64,000 nt of DNA from contig JAGVFW010000013.1 in NCBI GenBank assembly GCA_020057405.1, positions 64,001 through 128,000 of the forward strand, in the 5' to 3' direction. Shown piece by piece: positions 1 to 64,000 of this stretch (positions within the stretch are counted from its first letter, which is position 1; the number at the start of each line of letters is the position of its first letter). The stretch is from an archaeon. GTDB taxonomy: Archaea > Micrarchaeota > Micrarchaeia > Norongarragalinales > UBA97. Under the pieces are notes generated by a model. The model was given only the letters and a program-made list of their open reading frames with translations, was not told the origin of the DNA and made no database searches. Both the position numbers and the translations under genes were made by a program.

Positions 1-717
1 CAGCTCCGCGCCGATGCCGATTGATGGCGCGTTAAGCAACTCTATCTTCGCGTCGCTTTGGCCCATATCCGCAAGCTCCCTCAAGGCTTTCGCCTTCATG
101 CGCTCGGCAATCTCAAGCGGCAGGTTCGAGACAATCGAGTGACCGCGGATTTTAGGGTGCGGGTTTGTTGCCTCGGGCGCAATCGGCTTTAGTGACTCGA
201 CAGGCTTGATTGTAGACTCAAGCACGCCGGCGCCTTGCGGAAACCAGCCCCAGCGCTTGACGTCAACGGAAACGCGGCCGCCAAATTTGGCGAGCGCTGG
301 AGCGAAGGCCTTTTGCATGAAGAAGCCGCTTGGCGCAAACGGGTTTGACGTTCCGCCGGTGATTTTTACTCGCGAGTCGGCGGAGGCGAAGAGAAGCGGG
401 GGTAGAATTGTCTGCAGGACTAGCGTCGTGCTCCCCGCACTGCCGATGTCGAAGTCGTAGTCGCCGCCCTTGACTTGCGATGGTGAGAAATGGACTTCCT
501 GCGAGCCTAGACTTGCGCCTTTGACAGCCGCGTCGCAAATTTCGGCGGCGGCCTTCACTGCAGTCAGGTGCTGAAGCTGCAGGCCGGGGTTGGAGCGCCC
601 CGCGCGAATGCGCGAAATGCGGACGGGCTTTTGAAGCAGCGCGCTAAGCGACAGGCTCGTACGCAGGATTTGCCCGCCACCCTCAAGGTAGGAACCGTCG
701 ATTGAAATAAAATCCAC
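1..717 (-). CDS. rtcA: RNA 3'-terminal phosphate cyclase (3' end runs off the window)
   Basis: Manual translation from GTG at 717 gives MDFISIDGSYLEGGGQILRTSLSLSALL...IRAGRSNPGLQLQHL, the RtcA N-terminal signature. Absent from the ORF track because it is truncated. Confidence 0.92.
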   Translation of the reverse strand, partial: MDFISIDGSYLEGGGQILRTSLSLSALLQKPVRISRIRAGRSNPGLQLQHLTAVKAAAEICDAAVKGASLGSQEVHFSPSQVKGGDYDFDIGSAGSTTLVLQTILPPLLFASADSRVKITGGTSNPFAPSGFFMQKAFAPALAKFGGRVSVDVKRWGWFPQGAGVLESTIKPVESLKPIAPEATNPHPKIRGHSIVSNLPLEIAERMKAKALRELADMGQSDAKIELLNAPSIGIGAEL

Positions 718-746
718 GAAAATAGTTTTGGAGAAGGCCGTTTAAA

Positions 747-1514
747 CTAGACGCGCTTTCTGCCTTCTGCCCTAACGGCGCGCACCATGCGCTTGATTTT
801 TGAGGAAACGTCGCCGACTTCAAAAGCCGTGCCGACCTGGATGCCGCAGGCGCCTGCCTTGATTTGGGCAGCCGCTTGCGCGGGAGTGCGGACGCCGCCT
901 GCGCTAAAGAGCATTACTTCGTCAGCGCACGCCTTTGCCATCCCCTGAATCAAAGGCAGGGGCGCTGGCGATGGGGCGCCGCTTCCTGAATCTGCAATGA
1001 GTACGTGGCTACCGGAAAAGCGAGCGGAGAGCGCGCAGGCAGCGCCCAGGTCGGGCCTGTCGCGCGGCAAAAGGTTGGCGTTTCCAATCCAGCCAACTGC
1101 GCGGCCGGGTTCGACAACTAGGTAAGTCGTTGCGATTGGCTCGATGCCCAGCTTCGCGACAACGGGTGCGGCCTGGATTTGCGCGGTCGAGAGCCAGTAG
1201 ACGTCGCGCGAGTTGAGCATGTGCATGAAATAGACTGCGTCGGCGTAGGCGGTGAGGCCGGAGATGTTGCCGGGAAAGAGCACGATTGGGATTGGGACTT
1301 CTTCCTTGATGCGTCTGACTGTCTCGTCAACCGCATTGCCCTGGGCGCCGATGCTGCCGCCGATTAAGATGACGTCGGCACCGGCCTCGTAGCTGCTTTT
1401 AGCTATTGCCACGCCCTTTTCCATGAAGCTCTTGTCGGGGTCGATTAATGAGCAGAGCATTGCCCCCTGGGATGACAGTTTTTCCCTATAGTACTTCTCT
1501 ACTTTTCCAACCAT
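747..1514 (-). CDS. Geranylgeranylglyceryl phosphate synthase (PcrB family)
   Basis: LIDPDK, LIGGS, LFPGN, DAVYFMHMLNS, DSGSGA and GGVR motifs. Start trimmed to the ATG at 1514. Confidence 0.9.
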   Translation of the reverse strand: MVGKVEKYYREKLSSQGAMLCSLIDPDKSFMEKGVAIAKSSYEAGADVILIGGSIGAQGNAVDETVRRIKEEVPIPIVLFPGNISGLTAYADAVYFMHMLNSRDVYWLSTAQIQAAPVVAKLGIEPIATTYLVVEPGRAVGWIGNANLLPRDRPDLGAACALSARFSGSHVLIADSGSGAPSPAPLPLIQGMAKACADEVMLFSAGGVRTPAQAAAQIKAGACGIQVGTAFEVGDVSSKIKRMVRAVRAEGRKRV

Positions 1515-1606
1515 AGCGACCACGCCAAAACGAGTTAGCGCCCGCAAGTATATAAAGTTCCTTTTGCCTTCAACTTGCGGTGGGGCAAAAAAACCGTTTT
1601 TTGTGA

Positions 1607-2959
1607 GTGGATTTGATGGTCGGGACACTGGAAGACGAGGTAATTGAAAAGACCGGCTGGGAAGCCGAGCGGCTCGAAAAAGAAGTTTTCACCCGCCAAG
1701 AGCGCTTTGCGGGACTCTTGACCCGCGAGGCCGCAGTGCAGATTATTGCCGAAGAAAGCGGTGTGAAGCCCGCACCCGAAAAAGAAGTCATCTACGACCA
1801 ACTCTCTCGCGCCAAGACAACGCCAGGCGCTTCAGTCAACGTACGCGCGCGCGTTTTCCACGCCTTTGCGCCAAAACGGTTTTCAAAACCCGACGGCAAG
1901 GGCGGCGAACGGCAGGGAAAAGTCTGCAACGTGATTCTCAAGGACGCAACAGGCGAGGCGACTCTAGTTCTTTGGGGCAACGACGTCGACCTCGTAGAGA
2001 AGGACGGGCTTGAGCGCGGCGACGTTGTCGAAATCAAGGGCGCTTACGTCAAGAGCGTCTCACCACTAGAGCTTCATACTAGCATGCTCACGCGGTTAGA
2101 CATTGCCGAAGGCGATTTTCCCGACCTGCCCCTGCCGACCAAGAAACCCGTGCAGCTAAGCGCCCTTTCGCCGGGAATGCAGGACACGGACTTTTACGGC
2201 CGCGTGATGCGCGTTGGCAAGGCAAACGAGTTCGTCCGCGTGACGAAAAAAGGCACGCAGGAGAAAGGGCTAGTGTGCGACTGCACTCTATCAGACGGCA
2301 AGGCAAGCATGCGCTTTGTCGCCTGGGACGAAAACGCCCGGTGCCTCGAGCGCGCAGAGGCAGGCGATGCAGTCAAAGTCGAAGGCGCCTATGTCAAGAG
2401 CAACGCGAGTGCCGAAGTCGAGGCGCACGCTGGGTGGACCAGCCACGTCGTCCTCTCGCCCAAAGGCCACACATTGGCCTCAACGCAGGAAATGCTCTCG
2501 AGCCTCTATCCAAGAAAACTTTTGTCTGAATTAAACGACGGGGAAACGGCGCTCGTGACCGCCAAAGTCATCGAGCTGCGAAGCGCCGCAGTGATTACCA
2601 AGTGCACCGCCTGCGGGGCGCGCACTGAAAGCGGGAAGTGCGCGACTTGCGGCTCTGAAAAGACGCGGAGCTTCCTGATGGTGCGCTGCCGCCTCGACGA
2701 CGGTTTCGCAAACCTCCCGGCAGTGCTTTTTGGCCGCGAGGCAATGGACTTGCTTGGGCTAAAGCAGCTTGGCATCGACGCGGGCACTGCACTAGAGCTG
2801 AAGAAAGACTACTTGATTGGCAAGGACGCGTCGTTTGTCCTCCAAGCGAAGAAAAACGACGTCTCAGGCGAGCTCGAAGTCGTCGTGCGCCAAGTAGTCA
2901 GCACGAATCCTAACCCGGCTGACGTTGCCGGCGATCTCTCAAAGCGGCTTGAAAACTAA
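1607..2959 (+). CDS. rpa: Replication protein A (multiple OB folds plus Zn finger)
   Basis: Repeated OB-fold motifs (LKDATGEATLVLW, LSDGKASMRFVAW, LDDGFANLPAVLFG) and a CTAC...CATC zinc finger. Confidence 0.88.
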   Translation: MDLMVGTLEDEVIEKTGWEAERLEKEVFTRQERFAGLLTREAAVQIIAEESGVKPAPEKEVIYDQLSRAKTTPGASVNVRARVFHAFAPKRFSKPDGKGGERQGKVCNVILKDATGEATLVLWGNDVDLVEKDGLERGDVVEIKGAYVKSVSPLELHTSMLTRLDIAEGDFPDLPLPTKKPVQLSALSPGMQDTDFYGRVMRVGKANEFVRVTKKGTQEKGLVCDCTLSDGKASMRFVAWDENARCLERAEAGDAVKVEGAYVKSNASAEVEAHAGWTSHVVLSPKGHTLASTQEMLSSLYPRKLLSELNDGETALVTAKVIELRSAAVITKCTACGARTESGKCATCGSEKTRSFLMVRCRLDDGFANLPAVLFGREAMDLLGLKQLGIDAGTALELKKDYLIGKDASFVLQAKKNDVSGELEVVVRQVVSTNPNPADVAGDLSKRLEN

Positions 2960-3013
2960 GGCCGGCAAGCCACTGGCGAAAGTTTTTCTAAAGCTAACTA
3001 AACTAAGGTATAT

Positions 3014-3220
3014 GTGAAGCACATGACCCGGGTTTCCCTTACATCTGAAGCTTACGCCCGGCTAAAGGCAGTCAAGCAGCAGGGCGAGAGTTTCAGCGAC
3101 GTCGTCATGCAGCACGTTCCGCAGAAAATAGACTTGAAGGACTTTTTGGGCTCCTGCAAGGGAATGGATGCAGACAAGCTCAACGTGAGGATTAAATCCG
3201 AGAGGCGAAGACGATGGTGA
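3014..3220 (+). CDS. Putative VapB-type antitoxin (DUF217-like)
   Basis: RVSLTSEAYARLKAVKQQGESFSDVV matches the archaeal antitoxin pattern. Confidence 0.7.
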   Translation: MKHMTRVSLTSEAYARLKAVKQQGESFSDVVMQHVPQKIDLKDFLGSCKGMDADKLNVRIKSERRRRW

Positions 3221-3279
3221 AACGGGTCGGCAAACCGGTTCCGAAAACCTAATTAACTTCCGTATAACTAAGTATAACT

Positions 3280-3510
3280 ATGGCTGGAGCGGAAGTGATT
3301 AGGGTGACGGTGAAGCAGTGGGGTAACTCGAAGGGCGTCGTAATTCCCAAAGGGGTTGACGCCGAAGTGGGGGACGAACTAGATTTGCGGATAGAGAAGT
3401 CAGTAAAACCCCTTAGAGTTAGAGACATTTTTGGCATAATCAAGCGCAAGGGCGTGCGGCCTGACGCGATAAAGGTATTGAAAGACCTACGCAGGAGCGA
3501 CTGGAAATGA
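3280..3510 (+). CDS. AbrB/MazE-family antitoxin
   Basis: VKQWGNSKGVVIPK AbrB motif; ATGA overlap with the downstream PIN gene. Confidence 0.85.
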   Translation: MAGAEVIRVTVKQWGNSKGVVIPKGVDAEVGDELDLRIEKSVKPLRVRDIFGIIKRKGVRPDAIKVLKDLRRSDWK

Positions 3511-3869
3511 ACTACTTCTTCGATTCTTCAGCTATCATTGAGGTCATCGAAGGAAACCCCGGCTACTCTAAATTCGGGGCTTGCCAAGTGGTTACTGCAC
3601 CCATAAACTTCGCCGAAGTCCACTACTACGGTTTGCGTGAAAACCACGAAGGGGAAGTGGCGGCCGCGTTCGCAGGCGGAAACGCTGTTTTTCTTTCCCC
3701 GAACCTTGCCGACTGGAAAAAGGCAGCGGAATTCCGATTCGCCCATAAAAAGAAAGACTTCAGCATCGCCGACTGCGTCGGATACACCTTGGCCAAGAAG
3801 AACGGACTCGTATTTCTGACCCGCGACAAGGCATTTAGCGGAATGCCGGGTACGGAAGTAGTCATCTAA
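3507..3869 (+). CDS. vapC: VapC PIN-domain toxin
   Basis: YFFDSS, AEV, FSIADC and LTRD acidic PIN motifs. Confidence 0.88.
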   Translation: MNYFFDSSAIIEVIEGNPGYSKFGACQVVTAPINFAEVHYYGLRENHEGEVAAAFAGGNAVFLSPNLADWKKAAEFRFAHKKKDFSIADCVGYTLAKKNGLVFLTRDKAFSGMPGTEVVI

Positions 3870-4457
3870 CTAGTTTTTGTAGAGCCCGCGGTTGCGCAGG
3901 AAGCCCTTGAGGTTCTCCCGCATCTCGTCAAGCTGGCCTTCGTTGAGAACCACGGCATCAGCGCCGTGGGCGACGTGGCCGATGTTCTGCTCGAACGGCT
4001 TGGCGTCGGGCTTGTTCTCTTTTTCTTCCGAAAGCACGAAATCCTCGAATGAAAGCTCGTCGCCCTTGTCGCGGTGGCGCTTTTTTATGCGTTCGTAGCG
4101 GACTTTGACGCCCGCCTCGACGAAAATCAGCTCGAAATCCTTGCCGAATGCCTCTCGCAGCACGTCGATTTCTCCTTGGGTGCGCAGGGAATCGACTAAG
4201 GCAAGCTTGGTTTCTTTAGGCAGGGCCTTCATTTTCTCGACGACCCTGCGCGCGGGCTCGCCGGGACCGAACTTCTTTCTGATGTCGTTGGCAACTTCCT
4301 GCTTCGTCGGCCTGTCGGTTCCAAGGCCGCGCCGGATGCACTCTTCAGTGATTTCGTCACTGGTGCTGAAAGCGGCAGCGCCGGTAAGCTCTTGAATTAG
4401 CTGGATTGCCGTACCCTTTCCCGCGCCGAAAAACCCGACGAAACCAAGAACCTTCAT
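3870..4457 (-). CDS. Archaeal dephospho-CoA kinase-like P-loop kinase (UPF0200)
   Basis: GFFGAGKG P-loop, DSLR, VRYERI and a C-terminal ADAVVLNEG. Confidence 0.75.
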   Translation of the reverse strand: MKVLGFVGFFGAGKGTAIQLIQELTGAAAFSTSDEITEECIRRGLGTDRPTKQEVANDIRKKFGPGEPARRVVEKMKALPKETKLALVDSLRTQGEIDVLREAFGKDFELIFVEAGVKVRYERIKKRHRDKGDELSFEDFVLSEEKENKPDAKPFEQNIGHVAHGADAVVLNEGQLDEMRENLKGFLRNRGLYKN

Positions 4458-4507
4458 AAAAGAAATTAGGTCGGCTGCAGGCTAATAAACACTGGCGCGC
4501 CGGCGGC

Positions 4508-5542
4508 TTAATCGACGACTTTAGTCTCTAGCTTCTCGAGGTCGCAGAAGTCGGACGCGAAGTTGTAGGCCCCCGCGTTGATGAAAACAAGCGGTTGCCC
4601 GACTTTGGGCGCCTCTAGGTAAACGCGGTAGCGGAACAAGTCGACCGAGCATGGCGTCACGCCCTTGACGACGTACGGCTCGCCATTGCCTGCAGGCAAT
4701 TCACCCTCGATTAGTAGCTTTACCGGCACGATTACCGCGTCCATGTCGGAATTGTAGACCGAGGCGTTGACGATGACGTTGTTCTCGTGGATGCCGATGA
4801 TGGTCGTGACGAGCTTGCAGGCCGGCGCTGCGATGAAGCGGCCGGGCTCGATGACGAGCTTGATTCCGCGGCCGTTAGTCCACTGGCGGAACTCTTGGAT
4901 TTTCTCAAGGATGCCTGGCAGGATGCCGGGGTTGGTGTTGGCGTAGTCTGAAGGCAGGCCACCGCCGATGTTGATGAGCTGGATTGCCTTTAGCGACTCT
5001 TCGGAGAGCAGGCTTGACACTTCGTAGACTAGGTTCCATTCACTCACGTTCTGCGTTTTTCGGTGGAAGTGCACGCCAAGGGCGGCGATTGACGCGTGCC
5101 CGGTGAGTTCCTTTAGCCGCCTGTTGACAACATCGGCAGTCATGCCGAAAACGAAGAACCTTTCGGTGCGAAGCGTGTGCTCGCGCAGCTTGATGCGCAG
5201 GTAAAGTGTGATTTTCTCGCTCCTTGAGGGCAGGTGCGCCATTAGCACGTCGAGGTCGGACTCGTTGTCGACAACAAAACTGCGGATGCCCATTTGCAGG
5301 AGGCCGTTGATTTGTTCTGGTGTCCAGGCTTGCGCGAGGAACAACACGCGGCTCTTGTCTGCAAGGTGCTTTAGCTCGCCCTCAAAGTGCACGCTGAAGA
5401 GCGAATCCGTGTTTTCCTCGAGGATTGGCGTGACTTGCTGGTTTGTTTTCGAGCTATAGGAGACCGCGTCGCCAAGCTCGCGCACTTTGGCGTACTGCCT
5501 TAGCACGGTCTTTTTCGAGAGCTCAAAGTAAGGTTCTTCCAT
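4508..5542 (-). CDS. PLP-dependent basic amino acid decarboxylase (ornithine/DAP/arginine decarboxylase family)
   Basis: SYSSKTN (PLP Lys), HFH, INIGGG, EPGR, TPCSVD and GAY motifs. Confidence 0.85.
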   Translation of the reverse strand: MEEPYFELSKKTVLRQYAKVRELGDAVSYSSKTNQQVTPILEENTDSLFSVHFEGELKHLADKSRVLFLAQAWTPEQINGLLQMGIRSFVVDNESDLDVLMAHLPSRSEKITLYLRIKLREHTLRTERFFVFGMTADVVNRRLKELTGHASIAALGVHFHRKTQNVSEWNLVYEVSSLLSEESLKAIQLINIGGGLPSDYANTNPGILPGILEKIQEFRQWTNGRGIKLVIEPGRFIAAPACKLVTTIIGIHENNVIVNASVYNSDMDAVIVPVKLLIEGELPAGNGEPYVVKGVTPCSVDLFRYRVYLEAPKVGQPLVFINAGAYNFASDFCDLEKLETKVVD

Positions 5543-5548
5543 CGCAAA

Positions 5549-6493
5549 TCACTTCCTAAGCAGGTTCTCGGCGTCAAGCTCCTCAAACGCGCGAATCATC
5601 ACGAGCGGGAAGGTGATTGTCACGTCGCCGATGACGGTCGCCACGTCGCTCTCGTCCTTGACTTTGCCCCACGACTTGGCTTCATTCGTCGTCGCACCGC
5701 TCATTGAACCTGACGTCTTGTGCGCAGTTGTCATGTAGACGGCGTATTCCGCACCGCCGTTTAGGAGAGTGGCGAGGATGGCGTGGTGCTTTGAAATGCT
5801 GCCGCCGAGGGCGATGACGCCCTTCTTGTCGTCGTGGCTGGTCGCGTAGAGAATGTTTCCGAAGTCCTTGACGACATCAATGACGAAGTCAGGGTGATCC
5901 TGCTGGAAGAGATATAGGTGAAAGCCGAAAGCGCCGTCGGTCACTGCGGGGCAGAAGATTGGCACATTGTTTTTCGCCGCTTGGTAGAGAATAGAGTCCT
6001 CATCGTTTAGCTGCAGGCCGATTTCGCGAAGCATTTCCGAGACTGCCCAGCGCTTTTTCTTGGCGTAGAGGCCGGCGATGACTGGGCGCAGGAGGTTCTC
6101 GAAGTTCATGTAACTCTCGTTCTTCACAAGAATGTTGCCAACGCGGTTGATTCCCTGCTCGTGCAGCTCGACGTCGTCGCGCTCGAAAGTGCCTAACTGG
6201 AAGCGCTCGCCCTTGGCCTTCATTATGTCTTCTTCAATGCCCCCAACGGTGGTGATGACGATGTCCGCCATGCCAAGGCGAATGCATTGTGCAAAGAAGC
6301 CCCTGAGGCCGGAAGTGACCATGTTGGAAGTGAAAGTGAGGAAAATCTTTGCGCCGTCCTTCTTCATTTTCACGATGACGTCTGACGCTTTCTTGAGCTC
6401 GACGCTCTGGTAACCGATTTGCGAGTAGCCGGCGACCAGTTCTCGCACGGTAATGCCTTTTTTCCAAGTAAAGTCCTTAACGTAATCAACCAT
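5549..6493 (-). CDS. dys: Deoxyhypusine synthase family protein
   Basis: TSNMVTSGLR, GINRVGN, SGA and EAKSWGK (active-site Lys). AGGTGA ribosome-binding site precedes the ATG at 6493. Confidence 0.9.
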   Translation of the reverse strand: MVDYVKDFTWKKGITVRELVAGYSQIGYQSVELKKASDVIVKMKKDGAKIFLTFTSNMVTSGLRGFFAQCIRLGMADIVITTVGGIEEDIMKAKGERFQLGTFERDDVELHEQGINRVGNILVKNESYMNFENLLRPVIAGLYAKKKRWAVSEMLREIGLQLNDEDSILYQAAKNNVPIFCPAVTDGAFGFHLYLFQQDHPDFVIDVVKDFGNILYATSHDDKKGVIALGGSISKHHAILATLLNGGAEYAVYMTTAHKTSGSMSGATTNEAKSWGKVKDESDVATVIGDVTITFPLVMIRAFEELDAENLLRK

Positions 6494-6520
6494 TGAAATC
6501 ACCTTTATGAATTATGGCGT

Positions 6521-6539
6521 AAAAGCCAGCGAAGCTGGC
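6521..6539 (-). terminator. Hairpin plus U-tract in the dys 5' leader (possible attenuator)
   Basis: The minus strand reads GCCAGC-TTC-GCTGGC-TTTT. Confidence 0.45.
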
Positions 6540-6560
6540 GCTAGAAATGAAAAGTAGGAA

Positions 6561-6590
6561 TTACGGACAGTCTTTCTTCTGGTTTAGCAT
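6561..6590 (-). CDS. Putative leader peptide MLNQKKDCP
   Basis: ATG...CCG TAA, lying between a TTTAAATA box (about 6627-6634) and the hairpin upstream of dys. Confidence 0.4.
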   Translation of the reverse strand: MLNQKKDCP

Positions 6591-6637
6591 CAAAATCGTT
6601 ATCCCAAAAATAATATGCCCGCCAACGTATTTAAACG

Positions 6638-6952
6638 TCAGTGAACGCGCTTGATTTTGGGGAAGCGGTCGAAGCCTGAATCCGGGGTTCGGGACTTTTT
6701 GGACAATAAATCTGCCTTGCGAAGTTGTTTTTTCCTTAGGATAAGTTCAACCCATTCTTTGCATGAAGGGCAGAGGGTATGCATTTCAACCGTTTCTCCG
6801 CTCAGGGTGGAGTGCTTAGGGGAAAGCCGAGTCCACTCGTACGAGTCAAGACTGCATCCCATGTCTTTGGTCTGGAATCCGCCAATCTTCTTGCCACAAT
6901 AAGGGCAGAAAAAATTTCCACGAATTGAATCGAACAGCCCCACGTTAATCAC
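6638..6952 (-). CDS. Small Zn-ribbon protein
   Basis: CPYC and HTLCPSC motifs. Confidence 0.6.
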   Translation of the reverse strand: MINVGLFDSIRGNFFCPYCGKKIGGFQTKDMGCSLDSYEWTRLSPKHSTLSGETVEMHTLCPSCKEWVELILRKKQLRKADLLSKKSRTPDSGFDRFPKIKRVH

Positions 6953-7088
6953 TTAGAAAAGCTGGTTGTCAGCGTATTAAAATACATTTTGAAGTGGCTT
7001 GCCAGCCTTGCCGGGGTGCCTTTCGGGCCGCTGCCGTTTGGTGGCCCCAGTTCCAAACGCTTTTTAACGCGGGCGGTGTGATGCTTGC

Positions 7089-7835
7089 ATGCCAGTAGAA
7101 CGGGTCCAGAGCGGCATTTACGGCCTTGACGAGCTGATTACGGGAGGGTTCCCAAAGGGCCGCACCATCCTCATTAGCGGCGCGTGCGGCACGGGCAAGA
7201 GCATTTTGTGCAGCCAGTACCTCTACCGCGGGGCCGCCGAGTTCGACGAACCCGGAGTTTACGTCGCTTTTGACGAGCGGCCGGAAGAAATTAGGAGCGA
7301 CATGGCGAACTTCGGCTGGGACATCGAAGCAATGGAAAAGAAAGGCAAGCTCGCGATTGTTGACGTTACTAGCGCCAAAGCCGGCGTGCCAAGCGAGGAA
7401 GACCACGCAATCCTCCCAGGCCAGCTTGACATTGACAAGATTCTCGTCGACGCGATTAGCGTGGCGCGCAACATTGGCGCGAAAAGAATGGTTTTCGACT
7501 CTATTCCCTCAATGGCCTTCCGCATGGACACCGTCCACGAAATCCGCAAAGGCATCTTGAAGCTCGCCTACATTTCGGCCAAAGCCGGCTTGACGACGCT
7601 GATTACAACTGAAGCCGAGGAATCGCCTTCCGGCGTTCCAATCAAGTTTTCCCGCTACGAAGTCGAAGAATACGTTGCAGATGGCGTCGTCGTCCTAGGA
7701 CTCTTCGGCGGCGGCCAAAGCGCCTTCCGCACACTCCACGTCCGCAAGATGCGAGGCACCAAACACGCCCTCGAACTCCACCCAATGGAAATAGGCGACA
7801 AGGGAATAACAGTCAAGAAGATAGGCGGAATTTAG
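7089..7835 (+). CDS. KaiC-like / RAD55 single-domain ATPase
   Basis: GACGTGKS Walker A, VFDS, EEYVADGVV and VRKMRGTKH. Confidence 0.92.
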   Translation: MPVERVQSGIYGLDELITGGFPKGRTILISGACGTGKSILCSQYLYRGAAEFDEPGVYVAFDERPEEIRSDMANFGWDIEAMEKKGKLAIVDVTSAKAGVPSEEDHAILPGQLDIDKILVDAISVARNIGAKRMVFDSIPSMAFRMDTVHEIRKGILKLAYISAKAGLTTLITTEAEESPSGVPIKFSRYEVEEYVADGVVVLGLFGGGQSAFRTLHVRKMRGTKHALELHPMEIGDKGITVKKIGGI

Positions 7836-8368
7836 CTTCCACTGGTTTTTGGTTTCAAAATAAAAACACACTCTGCTTCCCCAGTACAAACACACTTGGT
7901 TTCTACGCATTCAATCTCTTTGTCATATATTGTCGTAAAAATACCCGCAAAAAAACCCGCTATAAAATAATCCATAACTACCTTGGTCTTTTCGTTTTTT
8001 CGTAAATCATCTTTAGCTAATGAAGAAATTGCTCCGACGATTATACTCCCATCTGGGTTTGAAGAAATTCGGTTTATTTTCGCAAGACCTTGTAACTCCA
8101 CGATATTGCGCCATAACGCTACGCTCTCCATGCCCTTAACCTTAAAACGCTTATCTAAATCCTCGGAAAAATCCTTAGATGTCCTAAAACCCAAAGTGTA
8201 CAGAAGTTTTCCAGATTTGGCACTGTTTCCTTCGTTAAGAAGACTTCTCAAATGAGAGTGGATAGACGCAGGGTATAACAAATACGTAGAGTTGAAAATA
8301 GCCACATCGCCTTCAATAAAGCGCAATTGTTTTGCCATAAGCAATTTTTTAAAAAAGCCGGATAACAA
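7832..8368 (-). CDS. Stand-alone V4R domain protein
   Basis: C-terminal AGFFAGIF...ECVETKCVCTGEAECVF V4R signature. Confidence 0.85.
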   Translation of the reverse strand: MLSGFFKKLLMAKQLRFIEGDVAIFNSTYLLYPASIHSHLRSLLNEGNSAKSGKLLYTLGFRTSKDFSEDLDKRFKVKGMESVALWRNIVELQGLAKINRISSNPDGSIIVGAISSLAKDDLRKNEKTKVVMDYFIAGFFAGIFTTIYDKEIECVETKCVCTGEAECVFILKPKTSGS

Positions 8369-8842
8369 CTAAGTCTCCCCACGTATTCGTTTTATTTTTT
8401 CCCACTTTTCAAAATTCAGTACTAAATCGGCTTCTTGGTCGCTAACAATCGTGCTAACCAAAACTTCTCGGATTTTGGGATTACGCACTAGTTTTGATAT
8501 AGAAGCTGAAAGCGCTCGAGAAAACTTATCAGAACGCAATTTTGTAGTAAAATGCGCGGATATTGCTACTGGAACACCCGTCATAATCTCAATAAAGCCG
8601 CCTTTTTCGAAGAGAAACCGCTTGTAAAACTTTTCGCCAACGATATCTTCACCAATGAAACAGGTTTTTTCTCCGAAGTTTCTCTCCAGTGACTTAACGA
8701 ATTCAAACAAAGCACGATCAGTTTCAGATTCTGAATTTTGAGTCGCCAGCGCTACGAGATCCGCAGAGTCCGGCGTATCTGAACCAAAAGGTAGCGCTTC
8801 GGGAAGATCGATTAAAGTCACATACGAGTGTCTTAGTTTCAT
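8369..8842 (-). CDS. Hypothetical protein
   Basis: 157-aa ORF with GGAGGT upstream, directly abutting the V4R gene. Confidence 0.6.
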   Translation of the reverse strand: MKLRHSYVTLIDLPEALPFGSDTPDSADLVALATQNSESETDRALFEFVKSLERNFGEKTCFIGEDIVGEKFYKRFLFEKGGFIEIMTGVPVAISAHFTTKLRSDKFSRALSASISKLVRNPKIREVLVSTIVSDQEADLVLNFEKWEKIKRIRGET

Positions 8843-9015
8843 CCGGTACCTCCCACTAACACATTACGCATACTGTAACGCTATTTAAAAACACTAATCT
8901 ACCCGCATCTCAAAAGACACAGCAGACTTAAAAAGAGACCTAGCCTACGGGTATATACGCTAAACGCAGGTAGAAGGAAAGAAACTAACCGATAGTAAAA
9001 AAACTGGGGTAGATT

Positions 9016-10314
9016 TTGTTGAAAAACTTGCAAGTTGGCATTGGCTTTTCGGAAGTAGCAGATTCAAAAAAGGCGGCTAAGGCGGCCTCTGAACAAGCGC
9101 TGAAAACACTTAAGAAAAAGCCAACAATCACCTACGTTTTCTTCGCAGGGGAATACGATCCTAAAGAAATAAGCAGGGGGTTAGTTGAAGCACTTGGCGA
9201 TAGTGAATTTGTCGGGGGTTCCGGTGACGCGGTATTTTTTGAGGACAAGATATACCGGACCGGAATAGTGGTTGCGGCAATATACAGCGAATATCTCCAC
9301 GTAGGAATCTCCTCAATCGAAGGAATATCAAAAGACCCCCACGGACTAGCTAGGAAAGTAACTGCAGAAGCAATGAAGAAAATTGCAATAGACAAGTATG
9401 TAGATCCATACTTACAGTTTACTAGAATGAGAAATAGCAGCATAAAGTGGATGATTAAAAAACCATCATTCCACATTACAGTTTTTGCGAAAGGTATGAA
9501 ATTGCCTCAGATGGGAGAAGAAACCAAAATATTACAAGGAATAACTAGGGAAATGGGATTCAATGTTCCGATTTGGGGGGGCAGTTTCGGAGTACACCTC
9601 GAAAAGCTATTCGAACAAAAACCATACGACATTCACCTCTTACATTCAGGTAAAATACTCACAGACGGCTTAATCGTAGTAGTGAATTCAACAAGTCTAC
9701 TCTACGGACTATCCTTAGCGCATGGTTCGCAACGGACAAACAAAATAGGCTTCATTTCTGGCGTTACGGGGGGCGGGTACGTGATAACGGGAATTTCCGG
9801 TAAAAACCCCATAGACTGGTATTGTGAAAACCTAAACATACCTCGAAAAGAGTTTTTAAAAAATTCCATAGTTATTACTCAGAAAAACCCATTAGGAATT
9901 CCTGACAACTATGGCGGATTTATTATTAGGGCGGGCGGAGTACCCGCTGGAGAAAATCTAGCCTTTACTGCAACGTTCGAAGAAGGTTGGCCGGTATACA
10001 TCATGGATTCGAGCATAAGCAATATGGCCACGGCACCGGGTAAAGTAATCGAAGACCTGCGTGCAAGTACCAACGAAGCAACTCCGGCTCTAGCTCTAGC
10101 AATCATCTGCGCATCATGCAGAATCGTCACAGGAGAAAAAGGCGTCGCCGGAGAACTCAAAGAATTAAAGAAAAAGCTCGGCGGGGCGCCAATCGTAGGT
10201 TTCTCGTCATTTACTGAAATTGGAGCTAAAGAGGGCGTACCCACTACGGTACAGCACGAAGCTACAACCCTACTAACAATTTACGATAAATTGTTGCACG
10301 AAGTTAGGGATTGA
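9016..10314 (+). CDS. FIST (FIST_N plus FIST_C) sensory protein
   Basis: VGIGFS...AAKAASEQAL start, PIWGGS, NPLG, ICASCR and GFSSFTEIG...QHEAT motifs. Confidence 0.85.
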   Translation: MLKNLQVGIGFSEVADSKKAAKAASEQALKTLKKKPTITYVFFAGEYDPKEISRGLVEALGDSEFVGGSGDAVFFEDKIYRTGIVVAAIYSEYLHVGISSIEGISKDPHGLARKVTAEAMKKIAIDKYVDPYLQFTRMRNSSIKWMIKKPSFHITVFAKGMKLPQMGEETKILQGITREMGFNVPIWGGSFGVHLEKLFEQKPYDIHLLHSGKILTDGLIVVVNSTSLLYGLSLAHGSQRTNKIGFISGVTGGGYVITGISGKNPIDWYCENLNIPRKEFLKNSIVITQKNPLGIPDNYGGFIIRAGGVPAGENLAFTATFEEGWPVYIMDSSISNMATAPGKVIEDLRASTNEATPALALAIICASCRIVTGEKGVAGELKELKKKLGGAPIVGFSSFTEIGAKEGVPTTVQHEATTLLTIYDKLLHEVRD

Positions 10315-10325
10315 GTTGAACCTGC

Positions 10326-11873
10326 GTGACACCTATTCGAAACGCAACAATTTTAGTGCTGGGCGGAGCAGGACAAGTAGGCTTCGAATTTTGTTCACAA
10401 ATCCTATCCAAAAATCCACTGAAGCTCATTATTTGCGATATAAATGAGAAAAAAGTTAAGTCTGCCATTAGTAGATTAAATTCAAAAAGTCGTACGACCG
10501 CAAAAATCGGAGAATGGGGAGATATTTTTTCAGATAAACCGACAGCGAAGTCTGCGCTCATTCAAATAAAAAGCAGCATTGTCGAACTGACGAACCGAAC
10601 TGGCGTGCTGGCGGCTAGCGATGCCTCAGATACCTTCCTTTACAAGCTGATATGCAAATACAAGCCCGACATCCTTGTTGATGCGGTCAATACAGCTACT
10701 GCACTGGCTTACAAAGATAGTCGCGAATCAAAAACGCGCGAATCTACGCAACAAAACGACCTACCAGAACCGGTGCCGATTATGCAATTAATTCGACACA
10801 CGCAAGTGTTGTTTCAGGCGTTCAGAAAAGCACAAACTAAGGAATATATAAAAATAGGAACTGGCGGAACCGGCGGCCTTGGTTTCACTTTGCCATATAC
10901 ACACGGTGAAAATGAAGTTCCGTCAAAACTCCTAATGAGTAAATCTGCCGTTGCAGGCGCGCAAACCATGCTTTTGTGGGTTTTGGCAAGAACTCCAATG
11001 ATGCCAATAATAAAGGAAATTAAAGTTACGGCACTCATAGGATGGAGAGAAATTGGGCGGGGTGAATTCACCATCGACTCCGAACCAATCGCACTCTATG
11101 ATTGCCCAATTGAAAAGAGCCTAACTATCAGCGATGCGCTAAAAAAACACAATTCAATCAGATTAAATAAAAATCTACACGGGACGTGGATTGACACTGG
11201 AGAAAATGGAATATTTACTAAAGATATGTTCGCGGCTATTACTTCGAGAAACAACATGGAGCTAATTACTCCAGCAGAAATAGTCAAAATAATCATAGAC
11301 GAAATTGAAGGCAAGCACACCGGGAAAGACACAATATCGGCCATGGATAATGCAGTACTTGGCCCTACACTAATCGGAAGCGGAATGCGGCAAGTCGCTA
11401 TAGATCGAATGAAGGATGACGACGAAGTTGTGGCAAGTATACCGACGCTAGGCCCCCTAACGGCAAAAATATTGTGGGAAGCCGCATTACTGAAAACCTC
11501 TTTCGAGAATATCGATCAAGTAATAAAAGAAAATGAAAAACATATATCGGAAAGGACTTTTGAAAAAATAAGCAGAGATCAAACGCTGAGAGCTAAAATA
11601 ATATCCATAGGAATACCCATCCTCTTACCTTCTGGTAAGCTTCTTCGCGGTCCAACTATATCAATTCCAGATCAGAGTCGAGTATCCTCAAACCTGCGAG
11701 ATGTCGAGACTTGGGCCGCCACTGGCTGGGTAGACCTTAGGCCTAAAAACTGGCTGCTTTGGAAAACCTGGCTCCGCGACTATCGCACATCTAATAACAA
11801 TTCATTCAATATCGGCGAGATTTGCGGATGGATTTTTGCGCATAAGCTTGGCGGAATGAGGATAAAACGGTGA
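10326..11873 (+). CDS. NAD(P)-binding Rossmann-fold oxidoreductase (SDR-like), substrate unknown
   Basis: N-terminal VLGGAGQVG, also DAVNTATALAY, IGTGGTGGLG and DTGENG. Confidence 0.65.
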   Translation: MTPIRNATILVLGGAGQVGFEFCSQILSKNPLKLIICDINEKKVKSAISRLNSKSRTTAKIGEWGDIFSDKPTAKSALIQIKSSIVELTNRTGVLAASDASDTFLYKLICKYKPDILVDAVNTATALAYKDSRESKTRESTQQNDLPEPVPIMQLIRHTQVLFQAFRKAQTKEYIKIGTGGTGGLGFTLPYTHGENEVPSKLLMSKSAVAGAQTMLLWVLARTPMMPIIKEIKVTALIGWREIGRGEFTIDSEPIALYDCPIEKSLTISDALKKHNSIRLNKNLHGTWIDTGENGIFTKDMFAAITSRNNMELITPAEIVKIIIDEIEGKHTGKDTISAMDNAVLGPTLIGSGMRQVAIDRMKDDDEVVASIPTLGPLTAKILWEAALLKTSFENIDQVIKENEKHISERTFEKISRDQTLRAKIISIGIPILLPSGKLLRGPTISIPDQSRVSSNLRDVETWAATGWVDLRPKNWLLWKTWLRDYRTSNNNSFNIGEICGWIFAHKLGGMRIKR

Positions 11874-13027
11874 TAACTAACTTCGAGGAGCTTTTAACAA
11901 CATCCTCACGCACATTAGACCCGAAACAGATTTCACCAGCCGTATGGGCTTCAAAAAATTGGGAAAAACTAGATAGGAAAAGTACTGAAACGACCCTTCT
12001 TCCGTTTATTAAGTTTCAAATTAATCGCGCTGGCAAAGCAATGCCAGATATTTACTCGCCATACACGAAAAAAAATACGCCAATAAACGAGTTTGAAGAT
12101 TTTTTTAATTTACCTGCACTAGTAAAAGACACGGGAACCCACTCCATCGGATTTAGAGAAAAGGTCAAACTTAATCCGTATATACTATTACCAAAAGATA
12201 CGAGTTCAGCTACGGTCGTCTATAAATCAGGCGGTACTCGGGGTACAGCCACTCCCACGTTTCTAACCACTTGGGATCACGAAGTTGAAGCGCTTTCCTT
12301 AAAAAAGTGCTTCGAGTATATGGGAATAAAGAAAGATGTGGTTGCGCTTAATTCTTACAATCCGACACATAAAGGCGGACAACTGATTACCAATGCACTC
12401 TTAGCTCTGGGCGTAAAAGTTATACCTAGGCGTACAACCGATACGCCAACAGAAATGATTAACACGATAAAAACCTACGGCGTATCAATGTTAGCAACAG
12501 TACAAGGCCCACTTAGTGAAGATGATAATGTTCGAAAAGGCGCAGGGATAGATTTCCTATCACTTATTGAAGCGGGACAAGATGTACTCGAACAACACTT
12601 AGACTTGTTGTTCATTACCGGCTATTCGCTCATTCCGGAAGTTATTGCTTGGTCAGAAAGTAATAAAAAAAACCTCGCTACGTGTTTAGGTTCTTCGGAA
12701 GCAATTCCCCAAGCAACTAGCACAGTAAAAGGTACAAAGTGCAAATACAACAACCTGCACCTGATTAACGGCCCCCACTACCTCGAAATCGTAAAGCTGG
12801 AATCTGGAACACTCGTTCCAGTAAAACGGGGAGAAACTGGCCTGCTACTATACACCACCATTGCAAGAGACGGTACGATATACATCCGATACGCTCCGGG
12901 TGACGCGGCAACACTAACGGCTTACGGTGGAGAATGCGACTGTGGAATACGTACACCCATCATTTCAAATATTCGAAGAATAGATATACCTGAAGATACT
13001 ATTGCCGCCGGCTGTTGCATAGGGTAG
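11870..13027 (+). CDS. Adenylate-forming ligase (PaaK / LuxE-like acyl-protein synthetase)
   Basis: YKSGGTRG P-loop, GSSE, GLLLYTT and IRYAPGD motifs; C-terminal GCCIG. Confidence 0.75.
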   Translation: MITNFEELLTTSSRTLDPKQISPAVWASKNWEKLDRKSTETTLLPFIKFQINRAGKAMPDIYSPYTKKNTPINEFEDFFNLPALVKDTGTHSIGFREKVKLNPYILLPKDTSSATVVYKSGGTRGTATPTFLTTWDHEVEALSLKKCFEYMGIKKDVVALNSYNPTHKGGQLITNALLALGVKVIPRRTTDTPTEMINTIKTYGVSMLATVQGPLSEDDNVRKGAGIDFLSLIEAGQDVLEQHLDLLFITGYSLIPEVIAWSESNKKNLATCLGSSEAIPQATSTVKGTKCKYNNLHLINGPHYLEIVKLESGTLVPVKRGETGLLLYTTIARDGTIYIRYAPGDAATLTAYGGECDCGIRTPIISNIRRIDIPEDTIAAGCCIG

Positions 13028-13032
13028 AACAA

Positions 13033-14454
13033 ATGACCCACCTAAAATTTAACAACTATATAGGCGGAAAGGAAGTTCTACTTTCAGGACAAACTTTTAC
13101 AGTTGAAAGCAGCATATATCCCGACTATCAGTTTCTAGCTCCTGAAGCGGGACTATTTGATATTAAAACGGCAATTTCTAAGGCGCGTACATCTGTAAAA
13201 GACTGCCACGCACTTACCTTTAGCGAACGAATAGAAATACTTGAACGAGCGGCGGCTTCTTTTTCGCCAACTGCAACTGATTTCGAGTTCGCTGTCAAAA
13301 CCACAGGCATGCCCATATCAAATGTTAGGTCTTTTTCAGAAGATATTCGAAATATTTACCGCAATGTACCGATTGCTATAGAAAAGCACATAGGCCGGCT
13401 GGGCGACCGGTTCGGACATGACCTTAGACACTCAGAAGGCACCGTGCATTTTGAACCAATAAATGGAATAGTATATGCAATTACGCCAGGTAACGATATT
13501 CGCGTAACCGCATTCATTGCAAGTTGGCTAGTAGCCTTAGGAATACCCGGAATATTTAAATGCTCAAAAAACGACCTCGCGTTTGCTAATAAAACTTTAC
13601 AAAAGTTAGTCGAGGCGGGCTATCCGGAAGGCGGTCTTAACCTGCTTTGTTGGGATACACAAAAAAAGGAAAATGCTAAATTAAATTTCGAATTGGTAGA
13701 TTCTTCGAAAGTTGTTTGGGCATATGGAGCCGATTCGACCGTTGATTTCATGCTTCGATTTGAAACAAAATCTGAAAACCAAGTTTTAGATCACTTTTCG
13801 GACAAAACCATACTAAGACATGCAACCGGAAGAACCGCAGCTATATCCTCTCCGAAAACAGACATCGAAAAAGTATCTGAACGCGCGACTACCTCCGCTT
13901 TAACTTGGCCGATTGGTTGTAACTCGCTAAAAGCACTATTTAACGCATCCAACAAAAACACCGAGGTTGTTAGCGCCCTAACGGAAAAGTTCGAGCAACT
14001 TGCTAAACATACCGGCGACCCCATGAAAAACACTACGAAGATAGGCTTCACGGAACCAAAACTACTAGCCCAGGTGTGGAACAGAATAAATGACCTCAAA
14101 AAAACCGGTCAGCTTAGCTTGCTTACTGGAGAAAAAATTAGTGAAAGACAATGCACGCCGCTACTCTTAGAAACTCTCGACCTTAATTCGGAATTCCTAA
14201 ACACTGAATTTTCTACTTATCTACTAACTATCAAAAACTGCTCCGGGTTTAGTGAAGCGATAGATGAGGTCAATGTAACTTCAGGTGCGAATAGACGACT
14301 CGTAGTAACTGTTTTTTCTTCTGAAAATGAAAAACTCGGAAGAATTCACGCGCACCGAATAAATATGAACACCATAACAACCGATCTCGACCTATTATTT
14401 CAAGAAGGAAACGACTACTTTAGCAAACTGACTACGCCCCAACTTCATAAATGA
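13033..14454 (+). CDS. ALDH-superfamily protein, LuxC-like acyl reductase
   Basis: ITPGN, KCS, VWAYGADSTV (LuxC-like xWGGxxAV) and catalytic Cys in IGCNS. The ELGG glutamate motif is replaced by HATGR. Confidence 0.7.
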   Translation: MTHLKFNNYIGGKEVLLSGQTFTVESSIYPDYQFLAPEAGLFDIKTAISKARTSVKDCHALTFSERIEILERAAASFSPTATDFEFAVKTTGMPISNVRSFSEDIRNIYRNVPIAIEKHIGRLGDRFGHDLRHSEGTVHFEPINGIVYAITPGNDIRVTAFIASWLVALGIPGIFKCSKNDLAFANKTLQKLVEAGYPEGGLNLLCWDTQKKENAKLNFELVDSSKVVWAYGADSTVDFMLRFETKSENQVLDHFSDKTILRHATGRTAAISSPKTDIEKVSERATTSALTWPIGCNSLKALFNASNKNTEVVSALTEKFEQLAKHTGDPMKNTTKIGFTEPKLLAQVWNRINDLKKTGQLSLLTGEKISERQCTPLLLETLDLNSEFLNTEFSTYLLTIKNCSGFSEAIDEVNVTSGANRRLVVTVFSSENEKLGRIHAHRINMNTITTDLDLLFQEGNDYFSKLTTPQLHK

Positions 14455-14468
14455 ACGAATAGAACGCA

Positions 14469-15242
14469 TTAAAGCTTCAAAACGTCTTCATCGGAAACAA
14501 ACTCGATTCCGCTCTTTGAAAATCTATACGATAACGCCTTCCGTTCATGATCAGTATACCTCATTTTTCTAACTTGCAAAGATCGAAATTCGGCAGTACC
14601 TATTCCAAAAAAACTCAGGAAAATTACACCATCGGCAAGAAATTCTGAAATTCCGTCCGAACTCATACCTTTTCCTCGCTCTGGCAATTCTGAAGTGAGA
14701 AAAATTGTCGCACCCAACGCCCTTAGACTAGAAATAACCGTAGCTAACATTCGCTTAGTCATAGTTTTCTCCGAAGTACTCCTAGGTGGAATTTTATCTA
14801 AACTTCGTGAAGGCACCCCTCCGCGCTTAAGCAATACTTCCTTTGCAAAATCAGATACCAAGGCAAACTCAGAAAAAGTACTCATAGAGTCTAAAACCAG
14901 CCGTTGCGGAGAAAACTGACGAATCGCAGTGAAAATTTCGCTCAAAAAAGACTCGTCCTTTAATATATCTACATAAACTATTTTGAGCAAGTTTTTATCT
15001 ACCCAAAGATTCAAATCCCACCCGTATTGGGCAGCTTGCTTATTCAATTCTTCAAACGTCTGTTCGGTTGAAACGTACATACTTCGCTCATTATTTGCTA
15101 TCCCCTGAAGTAAGAAATGCAAACATAAGGTACTCTTACCAGTTCCGGCCCCCCCCGAAATTAATACTACGTTCCCCTTAGGAATGCCCCCACTAATGGC
15201 CTCATCCAAGCCGATAATGCCAGTTTTAACTCTCTCAATCAT
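14469..15242 (-). CDS. KaiC-like / RAD55 single-domain ATPase
   Basis: GGAGTGKS, VLDS, EFLADGVI and VRKMR. Confidence 0.9.
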   Translation of the reverse strand: MIERVKTGIIGLDEAISGGIPKGNVVLISGGAGTGKSTLCLHFLLQGIANNERSMYVSTEQTFEELNKQAAQYGWDLNLWVDKNLLKIVYVDILKDESFLSEIFTAIRQFSPQRLVLDSMSTFSEFALVSDFAKEVLLKRGGVPSRSLDKIPPRSTSEKTMTKRMLATVISSLRALGATIFLTSELPERGKGMSSDGISEFLADGVIFLSFFGIGTAEFRSLQVRKMRYTDHERKALSYRFSKSGIEFVSDEDVLKL

Positions 15243-15263
15243 CGAGATACTTAGGCTTGCCCA

Positions 15264-16154
15264 TTAAAAAAGCATATCGGATCGGGTAGCTTTACCCCGT
15301 TTGAATCCACCTTTAGTCGGGCCTACCTCAAACACGCATTTTTGGTCGCCTTTTGCTATGCACTTGGTTTCTTTTGCTTCGATTGCTGGGTCACCATACA
15401 TTACGGCGAATCCTCCCGCTAGGCAGCCGCGCAGAAAATCGTCCACAGGCTCCTTGCTTTTTCCGAAACGATTAAGGTATTCGACTGCGAAGGGAGAATA
15501 ATCTACTGTGACGAAAGCGGTTTTATTTGCCGTATCTATCTGCTCGATGTTTAGACTCCCCCAGCCGACTATTGAGAGCGTGTCAATGCCGTGCTGGAGT
15601 TCTACATCCAAGTCGCCACGGGTTACGCCCGTTCTACGCATTTCAGAATACCAACTGACGCTCATATCTCTTACCGTTTTGTAAAGAAGGCCGGGCTTCT
15701 TTTTGAGTTCAATGTGCCAAAGTAGGTACTGATACATCGGAATCATGCAAATCTTGTGCCCAAATAAGTAAAGCTCATCCTTCGACAGGGTGAGATTTCC
15801 ACTAAGCAAAAGATGTTTGAGCAGCGACAATGCCCTAAATGCAGAAAACATCCGGCCCTTGGCCGGAATGGCGAAAAAAGTTTTTGAATCGGAAGACGCC
15901 TGTATTGTCGAAATTTCTTGCGCCAAATTTCCCAACCAAACGCGATTAATAGAATAACCGGCATCATCTTTCACTAGCATTCCGGCGGCGGCCATTTCGC
16001 CGAGCGCCTTGTGTACGCCTTGGTAGGTAGCTTTGGTGCCTTCCTTTTGCACTGCCTTGAACGTTTCTTTTGCCGTTAGGGGCGCTTGCTCGGAGAGCGC
16101 GTTAAGCGTGGCGCCTTTCACACCGCCCAATGCAGAGCCTAGGACTGAACTCAT
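15264..16154 (-). CDS. wHTH-V4R transcriptional regulator
   Basis: N-terminal PLTAKE...ATYQGVHKALGEM wHTH and C-terminal RGCLAGGF...ETKCIAKGDQKCVF V4R. Start trimmed to ATG 16154 (ATGA overlap). Confidence 0.8.
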   Translation of the reverse strand: MSSVLGSALGGVKGATLNALSEQAPLTAKETFKAVQKEGTKATYQGVHKALGEMAAAGMLVKDDAGYSINRVWLGNLAQEISTIQASSDSKTFFAIPAKGRMFSAFRALSLLKHLLLSGNLTLSKDELYLFGHKICMIPMYQYLLWHIELKKKPGLLYKTVRDMSVSWYSEMRRTGVTRGDLDVELQHGIDTLSIVGWGSLNIEQIDTANKTAFVTVDYSPFAVEYLNRFGKSKEPVDDFLRGCLAGGFAVMYGDPAIEAKETKCIAKGDQKCVFEVGPTKGGFKRGKATRSDMLF

Positions 16155-16978
16155 TTTCTCCCTCCGCACAGTGCAATCGTTTCTTTCTTTAGTTGGTCGG
16201 CGAGGGCTTGGTTGCGGATGACTGCAACTGGCACTCGCGCCTTTTTCATGAAAACCGCCTCGTAGAAGCTGTCGACATCGAAGTCGCTCATTTTGGAGGC
16301 GGAGTTGTAGACTTTGTCGAGTGCTTTCTTGAACTCGAGCGGGTAGTAGACGCGCACAACGAAGTCCTTGTAGACGACGGTATCCGTGCTCGTCGCTTCC
16401 TTCACGCCAATCCGGTGCTTCAGCTTGGAGTTCTTGCGCCAGTAGTCCGCGCACCAGCGGTCAAGCGGCGTGTCGGCAGGCGTTATCGAGTAGCTGTCGG
16501 ACACGCTTACCAGCTCCTTCATGCGCAAGTAAGTCTCGCGGTTGAGGAACAGGGGAACCCAGAAGTGGCACCACTGCAGCGCCAGTACCTTGTCCTTTGG
16601 GTCAAAAACCTTCTGCGCGAAAGAGACAAGGAAATCGTCAACCTCGGCAACAGAATCAAAAAAAAGCACCGACTGGCCGGCGGGCATGCTTAAACCGGTC
16701 TTCGAATAGGAAGACTTGAGCTCGTCAGAAAACCGTGAGAGTCCATCAATCCAATCAAAGGAAAGAGAGTAACCCTCTGGAGAACGGGAAATCACGCCCT
16801 CCAAAGAAAGCTCGCCTAAAGACTTGTGGATTGCCTGATAAGTAAGGTGCGTTCCGTTCTTCGCAATTGCGGAATGGATTTGCTTGGCAGAGAGCGGCCA
16901 CTTGGCAGAGAGAACACTGATAATCGCGCTTTTCGCGTCCGCTTTTCCTCGACTGCCTAGAGTAGGTAATTCAATCAT
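16151..16978 (-). CDS. wHTH transcriptional regulator (paralog 3)
   Basis: KWPLSAKQIH...LTYQAIHKSLGEL...YSLS. Start trimmed to ATG 16978. Confidence 0.75.
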   Translation of the reverse strand: MIELPTLGSRGKADAKSAIISVLSAKWPLSAKQIHSAIAKNGTHLTYQAIHKSLGELSLEGVISRSPEGYSLSFDWIDGLSRFSDELKSSYSKTGLSMPAGQSVLFFDSVAEVDDFLVSFAQKVFDPKDKVLALQWCHFWVPLFLNRETYLRMKELVSVSDSYSITPADTPLDRWCADYWRKNSKLKHRIGVKEATSTDTVVYKDFVVRVYYPLEFKKALDKVYNSASKMSDFDVDSFYEAVFMKKARVPVAVIRNQALADQLKKETIALCGGRK

Positions 16979-17826
16979 TTCCTTCCCCTCCTGAACTCGG
17001 CGAGCGTTTCGTCGATGATTTGTTTTGCCATTGCCTTGTTGCGGGTGATGACTACTGGGACTTTCATGCGGGCGCCGATTCCGACGAGCACGTAGTCGTA
17101 GACGACACGCATTACGCTGGCCGCTGACTGGGACGAGAAAGTCAGGTGCATGAACTTTTTGAATGCGGGGGGCCAGTAGATGTTGATTACGTAGTCGTTG
17201 AAGGCGAGCACGTCGCACGCTTCGGCAACGTCAACACCGGCAAGCCATTTGAGGGCTATTGGACCCTCCAAGTACTTCAGGCAGTAAATGTCCCCAGGTG
17301 AGTTGCCTCGGCAGAGAGCGTAATTGCCCTTGCTTTTCTTGAATCTGGCCATTTTCTTGTATTGCTCCTCGCCAACCATTTGCGCCGCCCAAGCGAACCC
17401 GCAGTGCTGCACAATCACGCTCTTGCCTGCGGCGATTGGAGGCATCTCATCAATGACCCAATAGGGGGCGGAGATTATGCCCGTAAAAGTGTAGGAAACC
17501 GAAGAGTTGGGAGGAATTTCCAAGAGACGAGGAGGCTCTCCGCCCGAATATCGCTTGCTAGCGTCATTCCACCAAGCTTTCTGCGCTTCGACCCACCCTG
17601 GCGAAAGCGAATATCCTTCCGGCAAGCGCGAGATAACGCCATCGGCCGACAACTCGCCCAAGACCTTGTGCACCGCTTGGTAAGTAAGTGGCTTGCCGCC
17701 GTCCTTTGAAACTACAGCGTGCAACTGCTTTGCAAACAAGGGCCATTTGACTGCTAGCGCGTTGATCACGCGCGAGCGGGCGTCATGCCTGCCGCTTGCG
17801 AGCAGTCCCGCGTTAAGTTCAGCCAC
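16975..17826 (-). CDS. wHTH transcriptional regulator (paralog 2)
   Basis: KWPLFAKQLH...LTYQAVHKVLGEL; C-terminal VITRNKAMA shared with its paralogs. Confidence 0.75.
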   Translation of the reverse strand: MAELNAGLLASGRHDARSRVINALAVKWPLFAKQLHAVVSKDGGKPLTYQAVHKVLGELSADGVISRLPEGYSLSPGWVEAQKAWWNDASKRYSGGEPPRLLEIPPNSSVSYTFTGIISAPYWVIDEMPPIAAGKSVIVQHCGFAWAAQMVGEEQYKKMARFKKSKGNYALCRGNSPGDIYCLKYLEGPIALKWLAGVDVAEACDVLAFNDYVINIYWPPAFKKFMHLTFSSQSAASVMRVVYDYVLVGIGARMKVPVVITRNKAMAKQIIDETLAEFRRGRK

Positions 17827-18721
17827 TGCGCTTGCCTCCGGTTTTGAAGTGCGTTGCCAGCTTCCTTCTCATTTCTCTTGCAAGCGCGGCGTTTCGGGTG
17901 ATGACTAGCTTGATTTTGAATTTCTTTTGGAAGCAAATCTTGTAGAGGGAATTGAGGTCCATGATTTTTTTTATCATGTTCTTACTGAACCACGCCATTA
18001 CTTCGGGGGGCGTGTAAATCTGGACGATAAAATCGCCGAAAACCACGGAGTCTACCTTGTTTGCAGGGTCGGTGCCCATAACGTAGGGCGTGCCGAAACC
18101 ACGCTTCCAAAACTCTAGAGTGAACCTATCGAGAAAGAAGTTCGTCGTGCACACGAGCCTTGTGCGGGCCGAGGAAGTAAGCTGCCTGATTTCATCATAC
18201 TCTTTCTTGCTAACAATAAAGACCGGCCAGGCGCCGTACATCACGATGAAAACATCGCCCTCGACCCTGTGCTTGAGAGTATACTCCGCCATCTCGGAAA
18301 GAACCCAGTAAAAGGGCGCGGCCAGACTCTCGTTAAACTCCACAGTTGTGCTGGAATCAGGCGCAATGTCGGCAAACGAAATGCGGTCAGGCGAGACGTG
18401 ACGCACTTCCGCCTCCTGCAAAAACTTCTTAGAACGCGAAATCCAGTCAAGAGACAAACGATAATTGCTAGAAAAATTGCGCTCAAGCACGCCCTCAGAA
18501 GCAAGGCGCCGAACCACCTTGTGGACGGCCTGGTAAGTCAACTGCTTGCCGCCGTCAGATAAAAGAAGCGAGTGAACATGCTTTGCGGACAACGGGGACT
18601 TTCTAGCCAGTGCCGAGATTACACGCGAGCGGGCGTCACGGCGCCCCGACGCTAGGACACTTTCCGAAAGCCCCCGATCTAAGTTGCCAACCAAACCCCA
18701 AACCACCACTCCGCAGGACAC
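17819..18721 (-). CDS. wHTH transcriptional regulator (paralog 1; start uncertain)
   Basis: SPLSAKHVH...LTYQAVHKVVRRL; C-terminal VITRNAALA. Confidence 0.75.
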   Translation of the reverse strand: MSCGVVVWGLVGNLDRGLSESVLASGRRDARSRVISALARKSPLSAKHVHSLLLSDGGKQLTYQAVHKVVRRLASEGVLERNFSSNYRLSLDWISRSKKFLQEAEVRHVSPDRISFADIAPDSSTTVEFNESLAAPFYWVLSEMAEYTLKHRVEGDVFIVMYGAWPVFIVSKKEYDEIRQLTSSARTRLVCTTNFFLDRFTLEFWKRGFGTPYVMGTDPANKVDSVVFGDFIVQIYTPPEVMAWFSKNMIKKIMDLNSLYKICFQKKFKIKLVITRNAALAREMRRKLATHFKTGGKRSG

Positions 18722-18769
18722 GAAGAGTCCCGGGGATTGCCAACTGGATAGTGGTGACGACCGGCTATA

Positions 18770-18834
18770 AACTTTTAGTTGATTGCAGTTCTACCGCACC
18801 TCTTTATTCGGGCACAAACACAATAATTTCGACA
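18770..18834 (+). promoter_or_regulatory. Operator/promoter element, copy 1
   Basis: AACTTTTAGTTGATTgcagTTCTACCG...TTTATTC..GCAC..CACAATAATTTCGACA, near-identical to 22386-22450. Confidence 0.65.
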
Positions 18835-18853
18835 AAGAAGGCGGTGAGCAAAT

Positions 18854-19735
18854 ATGATAGAAAATAATCGTGAGCGGATTCTTCTTCGGCTCTTGCTGAC
18901 GCCGGTTCCTCTCCTTGCACTCGTGACGACCGCACTCTTGCTGGCGGCTGGAACCGCACATGCGGACGGTAACTTCACGCTCATACAATTCAACACTACG
19001 AACATAACCGCCATAAACGCGACGCGGTTGCTGCCGGATTTGATTACTGGATTGTCTGCAGACCGGACGGAACTCTATGTAGGCGAGAGCTTCACCGTAA
19101 CCGAGCGCACGCTCAACATCGGCCGCGGACGCGCGAAGGCGTCGTCAACCGCATCCCACATGGTGTTCAGGGGGAATGGCTATGGCAACGGCGGCTCGGC
19201 GTATGTTCCAAAACCAGTTTTGCGGCCGGGGCAATACGCCGACTACAACGGAACATTCTACTGCGGCGACGTTGGCAACTACACCTTCAGCGCGCAAGCG
19301 GACTACTTCAACAACGTCACCGAGTCCAACGAGACCAACAACAACGCGTGGGCGGCCGTCAACGTGACCTGCACTGCGCCACAAGGGTCGGACCTAGTCA
19401 CGCGGTTCGACAAGGCAACAATAGGAAATTACACATACTACCCCAGCAACGGCAGGATTTTCATTCCGTTCAACACCAACGTTACTTTTTATGAAACGAC
19501 TTCGAACATAGGGGGAGCTTTTGCCTCACCTTCCACCACCGTAATCGGAACTGTCTCCGGTAGGCATTACCTAGCCAAACCGAGCATCGCCCCCAACTCG
19601 TCAATTCAGTCAACATTTACGTACAAGTGCAGATGGGACGAAACAATTAACGTCACTGCAGATTACTTTGGCGAAGTGAGCGAAAGCAATGAATCGAACA
19701 ATTTCGTCGAGCTATACGTCGGTTGCGTGTGGTAG
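18854..19735 (+). CDS. Secreted protein with two CARDB (Ig-like) domains
   Basis: Signal peptide, plus two PDL/SDL...ADY...ESNE(T/S)NN CARDB motifs. Confidence 0.8.
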   Translation: MIENNRERILLRLLLTPVPLLALVTTALLLAAGTAHADGNFTLIQFNTTNITAINATRLLPDLITGLSADRTELYVGESFTVTERTLNIGRGRAKASSTASHMVFRGNGYGNGGSAYVPKPVLRPGQYADYNGTFYCGDVGNYTFSAQADYFNNVTESNETNNNAWAAVNVTCTAPQGSDLVTRFDKATIGNYTYYPSNGRIFIPFNTNVTFYETTSNIGGAFASPSTTVIGTVSGRHYLAKPSIAPNSSIQSTFTYKCRWDETINVTADYFGEVSESNESNNFVELYVGCVW

Positions 19736-19946
19736 ACGAAAACGCATTGACGCGGAATCCACACGAGAAGCTGGTACTGAAAGCAATGCGGCGGTTGTTG
19801 ACCCGGTCACCGGCGCGGACATTGCAAGCGGCACCGTAAGCCCGAGAGGAAGCGCACTTGAAATCAGGTCGCACTCCCAGTTGGCAATAAGGTACGCAAG
19901 CGAACTGGCAAGCGCGAAGTTCTCCTTTGACAAGATGAATTAAGCG

Positions 19947-20807
19947 ATGGGGCAGGTGGTTGGAATGGGTTTGCTTGGAAAACTTTTGGGCGGAGAAAAG
20001 CCTATGCCCAAGAAGAGCGGGGGGCACGGCAGCCACTGGCAAACGCTTTTCCCCCAGTTGGACGACGTGTTTGTAAAAGCGCTCGTGGCCGGAGCGGAGT
20101 CAAGTAAGGTAGAATTAAGCCGCAAGGGCACGTTTGCAGGAATGCGGGACACTACGCTGGCGTACGCGGTGTTTGGAGAGAAACTTGCGTTCGTTTACGC
20201 GCTTTTCTTAAAAGAAGTCGAACGCGATGGAAAGAAGCTGAAAGGCCTGATTGTTGACGAACCGTTCACCGCATACCCCGCTTACTTTGCCGCAAAGCCA
20301 CATAACGGCACGATCAAGGCGGTTGAGGAATGGGCAAACGGGACCGAAGCGCAGGTGCAAGTCAAGCTCGACGCTGGACCTGCTTTGTGGTTTTTCGCGA
20401 CCGACTACTTGGAGAAGAAGGAAAAGTACGCAGTTGGAAGCAAGGCGGCACCCAAACTCGCGGGTTTTGCATATCGGCTGAACAAATTAGGCGACGAAAA
20501 ACGCGAAGTCACGCTTCCTGACGGGAGCAAGGCGTCAATGGACAACTTCGCGGGCATTATCCCCATGCAGATGACGCACAAGGCTGGCGATGTCGACGAT
20601 TATGCCGTGTGGGCGAAGGTAGAGCGGCTTTCGCAAGAGAAAACGCCAGTTAGCGCGAAAGTCGTCGAGGCGATTGTGGCGTACGGAGGCGAAAACCACA
20701 AGACAGCCATATCGATTCCCATCGTGACCACGGAAAAAACACTTCCCGATGCAGTCAAGCCCGGCGAGAAAATCACGGGAACGATTTGGTTAACTGGATC
20801 GCTTTGA
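19947..20807 (+). CDS. Hypothetical protein
   Basis: 286-aa ORF with normal composition; no motif recognised. Confidence 0.6.
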   Translation: MGQVVGMGLLGKLLGGEKPMPKKSGGHGSHWQTLFPQLDDVFVKALVAGAESSKVELSRKGTFAGMRDTTLAYAVFGEKLAFVYALFLKEVERDGKKLKGLIVDEPFTAYPAYFAAKPHNGTIKAVEEWANGTEAQVQVKLDAGPALWFFATDYLEKKEKYAVGSKAAPKLAGFAYRLNKLGDEKREVTLPDGSKASMDNFAGIIPMQMTHKAGDVDDYAVWAKVERLSQEKTPVSAKVVEAIVAYGGENHKTAISIPIVTTEKTLPDAVKPGEKITGTIWLTGSL

Positions 20808-20809
20808 GA

Positions 20810-20840
20810 CAATCAACTTTTAGTTGATTGTGGTTCTACC
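20810..20840 (+). promoter_or_regulatory. Palindromic operator, copy 2
   Basis: CAATCAACT-TTT-AGTTGATTG followed by TTCTACC, upstream of the radical SAM gene. Confidence 0.65.
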
Positions 20841-20875
20841 CAACAAATAAGATTCTGCAAAAATAAAACAAGTTA

Positions 20876-21778
20876 GTGAACATCGAAGTTGTTGATTGGA
20901 AGATTATTGGAACCTGCAATTTGCGTTGTTTGCACTGCTACGGCCCGCCCAAAACGGATACGGCCCTCCCATTAGAGAAATTACTAGCAATCATCGACAA
21001 GTTCAAACTTCTTAAAATAAAATGGGTGGTGCTAACTGGAGGTGAACCCTTGCTCGTACAGAATATAGAAACAGTATTCCGTCACTTAAATCAGCACAAC
21101 ATCAAAATCGCTTTATCGACTAACACCACCTACTTCAGAAAATTTCAACCATCCATTGAAAAGTACGTTTCGTCACTGAATATTCCGATTGACGGTTCCA
21201 CACCAGAAATTCACGCTAAATCACGTAAAGACACGGCGTCATATCATTCAGCAGCCGATGTCCTTAAGTTCTACCTTGAAAATCCGGAAAATAAACCCGA
21301 ACTACTTCGAGTGGGGACTGTTTTCTCGAAAGCTAACCAAGGAGATTTCATCAACATTGCAAGGCTGCTTGAACCCTACGAATCAATCATAAGCACGTGG
21401 AAGATCTACGAATTAATGAACTCCGACACGCACCTTGATCTCAGAGCGCCGATTCTCCACGAACACGCTAATTTTGAACTGGAAATGGAGGAACTACACT
21501 CTACGGGCTTGCTTTCATCGAAAATATTGGTTTCCCGCGCTAGCTCGAGAAATAAGGCCTACTTTATGCTTAATCCCCAAGGGCAAGTCGTAGTTCCGAC
21601 AAACCTAGATGGCATCTCCACGGACATGCCTGCCGGAGACTTCTTATGGACTCCAACGGACAAGTTGTTGGCACGCTGGCAAACAATGGTTTCCACAGAA
21701 AACTATAACTCAAACCACACTCGCCACTATGGCAAGATTAAGCTAACTCCGATTATGCTTGAGATGAAAGCGCGATGA
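20876..21778 (+). CDS. Radical SAM protein, viperin-like
   Basis: CNLRCLHC, TGGEP, STN, IDG, RVGTV, WKIYE and AYFMLNPQG occur in the order of the viperin motifs (GGEP, WKVFQ, SYLILD/SYLMIDPxG). Confidence 0.75.
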   Translation: MNIEVVDWKIIGTCNLRCLHCYGPPKTDTALPLEKLLAIIDKFKLLKIKWVVLTGGEPLLVQNIETVFRHLNQHNIKIALSTNTTYFRKFQPSIEKYVSSLNIPIDGSTPEIHAKSRKDTASYHSAADVLKFYLENPENKPELLRVGTVFSKANQGDFINIARLLEPYESIISTWKIYELMNSDTHLDLRAPILHEHANFELEMEELHSTGLLSSKILVSRASSRNKAYFMLNPQGQVVVPTNLDGISTDMPAGDFLWTPTDKLLARWQTMVSTENYNSNHTRHYGKIKLTPIMLEMKAR

Positions 21779-22344
21779 CTGGGGAACTGATGGACGTAGT
21801 CAACCACGCAAATGCCGTTATTGGAAGCGCGACAGTAAGCGAAGTGTATGAGCGTAAATTATCGCACCGGATAGTACATGTTTTTGTCCTCAACCAAAAT
21901 GGCGAAGTATACCTGCAACAGCGGGCCCTAACTGACTCATTTCTTCCAGGGTACTGGTGCACCTCTGCAGGAGGGCACGTAAGAAAAGGAGAATCGTACG
22001 AAGATGCAGCGCGCAGAGAACTTGAAGAAGAGCTTGGCCTCAAAGATGCACCACTCGCCCCGCTAGGCAGCACTTTTCAATTCCAGCCCGACGAACACCA
22101 ACGCCACCTGCAAGTCTTTGTCGCGTTCTCACCAAAAAGTCCGGCCCCAAACAAAGCCGAGGTGCATAAGGGTAAATTTTTTGACCTAGGGGAAGCGATA
22201 CGAAAAGTCAAGTCAAACAAGCAAATTCATCCTCAACTTCAGCCCTGCTTGGCTCTGCTTTATGAAAACAGGGAAAGGCTTAAGGAAAGTCTGATCTTCT
22301 CTCCGAAAACCGAGCGGGAGCTATCGGCGAAATCCTCAAAATAG
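21775..22344 (+). CDS. NUDIX hydrolase (IDI/YfcD-like)
   Basis: GGHVRKGESYEDAARRELEEELG Nudix box. Confidence 0.9.
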   Translation: MTGELMDVVNHANAVIGSATVSEVYERKLSHRIVHVFVLNQNGEVYLQQRALTDSFLPGYWCTSAGGHVRKGESYEDAARRELEEELGLKDAPLAPLGSTFQFQPDEHQRHLQVFVAFSPKSPAPNKAEVHKGKFFDLGEAIRKVKSNKQIHPQLQPCLALLYENRERLKESLIFSPKTERELSAKSSK

Positions 22345-22380
22345 GTTAGTTTTCAGATTGTCGAAATCCCGACATTCCAC

Positions 22381-22450
22381 CAATCAACTTTTAGTTGATT
22401 TCAATTCTACCGAGCTAATTTATTCCGGCACTTCCACAATAATTTCGACA
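22381..22450 (+). promoter_or_regulatory. Operator/promoter element, copy 3
   Basis: CAATCAACTTTTAGTTGATT..TTCTACCG..TTTATTCCGGCAC..CACAATAATTTCGACA. Confidence 0.65.
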
Positions 22451-22643
22451 TGGATGCGCGGGCCAACAAAGTAAAAACACGGGGGCGCTTATTTTCATTA
22501 AGGCGTTCACTGCGGCCAGCGCCAAAATCTCCTCTTCTTAAGTTCGAGCGGGAACCGGCAGCGGAAGGGTTGCCTACCAAAAGCGGATTGCCTCAAAGCG
22601 TATCCGCGCCGGTTGCCCGACTTAAAGGGGACAACGGGAGCAC

Positions 22644-23165
22644 ATGCTGAAAACGCCTAGGAATATCATAATCGAGGGCGTGGAATGCGCAGGCAAGACC
22701 ACGCTAATAGACGCGCTTAGCCGTGAATGCCGCGGGTGGGACATCAAGTACCTGCCGCACAAGGACGGCAACCAATTCAAGAGATACGTGCACGAGTACC
22801 TCACCAACGAAAAGACGATTTTCAACCGCTCGCACTTAAGCGAAGTCGTGTGCGGGAGTTTGTGGAGAGGCGGACCTGGAATGAGTGAAGAGGAAACGAG
22901 TACCCTAAACAAGCTAGTTGGAGAAGAATTCGTCGTGGTGCTTGTTGACGCCGACCCCGAAGTGATTAAACAGCGCTTTAGGGAAAGAGGCTATGTCGAG
23001 GGGGCTAAAATTGACGAAGTGGAAGCCGTCCAAAAGGGATTCAAAAACGCATTTGAAAACGTGACGCACATAACTTGCGTGTCAAACGACGAGGACGACT
23101 TGAAACGAAATGTCGGGACTATAGCGAAGTTCATGAGGGGGATTGCGGATGGAGAAAGTCACTAG
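22644..23165 (+). CDS. Thymidylate/nucleoside monophosphate kinase-like protein
   Basis: IIEGVECAGKTT P-loop, IFNRSHLSE (DR motif equivalent) and QRFRERG lid. Confidence 0.8.
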   Translation: MLKTPRNIIIEGVECAGKTTLIDALSRECRGWDIKYLPHKDGNQFKRYVHEYLTNEKTIFNRSHLSEVVCGSLWRGGPGMSEEETSTLNKLVGEEFVVVLVDADPEVIKQRFRERGYVEGAKIDEVEAVQKGFKNAFENVTHITCVSNDEDDLKRNVGTIAKFMRGIADGESH

Positions 23166-23835
23166 AATTCCGACGCCTATCGAAATTCGCGCGATGTACG
23201 ACGAATACGGCGTTCCTATGAGCATCAGGCGGCACATCGAACGCGTGCGCGATGTTGGCGTGGCAATCGCCCAGAGAATGAAAACCGCGGGGACGCCGGT
23301 CAACGTGGGACTCGTAGAAGCAGGTTGCCTGATTCACGACGCGTTCAAGACTGCCACCGTAAGCGAGCTTAAGGCGAACCCGGAATTTGAGCAGCTGGAG
23401 CCTACTGAAAAGGAAATCACGGCCTGGAAAAAACTCAGGGAAGAGTACGGCGGGAAGATGCACGAGACGCTAGTGGCGGCGGAGAAAGTGCGGGAAAAGT
23501 ATCCCGAATTCGCCAAGTTCGTCGCGAACATCGGGTCAACGGGCAATCCGACGTACCTTAACCCGCCTAGCCACGCGCTTGAACTGCAGATACTCCACTA
23601 TGCCGACTGGCGCGTGCAGTTTGTCAACGTCATCCCGTTTGCCGAGCGGCTTGAGTACCTGCGCAAGACTTACTTGCCGCGCCATCCTGACAGGGGACAG
23701 GAGTGGTGGAACGAGATGCTCACGCACGAGTTTGAAATAGAAAAGCGGTTGTTTGAGAAGCTTGACGTAACGCCAGAACAACTCAAAGACATCGTCCCGA
23801 CTCGCGAATATCACGAAAGGCCGCGTAACGCTTAA
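23149..23835 (+). CDS. HD-domain phosphohydrolase
   Basis: RRH...LIHD...MHE...YAD motifs. Confidence 0.85.
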   Translation: MEKVTRIPTPIEIRAMYDEYGVPMSIRRHIERVRDVGVAIAQRMKTAGTPVNVGLVEAGCLIHDAFKTATVSELKANPEFEQLEPTEKEITAWKKLREEYGGKMHETLVAAEKVREKYPEFAKFVANIGSTGNPTYLNPPSHALELQILHYADWRVQFVNVIPFAERLEYLRKTYLPRHPDRGQEWWNEMLTHEFEIEKRLFEKLDVTPEQLKDIVPTREYHERPRNA

Positions 23836-23891
23836 AGTTAATCGAAAGTAGGCAGTCCGGTAGTGCGCCCAAAAGGAAGTGAGCGGTAGCC

Positions 23892-24050
23892 ATGAAAGCA
23901 GAAGGACGGAAGTCGTGTGGAACGTGCGGCAGGATGCAGTTTGTAAAGCAAAACCAATTGTCCCGCCGCAACGACGAGCGGATGCGCCTCACGATGTTCT
24001 TGTGCAAGTACTGCGGCGAAAGCGACGTGGTCGAGGCAGTGCCGCGGTAA
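23892..24050 (+). CDS. 52-aa Zn-ribbon protein (not in ORF track)
   Basis: MKAEGRKSCGTCGRMQF...MFLCKYCGESDVVEAVPR, with two CxxC pairs. Confidence 0.65.
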   Translation: MKAEGRKSCGTCGRMQFVKQNQLSRRNDERMRLTMFLCKYCGESDVVEAVPR

Positions 24051-24083
24051 AGAAACGAATCGAACAAACGAGGGTGGAAAGAA

Positions 24084-24404
24084 ATGAGTTTAGGTAGGAA
24101 AAGTTTGGTGGCCGTGCTACTGCTAATGGCAGTGCCTCTGGCGTTTGCGCAAACGCCCACGCCGCCGGGACAGGAAGTGGCTGGAAAGTTGTGCAGCATA
24201 GTGGATTTCGTGCAGTACATTGCCGGCGCGGTGGGTATAGTGGTCCTCGCAGTATTGGGACTCCAGTTCGTCACGGTCGGCTCCAACCCCATGAGAAGAG
24301 AGGAGCTAAAGACGCAGATGGGATTGGCGCTGATGGGCTTGTTCATCGTGCTTGTCTCGAAGTCCCTGGTTGGCCTCATACTGCCAAACGCGGCAACCTG
24401 CTAA
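24084..24404 (+). CDS. TrbC/VirB2-like pilin
   Basis: Signal peptide ending AFAQ, then two hydrophobic helices separated by GSNPMRREELK; first gene of a VirB4 operon. Confidence 0.7.
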   Translation: MSLGRKSLVAVLLLMAVPLAFAQTPTPPGQEVAGKLCSIVDFVQYIAGAVGIVVLAVLGLQFVTVGSNPMRREELKTQMGLALMGLFIVLVSKSLVGLILPNAATC

Positions 24405-24418
24405 AACCGGGTAAGCAC

Positions 24419-25948
24419 GTGGGATGGGTTTTGGCGGCAGCGGTACTGCTTGCAGTGGTCGGGATGGCGGCGGGGGAGAGTGTGCAAGAGATTGTCGCCG
24501 CTACAAACTTGCTTGACAACACTCGACCCGCGTTCCAGCTAGTGCAGGCGGCTAACGCCAACTTGACTTGCTGCGGCAAAGGCCCGCCAGTAGGGGCCGC
24601 CAACGCAAGCTCGCCTGCCGGAACTACGTTTGCGAAGCTCGTGGACTTTAGCCCAAGTGTTTTTGACGTGCTTTCTGGCGAGCTCGTGCTCAATCAAACT
24701 GGCAATGTCACTACCTTTGCTTCTGCGACAATACTCAAGCCGCAGTTAAGCGGGCAAGGCGACTGCAAGACAGTGAAGCTGCTTTCAACAGTAAACTCGA
24801 GCCTGACCCTAACGCAAGTGCCGCAGGGAAAAGTTCTTGCGAGAACAGGACACTTTGAGTCCCCGCAACTTGACTTTAATTCCTTTCAAAACTATTCCGC
24901 CGGTTGGCCAAGGCGAGGGCGCACGGAGCTGCCGTACGACTTGGACGGCGGGGAAGGAAAAGAAGCGCTCGGCTTGAGGCTCAACTACTCGGTTCAAGCG
25001 ACTTTCACCGTAGCGCACTACAAGAACGTGCAACACCGAGTTTGTTTCATCACTTGTTTCTACTACTGGACCTGCGACTACTCAAGCCAAGAACAAAAAG
25101 CCTACCTCTTAGCTGCAGTTCAAACGCAAAACGCATCGTACTACGCAGGAGGGCCCGGGGCCGAGTCGGTAGAAGAACTCGCAAGCGGGGGACTTACGTC
25201 AAACACGACGATTGAGATGAAGACGCCATTCGACTACGTGAAAATCACGGCCGGCGCCGCCACTGCGAAAATCCGCACTGCCGCTTTCCCCCTTTCGTAT
25301 GAGAATTCAAGTTACGAGTTCATCAGGATAAACGCAGTGCCAACGCACGCCAGCGAGACAGTGGGTGCACGTATTTTGAGGGAGTCGAAGTTAGGCACTA
25401 CAGTAAATTTGGAAGTTTGGTTTCCTGCTTCATCACAAGCGCAAGTGCTCCTGCAAACGCCATTCGCGGAGGTACGCTTGGCTGCCAGCATAAGCCGGGT
25501 TAGTGCGGAAAGACTGGCCGTCATCGCAGCGCGGAGCGGTCGGGCTGGAGAGAAAATTAACGCGACTGCTAGCGTAACTTTTGAAAACGGCTCGCCTGTT
25601 GAAGGCAGGCTGGTGAAATTCACTTTGCCGGAATCGGCTGGTTACGACGCGATGACCAACGGCAGCGGGTTGGCCGTCGCGAGCTTTTTGATGCCTGAAG
25701 GGCAAAACGCGGTCGTGAAGGCAAGCGAATCAAACGGGGCGCGGGAGCTCGAGGCGCAAAGCACGGTTTTCGTGCAAAACTCTTCTCCTCGGCTGCTTCT
25801 CGACTACGCCCAACTGGCCTTAGCCTGCGCGATTGGATTTTGGTGCATTCTTTTCGGGCTTGGCTTGCGCCGTGAAGCGAGTCATGCACTTGGGACAGGG
25901 CTTGCTTGTGCGGCAATGCTGTTTGTCGCCTACTCGGTGGTCGGATGA
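24419..25948 (+). CDS. Secreted, membrane-anchored protein with an Ig-like domain (start approximate)
   Basis: N-terminal hydrophobic signal, Cys pairs, NGSPVEGRLVKF Big-1-like segment and two C-terminal TM helices. Confidence 0.6.
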   Translation: MGWVLAAAVLLAVVGMAAGESVQEIVAATNLLDNTRPAFQLVQAANANLTCCGKGPPVGAANASSPAGTTFAKLVDFSPSVFDVLSGELVLNQTGNVTTFASATILKPQLSGQGDCKTVKLLSTVNSSLTLTQVPQGKVLARTGHFESPQLDFNSFQNYSAGWPRRGRTELPYDLDGGEGKEALGLRLNYSVQATFTVAHYKNVQHRVCFITCFYYWTCDYSSQEQKAYLLAAVQTQNASYYAGGPGAESVEELASGGLTSNTTIEMKTPFDYVKITAGAATAKIRTAAFPLSYENSSYEFIRINAVPTHASETVGARILRESKLGTTVNLEVWFPASSQAQVLLQTPFAEVRLAASISRVSAERLAVIAARSGRAGEKINATASVTFENGSPVEGRLVKFTLPESAGYDAMTNGSGLAVASFLMPEGQNAVVKASESNGARELEAQSTVFVQNSSPRLLLDYAQLALACAIGFWCILFGLGLRREASHALGTGLACAAMLFVAYSVVG

Positions 25949-26859
25949 AGGTATCTGCTATTGCGGTTGCTGCGCTCTTGCTAACGGGTTTTGCCAGCGC
26001 CTTTGACGGATGCCAGGACAACGGCTGCAACGATTTGCTGTGCAAGATTGCGGGATTGCCAAACGCGATTCAGTGCGCGCTGGAAACCGGGATAGCAAGC
26101 CAGCTTGAAAACGCGGTGACCGGCATTCTCTCGCGGGTCACGCAGTTTATTGTCGGAAGCCCGCCCCTTGACGGCAGTTCGACTAGGGAACTGTTTTCGC
26201 TCGTGTCGTTTTTGGTCGAACTCTTGTTCGTGCCAATCCTGATGCTAAACGGCTTGAAGCTCACGTACTCGAGCATGTTTAGCGCGCAAGAACGCGCGGA
26301 GGCAAAAGACGAGGTAAGGCAAGTTCTCGTGGCAATGGTGCTCGTGTGGGCGGCCTACGACTTGTACGCGCTTGCAACTGACGCGACAAACGCTTTTTCC
26401 GCCGCTTTGGCCCCGAGCCAGGCGGACTGGAATAATGCAGTAAACGCGAGTGCGGGCTTGTCCGGAATTGGGAACCTGGTTTTGCTCGGGTTAATCGTGT
26501 TTTCGCTACAGTTTTTCGCGTTTACGGCTTTCGCGAGATATATTCTGGCTTACGTCGGGCTCTTTACGCTAGTAATCTCGATGCCGCTTGAGGCGCTTCC
26601 CGCAACTTCCGGAATTGGTAGGGCAATGCGGAACCTAGTCGTGGCAAACTTCATCGTGCAAATTCTCCAGGCACTTTTCCTCAAAATTGCGGTAACAAGC
26701 ATCGCGGACTTGAACACGAGCTACACTTACAAGTTCGCTTTCATTACGGGAGTTCTTTTGGTCGGGGCACTGGCGGGAATAGTGGTTTACGCCGCGGCCC
26801 TGCTTTCGTCAATTTCGAGGAGTCCGGCCGCTAGGATGCTTGCTTACGCGGCGAGGTGA
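25945..26859 (+). CDS. Polytopic membrane protein, VirB6/TrbL/CedA-like
   Basis: Signal peptide and about 6 TM segments; position between the pilin and PrgI/VirB4 genes. Confidence 0.6.
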   Translation: MKVSAIAVAALLLTGFASAFDGCQDNGCNDLLCKIAGLPNAIQCALETGIASQLENAVTGILSRVTQFIVGSPPLDGSSTRELFSLVSFLVELLFVPILMLNGLKLTYSSMFSAQERAEAKDEVRQVLVAMVLVWAAYDLYALATDATNAFSAALAPSQADWNNAVNASAGLSGIGNLVLLGLIVFSLQFFAFTAFARYILAYVGLFTLVISMPLEALPATSGIGRAMRNLVVANFIVQILQALFLKIAVTSIADLNTSYTYKFAFITGVLLVGALAGIVVYAAALLSSISRSPAARMLAYAAR

Positions 26860-26865
26860 AAATAA

Positions 26866-27900
26866 ATGGAAGGGGAGTTTGGAAAAGGGCTGTTGTACGA
26901 AGTGCCGGAGGAACTCCGCCACGAGGAGCGGGTGCTGTGGGTGTTTTCGTTACGGCAACTGCTCATACTCCTGCCATTTGCCATCGTGGCGCTGGCTTGC
27001 TTCCTGGGACTCGAGAACCTGGACTTTAAGGCGCGGCTCGCGATTCCGGCAATCATCTTATTTGCGGGTTATGCGCTTGCCTGCATTAAACCCGTGCAAG
27101 AGGCGGCTTGGCGCCACGTCAAGTACTTGATCACGCCTAGGCGGACAAGCTGGCGCGAGCCCCTCGCATCCGCTCACTTCGTCGGGGTTGAGGAAGTAAA
27201 AGCCAACGCGGTCTTCACTTCTGACGGCCACCTGCTTTCAGTGCTTTTGGTGACGCCCCTTGACTACAGCGTGCTTGGAGAGGACCAGAAGCACGCGCTC
27301 GTCTACGGCTACCGCTCGTTTCTAAACGCAATCTCGTTTCCAGTGCAGGTGGTGATGCGCACGACGAAAGTCAACTTGAAAGAGTATTTTGCGAAAGCCA
27401 AGGCAAAGGCCGCTAAGGCGGGTGATTCTGCGGCGCTATTGGAAATTAGCAAGTTCGAGCAGTTCGTCGAAGACTTCATCTCTTCGCGGGGAGTCAATGA
27501 CCGGCTGTTTTACCTCGTAATCCCGCAGGAGAAGGGAAAAGACCTCGAAAAGTCGTTGCGAGAGCTTGAAAACAAGACTGCCGTGTGCTGCGAAAAACTG
27601 GCGGCAATCGGCATTGCGTGCCGGAGGCTGGACGACAACTCACTAGTCTCGCTTTACGCAAGCTTTTTCGGGGGATTCGTGGAAGCCGGAGCCGATTACC
27701 TATCGCTCTTGACTTTCCTTGACTTTGCGCAAGAGCAACGGGAAAAACTCGAGGCTGCGGGAGCGAAAATGCGGGCTAAAGCCGTTTTCATTGGAATGGA
27801 GGTCGAACAAAGTGCTGGAAAGACTGTTTGGAAGGAAAAGGGAAGAACCGAAGCTCAAGGAAAGGCTATTGCCGTACCTGCTGGCGCCCTCAAGCATTGA
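26866..27900 (+). CDS. PrgI/VirB3-like membrane protein
   Basis: YEVPEEL..EERV..FSLRQL plus 2 TM helices, then FLNAISFPVQV, typical of PrgI-type fusions. Confidence 0.7.
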   Translation: MEGEFGKGLLYEVPEELRHEERVLWVFSLRQLLILLPFAIVALACFLGLENLDFKARLAIPAIILFAGYALACIKPVQEAAWRHVKYLITPRRTSWREPLASAHFVGVEEVKANAVFTSDGHLLSVLLVTPLDYSVLGEDQKHALVYGYRSFLNAISFPVQVVMRTTKVNLKEYFAKAKAKAAKAGDSAALLEISKFEQFVEDFISSRGVNDRLFYLVIPQEKGKDLEKSLRELENKTAVCCEKLAAIGIACRRLDDNSLVSLYASFFGGFVEAGADYLSLLTFLDFAQEQREKLEAAGAKMRAKAVFIGMEVEQSAGKTVWKEKGRTEAQGKAIAVPAGALKH

Positions 27901-30097
27901 AAACAAGCCAGACTACATAAAAATCGGCGAGCAGTATTGCCGCGTAATCGCAGTGCTTGGCGTCCCGCGAGTTGTGCGCGCTGGTTTTCTTAACGCGCTG
28001 ATGATGCAGCAAGGCGATTTTGACGTGAGCATTCACGCTAGCCCGCGGCAAGTTGAGGACACTATAGCTGAACTAAACCACGAGCTGGTCAAGATGGCCG
28101 CGGACCTCTACTCGATGGAAAGCAGGGGCGACGTGGTGCCACCTAGCCTGAAAATGAAGTACGACGACACTATGCGCATCCTACAGCTGCTGCAAAGCGG
28201 GGAGGAAAAGCTCTTCGACTTCTCCCTCTACATCAACATTCGTGCAAAAAGCCCGGAAAAACTAGACGAGATGACCGGGAGAATGGGCGCGACCCTAGGG
28301 CAACTGGCGCTTCTTTACAAGACTATGGATTTGCAGATGCACGAAGCGCTTCCAAGCGTCCTCCCAATCGCCAGAAACCGGCTCGGCATCACCCGAAACA
28401 TGACGAGCTCGGCCCTCGCAGCGTGCTTCCCCTTCACAACAAGCAACCTGCAGGTAATGGAAAACGGGATAGTAATGGGCGTAAACGACCTCACAGGCAT
28501 TCCGATAATCATAGACTTGCACGCCCTCCAGAATTCAAACGCCTTGGTGCTCGGAGGCAGCGGCAGCGGAAAGAGCTTCAGCGTAAAAACCATTCTCTTG
28601 CGCTTGAGGCGCAACGGCACGCGCGTCTACGTAATAGACCCGCAAGGAGAGTACGCCAAGCTCGCCAAGAAATTTGGAAAAGGCGCGCAAGTAGTCGGAT
28701 TCAACCCGCAAGACAACAACGCGATAAACCCATTTGACCTAAACGGGCTGCGGCTAAGTGAGAAAGTCCACTCGCTGATGAGCCTATACTCCATAATTTG
28801 CGGCGAACTTTCCCCGGCCCAAAAAAGCCTGCTTGACGAAGCCACTTACGCAATTTACGAGGAACGCGGAATAAGTGACTTTACGCAAGCGAATGAAAAA
28901 ACTAGGATGCCGACCTTTCGCGACCTGCACGACTACTTCAGCAAGAAAGCAAACTCGCCGAATGACCTGATGCAGTCGCGTTCAACTGCTTTGGCGCTCT
29001 TAAACCGCGTAAAACCGTTCGCGACCGGCTCGATGAAGTGCTTCGACTCGCAGACTAGCGTAGACCTGGCGGCTGACTTCGTCGTTTTTGACGTCTCCTA
29101 CTTTATCGACAAGATGCAGACGGTCGCGCCCCCCGCGATGTTCATCGTACTCGACTTTTTACTCAACAAGATGAAGGAAGACTCACGCCAGAGAAAAGCA
29201 ATAGTGGTCGACGAAGCCTGGCGCCTTTTGCGTGGCCCCAGCATTTCGGAATACCTCCTCTTGTTCGCAAAAACAGCCAGGAAGTACAACACTTCCCTAC
29301 AAATAATCACCCAAGAACTAGGCGACCTTGGCAAAAGCGAGGCCGGAGCGGCGGTTCTGGCCAACACGTCAGTAAAACTAGTGCTGAGGCAAGAACCCTC
29401 TGAAATAGAAGCCGTTGGAAATGCGCTCAAGCTAAACGCGAACGAAAAAAACCGCCTTCTCTCGGCACAACCGGGCCACGGCGTGCTGTTCATCGAGAAT
29501 TCCCGCATTCCGTACTACAGCATCCACATGCCTGAAGAAAAGGAATTCATTTCAACAAAACCAGAAGAAATGACGAGCCTAGAAAAAGAACACGCGGTCG
29601 TCAGGGCGGTTGAAGAGCAAGCGCCATTCGAGAAACTCGACTTCGAGAACGGCTTTTACAAGCGCGGCGACCTCACGCCCGGAGAGGTCATGCTATTGCT
29701 CAAAAATGGCTTTACCGTGGCGACAGCCTACGACATTCGGCTCATGCGGCCAGTTGACTTCGTAGTAAAACCCAAGGCACCGGAAAGCGCGCAGCACACA
29801 ATCTACGTGACTCAAGTCGAACGCCTAATTCGAGAACACACATCTAACGTAAAGGTGAACGTGGGCAACGATGCCGACATCGTCTTTGTTGACAAAGACG
29901 GTAAGAAAATTGCGCTCGAAATTGAGACGGGAATGCGGCGCGACTACCTGCTCAAAGCCAACTCCGCACACCTGCGAAAGTACGACGAGGTATACTTCCT
30001 GGTTACGAGCGTGCACTTGGTGGAAAAATACCGGAAAATAGGGAGGGTGCTGACGAGGTCGGAAGTCCAGAGGTTTGTGGAAGAGAGATTGAACTAG
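27812..30097 (+). CDS. virB4: VirB4/TraC-like ATPase with a C-terminal PD-(D/E)xK-like extension
   Basis: GGSGSGKS, IDPQGEY, INPFD, VVDEAW and ARKY. GGAGG ribosome-binding site precedes GTG 27812. Tail DADIVF...ALEIETG. Confidence 0.85.
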   Translation: MLERLFGRKREEPKLKERLLPYLLAPSSIENKPDYIKIGEQYCRVIAVLGVPRVVRAGFLNALMMQQGDFDVSIHASPRQVEDTIAELNHELVKMAADLYSMESRGDVVPPSLKMKYDDTMRILQLLQSGEEKLFDFSLYINIRAKSPEKLDEMTGRMGATLGQLALLYKTMDLQMHEALPSVLPIARNRLGITRNMTSSALAACFPFTTSNLQVMENGIVMGVNDLTGIPIIIDLHALQNSNALVLGGSGSGKSFSVKTILLRLRRNGTRVYVIDPQGEYAKLAKKFGKGAQVVGFNPQDNNAINPFDLNGLRLSEKVHSLMSLYSIICGELSPAQKSLLDEATYAIYEERGISDFTQANEKTRMPTFRDLHDYFSKKANSPNDLMQSRSTALALLNRVKPFATGSMKCFDSQTSVDLAADFVVFDVSYFIDKMQTVAPPAMFIVLDFLLNKMKEDSRQRKAIVVDEAWRLLRGPSISEYLLLFAKTARKYNTSLQIITQELGDLGKSEAGAAVLANTSVKLVLRQEPSEIEAVGNALKLNANEKNRLLSAQPGHGVLFIENSRIPYYSIHMPEEKEFISTKPEEMTSLEKEHAVVRAVEEQAPFEKLDFENGFYKRGDLTPGEVMLLLKNGFTVATAYDIRLMRPVDFVVKPKAPESAQHTIYVTQVERLIREHTSNVKVNVGNDADIVFVDKDGKKIALEIETGMRRDYLLKANSAHLRKYDEVYFLVTSVHLVEKYRKIGRVLTRSEVQRFVEERLN

Positions 30098-30150
30098 CCC
30101 GGAAAGGTGCTTTCGCAAGCAATTTAAACACGCACTACAACTTATTATAG

Positions 30151-30399
30151 GTGATTACAGTGGATTATACTACCATTCAAATCAGCACAAACATCCGCAA
30201 TAGGCTTACTGAACTCAAAGACTCGCCCCGCCAGACTTACGACGAGGTTCTAGAAAAGCTCATAGAACTTGTCCCGAAAGGAGATGAAGAAGGAGAATAC
30301 AAACCCGCTTTCAGAGGCAGCATCCTGCGCGGACTCCTTGACGCACGACACTCGAAAACCACAGCGCTGGCAGAACTGGAGAAACAATTCGGAACGTGA
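30151..30399 (+). CDS. Antitoxin (RHH-like)
   Basis: TTIQIS...LKDSPRQTYDEVL; coupled to relE. Confidence 0.7.
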   Translation: MITVDYTTIQISTNIRNRLTELKDSPRQTYDEVLEKLIELVPKGDEEGEYKPAFRGSILRGLLDARHSKTTALAELEKQFGT

Positions 30400-30656
30400 A
30401 ACTCATGGCCTACTCCGTTCAGTTTTCGCAGGAAGCACGGGCAAACCTAGAGAAACTAGATCCACCTACGGCACGCAGAGTGATTGAAAAAATAAAGGTT
30501 GCAGCGGCAGACCCCTTTCACTATTTCAAGCGGTTAACCAACAGCGAACTCTACAAGCTTCGCGCCGGCGATTGGCGCATCCTCGCACTCATCAACCCCA
30601 CAAACGATACCCTATTCATCGTCACCCTAGGTCATCGTAAGAACATCTACGAGTAG
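30396..30656 (+). CDS. relE: RelE/ParE family toxin
   Basis: YKLRAGDWRIL...LGHRKNIY. Confidence 0.88.
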   Translation: MKLMAYSVQFSQEARANLEKLDPPTARRVIEKIKVAAADPFHYFKRLTNSELYKLRAGDWRILALINPTNDTLFIVTLGHRKNIYE

Positions 30657-32347
30657 GGCAAGCCGTCAGCCACTTCTAGTGCTTTCTCCCTCACCATCGC
30701 CGCCGACAATCCAGCGTCAACCACGCGAATTAACCTCCATCCTTTTTTGGCCAACAGCGTTTCCTTTTCTCCGTCGCGTGCTTTTTGCTTGTCCTTTGCG
30801 TGAAAGAACGCCCCATCCCACTCCACCGCAAGCTTCCTTTCAGGAAAAGTGACGTCAATCTCGAAAGGCGGTAACACCGTCCTGTCGGAAAAAACTATCT
30901 TCTCGGCCGGCAAAAGCCTGCGAAGCTCTTCATAAAACAAGCGCTGGTTGAAGGAACCGGAAATGAACGGCGCCTCGGCTTCAGCGTTCTCCTTCACGCC
31001 GTCCTCCCACAACGGCTTAACGCGCACTTTAGTCACCTCACGCTTGACACTCGTCGAGAAAAGCGCCTCGAACTGCTGAAGGGAATGCAATTCCTCCTCA
31101 ACCAACCTCGCCTTGTCAGAATACTTTCCGCCGCAAAGCAAAGCAACCGCGTAAGCAGCGTCGTCAGGCTCGCGCGTCAAAAACACGGCATTAACCGCAC
31201 AGTTAGCTGCAAGCGCCGGGTCAAGCGCTTTCACGCTCTGGCTTACGACAATCAAACCGAGCCGAAACTTTCGCGCTTCGCGTAATACCGTCGCGACGTA
31301 CGACGGCTCTTCTTCAGTGCCAACGCAGAGCTTCTGCGCCTCATCTACCAAAGCAAACAAAACCGGCAGGTTTTCAAGCGACTGACAGTAAGAATAGAGC
31401 TTACGCAAGAAAACCTCGGCAAAAACAGCTTGCGCGTCAGCCGACCGCAACCCCTTAAGCTCAAAACAACAGGTCTGACCCGTGACAACCGAAAACGGAA
31501 CCTGCGTTTTTGAAGAGAACACCCCGCTTAGAGAAATCATGTCGAGCCTGCGCTTCAACGAAAAGAGACTCGCGTCCGGCTTCTTCTGGCTCGACAAAAG
31601 AAAACTACAGTACGCCGACACTTCAGGAAGAGAAGGCGGCCGCCTGTTCCACGAACCCCTATCACCATCGCGAAAACCCCGCTCCTCAAACGCACCCTTG
31701 ACGCATTTGGCCAAAAAATACGCTTGAATATCCCCAAGCCCTAAAACCCGCTTTAACATGGAAGAGCTTTCCGCAGATTTTTCAGCCGGCGTACAACCAT
31801 CCAACTCAAAAAGCGCAAGATTGACTTTTCGAGCATCAAACACCCGCCCCCCACACGCACGAACGACGCCAGCGTACTCCTCGTGCGGGTCAAGCACGAC
31901 CACTGGCGCCCCCGCTTTCGTCAACCCATAAACCAAGCGCTTCGCCAAAGTCGACTTACCAGAACCACTCGCCCCCACAATCAAGGTGGAAGGCGCCTGC
32001 TCCTTAGAGTAGTCGACGGAATAACCCCTAAACAATAATGGACTTACCCACGCGAAATCCGTTCGAGGCGAAGAACTCCCACGCGCATACAACCGCTTCA
32101 AGAGCCACAACCACGGAAAAGCGAAGTAAAACGCGGTTTTCGCAACGTTCGACGCAGTAAAACTACCCGTCTTGCGCAACACCCACCTAACTTTACCTAT
32201 CTTGACACTAACATTTTCCATCTTTGCCAACTCCGACGCGAGCTGCAAAACTTTTTTCCGGGAAAAGCCCGCGTCAAAGCCACGGCGAAGGCGCGCCGCG
32301 AGCCTTAAACTCCTTAGCGAGCCCACAAAGGCGAAGCGACCGCCCAA
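30647..32347 (-). CDS. HerA/VirD4-like P-loop ATPase with a C-terminal DUF559/Vsr-like endonuclease
   Basis: GASGSGKS, LDPHEEY, VDEAQ and EARKF; tail EIDVTFPERKLAVEWDGAFFH...D..K..GWRLIRV. Confidence 0.8.
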   Translation of the reverse strand: MGGRFAFVGSLRSLRLAARLRRGFDAGFSRKKVLQLASELAKMENVSVKIGKVRWVLRKTGSFTASNVAKTAFYFAFPWLWLLKRLYARGSSSPRTDFAWVSPLLFRGYSVDYSKEQAPSTLIVGASGSGKSTLAKRLVYGLTKAGAPVVVLDPHEEYAGVVRACGGRVFDARKVNLALFELDGCTPAEKSAESSSMLKRVLGLGDIQAYFLAKCVKGAFEERGFRDGDRGSWNRRPPSLPEVSAYCSFLLSSQKKPDASLFSLKRRLDMISLSGVFSSKTQVPFSVVTGQTCCFELKGLRSADAQAVFAEVFLRKLYSYCQSLENLPVLFALVDEAQKLCVGTEEEPSYVATVLREARKFRLGLIVVSQSVKALDPALAANCAVNAVFLTREPDDAAYAVALLCGGKYSDKARLVEEELHSLQQFEALFSTSVKREVTKVRVKPLWEDGVKENAEAEAPFISGSFNQRLFYEELRRLLPAEKIVFSDRTVLPPFEIDVTFPERKLAVEWDGAFFHAKDKQKARDGEKETLLAKKGWRLIRVVDAGLSAAMVREKALEVADGLPYS

Positions 32348-32348
32348 A

Positions 32349-32413
32349 GGCGGGAAGGATTTAAGAACGAGCGGCCGGCAAAGACTGGCTTAGCGGGCTT
32401 TGAAAGAAAAAAA
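32349..32413 (+). repeat. ~60-bp intergenic repeat, copy 1
   Basis: GGCGGGAAGGATTTAAGAACGAGCGGCCGGCAAAGACTGGCTTAGCGGGCTTTGAAAGAAAAAAA. Confidence 0.8.
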
Positions 32414-32534
32414 TGCGCGTAAGATAAGGGAAGTGTTGAGTGGAATGCATTGGTTCGAGCGTCTGCCGCCGATAGAGCGCGTCCTCACTCAAGGCAAACT
32501 GGTTTAAATTGGAAAAGGGAAGCTTTCTGTAGAG

Positions 32535-33029
32535 ATGGTTAACCGTGGTTTTGTGAAAAGGGTCAGAAAAAGGCTAAGGACTACTGCCTCGGGTTCGGTC
32601 GGGAAAAAACGCGCGCGGACAAAAGCGCAGCTAAAAAAAGACTTGATGAAAACGCTCGCGGCCGCTCCGGTTACGGGAGTGCATTTCACAAAGAGAAAAA
32701 TCACTCTAAATTACATGGGCAAACGCATTACGGACGAAATCATTATAGATCGGGAAAGGCACGTGGCCGAGTGGAGCAGGAGAAGAAAACAGATAATCCT
32801 AGACCGGAACCTTAGCGGGTTTGACAGGGAAACCTCCTTTCGCGCGCTGTGCGTACACGAAGTGGTAGAGAAGTTCGTGGCTGAAAAGTACGGCCTCCAC
32901 GTGGATACCGAAGCGCACTTTGTAGCCGCAAAAAAAGAGGAAGAGTACGTGAAGGCACACGGCGGCAACTGGCGAAGCCACGAACTCATCGTTTACTGGG
33001 ACTGGCACAACCTGGGCGAAAAAGGATGA
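32535..33029 (+). CDS. Hypothetical protein with a HExxE...H motif (possible metal-binding or zincin-like)
   Basis: LCVHEVVEK...EAH; basic N-terminus. Confidence 0.55.
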   Translation: MVNRGFVKRVRKRLRTTASGSVGKKRARTKAQLKKDLMKTLAAAPVTGVHFTKRKITLNYMGKRITDEIIIDRERHVAEWSRRRKQIILDRNLSGFDRETSFRALCVHEVVEKFVAEKYGLHVDTEAHFVAAKKEEEYVKAHGGNWRSHELIVYWDWHNLGEKG

Positions 33030-33736
33030 AGCTGGAGTTCCACAAAATCACCTTCCGTCCCGGCGCCTACTACTGGGCATGGCTGGACGTCGACTACCTC
33101 CCCTACGCGCGGCTAGAGGAAAAAGACCTCAAAGCGCTCCCCTACCCGGTCTACATACCGTCAATCCACCCCGACTGCCCAATCGGCACGCCCTGCACCG
33201 GACCTGACACTAAAACCAACGAACTCCACTTAACCAAAACCTTCGAAGAACTCCCCTTGCATGCCGACCTGAGAAAAGACCTACGCCGGGTAGAGAAAAA
33301 AAACGCGCAAACCATCATAATAGAAAACGAGAAAGACGCGCTACTAAAGTCGCACAAATGGTTTCTCGAACAATTCGCAGAAGAGGAAGAAGACTTCAGA
33401 CGCAGGCTGCACGTCTGGAAAAACGCAAGAACCCTAAGCGCCTACACGAAAGACGAGCTACTAGCAGTCCACATAACCCTGCCAACAGAAAACACAGTGT
33501 ACTACCTAGGCTGCTGGTGGAACAGAAACCACAAGACAAACTCGCCAGCCACCTACCTGCTCAAAAAAGACATCGAAAACGCCATCAAAAACGGCATTAC
33601 CGTCTACGACCTCGGAATCGGAAGCGAACCATACAAAAAACAATGGGGCGTAACCGAAAGAAACACCAAATACTACCTCAACATGCCAAAACCACTCGAA
33701 GAAGAACTCGTCGAAAAACAAGTAATCGAAAAATAA
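33026..33736 (+). CDS. GNAT-fold (FemAB-like) acyltransferase
   Basis: SPATYLL...AIKNGITVYDLGIGSEPYKKQWG. Confidence 0.7.
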   Translation: MKLEFHKITFRPGAYYWAWLDVDYLPYARLEEKDLKALPYPVYIPSIHPDCPIGTPCTGPDTKTNELHLTKTFEELPLHADLRKDLRRVEKKNAQTIIIENEKDALLKSHKWFLEQFAEEEEDFRRRLHVWKNARTLSAYTKDELLAVHITLPTENTVYYLGCWWNRNHKTNSPATYLLKKDIENAIKNGITVYDLGIGSEPYKKQWGVTERNTKYYLNMPKPLEEELVEKQVIEK

Positions 33737-33774
33737 ACCCCAACAACTTAACAAGCCAAAACAACCACCGCAGA

Positions 33775-33840
33775 CGGGAAGGATTTAAGAACGAGCGGCC
33801 GCCAAAGACTGGTTTAGCGGGCTTTCGAAAAGAAAAAAAA
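33775..33840 (+). repeat. ~60-bp intergenic repeat, copy 2
   Basis: CGGGAAGGATTTAAGAACGAGCGGCCGCCAAAGACTGGTTTAGCGGGCTTTCGAAAAGAAAAAAAA. Confidence 0.8.
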
Positions 33841-33893
33841 CGGCTTGCAAAAGGTTCGTACGGCCGAATAAAGGAATAAAGAGTCCTGAATTT

Positions 33894-34658
33894 ATGGGAA
33901 AACCCATCCACGGAAAGTACTATTCCACCTCAGAATATCATCGGGCTTGGTTCACCGGCGAACTCTTCAAGGAAAAGCAATCATTCGGCACGTTTGCTAG
34001 GTTTCATCCCGAAATCCTAATCGACCAGATACGCGACTTGGTCAAAGACCCCAGTAAAAGCACCGTGCTCGAAATCGGCCCGGGAAACGCGCCAGTTTCC
34101 GCAGCATTGCCCTTCAAAAGACGAATATTTATTGACCGCAGCGCCAAAATTGCGACGGACCTAAAAACCCCAGCGGCCCTCATTGAAGTTACTGCGAAAA
34201 ACTTAGACGCGTTTAAGGGCCATAGCTCGTTTGAAAAAATAAAGGAACGAGTGAACAAGGGCGAACCAACTTATGCCGGAATTCGTTTAGATTCAAAAAA
34301 CACGCAAATCGTAGTCGGAGACGCTACCGCGCTGCCTTTTCGCAAAGACGTCATGCATGACTTGGTCGTAGTCAACGAAGTGCTCACCCACGTGAAACCC
34401 GAAGAACGAGTTAAGACATTAGAATCCATTGCCGCACTTACCGGCGCCATACTGATAGTAGACCGGAACCGACTGCCCTTAGAGCGAATATCCCATCACC
34501 CGCGTTTCACCGAGGCAAACAGGCTCGAAATGGAAAGACAAGTTGACTTTAATGAATTGAGAAAAGCCCTTCCCACCAACGAGTGGCACGTCCAAACTAT
34601 CGAAGTAACCAGTGAAAAACAGGCATACACCATCCTGAAGGCCGTAAGAAGGAAATAA
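33894..34658 (+). CDS. Class I SAM-dependent methyltransferase-like protein
   Basis: VLEIGPG, IDRS, VGDATALPF and DLVVVNEVLTH. Confidence 0.7.
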   Translation: MGKPIHGKYYSTSEYHRAWFTGELFKEKQSFGTFARFHPEILIDQIRDLVKDPSKSTVLEIGPGNAPVSAALPFKRRIFIDRSAKIATDLKTPAALIEVTAKNLDAFKGHSSFEKIKERVNKGEPTYAGIRLDSKNTQIVVGDATALPFRKDVMHDLVVVNEVLTHVKPEERVKTLESIAALTGAILIVDRNRLPLERISHHPRFTEANRLEMERQVDFNELRKALPTNEWHVQTIEVTSEKQAYTILKAVRRK

Positions 34659-34676
34659 AAAAAATGACTCGCCAAA

Positions 34677-34738
34677 GGCGGGAAGGGTTTAAGAACGAGC
34701 GGCCCGACTAAGTGGGGCAGCGAGCTTTGAAAAAAAAG
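34677..34738 (+). repeat. ~60-bp intergenic repeat, copy 3 (diverged)
   Basis: GGCGGGAAGGGTTTAAGAACGAGCGGCC...GCGAGCTTTGAAAAAAAA. Confidence 0.7.
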
Positions 34739-34870
34739 CGCTCGCGATAAAAGAAAAATCGAGTCTGAAACTGAAAATCGTTTTAGTGCAGTTTCCTCAT
34801 TATGTCCGTACCCACCCTGGCCCACGCGTTTTCCTTCAGTAAACCGCTTCGCTCCAACCCATCCAGCACT

Positions 34871-35395
34871 TCAGGATTTGAAAAAATAGCCCCCACGGCG
34901 AAGCGCACGCAATAATGTTTCAGCCGCACGGGGCTTATCGTGCAGGAACATCACGTTGTAAAACAATATGGCGTGAGGCTGGTTTAAGGGAGTGAGGCTG
35001 AGGCCTTCTACGTTGGCGTGATGAAAAGTATACTCTATTTTTGCGTCTGAATCAAAGACATTAGAAGCTAACGCGGCTTCGCGGGCCGCAGAAAGATTGG
35101 CCTCATTAAAGTCCAAAACACTTACGCAGGCAATCTTGCCGGCCGCACGCAAGTATTTCGCAACCTCAATGTGCTCACTAGGAAAGTCGGATGACGAACC
35201 GGGCACTTCAACTAGAGTATTTCCGCGGACTAATTTAGTGTCTGACGGCCCGCCGACTCCCACAACCCAAGCACGAATGACTTTAGACCGAGATTTGGAA
35301 AACAACGAAGTAAGGGAAGAAAGCCGAGGATTCCGGTTTGGCACGGTTAAACCAAAGGCAACAAGCTTTTCAGTCATAACAAACACCTGAATCAA
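34871..35395 (-). CDS. Divergent methyltransferase-like protein
   Basis: VVGVGG, VLDFN and ILFYNV...LRRGGYF. Confidence 0.4.
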   Translation of the reverse strand: MIQVFVMTEKLVAFGLTVPNRNPRLSSLTSLFSKSRSKVIRAWVVGVGGPSDTKLVRGNTLVEVPGSSSDFPSEHIEVAKYLRAAGKIACVSVLDFNEANLSAAREAALASNVFDSDAKIEYTFHHANVEGLSLTPLNQPHAILFYNVMFLHDKPRAAETLLRALRRGGYFFKS

Positions 35396-35856
35396 ACACT
35401 ACTTTAAATCCAGCGATAAAAAAAAAGTCAGAACCAACCAGATAACGGTTAAGCACGAGCCGACCGCCAAACGAGCTTAGCGCGCCAAAGCAGGAAAAAA
35501 CAAACACACACAAGACTAAACCAAACAACCAAGAACCACGCCGAAACAACGCATACACAAAAACATGCTACAAAACGACACGCACGCAAAGTATTTCGAC
35601 GCGAAACTACAAGAAGCGACAACAAAAAGAACCGCGCTCAAAGCACTACTAAGGAACGGATAAAACAAGCTAACTACGGCACACCACCTTTACCCCCACC
35701 GCGAAGAACGACGGGAAGACCTTACTGCAAACGCAGCCGACCCCCGCCCTGCCTTCCTTTGATCAAATAAAGCCCCCTGACGCCTCAAAACACGCCGTTC
35801 GCGGCCCAAAAACCGCCGCTTTTAACGCTTAAAAAGTCGGGCCGCCTAATAACACT

Positions 35857-36207
35857 GTGATTCCGGACGTAGTCGAACGCATTGCCGCCGAAGTAAGCCT
35901 AGTCCTAAGCGTCATCGTCCTGATTTTCTGGGGCGCATACTCGCTCATCATAAGCCAACAACTAAAGCAAGGGACCGCCAGGAAGGACTGGAAAATTTCG
36001 ATGGTATTCTACGGCGGCATCATGCTTTTGGTGTCCTCAACCATCCTGATGGGCGCCAGCATGCTCTACAACACGCGCGAAGGAGAACAGCTCTCGACAA
36101 TCCTAAACAGCATCTCGATGCTCATCTTCATCTACGGCTTCTACCTGCGCATGCAAAGCGTGCTGCCCGAAGACGGCATACTGCAACCTCACAAGAAAAA
36201 ACGCTAA
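35857..36207 (+). CDS. Small membrane protein (3 TM)
   Basis: Three hydrophobic segments. Confidence 0.65.
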   Translation: MIPDVVERIAAEVSLVLSVIVLIFWGAYSLIISQQLKQGTARKDWKISMVFYGGIMLLVSSTILMGASMLYNTREGEQLSTILNSISMLIFIYGFYLRMQSVLPEDGILQPHKKKR

Positions 36208-36225
36208 GAGACGCACAATCGGCTA

Positions 36226-36630
36226 CTAACCGAACTCGCCTTCCTTTTCGAGCAACTTTTGCCCCAGGTGCGAATAGACTGCGAGCTTGAGTACCTTTAG
36301 CGGGAGGAGTGCGCACTTTGCCCGAACGGCCGAAATAGGAACGCCAAGAAGCGAGTAGGCAAAGTCCTTGTCGAGGAGACGGAGTTCGTCGAGCGATTTT
36401 CCAATGCAGGCTTCGCACAGCATGTCGGCCGAAGCAGTCGAAATCGCGCAACCAACGCCAGTAAACGACGCGTCCACCACCCTACCATCAGGCCCCAACT
36501 GCACGAAAAGCGTAAAATCATCCCCGCACACGGGATTGACGTCATGCGCTCGCAGTGCCGCCGACGCCAGCTCGCGCCTAAAACGCGGCGAACGATAGCG
36601 GTCCAGCACGTTCTCGGAATACATATCCAT
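36226..36630 (-). CDS. sufU: SufU/IscU-type Fe-S scaffold / sulfur transfer protein
   Basis: NPVCGD, GCAISTAS and RAKCA. Confidence 0.9.
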   Translation of the reverse strand: MDMYSENVLDRYRSPRFRRELASAALRAHDVNPVCGDDFTLFVQLGPDGRVVDASFTGVGCAISTASADMLCEACIGKSLDELRLLDKDFAYSLLGVPISAVRAKCALLPLKVLKLAVYSHLGQKLLEKEGEFG

Positions 36631-36631
36631 T

Positions 36632-36775
36632 TTAGATCATGCCATGGAAAATTGCGTGAAGAACCGCGCCAAGCACAAAAATAATGCCGCCAATCAAGTA
36701 ATCGCCAGTAAGCAAGGCAAACAAAAGCCCACCACCCATCAGCACATCATCTACCCAGTCTAACTGCTCAATCAT
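36632..36775 (-). CDS. 47-aa membrane microprotein inside the SUF operon (not in ORF track)
   Basis: MIEQLDWVDDVLMGGGLLFALLTGDYLIGGIIFVLGAVLHAIFHGMI. ATGA overlap with the sufS stop; ends just before the sufU ATG. Confidence 0.65.
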   Translation of the reverse strand: MIEQLDWVDDVLMGGGLLFALLTGDYLIGGIIFVLGAVLHAIFHGMI

Positions 36776-38013
36776 AGCCCGCCACTCCCAAAAACCCTCT
36801 TCACTTTCTTTAACGAGGCAATAAAGTAATCAACCTCATCCAAAGAATTGTAAACATAAGGCGACGCCCGCGCAGTAGCCGCAACTCCAAGCGCCCGCAT
36901 CAAAGGCATTGCACAATGATGCCCCGACCGAATCGCGACCCCCTCGCCATCCAAAACCGAGGCAACATCGTGACCGTGAACGCCAGGCAAGTTAAAGGAA
37001 ACCACGCCAGCCCGCTCGTGCACATCACTCGGGCCAAAAACAACTGCGCCAAGCGAGTCAAGCGACTCGAGCATCAAGGCTAGAAGCTGCTTCTCGTGCT
37101 CGCGCACCGCGCCAAGCCCGCCAATTTCAGACAAGTAGTCAAGGGCAACCCCAAAAGCAATCGCGTCACCGACATTCCCAGTACCGGCCTCAAACTTTAG
37201 CGGCGGCTCGACAAAAGTGGAGGACTCAAAACTAACTTCGCGAATCATCTCCCCACCGTAGTTAAACGGACGCATCGAATCAAGCAACTCGCGCTTGCCC
37301 CAAAGCACCCCGACGCCCATTGGCCCAAGCATCTTGTGCGAACTAAATGCCAGAAAATCACAGCCGAGAGAAGAAACGTCAACAGGCAAGTGCGGCGCGC
37401 TTTGCGCAGCGTCCACCACAACAAGCGCACCGGCTTCGTGCGCGCGCCGGCTAATCGCCGCAACGTCATTAATCGTGCCAAGAACATTCGAAGCGTGCGT
37501 AACCGACACGAGCTTCGCACACGAAAGAAGAGAATCAAGCGACGCGAGGTCAAGACGGCCTTCCGGAGTAATCGGAATAAAGCGCAACACTGCACCAGTC
37601 TGGCCCGCGACGAACTGCCACGGCACGATATTGCTATGGTGCTCCATCTGCGACAAGACGATGACATCGCCCTTGCGCAGGTTGGCCAAAGCCCACGAGT
37701 AGGCAATCAAGTTAAGCGATTCGGTCGTACCGCGGGTAAACACCGTCTCGCGCGCAGACGCGCCAATGAAAGCCGCAGCCTTCTTGCGCGCCGACTCATA
37801 CGCATCCGTCGCCTCTGCAGAGAGCGCATGCAGCCCGCGGTGAGCGTTGGCGTTATAGCTACGGTAGTAATCCGAAAGCGCCTCAATCACTTGCACGGGT
37901 TTTTGAGTTGTCGCGGCATTATCTAGGTAAACGAGGGACTTGCCGTTAGGCAGCTTGCGCGAAAGAATCGGAAAATCTGCGCGAACGCGCGGCACGTCAA
38001 TCAAGCCAACCAC
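36772..38013 (-). CDS. sufS: Cysteine desulfurase SufS
   Basis: YLDNAATTQKP, SSHKMLGP and RSGHHCA. Confidence 0.95.
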   Translation of the reverse strand: MVGLIDVPRVRADFPILSRKLPNGKSLVYLDNAATTQKPVQVIEALSDYYRSYNANAHRGLHALSAEATDAYESARKKAAAFIGASARETVFTRGTTESLNLIAYSWALANLRKGDVIVLSQMEHHSNIVPWQFVAGQTGAVLRFIPITPEGRLDLASLDSLLSCAKLVSVTHASNVLGTINDVAAISRRAHEAGALVVVDAAQSAPHLPVDVSSLGCDFLAFSSHKMLGPMGVGVLWGKRELLDSMRPFNYGGEMIREVSFESSTFVEPPLKFEAGTGNVGDAIAFGVALDYLSEIGGLGAVREHEKQLLALMLESLDSLGAVVFGPSDVHERAGVVSFNLPGVHGHDVASVLDGEGVAIRSGHHCAMPLMRALGVAATARASPYVYNSLDEVDYFIASLKKVKRVFGSGGL

Positions 38014-39101
38014 TTCCTCGCGATTTCAGCCTCAATCGGCGCCAATGCCTGCGCAACACCCGCGCGCTCGGCAACCGACTCAAGAAAAGAAGAGGCGAGC
38101 GTCTTTTTCGCCTCGGGCTTAGGAATACCGCGGCTCGCCAGGTAAAAAAGAGAATCATCATCGGCGTGCGTGACCGACGAAGAGTGCGTCGCGCGCACGT
38201 CCGCCTCCTCAATCTCAAGAGTCGGCATCGCGTCAGCCCGCGCGCCCGGATTTAGCAGAAGCGCGTTTTGCGAAAGATAGGCGTCAGCATGCTTAGCGCC
38301 CTTGTCAATGCGAATGTTACCCCAAAAAACCGCGCGGCCGGAATCACGCAACACCGCGCGCATCACCGAACTCCCCTTGGTTAAAACCGCGCGGTGGTGC
38401 AGGTTGCTCGCCAAGTCAAAGTGCTGGGTGCCCGAAGCGAAAGCCAGGGAATTGTCGCGAGACGAGCTGCCCGCGCCCTCAAGCACCGCCTCAGAAAGCG
38501 ACTTGCAAAGCGAAGCGCCAAAAACGGCAGTAAGAGAAGTGACTGACGCGCCGGGACCGGCGAAAAAGCGGCGCTGAGAAAGGGAAATCGCGGCAGGAGC
38601 TGACGCGAGCAAAGTCGAGTAGTGAAGAACCGCGTTTTCTCCAAGAAAAACCTCGGACGAGACTACGTGACTAGAGTTGAGCCGGTTTTCCTCAAGCACG
38701 CGAACCGCTGCGCCAACGCCAATGGAATAGAGCGTGAAGAACGTCGAAAGCTTGGCGCCGTCGCTTGAGGCGGGATAAGACAAGCGAATGGTGGCGGTCG
38801 CACCTGCGGGAACAACAACCAGAGAACCCGCAGCCGTCGCCTTGGCTAGCTCAAAGTATTTCGCAGACGACGCCGACATGGGCTGCGCCAAAAGCTTCTC
38901 AAGCAATGGCGCGGCGCGCGCGTCCGAAAGAGGCAAAACCTCGCAGCCATCTGCTTCAAGAGCCGCGCCCTGAACCGCCGAAAGCTTTAGGACGTCAAGC
39001 CCTGTGCGCGAAAGGTCGGTGTAATGGTTCTTCTCAAGCGCAGCGGCTACACTAGAGGAAAGAAAGCGCTTGCGCGCCGAGGAAAGAAAATCGCCGGCCA
39101 T
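38001..39101 (-). CDS. sufD: Fe-S assembly protein SufD
   Basis: PTLEI...VRATHSS...LFYLASRGI. Confidence 0.85.
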   Translation of the reverse strand: MAGDFLSSARKRFLSSSVAAALEKNHYTDLSRTGLDVLKLSAVQGAALEADGCEVLPLSDARAAPLLEKLLAQPMSASSAKYFELAKATAAGSLVVVPAGATATIRLSYPASSDGAKLSTFFTLYSIGVGAAVRVLEENRLNSSHVVSSEVFLGENAVLHYSTLLASAPAAISLSQRRFFAGPGASVTSLTAVFGASLCKSLSEAVLEGAGSSSRDNSLAFASGTQHFDLASNLHHRAVLTKGSSVMRAVLRDSGRAVFWGNIRIDKGAKHADAYLSQNALLLNPGARADAMPTLEIEEADVRATHSSSVTHADDDSLFYLASRGIPKPEAKKTLASSFLESVAERAGVAQALAPIEAEIARKWLA

Positions 39102-39106
39102 GGAAA

Positions 39107-40513
39107 TCAGCCCACCGACCCGGACATGTCAAGCTCGACTAGCCGGTTTAACTCGATTGCGTACTCCATGGGCAGGCGCTTGCTGAAGTCCTCGATAAAG
39201 CCAAGGACTATGAGGGCGAGCGCCTCGCTTTCGGTAAGCCCGCGGCTCATAAGATAGTAAAGTTGCTCCTCGCCAATCTTGCCAACAGTCGCCTCGTGGC
39301 CGACACTGACCTGCTCTTCCTCAACTTCCATATACGGATACGTGTCACTGCGCGAAATCTCGTCAAGCAAAAGCGCGTCACACCGCACGCTCGACTTAAC
39401 TCCGGTGCAGCCCTTCGCAACTTTAAGCAGGCCACGGTAGCTCGTGCGGCCGCCATCTTTTGAAACTGACTTCGAGGTAATAACCGAGGTCGTCCTAGGC
39501 GCTAGGTGAATGACTTTGCCGCCCGAATCCTGCTGCTGCCCCTTGCCCGCATAAGCAAGCGAAAGAATCTCCGCCCGCGCACCCTCGCCCATCAAGTAAA
39601 TCGACGGATACTTCATCGTCACGCGGCTGCCGATATTGCAGTCAAGCCAAAAAACGTCCGAATTCGCGTAAGCAAACGCCCTCTTCGTCACGAGATTGTA
39701 GACATTGTTCGACCAATTCTGGATAGTGGTGTACTGCACCTTAGAACCAGGCAGGGCGACTATCTCGACAACTGCAGAATGGAGCGACGCGGCCGAGTAA
39801 ACCGGCGCCGAACACCCTTCAACGTAATGCACTGAACTCCCTTCTTCCGCGATTATCAGCGTGCGCTCAAACTGCCCGACATTGGAGGCGTTGATGCGGA
39901 AGTACGCCTGCAGCGGCAAGTCCACACGCACGCCCTTCGGAACGTAAACAAAACTGCCGCCAGACCAAACAGCAGTGTTAAGCGCCGAGAACTTGTTGTC
40001 CCGATAGGGAATAATCTTTCCGAAGTACTTGCGCACAAGTTCCGGATGCGTCTGCACCGCCGTCTCTACGTCACTGAAGATGACCCCCTTCGCCTCAAGG
40101 TCGGCGCGAAGAGAATGGTAAATATTTTCAGACTCGAACTGAGCGCCAACGCCGGCAAGAAACTTCTGCTCCGCCTCAGGGATGCCGAGCTTCTCAAATG
40201 TCTTCTTGTACTCGTCGGGAACCATATCCCAAGTCTTGGCATTGTGCACATCAGTCGGGTTCACATAATAGTGGAGGTCGTCAAAGTCGATGCCGCTTAA
40301 GTCCGCCCCCCAAGTAGGCATCGCCCGCTTGTTGAAGTGGTCAAGCGCCTCAAGCCGCATCGCAAGCATCCACTCCGGCTCGTGCTTCTGCGCCGAAATC
40401 GTGCGCACTAACTCTTCCGACAGGCCCTTTTCGGACTTGAAAGCATAGCCTTTCTCCGACGAATGGAAATCGAACTGCCTATAGTCGAACTCGAGGCGCA
40501 TAGGCGCTTGCAT
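39107..40513 (-). CDS. sufB: Fe-S assembly protein SufB
   Basis: GQFERTLI, YVEGCSAP, RCDALL and HEATVGKI. Confidence 0.95.
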   Translation of the reverse strand: MQAPMRLEFDYRQFDFHSSEKGYAFKSEKGLSEELVRTISAQKHEPEWMLAMRLEALDHFNKRAMPTWGADLSGIDFDDLHYYVNPTDVHNAKTWDMVPDEYKKTFEKLGIPEAEQKFLAGVGAQFESENIYHSLRADLEAKGVIFSDVETAVQTHPELVRKYFGKIIPYRDNKFSALNTAVWSGGSFVYVPKGVRVDLPLQAYFRINASNVGQFERTLIIAEEGSSVHYVEGCSAPVYSAASLHSAVVEIVALPGSKVQYTTIQNWSNNVYNLVTKRAFAYANSDVFWLDCNIGSRVTMKYPSIYLMGEGARAEILSLAYAGKGQQQDSGGKVIHLAPRTTSVITSKSVSKDGGRTSYRGLLKVAKGCTGVKSSVRCDALLLDEISRSDTYPYMEVEEEQVSVGHEATVGKIGEEQLYYLMSRGLTESEALALIVLGFIEDFSKRLPMEYAIELNRLVELDMSGSVG

Positions 40514-40514
40514 T

Positions 40515-41360
40515 TTAGCCGCCCCCTACCGACGGAACGCGGTCCGCCTTTTCCTTGTTCAACTTGATGAGCGAAGTATAGAACTCGTCCTTCCCGACGC
40601 CCTTTTCCTCGACTCGCGGAGAAAGCTTGGCGAGCGCCTCATATCCCTCGGCCTCAATTTCACTCGCGAGCTCCGGCCCCCCACTCTTCACAATGCGGCC
40701 ATCAAGCATGACGTGAACGAAATCAGGCTCGATGAACTCTAGAACGCGCTTGTAGTGAGTCATTAGAATGACCGCGCCGTTATTCTCGCGCTGCCAGCGA
40801 TTGACTTCGGCCGAGGCCGTCTTGACTGAATCAACGTCAAGACCCGAATCGATTTCGTCAAGAAGCGCGAGTGACGGGCGAAGCAAGTTTAGCTGAAGCA
40901 CTTCCGACCGTTTCTTCTCCCCACCAGACAGGCCGCGGTTGACGTCGCGATCCTCAAAGTCGGCAGGCAAATGCAAGTCCGCCGCGCGGGACGCGACCGT
41001 CTTTCGGAATTCAAGCACAGTCGGCTTCTCCCCGCGAACCGCCTCGACCGCGCGCTTAAGAAAAGTGTGGAATTTTAGGCCCTGAATCTCAATGGGATGC
41101 TGAAACGCGATGAAGACGCCCTTTCGCGCACGCTCATCTGGAGAGAGGGAAAGCAATTCCTCGCCCTTAAAGAGAAGCTGGCCAGTGGTAACGACTGCCA
41201 CGGGACTCCCCGCAAGAACGTTGCCAAGCGTGCTCTTCCCGCTGCCGTTGGGGCCCATAATCGCATGCACTTCCCCCGCGTTGACCGAGAGGGTAATGCC
41301 CTTGAGAATGGACTTGCCGCCGATGCTGGCGTGAAGGTCCTTGATTTCAAGCAAAGCCAT
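40515..41360 (-). CDS. sufC: Fe-S assembly ATPase SufC
   Basis: GPNGSGKST, LSGGEKKR and LDEIDSGLD. Confidence 0.95.
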   Translation of the reverse strand: MALLEIKDLHASIGGKSILKGITLSVNAGEVHAIMGPNGSGKSTLGNVLAGSPVAVVTTGQLLFKGEELLSLSPDERARKGVFIAFQHPIEIQGLKFHTFLKRAVEAVRGEKPTVLEFRKTVASRAADLHLPADFEDRDVNRGLSGGEKKRSEVLQLNLLRPSLALLDEIDSGLDVDSVKTASAEVNRWQRENNGAVILMTHYKRVLEFIEPDFVHVMLDGRIVKSGGPELASEIEAEGYEALAKLSPRVEEKGVGKDEFYTSLIKLNKEKADRVPSVGGG

Positions 41361-41366
41361 TTTCAA

Positions 41367-41738
41367 TCACTTTACGTCACAATCCGCGTTGAGGCGGATG
41401 GACCCCTGGCGCAACGGCGCTTCATCCATGCCCCCGGCGCGAAGCTCGCGGCAGCACGTACACACAGTAGAAGAGGAAACCAAGTCAATTGGCTTCCGAT
41501 CTGCAATGCCATCAGCAGCAACCCGCGCAGCCTCAATAACCGAAGGCAACGAAATGGCCCCCTTCACATCCGCACCGTACTTGCCAGCAAGATACTTGCT
41601 AACCGCCGCCTGCGTAAGGCCAAGCGCCCCGGCTATTTCCATTTGCGAAAAGCCGTACTTTTCCGAAAGAATGCGGGCTGTTCGGGCCTTGACGGCCGGA
41701 ACAAAACGCTTAAGCGTAACCTCACAAGGAAATATCAT
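41367..41738 (-). CDS. HTH transcriptional regulator with Cys cluster (COG2522-like), first gene of the SUF operon
   Basis: PCE...SQMEIAGALGLTQAAVSKYL...CTCC...C. Confidence 0.8.
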   Translation of the reverse strand: MIFPCEVTLKRFVPAVKARTARILSEKYGFSQMEIAGALGLTQAAVSKYLAGKYGADVKGAISLPSVIEAARVAADGIADRKPIDLVSSSTVCTCCRELRAGGMDEAPLRQGSIRLNADCDVK

Positions 41739-41810
41739 GCTTTCACCCTCCCATCTAACTAGTAGAATAAGGGCGGACGAGCCTTATAATTATTACTGAG
41801 TTATAGGTCG

Positions 41811-42737
41811 GTGGGCTTGCAGGCAACTATCATCGGGGCAGGAAGGACAGGCAGCAGAATAGCTGCCGCACTGGCAAAAACCAGCCTGACGCTGACGATA
41901 ATCGACCGCGACTGCCTGGAAGAAAGCGACCTGACCGACAGCCCCGTTTACGGCCGCGCCGACTTGGGCAAAATGAAGGCCGAGGCGCTCGCAAAACACG
42001 TTGGCGCATACGGAACTCCGATTTGCGAACACTTGTGCGCACAAAACATCGACGAACTGCTTGAAGGCACCCGAATCGTGCTTGACGCTACCGACAACTG
42101 GCACGCCCGCGCGCTAGTCAACGAATGGTGCTGGAAAACCAAAACCCCATGGATCTACTCGGGCGCCCTGGCCGCAAAAGCCATGGCTAGCGCCATCACC
42201 CCACCCCAAAAACCATGCTGGCTTTGTTGGAATGCGATTGAACCCACCCAAGTGCTAAGCTGCAGCACGAGCGGCATCGACGGACGCGCGGCAGACGCGG
42301 CCGCGCAAAAGGCGGTCGAACAAGCGCAAGCGATTGCGCAAGAAAAACGGCCAGAGCTGGCGGGAAAACTGTTTTTCGCCGATGTCGGAAAAAAAGTGGA
42401 GACGCAAACCCCCCTTGTCGCAAACCCGGAATGCCCGGTCTGCGCAAAGGGCAAGCTTCCGCTGCTTAACGGAACGGAAACGGCGCAACTCGTGTGTGGA
42501 AGCGGGCAATGGCTCTTTCTGAATGTGGGCCTGAAGGAAAAAGTTAGGCACTACACCGTACAAGCGCTCGCGGCGAAACTTGGCCGCGGGGCAACGGCAA
42601 TTGAAAGCGTGGTGCAAATAACGCGGGAAAAAGCAAGCGCCATCGTTTTTCCCGGCGGACGCGCCACAATAAGGGCAAAGGACGAGCCTGCCGCACGCAA
42701 GCTCAACGACGAGATTGCCGAGCGCCTCTCCGCGTAA
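41811..42737 (+). CDS. ThiF/MoeB/E1-like adenylyltransferase
   Basis: IIGAGRTG, IDRD, DATDN, CWLC and CPVC. Confidence 0.85.
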   Translation: MGLQATIIGAGRTGSRIAAALAKTSLTLTIIDRDCLEESDLTDSPVYGRADLGKMKAEALAKHVGAYGTPICEHLCAQNIDELLEGTRIVLDATDNWHARALVNEWCWKTKTPWIYSGALAAKAMASAITPPQKPCWLCWNAIEPTQVLSCSTSGIDGRAADAAAQKAVEQAQAIAQEKRPELAGKLFFADVGKKVETQTPLVANPECPVCAKGKLPLLNGTETAQLVCGSGQWLFLNVGLKEKVRHYTVQALAAKLGRGATAIESVVQITREKASAIVFPGGRATIRAKDEPAARKLNDEIAERLSA

Positions 42738-42784
42738 GCGGCCGCGATTGCCTTTAATACTTTTCAGGCACCTAATTCTTGCGC

Positions 42785-42895
42785 GCAGGGTTGGCGGAAC
42801 GGCTACGCATCCGACTGCAGACTCTTGAAAAACCGGCAAATGGTTTGGCAAGCGGCGTAAATCGGATTAAGCGAGTTCAACTCTCGCACCCTGCT
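42785..42895 (+). tRNA. tRNA-Cys(GCA) with a canonical 37/38 intron (about 42821-42860)
   Basis: GCAGGGT/ACCCTGC acceptor stem, TCCGA-CTGCAG...A-TCGGA anticodon arm and GCGAG-TTCAACT-CTCGC T arm. Confidence 0.88.
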
Positions 42896-42896
42896 C

Positions 42897-43688
42897 TCAC
42901 TTCTTCACTAACCTGCGGCGCACGCGACCAACAAGCGAAAACACCTCATCACTGCCGGCGTCAACGAGGTCCGGCCGACGAAGGACTAGATACGCCATGC
43001 CGACTAGCGCCCCAAACAAGTGAACCGCCACGTCAGACACCGCCCCCGCCTCACGTAAAACCCCCGAGTCAATCAACGCGCGCTGCTCGACGACAGCGCG
43101 AAGCGAATTGTTCGCCGCCGCGGCCTCAACCGACTTGTTATCCAACACTAGCTGGGTTACCTGCGCCGAAAGATTCGCCTGCTGAGTCTCAAGTCCCGTC
43201 CGCTGCACTGAGACGCCCGCGTCAACGGCTGGAAAGACCACAAACTGCACCAAGAGCGGAAGCGCAAGCAAAAGAACAACCGCCAACTTCGGCCGCGCAA
43301 GGGCCGAAGCACCAATGAGCCCGGCGACCCCGCCACTGGCACCCGCAAGCGCAATCGACGGGTTAAGTAAGGAAAAACCGATGCTTGCGGCAACACCAGA
43401 AAGGAAAAACACGGCCAAAACCGCGCCCACGCCTGCAGAGTACTCAAGCACCGCGGCGAAAAGTACTAAAGGCACAAGATTGCCAAGCAAGTGCCTCGTG
43501 CCAAGATGCGCAAACAAGTGAAGCACGAGATTTGCGGCAGGATTAGAGGAATAGAACGAAAGCGATAAGAGCTCGCCCTGTGGAATGAAAAGCCGCCCCC
43601 CACTAAAGTGCAGGTAAACTAAGACTATGGCCGCGGCAAGCGCGATTGTCGCTACGGGAAACCGCTTCACTAAAAGAGTTGAACGCAA
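42897..43688 (-). CDS. Rhomboid family intramembrane serine protease
   Basis: HLFAH...HLLGN, GASG and AVHLFG. Confidence 0.88.
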   Translation of the reverse strand: MRSTLLVKRFPVATIALAAAIVLVYLHFSGGRLFIPQGELLSLSFYSSNPAANLVLHLFAHLGTRHLLGNLVPLVLFAAVLEYSAGVGAVLAVFFLSGVAASIGFSLLNPSIALAGASGGVAGLIGASALARPKLAVVLLLALPLLVQFVVFPAVDAGVSVQRTGLETQQANLSAQVTQLVLDNKSVEAAAANNSLRAVVEQRALIDSGVLREAGAVSDVAVHLFGALVGMAYLVLRRPDLVDAGSDEVFSLVGRVRRRLVKK

Positions 43689-43947
43689 GGAAATAAAATG
43701 AGGGCAGACTGCAAGCTAAGAGCAGTAAAAGAACCGGCCGCGGAGAGAATTAGGCACTTTTCAGTGCGGGTGCGACCAGTTCAACCCACCTTCACAGAAT
43801 CCGCAGAATCATTACGGAAAGGATGTTAAAAAGGGTTGCGCACCACTGGGGGCGGGTGAAAAAAAGAGCGTTTTGAAGAACCTTTTGAGGAGCGGGAAGC
43901 GAGCCGCCATCGGGGCGGGGGTCTCACAGCGACGAAAAAAGGTTCAG

Positions 43948-44066
43948 CGGGCGCGGAGGGATTCGGACCCTCGGCCTGCCGCACTTAGCTCACTAGCTGC
44001 TAAAACAACGCTCACTAGGGTCGCTGTTAAGAGCCGGCCGCTCTAACCAAACTGAGCTACGCGCCC
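43948..44066 (-). tRNA. tRNA-Lys(CTT) with a non-canonical intron (43982-44025, position 39/40)
   Basis: GGGCGCG acceptor stem, GCTC/GAGC D stem and GCCGG-CTCTTAA-C^CGGC anticodon arm; a BHB motif defines the splice sites. Confidence 0.85.
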
Positions 44067-44103
44067 AAACTGAATAATAAACTGTGGTGAGCGTAGTTTT
44101 AAT

Positions 44104-44625
44104 ATGATTACTGTACTGAGGCTCGGCCACCGCGCAGGCCGGGACGTCCGAATTACCACCCACTGCGCCCTAGTCAGCCGCGCCCTCGGCGCCGGCGAAT
44201 GCGCAATCGCCGGGGACGCGTGCGAAGAAATCGTCGACAGCGTCGCAAAAGTCGTTGCCGCCTGGGGCGGCAACTTTGCCGCACGCTCTGAAAAAAACTG
44301 GCGAAAGTACTTGCGCAACTTCAAGGGCGTCAAAGTGCACCTCACGATGTACGGAATGCCCGTTCAGGAAAAAATAGCGGCTGTGCGCAAGGCCGCGCGC
44401 GGGCACGACCTCCTCGTCGTCATCGGAGCCGAGCACGTGCCGGGTGAAGTCTACGGCGAATGCGACTACAACATCGCGGTAACCAACCAGCCGCACAGCG
44501 AAGTCGCCGCCCTCGCCATTTTCTTGCACGAACTTGGTGTGGGAAAGGAACTGGACGCGAAATTTGCAGGCGCGCGAGTGAAAATAACGCCGAGCGAGCG
44601 GGGCAAAAACATAGAGAAGAAATAA
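44104..44625 (+). CDS. trm56: tRNA (cytidine56-2'-O)-methyltransferase
   Basis: VLRLGHR..RD.RITTH, HLTMYG and NQPHSEVAALA. Confidence 0.95.
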   Translation: MITVLRLGHRAGRDVRITTHCALVSRALGAGECAIAGDACEEIVDSVAKVVAAWGGNFAARSEKNWRKYLRNFKGVKVHLTMYGMPVQEKIAAVRKAARGHDLLVVIGAEHVPGEVYGECDYNIAVTNQPHSEVAALAIFLHELGVGKELDAKFAGARVKITPSERGKNIEKK

Positions 44626-44687
44626 ATACTGGCGGCGTATGGGTATTAACGTCCCAACACTTCCCGCGAAAAAGGTCGTAACAATCC

Positions 44688-45212
44688 ATGCCTAAAAAAA
44701 CCGCTTCTGACCACGTCTTTGAAGGATTCGTAAAAGACGTCGCAGGCGCGCCTGGACTCAAGGTTGTAAAGGGCCTGGGTAAGGAAGGCGGGACCGACGA
44801 GAAAATAGAACTGGCAAGCGGCCTCAAGCTGGCAGTAGTGCGCTCGCTGCTAAACCAGCTCAACTACCACGGCATCGTAGAATACACCCGCGAGAAGAAC
44901 ATGCAGAGCGGCTGGTTCACATACACGTGGAGAGTCAACAAGAGCCGCGCGATGCAGAACTTTCTTGTGAAGAAAAAAGTTGAGTACGAAGCACTAAGAA
45001 AACAAATCAACGCACAAGGCGAAGGCGCAGTCATCTACAACTGCCCTAAGGGCTGCGGCCGCGTGGCATTTGACAAGGCAATGGACACGCAATTCGCCTG
45101 CGGAAGCTGCAGCACCAAACTCAAGTTCGTCGAAGGCAGTAAAGAACTACGCGAACTCGAAACCCGCATCTCCGCGCTTGAGACCATCCTCGGGAAGCCC
45201 AACGTATTTTAA
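44688..45212 (+). CDS. tfe: Transcription factor E (TFIIE alpha)
   Basis: TDEKI...VRSLLNQL...SGWFTYTW wHTH plus a CPKGC...CGSC zinc ribbon. Confidence 0.9.
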   Translation: MPKKTASDHVFEGFVKDVAGAPGLKVVKGLGKEGGTDEKIELASGLKLAVVRSLLNQLNYHGIVEYTREKNMQSGWFTYTWRVNKSRAMQNFLVKKKVEYEALRKQINAQGEGAVIYNCPKGCGRVAFDKAMDTQFACGSCSTKLKFVEGSKELRELETRISALETILGKPNVF

Positions 45213-45250
45213 GCAGACCTCTGCGAAATAGTAATAACGACTGCTTCTAA

Positions 45251-45325
45251 AGCGGGGTAGGGTAGCCAGGAGTGCCCGCTGGGCTCATAACCCGGAGACC
45301 ACAGGTTCAAATCCTGTCCCCGCTA
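45251..45325 (+). tRNA. Initiator tRNA-Met(CAT)
   Basis: A1-U72 pair, GGG/CCC in the anticodon stem, CAT anticodon and TTCAAAT T-loop. Confidence 0.93.
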
Positions 45326-45508
45326 CCTACTTTTCTTCCGCTTAGCTTGGGGCTTGGTCCGTTTCTTGCGCGCGAAAACTTTGGCTGGCGGCTGCTGGCT
45401 TCCGAAGTACCTGAGCACTTTTTGCATCACACGGCCATTGACGCGCTTGCTCTCGACTAAGTAGTAGTAGAGGTTGCCCTTGATTTTCTTGCTGCGCACG
45501 AATGCCAT
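45323..45508 (-). CDS. 61-aa basic beta-sheet DNA-binding-like protein (resembles the IS1634 transposase N-terminus)
   Basis: MAFVRSKKIKGNLYYYLVESKRVNGRVMQKVLRYFG followed by a Lys/Arg-rich tail. Confidence 0.65.
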   Translation of the reverse strand: MAFVRSKKIKGNLYYYLVESKRVNGRVMQKVLRYFGSQQPPAKVFARKKRTKPQAKRKKSR

Positions 45509-45566
45509 GGAAAAAGTTAGGCACTACAGGAATAAAAAGCGCTCGCTGGAAAAAGTTAGGCACTAC
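45508..45566 (+). repeat. 20-bp direct repeat TGGAAAAAGTTAGGCACTAC (x2)
   Basis: Exact copies at 45508-45527 and 45547-45566. Confidence 0.85.
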
Positions 45567-45568
45567 GC

Positions 45569-45889
45569 TTACTTCTTCATGTACCGATAGCGCATCGCGG
45601 TGTAGGGCTTGGGCGCTTCGGGCTGGACTTCGGCTTCCGGCTCCTCGATAGTTGGCGCTTCGGAGACGATGATGATTTTCTCGGCCGCCTTGACGTTTTT
45701 GTAGAGTATTGTCTTTTCCCTGAAGAGCTTGGCGGCATCAAGTTTGTTCGACGCGTGAATCGGCTCTAGGGACAGTCGCGAGACTTCGCCCTTCTGCAAG
45801 TCGATGATGGCATCCTGTACCGTGCCGATTTTTTTTGCGCCGCCAGCCGTGTAAACAGCCATACCGATGAGTTCAGAAACCCGTTTCAT
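45569..45889 (-). CDS. PRC-barrel domain protein
   Basis: SELIGMAVYT..KIGTVQDAIID..GEV. Confidence 0.8.
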   Translation of the reverse strand: MKRVSELIGMAVYTAGGAKKIGTVQDAIIDLQKGEVSRLSLEPIHASNKLDAAKLFREKTILYKNVKAAEKIIIVSEAPTIEEPEAEVQPEAPKPYTAMRYRYMKK

Positions 45890-45910
45890 TACTATAACCA
45901 ACCCCTTGCT

Positions 45911-46327
45911 TTAGTCAACCCTAATCGTCAAGCGCTTGAGCGCAGCGTTCTTCACATGAGAATAGTCGCGATCATGTTGTATGGCCTTGATTACCGCGAG
46001 GTAGCTGCCCGCGTCCGTCCGCTGGGTAGCCCAAACAGACACCTTAAAGTGGCGCTTCTCGCCCGCCTTTAGCTGGCCGAGTCGAATCTCGCGCGTCTGT
46101 GAAATGGCACTGCGATCAACACCGAGGCCCTTGGCCAACGCGACGGTAATTGAAGTGAATTCGTTGTTGGCCGCCTGGTCGCCGGTAAAGTTCTCGAGGT
46201 CGATCTCCAAGTCCAAGTAGTCGTTGACGTTGGCCTTCAAGCTATATGGATGAAGCTCGCAGGCGAGGCCAAACACTGCAGCGTCGCGCGGCTTTTCGCC
46301 GCCTCCAAGAAAATCAAAAACACCCAT
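45911..46327 (-). CDS. Hypothetical protein (Ig-like beta sandwich)
   Basis: Beta-rich 138-aa ORF with LGQLKAGEKR. Confidence 0.55.
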   Translation of the reverse strand: MGVFDFLGGGEKPRDAAVFGLACELHPYSLKANVNDYLDLEIDLENFTGDQAANNEFTSITVALAKGLGVDRSAISQTREIRLGQLKAGEKRHFKVSVWATQRTDAGSYLAVIKAIQHDRDYSHVKNAALKRLTIRVD

Positions 46328-46403
46328 GGGTTAGAAGCACCTTACTAAGGACAAGCAATTGCGAGGAGTTATTTTAACCTATTGGAGGGAGGGGCGCGAA
46401 GGC

Positions 46404-46847
46404 CTAGGGAGTTGGGGCATTCACCCAGCCTTCCCACCAGTTCGCGTACTCCCGCAGCGCCTGGCTGAAGGCCCCGTCAAGCGAATACCGCCCATCGGCA
46501 CCTTTTTTCACCAAACCCGATCGCTCTAGCGACAAGCAAAGCAGGTAAAGTGTCCCTTTGGGGGCCGAGAGCTCGCCAACAAGCGCGGCAAAAGACTTTG
46601 GCTCCTGCTTCAGGGCCTCCAAGAGCTTGAGCATCAGCCCTTTTCTGGAGGGAGAAAAAGCGAAGGAATTGGTGATGAAGTTATAGATGGTAAACTGCGA
46701 CTTGCCCAACCGCCCTACGTCCTCAGTGCTAACGCGGAAGTAGGCGAAGGCCGTGCCCTTCTGGCGCGCGTAATGCAGCTTGGTCGCGCCAGTGCGCTTA
46801 GTCGACCCGGTTCCCGGAGGCACACCCCCCTCACTTCCACTATTCAA
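46404..46847 (-). CDS. wHTH domain protein
   Basis: LKQEPKSFAALVGELSAPKGTLYLLCLSLERSGLVKK..GRYSL. Confidence 0.65.
   Translation of the reverse strand: MNSGSEGGVPPGTGSTKRTGATKLHYARQKGTAFAYFRVSTEDVGRLGKSQFTIYNFITNSFAFSPSRKGLMLKLLEALKQEPKSFAALVGELSAPKGTLYLLCLSLERSGLVKKGADGRYSLDGAFSQALREYANWWEGWVNAPTP
46825..46842 (-). repeat. 18-bp ORB-like element (left arm of inverted pair)
   Basis: The minus strand reads TAGTGGAAGTGAGGGGGG, identical to 49551-49568 on the plus strand. Confidence 0.55.
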
Positions 46848-46917
46848 GGTTTTTCACTTCCCCGGGCGCGCAAACGCCGGTTTTAGTCATTCTCACTCGG
46901 TGCGACTACTTAAATAG

Positions 46918-48258
46918 TTGCCTGCAATAAAGTCGATTATGGCCGCGGGGTGGGAAACCGGCGCCGATTTAATTGTCGGGGTACGGGCTATCGAAGTCCT
47001 TGACTCTAGGGGTAACCCCACAGTCGAGGTGCATGTTGCCGCAAAACGCGGTAAGGGAGCCGCAATCGCACCCTCAGGAGCGTCAACGGGCATTTTTGAG
47101 GCAGTCGAACTACGGGACGGGGGCAAGCGCTATGGTGGTAAAGGCGTTGCGACCGCCGTTTCTAACGTCAACAAGATAATCGGCCCGAAACTAGTCGGCA
47201 TGCACGCAACCGACCAAGTGGGGCTTGACTCGCTAATGCGCAAACTAGATGGCACTGACGACAAACACAAACTTGGAGCCAACGCCATTGTCGCTACAAG
47301 CATGGCCTGCGCAAAGGCCGCCGCTTCCTGCCTGGGCCTAAAGACTCACGAATACTTGGGCGCAAGAAAGCGAGTAGTGATACCCGTACCCTTTTGCAAT
47401 GTAATCAATGGAGGCAAGCACGCGGCCAACGGACTCGCTTTCCAAGAGTATATGGTTGCGCCTATCGGCGCCAAGCGTTTTTCTGAGGCAATGGAAGCGA
47501 CCTGTAGCATTTACCACACACTAGGTAAGAAACTGCAAGCCAAGCACGGGCCGGGTTCAACCAACGTAGGCGACGAAGGCGGTTACGCGCCGCCCTTCGC
47601 AACCGTCGCGGAGCCGTTGGCTTTTTTGGAAGAAGTTGTCGAAGAAACTGGCTGGAAAGGAAAGGTATTTTTCGCACTTGATTTAGCAGCATCATCGTTT
47701 TTTGAGAACGGAAAATATTTGGTCGATGGTAAGAAACTAACCCCCGGCGAGCTGGCGGATGTGCTTTCCGGCTTGTGCAAAGAGTATCCGATAATATCCA
47801 TTGAAGACCCGTTTGAAGAAAATGCGTTTGGTGATTTTGCGAGCTTTACAAAAAAACACCCAAAAATACAGGTGGTTGGTGACGATTTGCTCGTGACAAA
47901 CACCACTCGCATTAAAACCGCACTCGAACAAGGTGCTTGCAATGCCCTTTTACTCAAACCAAACCAAGCCGGTTCTCTTTCTGAAGCAGTGGCAGCAGTT
48001 GAAACCGCTTACGAAAACGGCTGGGGCGTCATGGCATCTCACCGTTCAGGAGACAGCGAAGATGTGTTCATCGCCAGCCTCGCGGTGGGCCTGGGTATAG
48101 GCCAGCTAAAGAGTGGCGCGCCAGCCAGGGGCGAACGCACAAGCAAATACAATAACCTGCTTAGAATTGAATCTTTTTCCGAAGGGAGTGTTGAGTACGC
48201 GGGCAAAAATTTCAGGCGACCAGTTACCAGTGTCCCAAAATTATGGCGCGGTGAATAA
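46918..48258 (+). CDS. eno: Enolase
   Basis: DSRGNPTVEV, PSGASTG, GDEGG, SHRSG and RTSKYN. Confidence 0.97.
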   Translation: MPAIKSIMAAGWETGADLIVGVRAIEVLDSRGNPTVEVHVAAKRGKGAAIAPSGASTGIFEAVELRDGGKRYGGKGVATAVSNVNKIIGPKLVGMHATDQVGLDSLMRKLDGTDDKHKLGANAIVATSMACAKAAASCLGLKTHEYLGARKRVVIPVPFCNVINGGKHAANGLAFQEYMVAPIGAKRFSEAMEATCSIYHTLGKKLQAKHGPGSTNVGDEGGYAPPFATVAEPLAFLEEVVEETGWKGKVFFALDLAASSFFENGKYLVDGKKLTPGELADVLSGLCKEYPIISIEDPFEENAFGDFASFTKKHPKIQVVGDDLLVTNTTRIKTALEQGACNALLLKPNQAGSLSEAVAAVETAYENGWGVMASHRSGDSEDVFIASLAVGLGIGQLKSGAPARGERTSKYNNLLRIESFSEGSVEYAGKNFRRPVTSVPKLWRGE

Positions 48259-49495
48259 GGTGGTTGGCTCAAAAATCGTTTTGATTGTGCTTGATGGGTT
48301 AGGTGACCGGCCGGTTGCGCAACTAAATAACTTAACTCCACTTGAAGCTGCCCGAACGCCTAATTTTGATTATATGGTTGATAGGGGGATTACGGGTATT
48401 GTTGACACAATTGCGCCCGGAGTCCGGCCTGGAAGCGACACTTCACACATGGCCCTGCTAGGTTACGACCCGAAAACACAGTACACCGGCCGCGGTCCCA
48501 TAGAAGCCGCGGGGGTAGGGCTAAAACTAAGGGCCGGCGACTTAGCTTTCAGAGCCAATTTTGCCACCCTGGACAAACAAAGCCAAATAATAGACCGCCG
48601 GGCCGGCCGCATTACGGATGTAAGTGGATTTGAAACGGCACTCAATTCAATAAAACTAAAAAACATTCAAATGACTTTCCGAGCAGGAACTGCACACCGC
48701 GGCGCTTTGGTCTTAAGGCCAGATAAAACCATACATCTCAGCGACAAGATAAGCAGCAACGACCCCAAGGCCGAAAACGTGCGGGTGAAAGATGTCGCGC
48801 CCCTCGATTCAAGCAAAGAGGCAAAGGTAACTGCTCAAATTGTAAACGATTTTCTAACTCAAGCGAGAACAATTTTGGAGAACCACCCGCTAAACAAAAA
48901 CCGGGTAAAACAAAAACTACTTTCCGCAAACAGCCTTTTGGTGCGGGGGCCTGGTTTCACCCCGGTACTCGTCCCCTTTGAAACCAAGCACGGGTTGAAG
49001 GGGGCTTGCGTTGCCGGCGCGGCGATGTACAAGGGCGTTTCAACGCTTGTTGGACTTGACGTAATTCCTGTAAAGGGCGCGACTGGGAAAGTTGATACTA
49101 ATGTCGAGGCAAAAACCACTGCAGTGCTGCAAGCCCTTGAAAAGTACGATTTCGTCTTCATGCACGTCAAGGCAACAGATTCACTAGCCGAAGATGGTGA
49201 TGCAGCAGGAAAAACGGCATTTATAGAAAAAATAGACGCCGCGCTGCCAAAGCTCGTAGCCCGGGAAGATACGGTTATTGTAGTGACTGCAGACCACACA
49301 ACTTCAAGCGAACTAAAACGACACACCGGCGACCCCGTTCCCATCTTGTTCTACGGGCCGGGTGTACGGCGTGATGCAGTGCGGAAATTCGGGGAACGCG
49401 AATGCGCCAAAGGCGATGTCGGCAGGATACGCGGCCTTGACGTAATGAGCGAGGCAATCAACTTAGCCGGGCGCGCGCCAATGTACGGCACTTAA
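48251..49495 (+). CDS. apgM: 2,3-bisphosphoglycerate-independent phosphoglycerate mutase (archaeal type)
   Basis: [23 protein letters not shown] and TADH...H. Confidence 0.92.
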
Positions 49496-49550
49496 CTCCT
49501 TTCTTTTTTTGCCCAAATGGCCGTCAGGGGCAACAGCCAGTTTGGCCGAT

Positions 49551-49568
49551 TAGTGGAAGTGAGGGGGG
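49551..49568 (+). repeat. 18-bp ORB-like element (right arm of inverted pair)
   Basis: TAGTGGAAGTGAGGGGGG. Confidence 0.55.
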
Positions 49569-49658
49569 AGTCGGGCAATTTATGGGCGCACCCCACCCAA
49601 ACAATGCCCGATTACCAGAACTGCGGGGCGGGTCAAACTTCCTTCTCATCCCGAATCA

Positions 49659-50048
49659 TCAGAGTATGACAAAGGAAATGGGTTTGCCCTTCGAGCTGAA
49701 AGCCGCAGTCATGCCCACGGAGTAGGGTGGGCCGGAAGCAATCAAGTGCGCGCGGCCGTAACGGCCGAACAGGTGCAGGTCCGCAGACGACGGTCGCGCC
49801 GGGCTGTTGGGGTGCGAGTGGAACGTTCCAACGATGCCTGCCGAAAGCGGGACGTTAACCGAGTCAAACCACACGCTAGAGGAATTGGCTTCCGAAAGCG
49901 GCGCGAGATAGAGTTTTTCGACAATCACGTCCTCGCCATCGTAGCGGCCGGGAAACAGGCCGAGAAACTCGTTCGGGTAGCTGTTGGCCGCGCCAAGCAG
50001 GCAACTTTCAAAAACATCGCGCGGGAGCAGGAGTCGCATCAAAATCAC
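49659..50048 (-). CDS. JAMM/MPN+ metalloprotease
   Basis: PNE...FHSHP...PS.AD JAMM motif. Confidence 0.9.
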   Translation of the reverse strand: MILMRLLLPRDVFESCLLGAANSYPNEFLGLFPGRYDGEDVIVEKLYLAPLSEANSSSVWFDSVNVPLSAGIVGTFHSHPNSPARPSSADLHLFGRYGRAHLIASGPPYSVGMTAAFSSKGKPISFVIL

Positions 50049-50153
50049 TCTTTGTAGTGCCTAACTTTCCTTCCTCATCCACGGGCGCCCGGTTTCTGTC
50101 ACTGCGGTTCCCCCTTACTGTTATTAAGTTGCTTGCCTACATATACTTTCATA

Positions 50154-50504
50154 ATGACTGTATTTTCCTGCAGCAATTGCGCCTTTCGTTTCGAGGGCGA
50201 CGCGCCCAAGGCGTGCCCGCGCTGTGCAAGTATTGACATTACTGAATTCCGCCAGACGCGTCACGAGCGTGGAGGCGTAACTATCGTCCGCGAGGAACGC
50301 CCGGCGCCCGAAGGCACGGACGGGAAGCCCCACAAACTAATGCACTACCGTGAGGGCAAGGCGGGCTGGCAGGACTTCCACAATCAACAGTCGACCGCGT
50401 GCCCCAACTGTGGGGGCACCGAATTCGACCGAGACGCCAAACGCAAGGAAAAAGTCTGCCGCAAGTGCGGCGAAGTCATGCCCCTCCCGCGCAGGTACGC
50501 GTAG
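50154..50504 (+). CDS. Double Zn-ribbon protein
   Basis: CSNC/CPRC and CPNC/CRKC pairs. Confidence 0.7.
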   Translation: MTVFSCSNCAFRFEGDAPKACPRCASIDITEFRQTRHERGGVTIVREERPAPEGTDGKPHKLMHYREGKAGWQDFHNQQSTACPNCGGTEFDRDAKRKEKVCRKCGEVMPLPRRYA

Positions 50505-50534
50505 CTTTAGCTTCTTTTCTTCCTGTGCACTAAA

Positions 50535-51953
50535 TTAGTATTGCTGGCGCGAGCGGTAGTACTGGTAGGAAAGCGCGCCCGCCACTGCGACTAGGAGTGC
50601 AAATCCAATCAACTCGGCAGTCGAGACGCCGGGAATCTGCTGCGAGAGCGACGCGGGCGAACTCGCTTGCTTGTCAAGGGCATCGCGTTCGGCGACAAGC
50701 CGCGCCGTGACGTTCTGGAAATCAGCGCGCGAGGCGTTTCCGTTGATGCGCAGGTTCTGCTCGAGCACTATAAAGTCGGTTTCAAGTCGCGTTACGCGGT
50801 CGGCAATTTGCTGCGCGTTGTTAGGGTCCGAGTTCGCAAGTGCCCGTCCCGCCGGTTCCTCGATGGCAGACAGCGCCCTTGTGGCGGTACGGTAGTCCCC
50901 AAGCACGGCCCCCGCAGCGCTAATCCGGCCAATCGCGTGCGCGTACGCTTTCGAAAACTCACGAGTCTTTGTGATTGCGTCGTCGTACGTAGTCGCGTCA
51001 GAGCTGGCAAGCGTGCGTAGGTTTTCCTCGTCCGAGAATGAAAAGAGCGAGCGAGCGCCGCGAACGGAAGTAAATTCGCTGTTGAATTCAGAGGCGCTCG
51101 TGCTATACTCGTCAAGGCGGGAAATCGCCCACGTGGAGTAGTAGGGGGCGGCCCCGCGCGTTAGCGTCGCCGCGACCTTGGCGCGAATCGCATCCTTGCC
51201 CGCGGTCGTATCGGCGTCAATGTAGGCTCCTGCGATGTCGCTCATCCTGTCAAGGTCCGCCGACCCAAGGGTACAGCGGTTTAGCCGGCCGTTAGTGGCA
51301 AACGGGGGGTACGCAACCATGTGCAAGTGCTGGGTGGTAAAGAGCCCATACCCGGCCTTGGCTTTTCCAAGCGCCGTTGCCGCTGCTCCCGCGGCAGTCG
51401 CGTCGCCAGTCTCAAGCGCGCGGCCTGCAGCTTCCAAGTCGCTTGCGGCGAGGGTCATTTCAGCAAGGCCGGCGTCAATCCCGGCCTTGGCTTCGACAAT
51501 GGAGAAACTGATGATGCCCCGCCACAAGCCGGTGCCCCAAAGGTAGCCGCAGCGGAACTTGTAGTAGCTGGTTTCCATGCAGTTGGACCCGGCGCCGGAG
51601 GCAAAATCGTCGTAAACTTGCCGGCACACGGCAACTCCGTTCCCCAAAGCAGTCGCCCGCGCACTGAATTCCTTGGCTTCTGCGGGGGAAATCGCCAGCC
51701 GCACGTCGCTTAGGGCCTCAACCGCTTCGTCGGGTGAGAGCGGCCCGCCCGTGACGTTATCCAAAAGCACGAGTGAACCCACCGAGCCCTTCACGACGAC
51801 CGCCCAACCATCGGCGTAGTGCACAGTTGGTGAGTCAACCACGTCCTCGTTAGGCAGCAAAAACGCCCTTGCGTCATCCGCTGGAGACGCCCAAGCTAGG
51901 GGCGCAAACAGGGCGGTCCACGCAAGCAAAAGTAAGGCGGCAAATCGGCGCAT
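50535..51953 (-). CDS. Secreted helical protein with a C-terminal TM anchor
   Basis: Signal peptide, Cys pairs, and a C-terminal TM helix followed by a short tail. Confidence 0.7.
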   Translation of the reverse strand: MRRFAALLLLAWTALFAPLAWASPADDARAFLLPNEDVVDSPTVHYADGWAVVVKGSVGSLVLLDNVTGGPLSPDEAVEALSDVRLAISPAEAKEFSARATALGNGVAVCRQVYDDFASGAGSNCMETSYYKFRCGYLWGTGLWRGIISFSIVEAKAGIDAGLAEMTLAASDLEAAGRALETGDATAAGAAATALGKAKAGYGLFTTQHLHMVAYPPFATNGRLNRCTLGSADLDRMSDIAGAYIDADTTAGKDAIRAKVAATLTRGAAPYYSTWAISRLDEYSTSASEFNSEFTSVRGARSLFSFSDEENLRTLASSDATTYDDAITKTREFSKAYAHAIGRISAAGAVLGDYRTATRALSAIEEPAGRALANSDPNNAQQIADRVTRLETDFIVLEQNLRINGNASRADFQNVTARLVAERDALDKQASSPASLSQQIPGVSTAELIGFALLVAVAGALSYQYYRSRQQY

Positions 51954-52078
51954 TGCACCAACCTCACTCTACGCGCGCTTTTAATTCTATACGGCAAGGG
52001 GGCCGCAATTACTGGGGTTAAAAGCAGCCCTGCGGGCAAAAGCAACCTTAAATGTATTACCTTGCGGTACATGTTGTT

Positions 52079-52789
52079 ATGGGAAAAAAAGAGGGCCTAG
52101 ACCTAGTTTGGTCGGGCGCGACATCGGGTGCTTACGCAGCGTGCTTTGGTAAGTGGCGAAAGGTGACCGAAGTCTATGGCATGCTCTACGGCAAGGAAGG
52201 TCAAGCCTACAATACCGGCCGCGTGTCTGTAGCAATCAAGCAGCTGGCCAAGGCGGGGTTTCTCAAGGCCGCCAAGCACCCCAGCACAACCTGGCGGCTC
52301 TACACTTCGACACTTGAGCCCCTCTTCACCGAAGCGGAGCTTTACGGCGTCGAATTCGACGACAAGCAAAAGCAATTCATTGAAGCTTACCTTGGATGCG
52401 CTGCCGGAAAGCCCATTGGCGCGCTTATAACTCCCCGAATTGCCTTTGTCAAGAAAGCGCCCTTCCCTGCAATGGAGCGGATGCGCGCCGAACTCTCGGC
52501 CCTCGTGTCGCTTGCCCTAGTCCACTTGTTTTTCAAGCAGCTAGAGGGCTATAAAATCCAGGCCTACGTCGAAGCACTATCCGAAACCCTTGGGAAGGAA
52601 GGCAAGGACGTAAAGCCGCTAAGTGCGTCTCCCGCAAGCGACGTGGCCGCCCGCCTTGCCCTGGAGGCCAAGGAAGAGCTGGCCAAGGCCGGGGGCAAGC
52701 CCGAGGGAACCGCCCTTTTCCGCCTCATCAAGTACCTTTACCCCGGCGCCTACGTCGAGCTCCTAGAGCTTGGCCGCCAGGCGGTTTGA
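52079..52789 (+). CDS. Hypothetical protein, N-terminal wHTH-like
   Basis: VSVAIKQLAKAGFL helix-wing pattern. Confidence 0.5.
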   Translation: MGKKEGLDLVWSGATSGAYAACFGKWRKVTEVYGMLYGKEGQAYNTGRVSVAIKQLAKAGFLKAAKHPSTTWRLYTSTLEPLFTEAELYGVEFDDKQKQFIEAYLGCAAGKPIGALITPRIAFVKKAPFPAMERMRAELSALVSLALVHLFFKQLEGYKIQAYVEALSETLGKEGKDVKPLSASPASDVAARLALEAKEELAKAGGKPEGTALFRLIKYLYPGAYVELLELGRQAV

Positions 52790-52856
52790 AAAAGCTTATT
52801 ACCCAGTTCCGACCCAATAAGTAGTGCTAGTTTTCGTGTTTAGTGAGGTAAAATAG

Positions 52857-53345
52857 ATGATGAACCAAGGCGGCGTCAGGCCGCTTAACAAGCGTTGGCT
52901 GACTTCATTTAGGAAGGAAAAGAAACTCGAAGACTACCTCCTAGTGGGCGAGCCGCTCGTCCAGTGGCTGACGCAAAAAGGCGAGTGGCGCAAGCTTCTA
53001 GTCCGCTGCACCGCAATCGAGTGCCTCGCAGTGTTCAAGCACGCGCGCCTCAAGCGGAGGCTCAACGTCGTCATCCGCGGCAAGGGCGGAGAGTTCAACA
53101 ACTTCACCGAATCGCTAGGCGAGCTTGTCTTCCTTACCGACCGCCTCGGCGCTGCCGACTACGCGGCACTGGCGTTTCCCGTCAGCATGAAGACGCTCAT
53201 CGTCAGCCAGGCGCAGAACATGCCCGCGAACTGGAAGAAACTCGGCAAGACTTTTAACGCAACTCACGTCTTCTTCGTCTCCGAAACCCAGCCCACCGCG
53301 GTTGAGGAAATCTCGTGGGACGGCGTCCTCAAGCAAAAAGTCTGA
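52857..53345 (+). CDS. Hypothetical protein, degenerate PD-(D/E)xK-like fold
   Basis: IECLAV...VIRGKG...SLGEL...AALAFP pattern. Confidence 0.45.
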   Translation: MMNQGGVRPLNKRWLTSFRKEKKLEDYLLVGEPLVQWLTQKGEWRKLLVRCTAIECLAVFKHARLKRRLNVVIRGKGGEFNNFTESLGELVFLTDRLGAADYAALAFPVSMKTLIVSQAQNMPANWKKLGKTFNATHVFFVSETQPTAVEEISWDGVLKQKV

Positions 53346-53350
53346 AGTTC

Positions 53351-54013
53351 ATGGACTCGCTTAAAGTCCGCGACGCCAAGATAACGTGGCTCGGTCACGC
53401 GACCTTCACCGTTGACTGGCAAGGGGGCCGCGCGTGCTTCGATCCCTTTCTATTGCCCCCCTCTGCCCCAAAGGCAGCTTGCGACCTCGTGCTTGTCACG
53501 CACGAGCACTTCGACCACTGCAACCCAGAAAAGCTGGCGCGCGTTAGCAACGCGAGCACGACCGTAGTTTGCGGGCCCAACTGCGCAGCCAAATTCTCGC
53601 AACTGAACCTGAAGACAACCGAGCTTACCGCGGGCCAGTCGGCAACCGTAGCCGGAGTGAAAATCATAGCAGTGCCCGCCTACAACGTGGCAAAGCCGTT
53701 CCATCCCCGCGGCCTCGGTGTTGGATTCGTCGCCGACTTTGGTGGGGTGAAAATCTACCATGCCGGTGACACCGACCACATTCCGGAAATGAAATCATTT
53801 GCGGCAATGAAAATAGACGTGGCGCTCTTGCCAATCGGCGGTCACTACACTATGGACTCGGAGGAAGCCGCCCGCGCCGCAAACGACATTGCCCCCGCTT
53901 TCGTCGTGCCAATGCACTACGGCACGATGCCCGAAATCAAGGGCGATGTCAAGGCATTCGCTGCCCTTGTCGAAAAGAAAACAAAAGTAGTGGAGCTAGA
54001 GCCGCTAAAGTAA
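53351..54013 (+). CDS. MBL-fold metallo-hydrolase (UPF0173-like)
   Basis: WLGHA, THEHFDH, YHAGDT and PMHY. Confidence 0.9.
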   Translation: MDSLKVRDAKITWLGHATFTVDWQGGRACFDPFLLPPSAPKAACDLVLVTHEHFDHCNPEKLARVSNASTTVVCGPNCAAKFSQLNLKTTELTAGQSATVAGVKIIAVPAYNVAKPFHPRGLGVGFVADFGGVKIYHAGDTDHIPEMKSFAAMKIDVALLPIGGHYTMDSEEAARAANDIAPAFVVPMHYGTMPEIKGDVKAFAALVEKKTKVVELEPLK

Positions 54014-54041
54014 AAACCGCGGGAAACGAAGGCCCGCGGCC

Positions 54042-54500
54042 TTAGCGCTTTCGTTTAAGCTTCTTTTTCACGCTCTTCTTGGCCGCGTGCTTTCTCACAC
54101 GGGCCTTGAGGCGCGCCTCAGCTTTGGAACCCGTCAGCTTCACGGGCTTTCTCCGGCCCGCGGCCCCCCGTTTTGCAGCGTGCTTTACCGAACCTGTCAC
54201 GCGCTCGATTGCCTCAATCAAGCGGCCGATGAGGTTCCCTCGCGTAGGTTCCCTGTCGACTGGCGTCATGTCGCGCCCGTGGTGCTTTGGCTGCGCCCCG
54301 TGGCTGGCTGTGATTCGCTTCCCGCACTTACGGCACACGAATTCGAGTGTGGCCCCGCGCCTGTCACCGACCGTGGCGGCAGTGTTCTCGCCCCCATCGT
54401 CATCGTATTCCTTAGGGTTCATGCGCTCGTCGAGGTCATCCGCCTCGTGCACCTCGCGCGCCTCTTCTTCAGCAATAGCTTCCTTCAAGTCCCGTGCCAT
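54042..54500 (-). CDS. Hypothetical protein: acidic N-terminus, CxxC motif, Lys/Arg-rich tail
   Basis: AGGTGA ribosome-binding site; CRKC...HHG; basic C-terminus. Confidence 0.6.
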   Translation of the reverse strand: MARDLKEAIAEEEAREVHEADDLDERMNPKEYDDDGGENTAATVGDRRGATLEFVCRKCGKRITASHGAQPKHHGRDMTPVDREPTRGNLIGRLIEAIERVTGSVKHAAKRGAAGRRKPVKLTGSKAEARLKARVRKHAAKKSVKKKLKRKR

Positions 54501-54611
54501 TTCTCATCACCTGCTTATGTTATAGTGCAACGTAGTGGTGAAATAAAAAAGAGAAGCAAGGGCGGAAAACAAAAAGAAGAAGGAATTGGGGCGTTTGCCC
54601 CGTTTCCGAAC

Positions 54612-54773
54612 TTAGGGCTTCTTCATCAAGTTCTTGCGCTTTACGAATGCCCAGAGCTTCTTGGTCATTTCGCTTGGCGCGATTGGACTCGTGCCGAAGA
54701 CTTCGCCGACTGTAGTGTCCTTGACACTTGCGAAGCCGACGGTAATGCCGCCGAATGGTTTCTTAACTACCAT
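54612..54773 (-). CDS. 53-aa SWIB/MDM2-like protein (not in ORF track)
   Basis: MVVKKPFGG...VFGTSPIAPSEMTKKLWAFVKRKNL. AGGTGA ribosome-binding site; downstream GGGGC-AAAC-GCCCC hairpin. Confidence 0.75.
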   Translation of the reverse strand: MVVKKPFGGITVGFASVKDTTVGEVFGTSPIAPSEMTKKLWAFVKRKNLMKKP

Positions 54774-54928
54774 TTACATCACCTATTTTTTAATTGGATC
54801 CCGTCGAAGCAACGCGCGTCGCCCCTTCCCCGGAAAACCAAAATCCTTACCCCCCCTCCCTTTAAATAGGTAGTGTTTTTCTCCCTCGCAAAAAACAGTT
54901 TAAACACTTTGCCCGCGTAACGCATTTC

Positions 54929-56446
54929 ATGCCCCGGCGCATACCTGCGACAATGGCAACCCAGCATCCCGACAACGCCGCGGCGCCCGCGTGGCTTGCC
55001 GCAAGCGATGGCTTCATCGACACGCGCCACGAAATCGAGGAGTGCCACCGTTCGTTTGCCGAGTTAGGCTGCACGGAATACATGTGGGACTGGGAAGGCA
55101 AGCACGTCGACGAGGCCGTAATCGAGCGTCTGCTTGAAAAGCACCATGCCTTCTTTTCACGCCACCAGCTTGGCAAAGACCTTTTCCTGACTTACCGGCT
55201 GCCAAACGTCTGGGTCGAGAAGGGCTACCGCATCGCAAGGGCCTTTGCTTCAATCATCAGCGCCAATGACGTGGCCCGCGAGGTAAAACTCCAATGCCCG
55301 CCTGTCTTCGAATGCATTTTGCCCCTGACGACTACTGGCGCTCAGCCTTACCTCGTGCGCCGCCAGTACGCCGCCATCGCAAAAGCCTTTGGCGGCGAGG
55401 AAATCTCAAAAGCGTTTGCACTAGAGAAAGTCGGCCCCGCCGACGTCCGCGTCATTCCGCTCATCGAGCATCCCGATAACCTGATTGGGGCAGACGAGAT
55501 CCTCTCCGACTACGCCAAGGCCTGCGAGCAAGCGCACTTTCCACTCGATTACCTGCGCGTGTTCATTGCCCGAAGCGACCCCGCGCTCAACATGGGCCTA
55601 TCTTCGGCTGTAATCGCCTCAAAGGCGGCGCTTTCCCGCTGCGCCGAGTTTGAAGAAGAGTCGGGCATTCCAGTCCACCCGATGATCGGCGTCGGTTGCC
55701 TGCCTTTCCGCGGCGGTCTCTCGCCGGAAACGGCAACCGCGTTTGCGAAAATGCACGAAGGAACGCACACTTACTCCATCCAGTCGGCCTTCCGCTACGA
55801 TTATCCCCAAGCGCAAGTCAAAAAGGCAATTCGGGTGCTAAACGGCCGTCGGCGCAGCCGCTCGCCTGACAGTTTCGACTACCGAAAGCTAGCCAAGCTC
55901 TCCAACATCTTCAGCAAGCACTACCAGCACGTCATCGCGGGTGCGGCAACCACCATCAACAAGGCCGCGGCGTTCACTCCCGGCCGCCGCGAGCGCAAGC
56001 TGCACATAGGCCTCTTCGGTTATTCGCGCAAAGTCGGTACAAATGCCCTCCCGCGCGCAATAGGCTTTACTTGCGCCGCATATTCGCTTGGCGTTCCCCC
56101 CGAACTTTTCGGAACCGGCCGAGGCATTGCCGAGGCAAGGAAGGCGGGGTTGGGCGAGGAGCTCGAGGCATTCTGGCCGCTTTTGCACTCCAACATCCGC
56201 TCGGCAGGCTACTACCTCAACAAGGAGAACCTCGCGATGCTTTCAGCCGGCAATTCCGCGTGGAAGGGAGTCCAGCAGGACGTGCGGTTCCTTGAGGAGT
56301 TCATCGGCGAGCCGCTCGGCCCCCTTGACGAAGACCACTTCGTCCACCGAAACCTCACGAGCAACATCCTGCTGCTATTGCGCAAGGGCCGCGACTGCAA
56401 GGAAGACGTCGTGAGAGCGGCCAAAGTCAGAAGAAGCGTCGGATAG
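54929..56446 (+). CDS. ppcA: Archaeal-type phosphoenolpyruvate carboxylase
   Basis: IPATMATQHPDNA, MWDWEGK, FIARSDPA, QSAFRYD and PRAIGF. Confidence 0.95.
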   Translation: MPRRIPATMATQHPDNAAAPAWLAASDGFIDTRHEIEECHRSFAELGCTEYMWDWEGKHVDEAVIERLLEKHHAFFSRHQLGKDLFLTYRLPNVWVEKGYRIARAFASIISANDVAREVKLQCPPVFECILPLTTTGAQPYLVRRQYAAIAKAFGGEEISKAFALEKVGPADVRVIPLIEHPDNLIGADEILSDYAKACEQAHFPLDYLRVFIARSDPALNMGLSSAVIASKAALSRCAEFEEESGIPVHPMIGVGCLPFRGGLSPETATAFAKMHEGTHTYSIQSAFRYDYPQAQVKKAIRVLNGRRRSRSPDSFDYRKLAKLSNIFSKHYQHVIAGAATTINKAAAFTPGRRERKLHIGLFGYSRKVGTNALPRAIGFTCAAYSLGVPPELFGTGRGIAEARKAGLGEELEAFWPLLHSNIRSAGYYLNKENLAMLSAGNSAWKGVQQDVRFLEEFIGEPLGPLDEDHFVHRNLTSNILLLLRKGRDCKEDVVRAAKVRRSVG

Positions 56447-56470
56447 CGTGTTCCGCCTGCCGTTTTTGTT

Positions 56471-56552
56471 TGTAGTGCCTAACTTGGCGTGCGCTGATTG
56501 GCCTGTAGTGCCTAACTGTGTTAGCCGGGCTTGCCGTTTGTAGTGCCTAACT
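56471..56552 (-). repeat. Three 14-bp repeats TGTAGTGCCTAACT with 19-21-nt spacers
   Basis: Copies at 56471, 56504 and 56539, between convergent ppcA and minD. Confidence 0.85.
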
Positions 56553-56563
56553 TTATTTGGCCC

Positions 56564-57499
56564 TTAGCGGTCAAATCCCATCATTTCGTCAAACCGCTCG
56601 TCCGCGCCCTTTAGACCGCGCCAGAGTTTTTCGTGGAACTTTAGTTTTTTTGGCGTTTCCTCGAACTCTCCGCACACTTTGGCAGCCAAGTCGATTAGTT
56701 CCTTGCCCGCGGGGCTCTTTGGCTTTGAGATTACGACGGGGATTTCCGCGGCAAGGCTGCGGTGCACTTCGACGTCGGTGGGCACTTTGGAAATCACCTT
56801 TAGCTGTGATAGCTTCTCGACTTCGTCGACCGACATCTGGTGTTCCTTTCCGTCAAACATGTTTAGCACGATGCCCAGGTGCACCTTGTCTTCGCCTTGC
56901 AGGGCCTGCCGGTAGCGCACGATGTCGATTACCGATGGCATGGTTGGTATTGAGACGTAAAGGAGCTTTTCGGCAGCGAACAGGGTGGCAAACGCTTCCC
57001 GTCCCAGGCCCGGGCCGGCGTCAAGCACGACGTAGTCATATGAGAGTGCGAGCTGCTTGGCGATTTTCTTGATTTGGGAAACGTCGACGGCCTGGATGTT
57101 GGTCGCCTTCATTGACGCCGGCAGCACGGTCATGCCGCTTGGCTCGTGCTTGTATAGCGCTTCGGTGAGCTTGGCTTTCCCGCGCAGCACGTCGTTTAGC
57201 GTGTGCGGCGCGTAATGCATGCCGAGGGCCACACCTAGGTGCGACGTGCCGATGTTGCAGTCAATGACGACTACTTTTTTTCCAAACTCGTGCGCGAGGG
57301 CAGCGGCGAGGTTGATTGACACCGTAGTTTTGCCTACCCCGCCCTTGCCGGAGACTACGCCGATGAGTTCGCCCGGAGGCCTGGGCCCGGTTTTCTTCCC
57401 TTCTTTTTTTTCCTCTAGCGTCTTTTTTTCCTCTGGGGGTTTGGCATTTTTTCTCTCTTCCGCCTTCTTATCTTCTTTTCCGCTTTCCTTTGCGCCCAT
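56564..57499 (-). CDS. minD: MinD/ParA family ATPase
   Basis: SGKGGVGKTT, IDCNI, DAGPG and VLN motifs. Confidence 0.85.
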   Translation of the reverse strand: MGAKESGKEDKKAEERKNAKPPEEKKTLEEKKEGKKTGPRPPGELIGVVSGKGGVGKTTVSINLAAALAHEFGKKVVVIDCNIGTSHLGVALGMHYAPHTLNDVLRGKAKLTEALYKHEPSGMTVLPASMKATNIQAVDVSQIKKIAKQLALSYDYVVLDAGPGLGREAFATLFAAEKLLYVSIPTMPSVIDIVRYRQALQGEDKVHLGIVLNMFDGKEHQMSVDEVEKLSQLKVISKVPTDVEVHRSLAAEIPVVISKPKSPAGKELIDLAAKVCGEFEETPKKLKFHEKLWRGLKGADERFDEMMGFDR

Positions 57500-57512
57500 T
57501 TAGTTCACGGCA

Positions 57513-60500
57513 TTACTTTTGTTGGTTTAGTAGGTCCCGCACTTTCTTTAGCCGCGCGTCATTGCGCCTGCGCAGCTCGTCGTATGCCGCGCGTGATATT
57601 GAGCCTTGGCGCAGCTCTTCCTCGAGGAGGCTTATTGCGCGGGAAATGCGTTCCTCTTCCTCTTGGAGGTCTTCCTTCGACTTGACTGAGACGACCTCAA
57701 CCACTTTTTCCGTCGTCTTGGCGGCTTGTGGCAGCGCCCTCTCTATTTGCTGGCGCCGCCTGTAGATGTAAATGCCCGCGGCGGTGGCCAGTATTGTAAA
57801 GCCGATTATCGCAAGCACGGTAAGCGGGGCGATGCCTTGCTCTGCGCTTGGCGCCTGGAAGCCTGCCGCAATCAAAAGTCCGGCTGCCTTTGAGACAAGC
57901 ACTTCCGCAATGCGCACGTTGCCAAGCGCGTCATCGACGAGGCCGTCCTGCAGGCCGGACTTTGCAAGTTCGGTGTAGTTCTTGGCTTCCTCAAGCGTCT
58001 TCCACACTGCGTCAACGTTCTTGCCCAAAAGCTGCGCGCTGCGCGCGTCTTTAGTAATCTGCGCTATCTTTTCGTCAAGCCGCCGGACCTCGTACTCTAT
58101 GAGTGCGGCCCGCGATTCGAAGATCGCTATCTGCGAGGTTTTGTCGGCTTTCTTCTCGTCTGCGAGGGCGATGAAGCGGATTGGCCGCACGCCTGCCGGT
58201 GCGGAGAAGGGCACGCTGATGTGTACTAGGAAGTCCTCCTGGTCGCCGCTAGCGAGCACGTTGAGTTTAGCGGGCTGGACTTCGACCCAGCTTGATGGAA
58301 TGCCGGAAACGACGAGCTGCAGGTTGTGGAGTGCCATGAGCCCGGTGTTGCGTACCGTGACTTTCGGGAACTTCGTGTCTCCCTTCTCGACCAAAATCTC
58401 GTTGGGATAGTCTATTATCTCGATTGCCGAGTAGGGTGGCGGCGTGGCAACCGGCAGGAGGATTCCTGGCGTTGGAGTCACTACTTCTCCACCTCCCCCT
58501 CCGCCCCCGCCTACGCTGCCGCTAGAGGTGGCGGCCCTGACTTGGAAGCTCTTCTCGCCTTCAAGGGGCGGCTTTTGCAGGTCGTAAGTGACGCGCACGT
58601 GCACCGTGTACGGGCCAAGGGGCTGGTTGCTGAAGATAAACGCGCTTCTTGGAAAAGTTTTTAGCCCTTGTGACGGCACGAACAAGAGTTCGCTTGCCGA
58701 GAACCATGTGCGGGTGCCGTCTGAAACCCAATAGTCGACGGTCACGTCCTGTGACACGTCTCCCATGTTCTGCAGCGTGAGCGTAAAGTCGAGGTACTGG
58801 CCGGGCGAGACTTCGGGGTTCGGAATTGCGATGATTACGTCGAACGGGCCGCCCGATGAAACGCGGAAGTCCTTGTTCGTTATAGTGCTGCGGTTGTTGG
58901 CAGTCGCGTTTAGCATCGCAGTATACCCGCCGATTGCGGTGTTTGAGGGCATGGTGTAGCTAAAGAGGTAGAGGCCGGTGTCCCGATGGGTGAAGTTGGG
59001 TAAAAACACGGTGAGATAGATGTTGCGGTCATTATCCAAGATTGTCAGGTTCATTGCAGTCGCGTCAATGGGCCCCCCTTGCGAGTCCGTCAACGCAATC
59101 GCGAAGGTCATCGTGTTGTCCGGATACCACACTACGTCTGTCTCAAGTTCGGCGTGCAGGCTCGCGCTGATTGTGAACAGGTCGAACGCTTTTGTAAACG
59201 CGCTGCCATAAGTCGCGTTCACTTGCGCGAAGTAATTGCCCGTAGGTGTGTTTTGGGAAAGCGTGTAGGAATAGCTGTAGACGCCGGTGGACACGATGGT
59301 CAGGGCGCTCGTTTGTACGCTAAAGAGCGTCTGCCCGCCTGTGCTGTACGCCGTTAGGTTAAGTGAGTCAGCCGGCACGAACGTGCCGTTTGCGGCCTTC
59401 ACCGTAATTAAGAAAGTCGCGTTGTCCCCCGGGCTCCATACTTCGATGGTGTTGACGTCGGCAACCACGCCGCTTGACCCACTCGAGCCGTTTACGACTT
59501 GGAAGCTATAGTTCTTTGATTCGACAAATGTGGTGTTGGAGACTGTGTCGTAGTAGCTTACGTTTGCAGACAAGGTGAACGTTCCGGGCGCCTGATCGTT
59601 TGATATCGTAAATTGTGGCAGCGGCTCGATTGGCGAGTTTGCGCTTACGTAGTTTTGTATGAATATGACGACCGAGTTGTTGTTCCGCACAGAAATGGTC
59701 ACATTCGACGGAGCGAGTGGTTCGCGTCCAGTGCCCCTTGCGGCAAAGTAAATGGATGCCACCTCGCCGACGCTGTAGGTATCCTTTAGCGTGAAGAGGT
59801 CCGAGCTAAGGTTTGCAAAAATCGTGAAGTTGGCGGCCGCCGAGCCGTTTGACCCCACGTTGTCAAGGCTGAGTGCAAGGGCGGTGTAAGTGCCGCTAAG
59901 CTGGGTTCCGGAGTAGTTGCCGTACCACCTGCTGACATTCGTCGGCCCACCCGTCACGATGTCGACAAACGACAGGTTAATCACGACGACCGTGCCGTTC
60001 GGCATTGTGATGTTCGCCACGGCATTCGCGATTCCTACGAGGTTGTCGTCACTCACGTTCAATCCGATAGTGACGTTGTTGCCCGCCTGCGTGAAGTTCG
60101 GGACTACCGTGACGTTGCTTGTGATGCTGCTAAAGGTAGTAAGGGCCACGACGACGGTCCTAGTGTTCGGCGTGCCTGCTGGCGTGGTGTTGATTACATA
60201 GGTCGAGTTGCGGTTGATTTTAGGCACGCCGCTCACGTTGTAGGTAAAGGCCAGGTCAAACGAAGTCTGCTTGTCGAGGCTGAATGTGGCGTTAGTGGCG
60301 TTGGTGAAGTTGACGCCAGCTGGAGTTACTGTGAAGTTGATTTGCGTGTTGCCCGTGTTGTTGATTTGCACGACGCAGGCAACGCCGATGTCTGGTGATT
60401 CGAACTTTACGCATTCGGTTTGGTTCAGTATCCACGTGAGGTTGGCCGGCACCGTAATCGAGAGCGAGAGGTTGCGGTTGCCGCCTTGCGAGCTGTTGAT

Positions 60501-63500
60501 GTAGATTGAGCCGTTATACGTGCCGGCATCAAAGGCGTAAGGCACGGTGGCATTCACCGCCACAAGCGCGGTCGAAGCGCCGGCCAGGTTGGTGACGTTG
60601 CCGAAAAGCTCGACTAAAAACGGAATGCCGCTGATTTCGTAGGTGATGTTGGTCAAGTTGCCGCTGCCGTCCGAGCGGAGGGTGAAGTTGGTGACTGTTG
60701 TGGTGTACCCGCTTGGCGCATTGCCCGTCAGGTTGGCTTCGGTCGTGTTTAAGCGGAAGTTGGCAGTGACGTTGGCGATTATTTCGGTAGTGTTGGTGCG
60801 ATTGCCAATCTGTTGGTCAAGCCAAGTGGCGGTTGCGTTGACCGTGTAGTTCCCCTCGGTCGTGCTGTTTGCGATGGTTACGTTAAGCGTCCTCACGCAC
60901 GAAGTGCCGATGGCGATGTTCCCGCAAGTGTACGCGGTTGCGTTGACCGTCCACAGCGGGGGCAATTGGAACGTGAGATTGGCGGCATAGGCGGTTACGT
61001 TCCCGTCGTTAGTCGCGTTTATCAAAAGCGTGAAGGTAGGGTTGTCGTACGTAGTGACGTTGTCGACCCGCACGTAAGTTGGCGTCACCTCGACGCTTAC
61101 GTTCGTCCCGCTCACTATAACCTGTACTGGGAGCGACGCGTTGACTCCGCTTGCCGTGCTTACGTTAAGGACGCCGTCGTAAGTTCCAGTCGGGAAGCCT
61201 GCGGGCACGGTGACGTTGACCGACACGGTGACGATTACGGTTGGTCCGATTGACGAGAAGTTGGCGGGCGTGAAGTTGAATGTGAACTGCGTGAAGTTGG
61301 TGGTGCTAAAGGTCACGTTAAGGAGAAAATCGTTGCCGGTAGCATTCACCGTGAAGTTTCCGATAAACCTCGTAGAGCCGGGCGGGATGAACCCGCTTAA
61401 GCCGGCGGTGGAAACGGCAATCTGCGGGTTTGAAGTAACGTTGACGGTCATGTTGGTGGCGTTGTAGCCCACCGAGCCGTTGGCTTCGCCCCAGGACGCG
61501 TTGAATGTGAGGAAGTAAAGCCCGGGACTGGTGTTTGCCGGCACGGTGACGTTGAATGCAGAGAGGCAGTGTCCCGTGATGTTGATATTCCCGCACGAGA
61601 CGATCGTGGCGTTTGCGCTCCAGCCCGCAGGCAAGAGCAGGCTGACGTTAGCCGCCCGCGCGGAGGCAAACCCGTCGTTGCTGAGGTTGACTGCGGCCAC
61701 GAAACTAGCGCTGTAAACTTGGCTGATGTTGTAGACCGTGTCGTTGGCGGGGGTGGCGTTAATGGCGAGGGTGGTCGTGGGTGCCTCGCTACTAAACAAA
61801 TCGCTTGCCGTGCCGTTGTTGTCAAAGCGGGCGGCGCTGCACGTGAGGTTAAATATGCTTGGCGAGTTCCCGGCCCCGAAAGTCACGAGGTAAGTGCCGT
61901 TTAGGTAGTCTGTGACGTTGCTTGGCGCAACCATAGTCCCGTTGAAGATGCACGATACGTTTGAGGACGGGATGTAGTCGTCCAGCCTGTAGTTTCGTAC
62001 GACGACCGTCGCGTTTACTTGCCTGCCGGTAAGGCCGAGCGGGTTTAGCACGACGACTGCCAGGTTGTAGAGGGCAGTCACGTTGAAGAGAGTTGAGTTG
62101 GCGCTGACTAGTATGCTCGTGCCGTTAAACACCCGCACCGTCAGGTTCCAGATTCCTACGGCGGACGCGTTGGCGAGGGTGAAGTTATTCGTGAACACGC
62201 GGTCGCTTGCGGTAATGTCGCCGTGGCTGCCGTCGTCGTAGAGCGTGAAGTTGAAGTCATCGCTTGCGTCAAGGGGCGTGCCGTTGTCGACAGTCGCGTT
62301 TGCGCTTGTGGCAAGCGCATAGGTGTCGTTGGTTACGTTTGCCAGCACAACCACGATTTCCCCGCGGTTGAATATCGAGTAGTTTACTCGCGCCAGTACG
62401 GTCGCGTTCCAAGCGTCGGTTCCCGAGACTACGATGTCCTTTTGTTGACCTAGTGCCAAGCTTAGGTCCTGCAGGTTATTCACATTCGAGCCCGTGTCGT
62501 TGAACACCTCAACTGCCTCATCGTAGATGCTGCCCCCTGCCGGGATTGTCGAAGTATTCAAGTTGATGCCGGCTATGCCAAGGCCGTTGTCGAAAGCTGC
62601 GCTGAAGTTGGCGATGAAGGACTGGTTGACCTGCAGGATGCTGGCTTCCCGGTTTCCGAACTCGTCAGTCCCCCATACCCATGGCGCGGGAGCGCTGTAG
62701 TTGACGTCATATTGATAGGTGGATCCAAATGCCTGCAGTATGCCCAGGGCAAGGGCAGTCGCGTTGGTAGAGCTGCGCACAATCGCCGCTCCTGCCGTGT
62801 TTGAGTAGTTCTGCGTCACGCGCACCCATGTGAGGTTCTCGTAAAAGTAATAGCGCTTGACGAGGAAACCCTGGCCGGTCTTTCTGTCGGGGTCGTTGTA
62901 GTAGGTTTCGTTCACCCGCTGCTCGACCACCATCCTGACTGGCCCACTGTAGACTAAGGTGGCGTTGTTCCTAAAGTCAAACGAGAAATTGTGCGTGCCG
63001 TTAGAGTACTTCTGGAATTCGATTGTTCGGGCCGTCGGGTCGGGTTCGTCAATCGCGAAGAACTGCCCGCCCGTAGCGCCCTGCACGCGGTAGAGGCCGG
63101 ACGAGTTCTCGCCCCGAGACGTGTCAACGTAAAAGCGCATGAGCGTGTTGTTTACGTTAAACTCGTCCGAGTAGTTGACGTAAGCCAGGTTCGACGAGTA
63201 GCTCACGGTGGGCTTAATCCCCGTGCGGTTTGAGTCAAAGTAGACGAAGAACCTGCGCAGCGTGTTGGCCTGCGTGCTTCCGTTCATTTGGAACGAAAGA
63301 GTGCCAACTGCGTTGCCTGCGTCGGCATAACCCGAAGCCCGGTCAAACTGGAACGGCACTTGCCACAACCGCCTGCCGGCAGCGTTGTATTCGAGCACGC
63401 GCACGGACAGGTTGTCGAAAGTGTCGTTGTCGCTCTTCTGGGCAAGCAGTTGCGTGAAGTTTAAGTCAAGTTCGACTGGCCAGTAGTCGCGCATTACTGG

Positions 63501-63626
63501 CGCCGCAGTGACTGAAACAGAAAGCCGGTAGTGCCACGAGGCGTTGTACCAATCGTCAACTGCGCTTGCGCTTGAAGCGAGCGCGAAAAGCGCGATTATT
63601 GCCACTAGCAGCACGCGATTCCTCAT
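57513..63626 (-). CDS. 2037-aa surface/S-layer-like glycoprotein with many Ig-like domains and a C-terminal TM anchor
   Basis: Signal peptide, WYNASWHYR start, LYDDGSHGD motif, dense N-x-S/T sequons, Gly linker, TM helix and cytoplasmic coiled tail. Confidence 0.85.
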   Translation of the reverse strand: MRNRVLLVAIIALFALASSASAVDDWYNASWHYRLSVSVTAAPVMRDYWPVELDLNFTQLLAQKSDNDTFDNLSVRVLEYNAAGRRLWQVPFQFDRASGYADAGNAVGTLSFQMNGSTQANTLRRFFVYFDSNRTGIKPTVSYSSNLAYVNYSDEFNVNNTLMRFYVDTSRGENSSGLYRVQGATGGQFFAIDEPDPTARTIEFQKYSNGTHNFSFDFRNNATLVYSGPVRMVVEQRVNETYYNDPDRKTGQGFLVKRYYFYENLTWVRVTQNYSNTAGAAIVRSSTNATALALGILQAFGSTYQYDVNYSAPAPWVWGTDEFGNREASILQVNQSFIANFSAAFDNGLGIAGINLNTSTIPAGGSIYDEAVEVFNDTGSNVNNLQDLSLALGQQKDIVVSGTDAWNATVLARVNYSIFNRGEIVVVLANVTNDTYALATSANATVDNGTPLDASDDFNFTLYDDGSHGDITASDRVFTNNFTLANASAVGIWNLTVRVFNGTSILVSANSTLFNVTALYNLAVVVLNPLGLTGRQVNATVVVRNYRLDDYIPSSNVSCIFNGTMVAPSNVTDYLNGTYLVTFGAGNSPSIFNLTCSAARFDNNGTASDLFSSEAPTTTLAINATPANDTVYNISQVYSASFVAAVNLSNDGFASARAANVSLLLPAGWSANATIVSCGNINITGHCLSAFNVTVPANTSPGLYFLTFNASWGEANGSVGYNATNMTVNVTSNPQIAVSTAGLSGFIPPGSTRFIGNFTVNATGNDFLLNVTFSTTNFTQFTFNFTPANFSSIGPTVIVTVSVNVTVPAGFPTGTYDGVLNVSTASGVNASLPVQVIVSGTNVSVEVTPTYVRVDNVTTYDNPTFTLLINATNDGNVTAYAANLTFQLPPLWTVNATAYTCGNIAIGTSCVRTLNVTIANSTTEGNYTVNATATWLDQQIGNRTNTTEIIANVTANFRLNTTEANLTGNAPSGYTTTVTNFTLRSDGSGNLTNITYEISGIPFLVELFGNVTNLAGASTALVAVNATVPYAFDAGTYNGSIYINSSQGGNRNLSLSITVPANLTWILNQTECVKFESPDIGVACVVQINNTGNTQINFTVTPAGVNFTNATNATFSLDKQTSFDLAFTYNVSGVPKINRNSTYVINTTPAGTPNTRTVVVALTTFSSITSNVTVVPNFTQAGNNVTIGLNVSDDNLVGIANAVANITMPNGTVVVINLSFVDIVTGGPTNVSRWYGNYSGTQLSGTYTALALSLDNVGSNGSAAANFTIFANLSSDLFTLKDTYSVGEVASIYFAARGTGREPLAPSNVTISVRNNNSVVIFIQNYVSANSPIEPLPQFTISNDQAPGTFTLSANVSYYDTVSNTTFVESKNYSFQVVNGSSGSSGVVADVNTIEVWSPGDNATFLITVKAANGTFVPADSLNLTAYSTGGQTLFSVQTSALTIVSTGVYSYSYTLSQNTPTGNYFAQVNATYGSAFTKAFDLFTISASLHAELETDVVWYPDNTMTFAIALTDSQGGPIDATAMNLTILDNDRNIYLTVFLPNFTHRDTGLYLFSYTMPSNTAIGGYTAMLNATANNRSTITNKDFRVSSGGPFDVIIAIPNPEVSPGQYLDFTLTLQNMGDVSQDVTVDYWVSDGTRTWFSASELLFVPSQGLKTFPRSAFIFSNQPLGPYTVHVRVTYDLQKPPLEGEKSFQVRAATSSGSVGGGGGGGGEVVTPTPGILLPVATPPPYSAIEIIDYPNEILVEKGDTKFPKVTVRNTGLMALHNLQLVVSGIPSSWVEVQPAKLNVLASGDQEDFLVHISVPFSAPAGVRPIRFIALADEKKADKTSQIAIFESRAALIEYEVRRLDEKIAQITKDARSAQLLGKNVDAVWKTLEEAKNYTELAKSGLQDGLVDDALGNVRIAEVLVSKAAGLLIAAGFQAPSAEQGIAPLTVLAIIGFTILATAAGIYIYRRRQQIERALPQAAKTTEKVVEVVSVKSKEDLQEEEERISRAISLLEEELRQGSISRAAYDELRRRNDARLKKVRDLLNQQK

Positions 63627-63973
63627 TTCTTTTCTCCGTTCGAATGGTACCTAAACGACCCGCGGTTCCCCTGATGGCCGAGTATGCCCGTCTTTAGAAA
63701 CGACTTGTAAAGCGCAGGATAAAGCGAAGTGCCCCTATAGTTTACGCTGCGGCTGTGAAGTTCCGACTTTATTTCCGCAAGCGAGCGGGGTTTTTCAAAG
63801 AAGCCGGACGACAGCAGGGACTCAAGCGCAGCCTTAAGCGAGCCGCGTGGTGCTGGGGGGGCCGAATCAAAGTCAAGCTGTTTAATTGCAACCGAGACTG
63901 CCTCGGGCGAGCCCTCAAGCTCAACAGAGCCGCTTGACAGGTGTACCTTTGCGCGGACAATTAAGTCACTCAA
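63623..63973 (-). CDS. Small wHTH-like protein
   Basis: VELEGS N-terminus; GFFEKPRSLAEIK...LYPAL. Confidence 0.6.
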   Translation of the reverse strand: MSDLIVRAKVHLSSGSVELEGSPEAVSVAIKQLDFDSAPPAPRGSLKAALESLLSSGFFEKPRSLAEIKSELHSRSVNYRGTSLYPALYKSFLKTGILGHQGNRGSFRYHSNGEKK

Positions 63974-64000
63974 GCAGTTCGCAACCCCGATTAGTAATAT

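Follow-up and report, generated by a model that had tools for sequence, protein, structure and literature searches.

Does a cluster of archaeal genes that surrounds a carboxylic acid-reducing enzyme pair with FIST, V4R and KaiC proteins both make a small molecule and sense it? The window, which is the whole stretch of 64,000 nucleotides analysed here, contains such a cluster at positions 7089 to 18721, and a preliminary description had read it as a synthesis-and-sensing system. All twelve genes were found at the expected positions and on the expected strands (Table 1), confirming that the locus is real and that the gene order, from the first KaiC gene to the array of winged-helix (wHTH) genes, had been given correctly. 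The 1.22 Mb genome holds four KaiC genes above the cut-off (two at the locus), three V4R genes (two at the locus) and one FIST gene only, which lies here. As these few genes gather at one place, and as the same set recurs in distant relatives, the arrangement exceeds chance.

Table 1. Features of the locus, with positions in the window.
Feature	Position	Strand	Description
KaiC1	7089..7835	+	Single-domain KaiC/RecA-type ATPase, 248 aa, Walker A and B; Pfam KaiC 228 bits
V4R protein, stand-alone	7832..8368	-	178 aa; Pfam V4R 39.9 bits (cut-off 31)
hyp157, orphan small protein	8369..8842	-	157 aa; conserved; core cassette member
Divergent intergenic region	8843..9015	.	173 bp; separates hyp157-V4R from the FIST operon
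FIST, stand-alone	9016..10314	+	432 aa; FIST_N 64 bits, FIST_C 47 bits; first gene of the enzyme operon
PF27054 protein ("SDR")	10326..11873	+	515 aa; atypical SDR-fold NAD(P)-binding enzyme with extra helical C-terminal domain
PaaK-like adenylate-forming ligase	11870..13027	+	385 aa; without the ANL C-terminal subdomain
ALDH-superfamily protein	13015..14454	+	479 aa; Aldedh 65 bits; LuxC 21.1 bits (cut-off 21)
KaiC2	14469..15242	-	Single-domain KaiC-like ATPase, 257 aa, with insertion; Pfam KaiC 165 bits in two stretches
wHTH-V4R one-component regulator	15264..16154	-	296 aa; V4R 34.3 bits (genome search)
wHTHa	16151..16978	-	275 aa; winged helix and ~180-aa C-terminal domain without family assignment
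wHTHb, wHTHa paralogue	16975..17826	-	283 aa; stop overlaps start of next gene
wHTHc, paralogue	17819..18721	-	300 aa; first gene of the putative regulator operon

The divergent intergenic region is A+T-rich and showed two TATA-like stretches on inspection, consistent with a promoter role; a palindromic motif found further downstream is absent from it. The genes wHTHc, wHTHb, wHTHa, wHTH-V4R and KaiC2 probably form a five-gene operon, given their overlaps of 4-8 bp and a single 21-bp gap, and the overlap between the longest reading frames of the last regulators implies that their true starts are internal. KaiC2, the last gene of this putative operon, converges on the ALDH gene.

Recurrence of the gene set was surveyed in 45 ligase loci, the window included, 14 of which extended at least 4 kb on either side of the ligase gene. 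Whether enzyme and sensor or KaiC genes also occur together elsewhere had been a check proposed for the preliminary description, and they do: FIST and KaiC were each found in 13 of the 14 long loci and V4R in 11 (locus L135, from separate inspection, being a 12th), counts which come from kindred loci and hence from non-independent samples. By comparison, a density of four KaiC genes per 1.22 Mb, as in the own genome, would give about 0.07 in a stretch of 20 kb. The small protein hyp157, previously listed just as "hyp", was present in 12 of the long loci and is a core component. Upstream sequence reached 1.5 kb or more in 29 loci, and 23 of these had FIST; 42 loci extended for 300 bp or more downstream of the ligase gene, and in 41 of them the ALDH gene adjoined it. 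These loci show directly which genes belong to the set, how it is conserved and what residue patterns its proteins carry. The set was retained across at least four gene orders: divergent, as in the window; wholly co-linear (FIST-lig-ALDH-hyp157-V4R); hyp157-FIST-lig-x-ALDH-V4R with a convergent KaiC; and part-inverted (L137). One locus (L101) had FIST and KaiC and lacked hyp157 and V4R, and in bacterial-type loci and L105 the ligase-ALDH pair stood without any sensors, from which it follows that the enzymes are able to work sensor-free. The cassette is common to small symbiotic (DPANN) archaea; a search of the literature other than the survey of archaeal KaiC neighbourhoods (Makarova 2017) found no published description of it.

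The enzymes had been claimed to activate and reduce a carboxylic acid, and the residue pattern of the ligase and its ALDH-like partner agrees, supporting their assignment as a putative acid-to-aldehyde reductase. A profile of 18 ligase homologues matched PaaK (PDB 4r1l) with E 3.3e-14, the match being confined to residues 8-327 of the 436 in PaaK; the C-terminal subdomain of about 100 residues is absent and a short cysteine-bearing tail stands in its place. Invariant ligase residues include the P-loop S120-G122, C291, C356, C358, R370, G381 and C382, and the G381-C382 pair sits three residues from the C-terminus. In the ALDH-like protein (23 sequences) C302 is invariant, N160 and E398 are nearly so, and a histidine aligns to the glutamate of the ELGG general-base motif; it is predicted to be a thioester reductase of the non-hydrolysing type.

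This design resembles that of LuxC-LuxE. In the LuxE of Photobacterium phosphoreum, too, the C-terminal subdomain is missing, and the acyl group is bound to the cysteine in a short C-terminal motif containing Gly-Cys (PMC9157457). In both systems a truncated adenylate-forming enzyme with a conserved cysteine in its tail is paired with an ALDH-fold reductase with a catalytic cysteine, encoded by a neighbouring, co-oriented gene. The labels LuxE-like and LuxC-like stand for the design but not for the family, since the LuxE model did not match the ligase and the LuxC model matched the ALDH-like protein at the cut-off in one search and not at all in another. The cassette differs further in being archaeal, in having no LuxD and no luciferase, in placing the pair among FIST, V4R and KaiC genes, and in the three additional invariant cysteines of its ligase. 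Since C382 is one of four cysteines that never vary in the ligase (the others being C291, C356 and C358), it could be a metal ligand instead of an acyl carrier. PaaK (PDB 4r1l, 2y27) is the closest sequence relative, matched across the N-terminal domain with its P-loop and core motifs; unlike PaaK, the ligase has its tail instead of the C-terminal subdomain, and no paa catabolic genes lie near the cassette. An aryl-acetic or similar acid is our guess for the substrate, on the basis of the kinship to PaaK and to V4R proteins.

The core has two enzyme genes, not the three originally proposed, and the third enzyme varies among loci. The PF27054 gene, found in 7 of the 45 ligase loci, is an optional third enzyme and one of several interchangeable ones; in other loci the same slot held, by Pfam, a class IV aminotransferase, a class I/II aminotransferase, adh_short or ApbA, with aminotransferases in nine loci. 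The description of the PF27054 protein as an SDR holds by fold, as the top Foldseek matches of its AF2 model (pLDDT 79.8) were SDRs (AerF, E 2.4e-6), but not as a typical member: a local Pfam search matched only the first ~55 residues (Rossmann), and the precomputed family is PF27054. It has more than 2476 homologues, chiefly bacterial and about 565 aa long.

Of all the cassette proteins FIST is the best conserved: it shares 76% identity with its L087 orthologue, whereas the ligase reaches 63% and the ALDH-like protein 56%. Eighteen stand-alone sequences all have D217, H236, C365 and E401, and C365 and E401 were kept in all 11 sequences of a set that included five wHTH-FIST fusions. These two residues align to C326 and E362 of FBXO22, in an alignment that is marginal (E 0.025). 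In FBXO22, alkyl and aryl aldehydes react reversibly with C326 to give a hemithioacetal, and E362 aids the reactivity of this cysteine (10.1101/2023.11.01.564830; 10.1101/2025.08.29.673087). Both proteins thus have a FIST_C domain with a nucleophilic cysteine and a nearby glutamate; FBXO22, however, is a human F-box protein and ubiquitin-ligase substrate receptor whose aldehyde ligands (degraders) are synthetic, whereas the archaeal FIST is stand-alone or winged-helix-fused and its aldehyde binding is predicted. The Cys-Glu pair may instead be a general FIST_C feature unconnected with aldehydes. NosP-type FISTs have been reported as haem NO sensors; like them, the archaeal protein combines FIST_N and FIST_C without an output domain and is encoded beside signalling proteins, but it scored 25 bits against the NCBIfam NosP cut-off of 450 and has no histidine kinase partner at the locus.

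The earlier claim that FIST and V4R act as ligand sensors was strengthened by the regulators. The N-terminal ~95 residues of wHTH-V4R aligned to the profile of the wHTH paralogues with an hhalign probability of 98.3%, and one such module is common to the wHTH-V4R, wHTH-FIST and wHTH-unknown-domain proteins (98.3% and 99.3%); the fusion of the same DNA-binding module to both domains supports their probable role as sensor domains here. The winged-helix call itself was consistent with the Pfam matches, which were weak (Penicillinase_R in 5 of 10 paralogues, HTH_45 in 3 of 10). Arrays of paralogues number three genes in the window and seven in L100, and an Atlas search with wHTHa pointed to the FilR1 middle domain (score 0.88), as a lead only. 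The stand-alone V4R protein has a conserved C-terminal E-x2-C-x7-C cluster, with E156, C159 and C167 invariant in nine orthologues. The V4R domains of PoxR and MopR sense phenolic substrates and, with that of MsvR, share a conserved cysteine cluster with the cassette protein (PMC5847659). The architecture of wHTH-V4R is similar to that of MsvR, whose C-terminus was matched weakly in NCBIfam; the cassette V4R proteins differ from all three in scoring under the family cut-offs, and one of them is stand-alone beside the orphan hyp157. Pfam and NCBIfam searches gave no match for hyp157, which has 18 invariant columns in 12 orthologues and a family of 99 representative clusters; its AF2 model (pLDDT 83.9) weakly resembles the fold of S-adenosylmethionine decarboxylase (E 6.7e-4, TM 0.43/0.53).

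KaiC1 orthologues (52-60% identity) adjoin the cassette in six loci (L087, L088, L096, L097, L102 and L103), and KaiC2 orthologues converge on it in L100, L104 and L134-L137. KaiC1 fell below the cut-offs of the NCBIfam clock-KaiC models and KaiB was not found in this genome. Makarova, Galperin and Koonin (mBio, 2017; cited in PMC5847659 and PMC6393860) are said to have proposed KaiC-like ATPases as archaeal signal-transduction hubs. The cassette agrees in encoding single-domain KaiC/RecA-type ATPases beside sensor and output domains, and differs in adding a metabolite-making enzyme pair together with FIST, V4R and hyp157.

The cassette is low in GC and patchy. The island has 42% GC against 55% in the remainder of the window, with KaiC1 host-like (0.56), and of 12 further loci, 11 had a cluster of lower GC than the sequence on either side; among 401 genomes of the phylum, 8 have the ligase, with E < 1e-170 in six. 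The low GC relative to the flanks and the patchy occurrence suggest that the cassette may be a horizontally mobile make-and-sense unit of DPANN archaea.

In the make-and-sense reading, which in our judgement stands about evenly between right and wrong, acid-to-aldehyde enzymes would be coupled to FIST/V4R/KaiC sensing and transcriptional output. The truncated ligase would adenylate a carboxylic acid and load the acyl group onto its own C-terminal cysteine; the ALDH-like partner would take it on its catalytic cysteine and reduce it with NAD(P)H to the aldehyde, following LuxE/LuxC logic. A lineage-specific third enzyme would convert the aldehyde to an alcohol or amine, this being the atypical SDR PF27054 here, whereas other loci have aminotransferases of class IV or class I/II, classical SDRs or ketopantoate-reductase-like proteins. 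The stand-alone FIST would sense the aldehyde as a reversible hemithioacetal at its invariant Cys-Glu pair, the V4R protein (with hyp157) and wHTH-V4R would sense this or a related hydrophobic ligand, and the KaiC-like ATPases and winged-helix regulators would translate the state of the ligand into control of transcription, both of the cassette and of genes near it. Support is good both for the predicted acid reduction and for its coupling to sensors; the catalytic direction, the ligand and each protein-protein step we infer. Overall, the earlier interpretation was supported in part: the co-occurrence of enzymes, sensors and KaiC, the acid-reducing enzymes and the sensor domains stand, while the core shrinks to two genes and the Lux labels describe a design.

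Operons with adjoining substrate-sensing regulators are the commonest prokaryotic arrangement, and the cassette might be an ordinary substrate-induced pathway, salvaging or converting a host-derived acid to a needed alcohol or amine, with FIST, V4R and wHTH as conventional regulators responding to the substrate or unrelated cues and the KaiC ATPases as general regulators linked by chance. The sensing of phenolic substrates by PoxR and MopR and the sensor-free pairs of other lineages would fit. We consider this unlikely, as three sensor architectures and one or two KaiC genes kept through many rearrangements exceed the usual load of a two- or three-step pathway, FIST, whose gene heads the co-transcribed enzyme genes, is conserved better than any other protein of the cassette, and its Cys-Glu pair suggests an aldehyde, not an acid. 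It is quite unlikely that the system is quorum-like, with a diffusible aldehyde, alcohol or amine leaving the cell to be sensed by FIST and V4R in neighbouring symbionts or within a host-symbiont pair and transduced by KaiC. Bacteria are known to have signals derived from acid reductases; genes resembling a synthase and receptors are kept together in one mobile cassette, the wHTH arrays are expanded, and a product class (alcohol or amine) that differs by lineage while the sensors stay constant is expected of diversifying signals. The conserved set nevertheless has no exporter or secretion component, every sensor is predicted to be cytoplasmic, aldehydes are reactive and poor as long-range signals, and this reading is indistinguishable from intracellular feedback.

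The pathway could also run in the oxidative, energy-conserving direction, from an amine or amino acid by transamination to an aldehyde and an ALDH-bound thioester, with the ligase reversed to form ATP from AMP and pyrophosphate. DPANN cells are energy-limited, the cassette aminotransferases would supply the first step, and a non-hydrolysing ALDH without the general-base glutamate suits thioester formation and reduction equally. LuxE-type enzymes with a C-terminal cysteine are, however, known only as reductive (PMC9157457). AMP-forming ligases rarely run in reverse and SDR-type third enzymes better suit aldehyde reduction, making this direction very unlikely. That the low GC and patchy distribution mark a defence or conflict island, releasing a toxic aldehyde on demand against viruses or competitors, seems to us highly improbable: KaiC/RecA-type ATPases are found in some defence systems, but PADLOC models matched the two KaiC proteins only weakly, at the P-loop level, and none of the other eight proteins scanned, and nucleases, proteases and membrane effectors are all missing from the conserved set.

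Under the make-and-sense reading, the cassette of these DPANN archaea is a testable candidate for a regulatory module that would both make a small molecule and sense it.

All the genes named in the preliminary description, which had proposed a quorum-like synthesis-and-sensing system around KaiC ATPases, were found in the window in the order that it gave. The genes for the stand-alone FIST protein, the PF27054 protein, the PaaK-like ligase and its ALDH-like partner are tightly packed, with overlaps of 4 bp and 13 bp and a single 11-bp gap, and a second tight operon is formed by the four regulators and KaiC2 (overlaps of 4-8 bp, gap of 21 bp). The GC content was 42% across approximately 7.8-15.9 kb, as compared with 55% in the rest of the window. 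The host genome (1.22 Mb, 17 contigs, 90.6% complete) encodes four KaiC, three V4R and one FIST proteins over the Pfam cut-off, of which two, two and one, respectively, are located at this locus; the KaiC and V4R genes located elsewhere in it have no cassette genes nearby.

Genes of the cassette in the window
Feature	Position	Strand	Description
KaiC1	7089-7835	+	single-domain, 248 aa
V4R protein	7832-8368	-	178 aa
hyp157	8369-8842	-	157-aa orphan
FIST protein	9016-10314	+	stand-alone FIST_N/FIST_C
PF27054 protein	10326-11873	+	new Pfam family, 515 aa
Ligase	11870-13027	+	PaaK-like, 385 aa
ALDH-like protein	13015-14454	+	479 aa
KaiC2	14469-15242	-	single-domain, 257 aa
wHTH-V4R	15264-16154	-	
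wHTHa-c	16151-16978, 16975-17826, 17819-18721	- (all)	three paralogous regulators

Homologous ligase loci (numbered with the prefix L) were obtained from a metagenome scan, which yielded 37 loci, and from a search of 401 genomes of the phylum, eight of which carried the ligase, six of them at E < 1e-170; the window proteins served as tblastn queries to score the 45 loci, window included. With 130 matches, the ligase family is a small one, centred on archaea with the source names Norongarragalinales, Micrarchaeota, Diapherotrites and Woesearchaeota, and its more distant members (37-40% identity) come from bacteria, among them Omnitrophica and Parachlamydiales. An ALDH gene followed the ligase gene in 41 of the 42 loci with at least 300 bp of downstream sequence. 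Of the 29 loci that extend 1.5 kb or more on the upstream side of the ligase, 23 encode FIST there, the ligase identity being 37-49% in the six loci without it. The co-occurrence of the enzyme genes with sensor and KaiC genes, on which the preliminary description depended, thus extends to other genomes: among the 14 loci with flanks of 4 kb or more in both directions, which are kin and not independent samples, FIST was present in 13, KaiC in 13, hyp157 in 12 and V4R in 11 or 12, given that the V4R of L135 was detected in one search and was sub-threshold in a larger one. The KaiC density of the host genome corresponds to an expectation of about 0.07 KaiC genes per 20 kb. Exceptions were L105, where the ligase-ALDH pair lies between transposase genes, and L101, where two FIST genes and three KaiC matches were found and neither hyp157 nor V4R.

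Several gene arrangements were observed. A divergent order like that of the window was found in L097 and L098, and a fully co-linear one, KaiC1-(small wHTH)-FIST-(PF27054)-ligase-(aminotransferase)-ALDH-hyp157-V4R-(wHTH-FIST), in L087, L090, L091, L096, L099 and L102. The order hyp157-FIST-ligase-c25-ALDH-V4R, in which c25 is a membrane protein, was accompanied by a convergent KaiC2 in L100, L104 and L134-L136, while L137 was partly inverted and L088 was reshuffled, with divergent enzymes. The same six families are kept through these rearrangements at 47-63% ligase identity, which is a classical signature of functional coupling. In the bacterial-type loci L112-L115, the ligase-ALDH pair is found beside an M14 carboxypeptidase, a D-Ala-D-Ala-ligase-like ATP-grasp enzyme and a class I/II aminotransferase, a gene set that we take to resemble carrier-protected amino-acid side-chain reduction, as in LysW-type pathways.

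A profile of 18 ligase sequences matched phenylacetate-CoA ligase PaaK in the PDB (4r1l, E = 3.3e-14), with an alignment that covers only residues 8-327 of 436 and nothing of PaaK 328-436. The residues S120-G121-G122, G125, P129-T130, E277 and G344-D345 are invariant in these 18 sequences; with its P-loop, its core adenylation motifs and its similarity to PaaK, the protein belongs to the PaaK branch of the ANL enzymes. The ANL C-terminal subdomain with the catalytic Lys is absent, the protein ending 15 residues past the invariant R370, and a G381-C382 pair at the C-terminus is invariant in the 18 sequences. LuxE is described as likewise devoid of this subdomain and as carrying instead a motif of about 20 residues containing Gly-Cys, whose Cys364 delivers the acyl moiety to LuxC Cys296 (Tian et al. 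2022, PMC9157457). The ligase therefore has the layout of LuxE, namely an ANL N-domain alone followed by a short Cys-bearing motif, for which an acyl-accepting role is predicted. The terminal Cys could also be a metal ligand rather than an acyl carrier, since four cysteines are invariant in the protein (C291, C356, C358 and C382). The protein on record for this gene (P0121) is 328 aa long and has a later start; the GTG start at 11870 is favoured, because the additional ~57 N-terminal residues (window 11870-12040) align with seventeen homologues.

The ALDH-like protein matches PF00171 (65.4 bits). Its C302, invariant in 23 ALDH-like sequences, is aligned to the catalytic Cys of 8hap, Asn160 is kept, and in the same profile alignment a His occupies the general-base Glu position of the ELGG motif; a Cys with His replacing Glu is as expected for a putative thioester-reducing or thioester-forming enzyme, not a hydrolysing one. 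The LuxE and LuxC-like labels of the preliminary description are apt for the design of the pair and less so for its family membership. LuxE (PF04443) was absent from the Pfam matches of the ligase at E <= 0.01, and a translated search of the whole genome with the LuxE HMM gave no match at E <= 1, the ligase being nearer to PaaK. The case of LuxC is borderline: its HMM (PF05893) matched residues 150-331 of the ALDH-like protein with 21.1 bits against a cut-off of 21.0, and nothing was found at E <= 1 in the translated genome search. Because LuxE gave no match and LuxC was at the cut-off or not found, the pair, which is predicted to work like LuxCE, is placed in a lineage of its own inside the PaaK and ALDH families. 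Judged from these sequence features, acid-reductase chemistry is the probable activity of the two proteins.

The gene that accompanies this core pair is variable. In the window it encodes the PF27054 protein, the "SDR" of the preliminary description, which occupies the slot between FIST and the ligase in 7 of the 45 loci. The members of PF27054, a large family (more than 2476 matches), are mostly bacterial and ~565 aa long; numerous positions are invariant, and a Gly/Thr-rich loop is present. In the AlphaFold model (pLDDT 79.8) the first ~350 residues are SDR-like and a helical domain is added; the best SDR match in Foldseek had an E of 2.4e-6 (TMt 0.5-0.6), K206 is invariant, and the position of the SDR Tyr, as read from the motif without active-site superposition, is Leu or Val. 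A true homologue was found in only three of the 401 sampled phylum genomes, the other two also lying inside the same gene set. PF27054 was considered as the key to the system and rejected, because its bacterial homologues stand alone: in tblastn searches none of 80 bacterial loci (L002-L081) had ligase, ALDH, FIST or V4R neighbours, and no conserved neighbour was found, the largest neighbour cluster covering 16 of the 74 centred loci that were left after six without a clean central ORF were dropped.

Other loci carry replacements, namely a class IV aminotransferase (four loci), a class I/II aminotransferase (five loci), a classical SDR (L120 and L121) or a split ketopantoate-reductase-like gene (L088). 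Five loci (L100 11101-12099, L104 and L134-L136) have, between the ligase and ALDH genes, the polytopic membrane protein c25 of ~330 aa, which has no Pfam family and carries a conserved Asp-rich stretch; our impression is that this motif may be prenyltransferase-like. Most simply, these loci would share the aldehyde as an intermediate, which some lineages would turn into an alcohol and others into an amine. The interchangeable third enzyme is new here.

The FIST protein, in which both FIST_N (PF08495, 64.2 bits) and FIST_C (PF10442, 47.2 bits) scored over the cut-off, is the most conserved of the cassette proteins: identity with L087 was 76% for FIST, 63% for the ligase, 56% for ALDH, 53% for hyp157 and 37% for V4R. 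Its subfamily (35 matches) comprises DPANN source names only. D217, H236, C365 and E401 are invariant in 18 FIST sequences, and the same His, Cys and Glu were present in five wHTH-FIST fusions of related cassettes (11/11 sequences). Human FBXO22 was the sole PDB match of the FIST profile, at a marginal E of 0.025, and the HMMER alignment of this marginal match places C365 on FBXO22 C326 and E401 on E362. C326 of FBXO22 is reported to form a reversible hemithioacetal with alkyl and aryl aldehydes, its reactivity being supported by E362 (10.1101/2023.11.01.564830; 10.1101/2025.08.29.673087). Having a Cys and a Glu at the equivalent positions, FIST may bind aldehydes; this apparent Cys-Glu correspondence is new here, and no description of a prokaryotic FIST as an aldehyde sensor was found in the literature searched. 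We infer that a FIST with a predicted aldehyde-reactive pair just upstream of a putative aldehyde-making pair is the most specific mechanistic lead of the locus. That FIST senses the aldehyde is a tentative proposal, somewhat less probable than its converse. The complex prediction for ligase and FIST scored 0.01, which counts neither way.

V4R (PF02830) was matched by the stand-alone protein (39.9 bits) and by wHTH-V4R (34.3 bits). The Cys cluster E-x2-C-x7-C is kept, with E156, C159 and C167 invariant, and in this the cassette V4R is like those of the phenol sensors PoxR and MopR, for which Cys clusters have been noted (PMC5847659). The hyp157 model (pLDDT 83.9) is a compact alpha/beta protein. 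A role as decarboxylase is not proposed, the fold similarity to AdoMetDC being weak and no Glu-Ser processing motif having been seen in the alignment; an Atlas search with hyp157 returned nothing above 0.82. Domains like hyp157 occur at the C-terminus of proteins of 687-1548 aa (P0322, P0326, P0339, P0344, P0346 and P0371), and forms of ~225 aa, as in L118, have an extra hydrophobic tail. Eight relatives were scanned (seven large fused proteins and one of 225 aa); bacterial Ig-like domains were found in one of the large proteins and no Pfam families in the remaining seven, so that these forms were uninformative.

The N-terminal module of ~90 residues of wHTHa-c is common to wHTH-V4R (hhalign probability 98.3%) and also matches the wHTH-FIST of L096 (99.3%). 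Its winged-helix Pfam matches are weak but consistent, and a PDB sequence search with the profile of the paralogues gave nothing significant. V4R, FIST and a ~180-aa domain without a known family thus each occur in fusion with one and the same DNA-binding module, and a putative winged-helix module common to three sensor types is new here. The combination of a DNA-binding module with a ligand-input domain is the architecture of one-component regulators; fusion of the same module to each of them, as in such regulators, argues that FIST and V4R are probably the ligand-input domains of this system. A stand-alone wHTH version of ~92 aa is encoded just upstream of FIST in many cassettes, and L100 has seven tandem wHTH paralogues.

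Directly adjoining the wHTH array of the window, a ~68-nt element with a palindromic core is present in three copies, 66-82% identical (18767-18834, 20812-20879 and 22383-22450), just upstream of co-oriented genes for a CARDB protein, a radical SAM protein and a gene near 22.6 kb. These elements could be the operator of the wHTH regulators, and in that case the system's output; the FIST promoter lacks the motif, and a search for an operator shared by that promoter and the elements found none. Also downstream of the regulators, a 286-aa protein without a Pfam family (19947-20807) is 32% identical to a homologue encoded in the distant locus L100 (16457-17233), a few genes past the cassette, and may be a further, loosely linked component.

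KaiC1 and KaiC2 match PF06745 with 228 and 165 bits, and Walker A is visible in both. They are unlike circadian KaiC, being single-domain and not double-domain proteins; with circ_KaiC, for which the cut-off is 546 bits, they scored 153 and 84 bits, and no KaiB was found in the host genome (90.6% complete). The GC content of the cluster was below that of its flanks in 11 of the 12 other long loci, with the strongest contrasts in L134 (0.40 vs 0.55) and L136 (0.38 vs 0.53), and the cassette was present in about 2% of the sampled phylum genomes, spread over several families. The cassette behaves as an accessory island, and these data on its composition and patchiness are new here. The genes for an ornithine/arginine-decarboxylase-like protein and for deoxyhypusine synthase just upstream of it in the window (4508-6502) have a host-like GC content and are syntenic with the flank of L097; they thus appear to have housekeeping functions and no connection with the island. 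In L105, the genes flanking the ligase-ALDH pair encode IS66-type and Mutator-type transposases (8799-9188 and 13264-14502), suggesting that the two-gene unit is itself mobile.

Taken as a whole, the cassette may both make and sense a small molecule. The LuxCE-style pair would reduce an acid to an aldehyde, which the variable follow-up enzyme would then convert; FIST, V4R and the wHTH fusions would read the aldehyde or its product, and the KaiC ATPases would act as transducers or modulators. We give this complete picture about even chances. A conventional pathway induced by its substrate is unlikely, and an oxidative, ATP-conserving direction of the enzymes is very unlikely. A conflict system is the least probable of the readings, with hardly any weight: PADLOC gave no defence-family match for the cassette proteins, the only hits being weak, P-loop-level ones to the KaiC proteins (best E = 1.7e-6, mad8) and none to the other eight proteins scanned.

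The quorum-like signalling of the preliminary description would be a special case of the make-and-sense cassette, and as such is rather improbable. A broader version, equally speculative, is that the sensing of aldehydes or similar electrophiles through the Cys-Glu pair is the basic function of FIST domains, and that the cassette is an archaeal autoinducer-type system for symbiont-symbiont or symbiont-host coordination in DPANN, in which a LuxCE-style aldehyde would be turned into a lineage-specific alcohol or amine and read by FIST, V4R-hyp157 and the wHTH fusions, with KaiC as transducer. If true, this autoinducer reading would also explain why aldehydes can engage human FBXO22.

No description of the cassette was found in the literature searched, but it may have been listed before. 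Two long-standing questions, the ligand of FIST and the role of the archaeal KaiC-like ATPases, are made testable by one small gene set, which supplies a candidate FIST ligand (the aldehyde that its neighbours would make), candidate reactive residues (Cys365 and Glu401) and natural fusions, wHTH-FIST and wHTH-V4R, that are usable as reporters. Targeted protein degradation exploits the reactivity of FBXO22 towards aldehydes, and a link between FIST and aldehydes, if it holds, would account for this reactivity in evolutionary terms. For biocatalysis, the enzymes would be of interest as a second lineage, an archaeal one, of LuxE/LuxC-type acid reductases. The host interactions of DPANN symbionts are poorly understood, and the cassette would be a sign that these organisms carry out small-molecule chemistry under regulation.

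Follow-up and report, generated by a model that had tools for sequence, protein, structure and literature searches.

A 13-nucleotide word that recurs in two families of small-genome archaea (f1 and f6) is a genuine signal in the DNA itself, dispersed and conserved. In its general form, A(G/T)TTAGGCACTAC(A/G), it is probably the specific site of a 61-aa protein, which would repress its own gene and for which the dispersed sites would serve as anchors, the protein being of the nucleoid-associated kind. The window, that is, the whole 64-kb stretch of DNA that was analysed, carries both the gene of this protein and eight exact copies of the word, four on each strand. All eight copies lie where the original prediction had placed them, and 100 dinucleotide-preserving shuffles of the window gave no match. 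With up to two mismatches allowed, two extra matches appear, both with two mismatches and none with one.

Genome-wide count and level of action

No other 12-mer is as frequent in the 1.22-Mb genome from which the window comes (G000; 17 contigs, 90.6% complete) as the core, GTTAGGCACTAC, which has 24 exact copies and none that differs by one mismatch. Random permutations of the 12-mer (n = 1000) have a mean of 0.115 copies each in this genome, the maximum being 4. The full 13-mer is present in 21 exact copies, and the density of the word is about one site per 50 kb. Sixteen of the 24 copies are intragenic, as judged by gene calls from a longest-ORF procedure rather than a trained gene finder. 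These are divided equally between sense and antisense (eight each) and use all three stop-free frames; thus the word acts at the DNA level. The genes that bear it are ordinary housekeeping genes, and the flanks of the copies are unrelated to one another except for A-richness. The original prediction knew of no description of the motif in archaea, and no published mention of the 12-mer was found in the literature with either the forward or the reverse-complement string.

Within the window, six copies are intergenic and two, as predicted, lie inside genes (Table 1). One of the latter is in a 585-aa ORF that has no match in Pfam and is directly upstream of conjugation-like (T4SS) genes (25906-30097). 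A 20-nt unit, TGGAAAAAGTTAGGCACTAC, is repeated exactly at both copies upstream of the 61-aa gene, and the distal of these copies is separated by 3 nt from a PRC-barrel stop codon. The copy in the gap next to the JAB-domain gene ends 5 nt from a GTG and 14 nt from an ATG of that gene. The three direct copies at the right are situated between the stop codons of converging genes for PEP carboxylase (plus strand) and an archaeal MinD (minus strand); the ATPase call for the latter is TIGR01969, at 207.7 bits against a cut-off of 201.75.

Table 1. Word copies and associated features (positions in the window unless a contig is named)
Feature	Position	Strand	Remarks
Word copy in 585-aa ORF	25389..25401	+	ORF 24191-25948; frame LGTT
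Word copy in ThiF-family gene (41811-42737)	42542..42554	+	reading frame VRHY
tRNA-Met gene, converging on 3' end of 61-aa gene	45251..45327	+	arrangement also in G025, of the other family (f6)
Gene of 61-aa basic protein	45323..45508	-	predicted three-stranded beta-sheet aa 1-36, then Lys/Arg-rich tail
Proximal copy of candidate operator, 61-aa gene	45515..45527	+	6 nt upstream of ATG (45508), after TATA-like box
TATA-like box TTTTTATT between the operator copies	45530..45539	-	centre ~27 nt upstream of ATG; read from sequence
Distal copy of candidate operator, 61-aa gene	45554..45566	+	39 bp from proximal copy
ORB-like inverted pair	46822-46845 / 49548-49571		between the + copies and the - copies
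Word copy in 84-bp intergenic gap	50054..50066	-	divergent JAB-domain gene (49659-50048, -) and zinc-ribbon gene (50133-50504, +)
Three direct word copies	56472..56552	-	starts 56472, 56505, 56540; spacing 33 + 35 bp
Orc1/Cdc6 genes of G000	C10:92669-93787 and C17:23981-25000		nearest word copies 7 kb and 60 kb

Distribution and conservation

The word recurs in related genomes. Among 68 genomes of the order, the 11-mer TTAGGCACTAC has 16-30 copies in nine, termed site-rich here, and at most three in each of the other 59; the site-rich state is found in families f1 and f6. Conservation extends to position. In the ThiF gene, 15 nt of G000 reappear unchanged at the corresponding position of G002 (genus g2), and in the enolase gene the word is identical at the matching position in G017 and G025; in both cases the protein flanks have diverged. 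In the HhH-GPD gene, G000 and G002 have a site at the same place, yet its strand differs between the two, so the place of a site appears to matter and its strand not. There is also a concentration around one locus: in eight genomes, 33 of 191 sites are within 10 kb of the gene for the 61-aa protein, a 20-kb span that represents about 2% of each assembly. Clusters between converging genes are found not only at the right of the window but also at C6:41354 of the same genome and at three loci elsewhere (L008, L009 and L012). Since no promoter is expected between converging genes, these clusters tell against a role at promoters only.

A candidate binder of the word

What reads the word? Three proteins had been put forward: the 61-aa protein, the winged-helix (wHTH) protein encoded at 46404 and MinD. 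Genome comparison strongly favours the first. The wHTH gene is a core gene, present in 63 of the 68 genomes with or without the word, and the adjacency to MinD is lost in the sister genome G001. As far as the comparison of sequences can tell, the 61-aa protein is thus most likely what docks on the word.

The full-length stand-alone protein is present in seven of the nine site-rich genomes, with a contig-end fragment in another (G001), and in none of the 59 site-poor ones; site-poor relatives within the two families (G004, G006, G011 and G029) are also without it. Orthologues share 46-62% identity and 16 invariant residues. In G000, in G002 (L003) and in G025 (L011/L015) the small gene has the order site, TATA-like box, site, ATG; two copies are upstream of the gene fragment in G001 (L049), and the promoter layout recurs in four genera. 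In G003 four tandem copies are within the 3' part of the small gene itself, and G005 has one. Several observations count against the assignment, however. In G003 and G005 the small gene directly follows an upstream gene and has no upstream copy. Genus g17 (G017 and G021) has no copy in the promoter, the nearest being about 0.9 kb away. G033 is site-rich, yet has the Fic-fused form only, in an assembly that is 78% complete.

The protein belongs to an undescribed and uncharacterised family of three-stranded beta-sheet domains of about 36 residues. AlphaFold2, with an alignment of eight sequences, predicts strands at residues 2-9, 12-23 and 26-36 and a disordered tail, with block-mean pLDDT of 91-94 for residues 1-30 and 87 for residues 31-40. 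No DNA-binding relative emerged from the fold search (best Foldseek E-value 0.29; best VIA Z-score 3.1), and no solved chain gave a sequence match to the domain. For a single sheet of 36 residues, 12-14 exactly specified bases are much, which counts against such a reader.

Fic fusions and other bearers of the domain

Four site-poor genomes (G019, G038, G061 and G018), with one to three copies of [G/T]TAGGCACTAC in the whole genome, have a copy 9-12 bp upstream of a Fic gene whose product has the same N-terminal domain; the site-rich G033 has one as well. The gene of a small homologue in G022 is preceded by an inverted pair, and the single copy of G056 coincides with the stop codon of a Fic fusion. 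At a distant homologue (L060) it is another inverted repeat that brackets the TATA box. With the stand-alone genes of G000, G002 and G025, the word is thus found at the TATA box or start codon of domain-encoding genes in independent lineages. Comparison of genomes shows that the beta-sheet domain and the word travel together, a pattern read from sequences.

A DNA-binding role is in keeping with two further proteins that begin with the domain: P0098, which is integrase-like, and, more weakly, P0147, which resembles a DDE transposase. G000 itself has a Fic gene without the domain and has no recombinase with it; the 61-aa stand-alone protein is its only form there.

A putative mode of action

How might the protein use its sites? 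One protein would occupy one asymmetric site, of which the beta-sheet would read 11-12 bp exactly; the basic tail may rest on the flank rich in A at the 5' side. Nearly all neighbouring copies are direct repeats (one perfect head-to-head pair, L053, was seen), which suggests head-to-tail loading. As copies flank the TATA-like box on both sides and extend over the start region, the 61-aa protein should shut off its own gene. The same repression would be expected at the few further promoters that have a copy at or beside the start codon, the Lhr helicase gene being the notable case. The approximately 20 further sites, kept exactly at fixed places in genes or between converging genes, might be anchoring points for a site-specific nucleoid-associated protein, which could bring about local repression or a roadblock, or bridge and organize the DNA. 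The role of these dispersed sites, whether in regulation or in chromosome organization, is one that we infer.

A path of evolution can be envisaged. The self-repressing DNA-binding head of archaeal Fic proteins may have become a free protein, and its operator word may then have multiplied over the chromosome in families f1 and f6. A more speculative proposal, and a tentative one, goes further. The Fic head, freed as a protein of about 60 residues, and its 12-bp operator, copied to 16-30 places, would constitute an independent chromosome 'address system' akin to SegB/ParB in families that have no ParB, where the protein anchors or bridges DNA, possibly together with MinD and PRC-barrel division proteins. 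If true, two small-genome archaeal families would have independently invented an organizer of the SegB/ParB type.

Alternative explanations

Could the word be a mere operator? The 61-aa protein would still be the binder, but as the transcription factor of a regulon, possibly one centred on Lhr and DNA repair, where promoter copies alone matter and the intragenic and convergent copies are incidental or are transcription roadblocks. This is possible, though we do not favour it. The start codons of the small gene, of Lhr and its divergent gene (307-aa/UvrB side) and of the JAB gene all have a copy on or next to them. Several genera have a site upstream of Lhr, the distance being 0 nt in G000, some 12 nt in G001, some 290 nt in G005 and 870 nt in G003, and G021 has a site at the head of a putative Lhr operon. 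In G017 and G021 a tandem pair is placed between TATA box and start of Nre, but no site is near Nre in G000, G003 or G005. A possible repair theme comes from genes that recur beside or around sites (UvrB/Lhr, HerA and HhH-GPD in G000, UvrA/UvrC in G021, NucS in G025). The intragenic majority of the copies, kept exactly, the conserved ThiF and enolase copies and the clusters between converging genes do not fit a regulon, and the equal use of sense and antisense is unlike that of stoperators.

The sites might instead be centromere-like or organizing sites in the manner of SegB or parS, with the 61-aa protein as adaptor and MinD as motor, which is unlikely. The site set does resemble that of Sulfolobus SegB in length, number, intragenic bias and clustering at the binder gene. 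The triple cluster lies 13 bp past the MinD stop codon, sites lie 1-5 kb from MinD homologues in four other genomes (G025, G017, G033 and G021), and it is the place rather than the strand of a site that seems to count. No gene of the ParB_N family (PF02195) was found in G000, so the role of ParB would be vacant. Yet the MinD link is not constant. In G001 a copy is again found past the 3' end of PEP carboxylase but faces a PRC-barrel gene, and MinD of G002 has no site closer than 16 kb; nor is any site next to an Orc1/Cdc6 gene.

Very unlikely is the proposition that another factor (the wHTH protein at 46404, the zinc-ribbon protein or an RNA) reads the word and that the small gene is one of its targets. 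Binding by the 61-aa protein is an assignment made by comparison, and the wHTH and zinc-ribbon genes share a site-dense block of conserved gene order. Against this stand the presence of the wHTH gene irrespective of the word and that of the neighbouring 138-aa gene, which is in 64 of the 68 genomes with or without it. In addition, site-poor genomes of five separate genera carry their only copies at beta-sheet-domain genes, and an RNA-level signal misfits the equal use of strands.

Even less probable are recombination or mobile-element sites, i.e. arm or end sites of a domain-bearing integrase or transposase, or remnants of a MITE; membership in a MITE family had been named as one of the outcomes that would undo the original prediction. 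Domain-bearing integrase-like and transposase-like proteins do exist, copies lie at breakpoints of gene order between G000 and G001, and direct repeats with one head-to-head pair are what such sites could look like. But the copies have no flanks or terminal repeats in common beyond the core, and they are found in frame within conserved housekeeping genes, with positions matched across genera. G000, moreover, lacks a recombinase with the domain, and hhalign detected no similarity to the lambda Int N-terminal domain (see below).

The first proposal was one of polar sites of the KOPS, Chi or Ter kind that follow the direction of replication. The orientation switch between 46 and 50 kb, across the ORB-like pair, is real in the window: the four left copies are on the plus strand and the four right copies on the minus strand. 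The eight copies represent only five independent units, however, because 45515/45554 and 56472/56505/56540 are tandem clusters; an arrangement sorted in this way is not significant, since among the 32 possible strand patterns there are 10 with no more than one switch. In G017, 24 of the 30 copies have the same contig strand. When neighbours on one contig that are separated by more than 150 bp are compared over the nine site-rich genomes, 40 pairs agree in orientation and 38 differ (26 and 33 with one genome per genus). The original prediction had itself named random orientation as an outcome that would refute polarity. Orientation changes repeatedly on a 452-kb contig (G021:C9) and flips twice on the 206-kb contig C6 of G000, where cumulative GC skew keeps rising. 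The link to an origin is not upheld either, as no word copy was seen adjoining an Orc1/Cdc6 gene in G000 and the ORB-like pair has just its two window copies in that genome. With about one site per 50 kb and the HhH-GPD site on opposite strands as well, polar sites are scarcely tenable.

Comparison with known systems

Several classes of short dispersed sites can be set aside. KOPS and Chi occur at hundreds of copies per Mb, and the word at 24 copies in 1.22 Mb; DNA uptake sequences, with roughly one copy per kb, are likewise ruled out by the density found here. Origin recognition boxes (ORB and mini-ORB) do not apply, as the word does not cluster by Orc1/Cdc6 genes.

The N-terminal domain of lambda integrase is a small three-stranded sheet that reads short asymmetric arm-type direct repeats, a likeness in both protein and sites, and we take its arm-site consensus to share a CACTA core with the word. 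With the family alignment against lambda Int residues 1-68, however, hhalign gave a probability of 0.08% for what is a very small domain, and neither the lambda nor the Tn916 Int N-terminal chain was among the fold matches, where the best Z-score for this very small domain was 3.1.

Fic modules are self-repressing and toxin-antitoxin-like, with a DNA-binding head. Fic proteins of the relatives have the same N-terminal domain, and in their promoters two inverted copies of the word flank the TATA box. What differs in G000 is that the domain stands apart from Fic and that the word has increased to 24 copies.

Bacterial parS/ParB, matS/MatP and Noc sites number about 10-70, many of them intragenic, and are palindromes read by helix-turn-helix or ribbon-helix-helix dimers. 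Like the word, they are highly specific, present in tens and often within genes; they mark chromosome regions. The word is asymmetric, and this, together with the lack of a PF02195 match in G000, sets it apart from a parS/ParB centromere.

Cluster A mycobacteriophage stoperators are asymmetric sites of 13 bp that number up to about 30 per genome, most of them away from promoters; they are predominantly one-way relative to transcription, are bound by a helix-turn-helix repressor and belong to phage genomes (PMC6550527). As described there, they share with the word its asymmetry and length, tens of copies per genome, some promoter operators, sites at the repressor's own gene, and a motif that varies along with the protein between relatives. 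Unlike them, the intragenic copies in G000 are split 8:8 between sense and antisense, which does not agree with stoperator orientation, the word is on a cellular chromosome and its candidate reader is a beta-sheet protein.

The closest analogue, judged on its sites, appears to be SegB of Sulfolobus. Its sites are 13-bp palindromes (TCTAGA-S-TCTAGA), 32-49 per chromosome and more than 80% intragenic, which cluster around the gene of their own binder and have a motif conserved across genera (10.1101/2025.02.07.637068). The word is not a SegB site proper, which has an AGA-S-TCT core and adjoins segAB: it differs in sequence and is no palindrome, segB is in an operon with the ParA-type SegA whereas the small gene stands alone beside a tRNA gene, and the ATPase here matches MinD. 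The likeness lies in a 13-bp word with tens of sites (24 per 1.2 Mb here), a bias towards genes, sites near the binder gene and a motif kept across genera.

The dispersed word and its copies

The original prediction of eight exact copies of a 13-mer, AGTTAGGCACTAC, was borne out by a search of the window, at every coordinate and on every strand. Dinucleotide-preserving shuffling of the window, repeated 100 times, never produced a match, and allowing up to two mismatches adds just two further matches in the window, each with two mismatches. The genome that contains the window, as C17:64001-128000 (G000; assembly of 1,224,631 bp in 17 contigs, 90.6% complete) has 21 exact copies of the 13-mer and 24 of its 12-mer core, GTTAGGCACTAC, which is the most frequent 12-mer of the entire genome; 1000 random permutations of the core have a mean of 0.115 copies each and a maximum of 4. 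One-mismatch copies of the core number zero, a count that is not significant alone because 11% of the permuted words likewise have none. In the flank profile, built from the 24 sites and 60 sites from loci of relatives, the 12-mer begins with either G or T. In G000, A precedes the core in 21 of 24 copies and follows it in 21 of 24, and the 5' side is A-rich. A literature search with the 12-mer strings found no paper on the word, in agreement with the earlier statement that no description of the motif in archaea is known.

At what level does the word act? By longest-ORF gene calls (no trained gene finder was used, and the genomes are all draft assemblies), 16 of the 24 copies are intragenic, eight sense and eight antisense to the host gene. 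They use exactly the three stop-free frames, LGTT and VRHY in sense and VVPN in antisense. The host genes are ordinary: PheRS-beta, SerRS, HerA, PfkB, HhH-GPD glycosylase, PEP synthase, ThiF and others. The word is a signal in DNA, not in RNA or protein. The eight intergenic copies occupy five places, three in promoter or start regions and two between converging genes. The copies at 25389 and 42542 do lie within genes, as first described, the latter in ThiF and the former in an ORF immediately upstream of a conjugation-like block (25906-32347), whose content suggests an integrated conjugative element.

A check of related genomes finds the motif numerous in nine of the 68 genomes of the order, with 16-30 copies of the 11-mer TTAGGCACTAC; each of the other 59, here called site-poor, has at most three. 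The site-rich genomes belong to two families, f1 (G000, its same-genus sister G001, G002, G003 and G005) and f6 (G017, G021, G025 and G033). The 15 nt that hold the ThiF copy recur unchanged at the corresponding place in genus g2, and the protein around it has diverged. The enolase genes of G017 and G025 carry a copy at equal codon positions; the G000 enolase has none. In the HhH-GPD gene, G000 and G002 have a copy at one spot, the two differing in strand and in frame. Since matching positions are kept and the HhH-GPD copies lie on opposite strands, place is conserved and strand seems irrelevant. To judge from these sequence comparisons, the individual sites are old.

Features of the window and genome (window positions unless a contig of G000 is named)
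Feature	Position	Strand	Remark
Copies of AGTTAGGCACTAC	25389, 42542, 45515, 45554	+	exact match
Copies of AGTTAGGCACTAC	50054, 56472, 56505, 56540	-	exact match
T4SS pilin	25906-26859		weak match, below cut-off
PrgI	26866-27900		weak match, below cut-off
VirB4/TraG-type P-loop ATPase	27719-30097
Second HerA/TraG-like ATPase	30647-32347		nuclease tail
61-aa ORF	45323-45508	-	ATG 6 nt from copy at 45515
PRC-barrel protein gene	45569-45901		directly beside operator pair
wHTH gene	46404-46847
ORB-like inverted pair	46822-46845 / 49548-49571		24 nt, 92% complementary; GTGGAAGTGA core, then G run
Orc1/Cdc6 gene	C10:92669-93787
Orc1/Cdc6 gene	C17:23981-25000
Fic gene	C6:73332-74063		N-terminal beta-sheet domain absent
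AAA_22 gene	C1:31852-33045		no adjoining site

The small protein and its putative operator

The promoter of the 61-aa gene, read on its own strand, consists of a site, a TATA-like TTTTTATT, a second site and the ATG, with the copies 39 bp apart. A look-up of sequencing runs covering 44500-47500 returned none. The same layout is found before the orthologues in G002 (L003) and in G025 (L011/L015), which is of the other family (f6) and also retains the tRNA-Met gene that converges on the small gene in G000. In G001 (L049) two copies lie upstream of a gene fragment at a contig end, G005 has a single copy inside the small gene, and G003 has four tandem copies with a 24-bp period in the 3' part of the gene itself (L017, G003:C30, ~1410-1500). 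The G003 tandem copies would encode VVPKTRG-like repeats of the protein's tail.

An alignment of eight orthologues has 16 invariant residues in the first 36 positions, followed by variable Lys/Arg-rich tails. From this alignment AlphaFold2 predicts three strands (2-9, 12-23 and 26-36) that form an antiparallel sheet, and a disordered tail; block-mean pLDDT is 91-94 at residues 1-30 and 87 at residues 31-40. Searches with the single 61-aa protein returned two proteins only (word index) and one distant locus. Run against 1.84 billion representative proteins, a profile of the domain found 2369 protein clusters (E <= 0.001), with the domain nearly always at the N-terminus; by Pfam, longer members carry Fic domains, one is integrase-like, one has a weak DDE transposase match, and there are Uma2 and DnaJ fusions. 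The domain itself has no Pfam match in five members (to E = 5) or 73 further homologues, no NCBIfam model matches it, and the ESM Atlas offers only 'hypothetical protein' clusters. In one Atlas cluster of weak similarity, 21% carry the Pfam name DUF6788; literature searches found no paper on DUF6788 or on the domain, and the portions of the literature on DPANN nucleoid proteins and Fic DNA-binding heads that were available held nothing relevant. Fold searches gave no convincing match (Foldseek against the PDB, best E-value 0.29; VIA-align wide, best Z-score 3.1), and searching PDB sequences by family profile gave a chance match only (E = 7.2). A likeness of the word and of this very small domain to the arm sites and N-terminal sheet of lambda Int found no support in profile comparison (probability 0.08% for the Int N-terminal domain against the family profile), in the search of PDB sequences or in the fold searches. 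The beta-sheet domain is a widespread, unnamed, predicted DNA-binding domain.

Site-poor genomes of the order carry the domain at the head of Fic proteins of ~305 aa, and the genome's 1-3 copies of [G/T]TAGGCACTAC sit 9-12 bp upstream of the domain-bearing Fic gene (G019, G038 and G061 of genus g19, and G018). The Fic gene of the site-rich G033 has a copy placed likewise. The elements of the Fic promoters are, in sequence, GTAGTGGGGAA, TATA box, TAGGCACTAC, ATG. Fic promoters of G023 and G004 have variant right halves (TTCGCCACTAC, TTCTCCACTAC), and a distant homologue (L060) has another inverted repeat around its TATA box. G022 carries an inverted pair before a small homologue, and the sole genomic copy in G056 overlaps the stop codon of a Fic fusion. 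The Fic gene of G000 is without the N-terminal domain borne by those of its relatives; here the domain occurs only as the free 61-aa protein.

Seven of the nine site-rich genomes encode the full-length stand-alone protein, G001 has the contig-end fragment, and the protein was found in not one of the 59 site-poor genomes. G033 is the one exception, site-rich with the Fic-fused form only (assembly 78% complete). Neither protein nor sites were found in G004, G006, G011 (90% complete, 5 contigs) and G029 of the same two families. The 61-aa protein and the neighbouring wHTH protein had both been put forward as candidate binders. The wHTH gene is present in 63 of the 68 genomes and a 138-aa neighbour gene in 64; both are near-universal, so the motif is not tracked by either. 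The 61-aa protein gains as a candidate from the copies in operator position at its gene and from its co-distribution with the sites. Comparison of the genomes shows that word and domain belong together, the word standing in what appears to be the operator position at the domain's own genes.

Where the sites lie

Sites are densest around the small protein's gene. In eight genomes, 33 of 191 lie within 10 kb of it, a 20-kb span that is ~2% of each assembly (G000, 4/24; G001, 2/23, on a 4-kb contig; G002, 5/28; G003, 7/19; G005, 2/16; G017, 5/30; G021, 4/28; G025, 4/23). In G000, 8 of 24 copies fall inside 31 kb, and the 111-kb contig C14 has none.

Sites also recur upstream of certain genes. In G000 a copy directly adjoins the ATG of the gene for the Lhr helicase, in the gap that separates Lhr from a divergent gene neighbouring UvrB; copies lie ~12 nt upstream of Lhr in G001, ~290 nt in G005 and 870 nt in G003, one heads a putative operon ending in Lhr in G021, and none was seen upstream of Lhr in G002. 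In G017 and G021 a tandem pair with a 13-bp period separates the TATA box of the Nre gene from its start; there is no copy near Nre in G000, G003 or G005.

The triple at 56472-56552 lies between converging genes for PEP carboxylase and archaeal MinD (TIGR01969, 207.7 bits; cut-off 201.75), and relatives also have clusters between converging genes (L008, L009, L012), where a promoter is not expected. A connection with MinD had been raised. The triple does adjoin the gene in G000, but the adjacency is not kept: in G001 the PEP carboxylase gene is once more followed by a copy, yet this copy faces the PRC-barrel gene, and elsewhere MinD homologues have a site 1-5 kb off but none adjoining. The MinD link is weak.

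Gene order in G000 and G001 (window 45500-56600 against L051, G001:C63) differs exactly at the motif clusters. In G001 copies flank the PRC-barrel gene, which faces PEP carboxylase; 10 kb lie between the two genes in G000. PRC-barrel proteins have been linked to cell division in haloarchaea.

A proposed function

How might protein and sites work together? Each asymmetric site would be bound by one protein, direct repeats would be loaded in head-to-tail fashion, and the A-rich flank may be where the basic tail lies. Repression by the 61-aa protein should fall on its own gene and on a small number of others, e.g. Lhr, and the remaining sites, exactly kept and fixed in place, would be anchoring points of a site-specific nucleoid-associated protein. 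We consider the reader-and-operator part of this explanation, predicted from sequence, to be probable. Within it, regulation and organisation are about evenly balanced as the role of the dispersed sites: these might act locally, as roadblocks or in silencing, or be architectural, serving in bridging or in SegB-like segregation.

A different reading, that these are polar sites, either of the KOPS, Chi or Ter kind or centromere-like and near an origin, was proposed because orientation flips across an ORB-like pair. The switch is present in the window, but the eight copies form only five independent units, and of the 32 strand patterns that five units can show, 10 have at most one switch. Among same-contig neighbours separated by more than 150 bp in the nine site-rich genomes, orientation is shared in 40 cases and differs in 38 (26 and 33 with one genome per genus). 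Strand switches repeatedly along a 452-kb contig (G021:C9), and on contig C6 of G000 it flips twice while cumulative GC skew goes on rising. The GC skew of G000 chiefly mirrors gene strand and gives no usable replication signal. The polar reading fails, and placement near an origin finds no support: the copies nearest to the two Orc1/Cdc6 genes are 60 kb and 7 kb away. The ORB-like sequences, 2.7 kb apart and flanking the enolase and phosphoglycerate mutase genes, are the sole two copies in G000, and neither Orc1/Cdc6 gene adjoins them. An AAA_22 gene beside a tandem pair in genus g17 was considered as Orc1/Cdc6 and rejected by NCBIfam; no site adjoins its G000 orthologue. Of 21 close pairs (<=150 bp), 19 are direct repeats. 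One of just two inverted pairs, in G005 (L053, G005:C1, 3218-3242), is head to head and forms a perfect 26-bp palindrome. Membership of a MITE family is ruled out by the ordinary host genes and by flanks that, except for A-richness, are unrelated.

Other over-represented words occur in G000. CCGGCAAGCCAC, a 12-mer with 15 copies (e.g. C17:66962, window 2962; C17:25084; C10:57494), usually has GCCGAAAG or GGCGAAAG after it, with an AT-rich box next, and looks like a shared promoter-upstream element. CTCCCCCTGCAC(TTAGAC) has 13 copies (e.g. C6:79609-87246, C1:12219, C16:59160), six of them inside 8 kb on C6, flanked by CTAGAC/GTCTAG; one copy directly continues a tRNA-like sequence, being fused to its 3' end. 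The word may belong to an attachment site or a MITE-like element.

Significance and comparison with known systems

An unnamed, widespread domain is now paired with its exact predicted recognition word, and related genomes display what may be the steps from a private self-repression operator to a genome-wide set of sites. DPANN-type archaea cannot be grown alone, and to our knowledge their gene regulation and chromosome organisation are scarcely known; a protein of 61 residues whose 24 sites are perfectly defined offers an unusually tractable way in. If chromosome organisation is what the dispersed sites serve, archaea would have a second system of the SegB kind, independently arisen.

A ParB_N gene was not found in G000. 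The nearest parallel is SegB of Sulfolobus, which has a 13-bp word with 32-49 sites, >80% of them intragenic and clustered near segAB (10.1101/2025.02.07.637068); word length, site numbers, intragenic share and clustering near the binder's gene are all comparable. The SegB word, however, is palindromic and its gene is in an operon with a ParA-type ATPase (10.1101/2025.02.07.637068), whereas the G000 word is asymmetric. The stoperators of Cluster A mycobacteriophages are alike in their asymmetric 13-bp form, in copy number and in the mixture of operators with non-promoter sites (PMC6550527). They differ in being oriented with transcription (PMC6550527), whereas the G000 sites are split 8:8.
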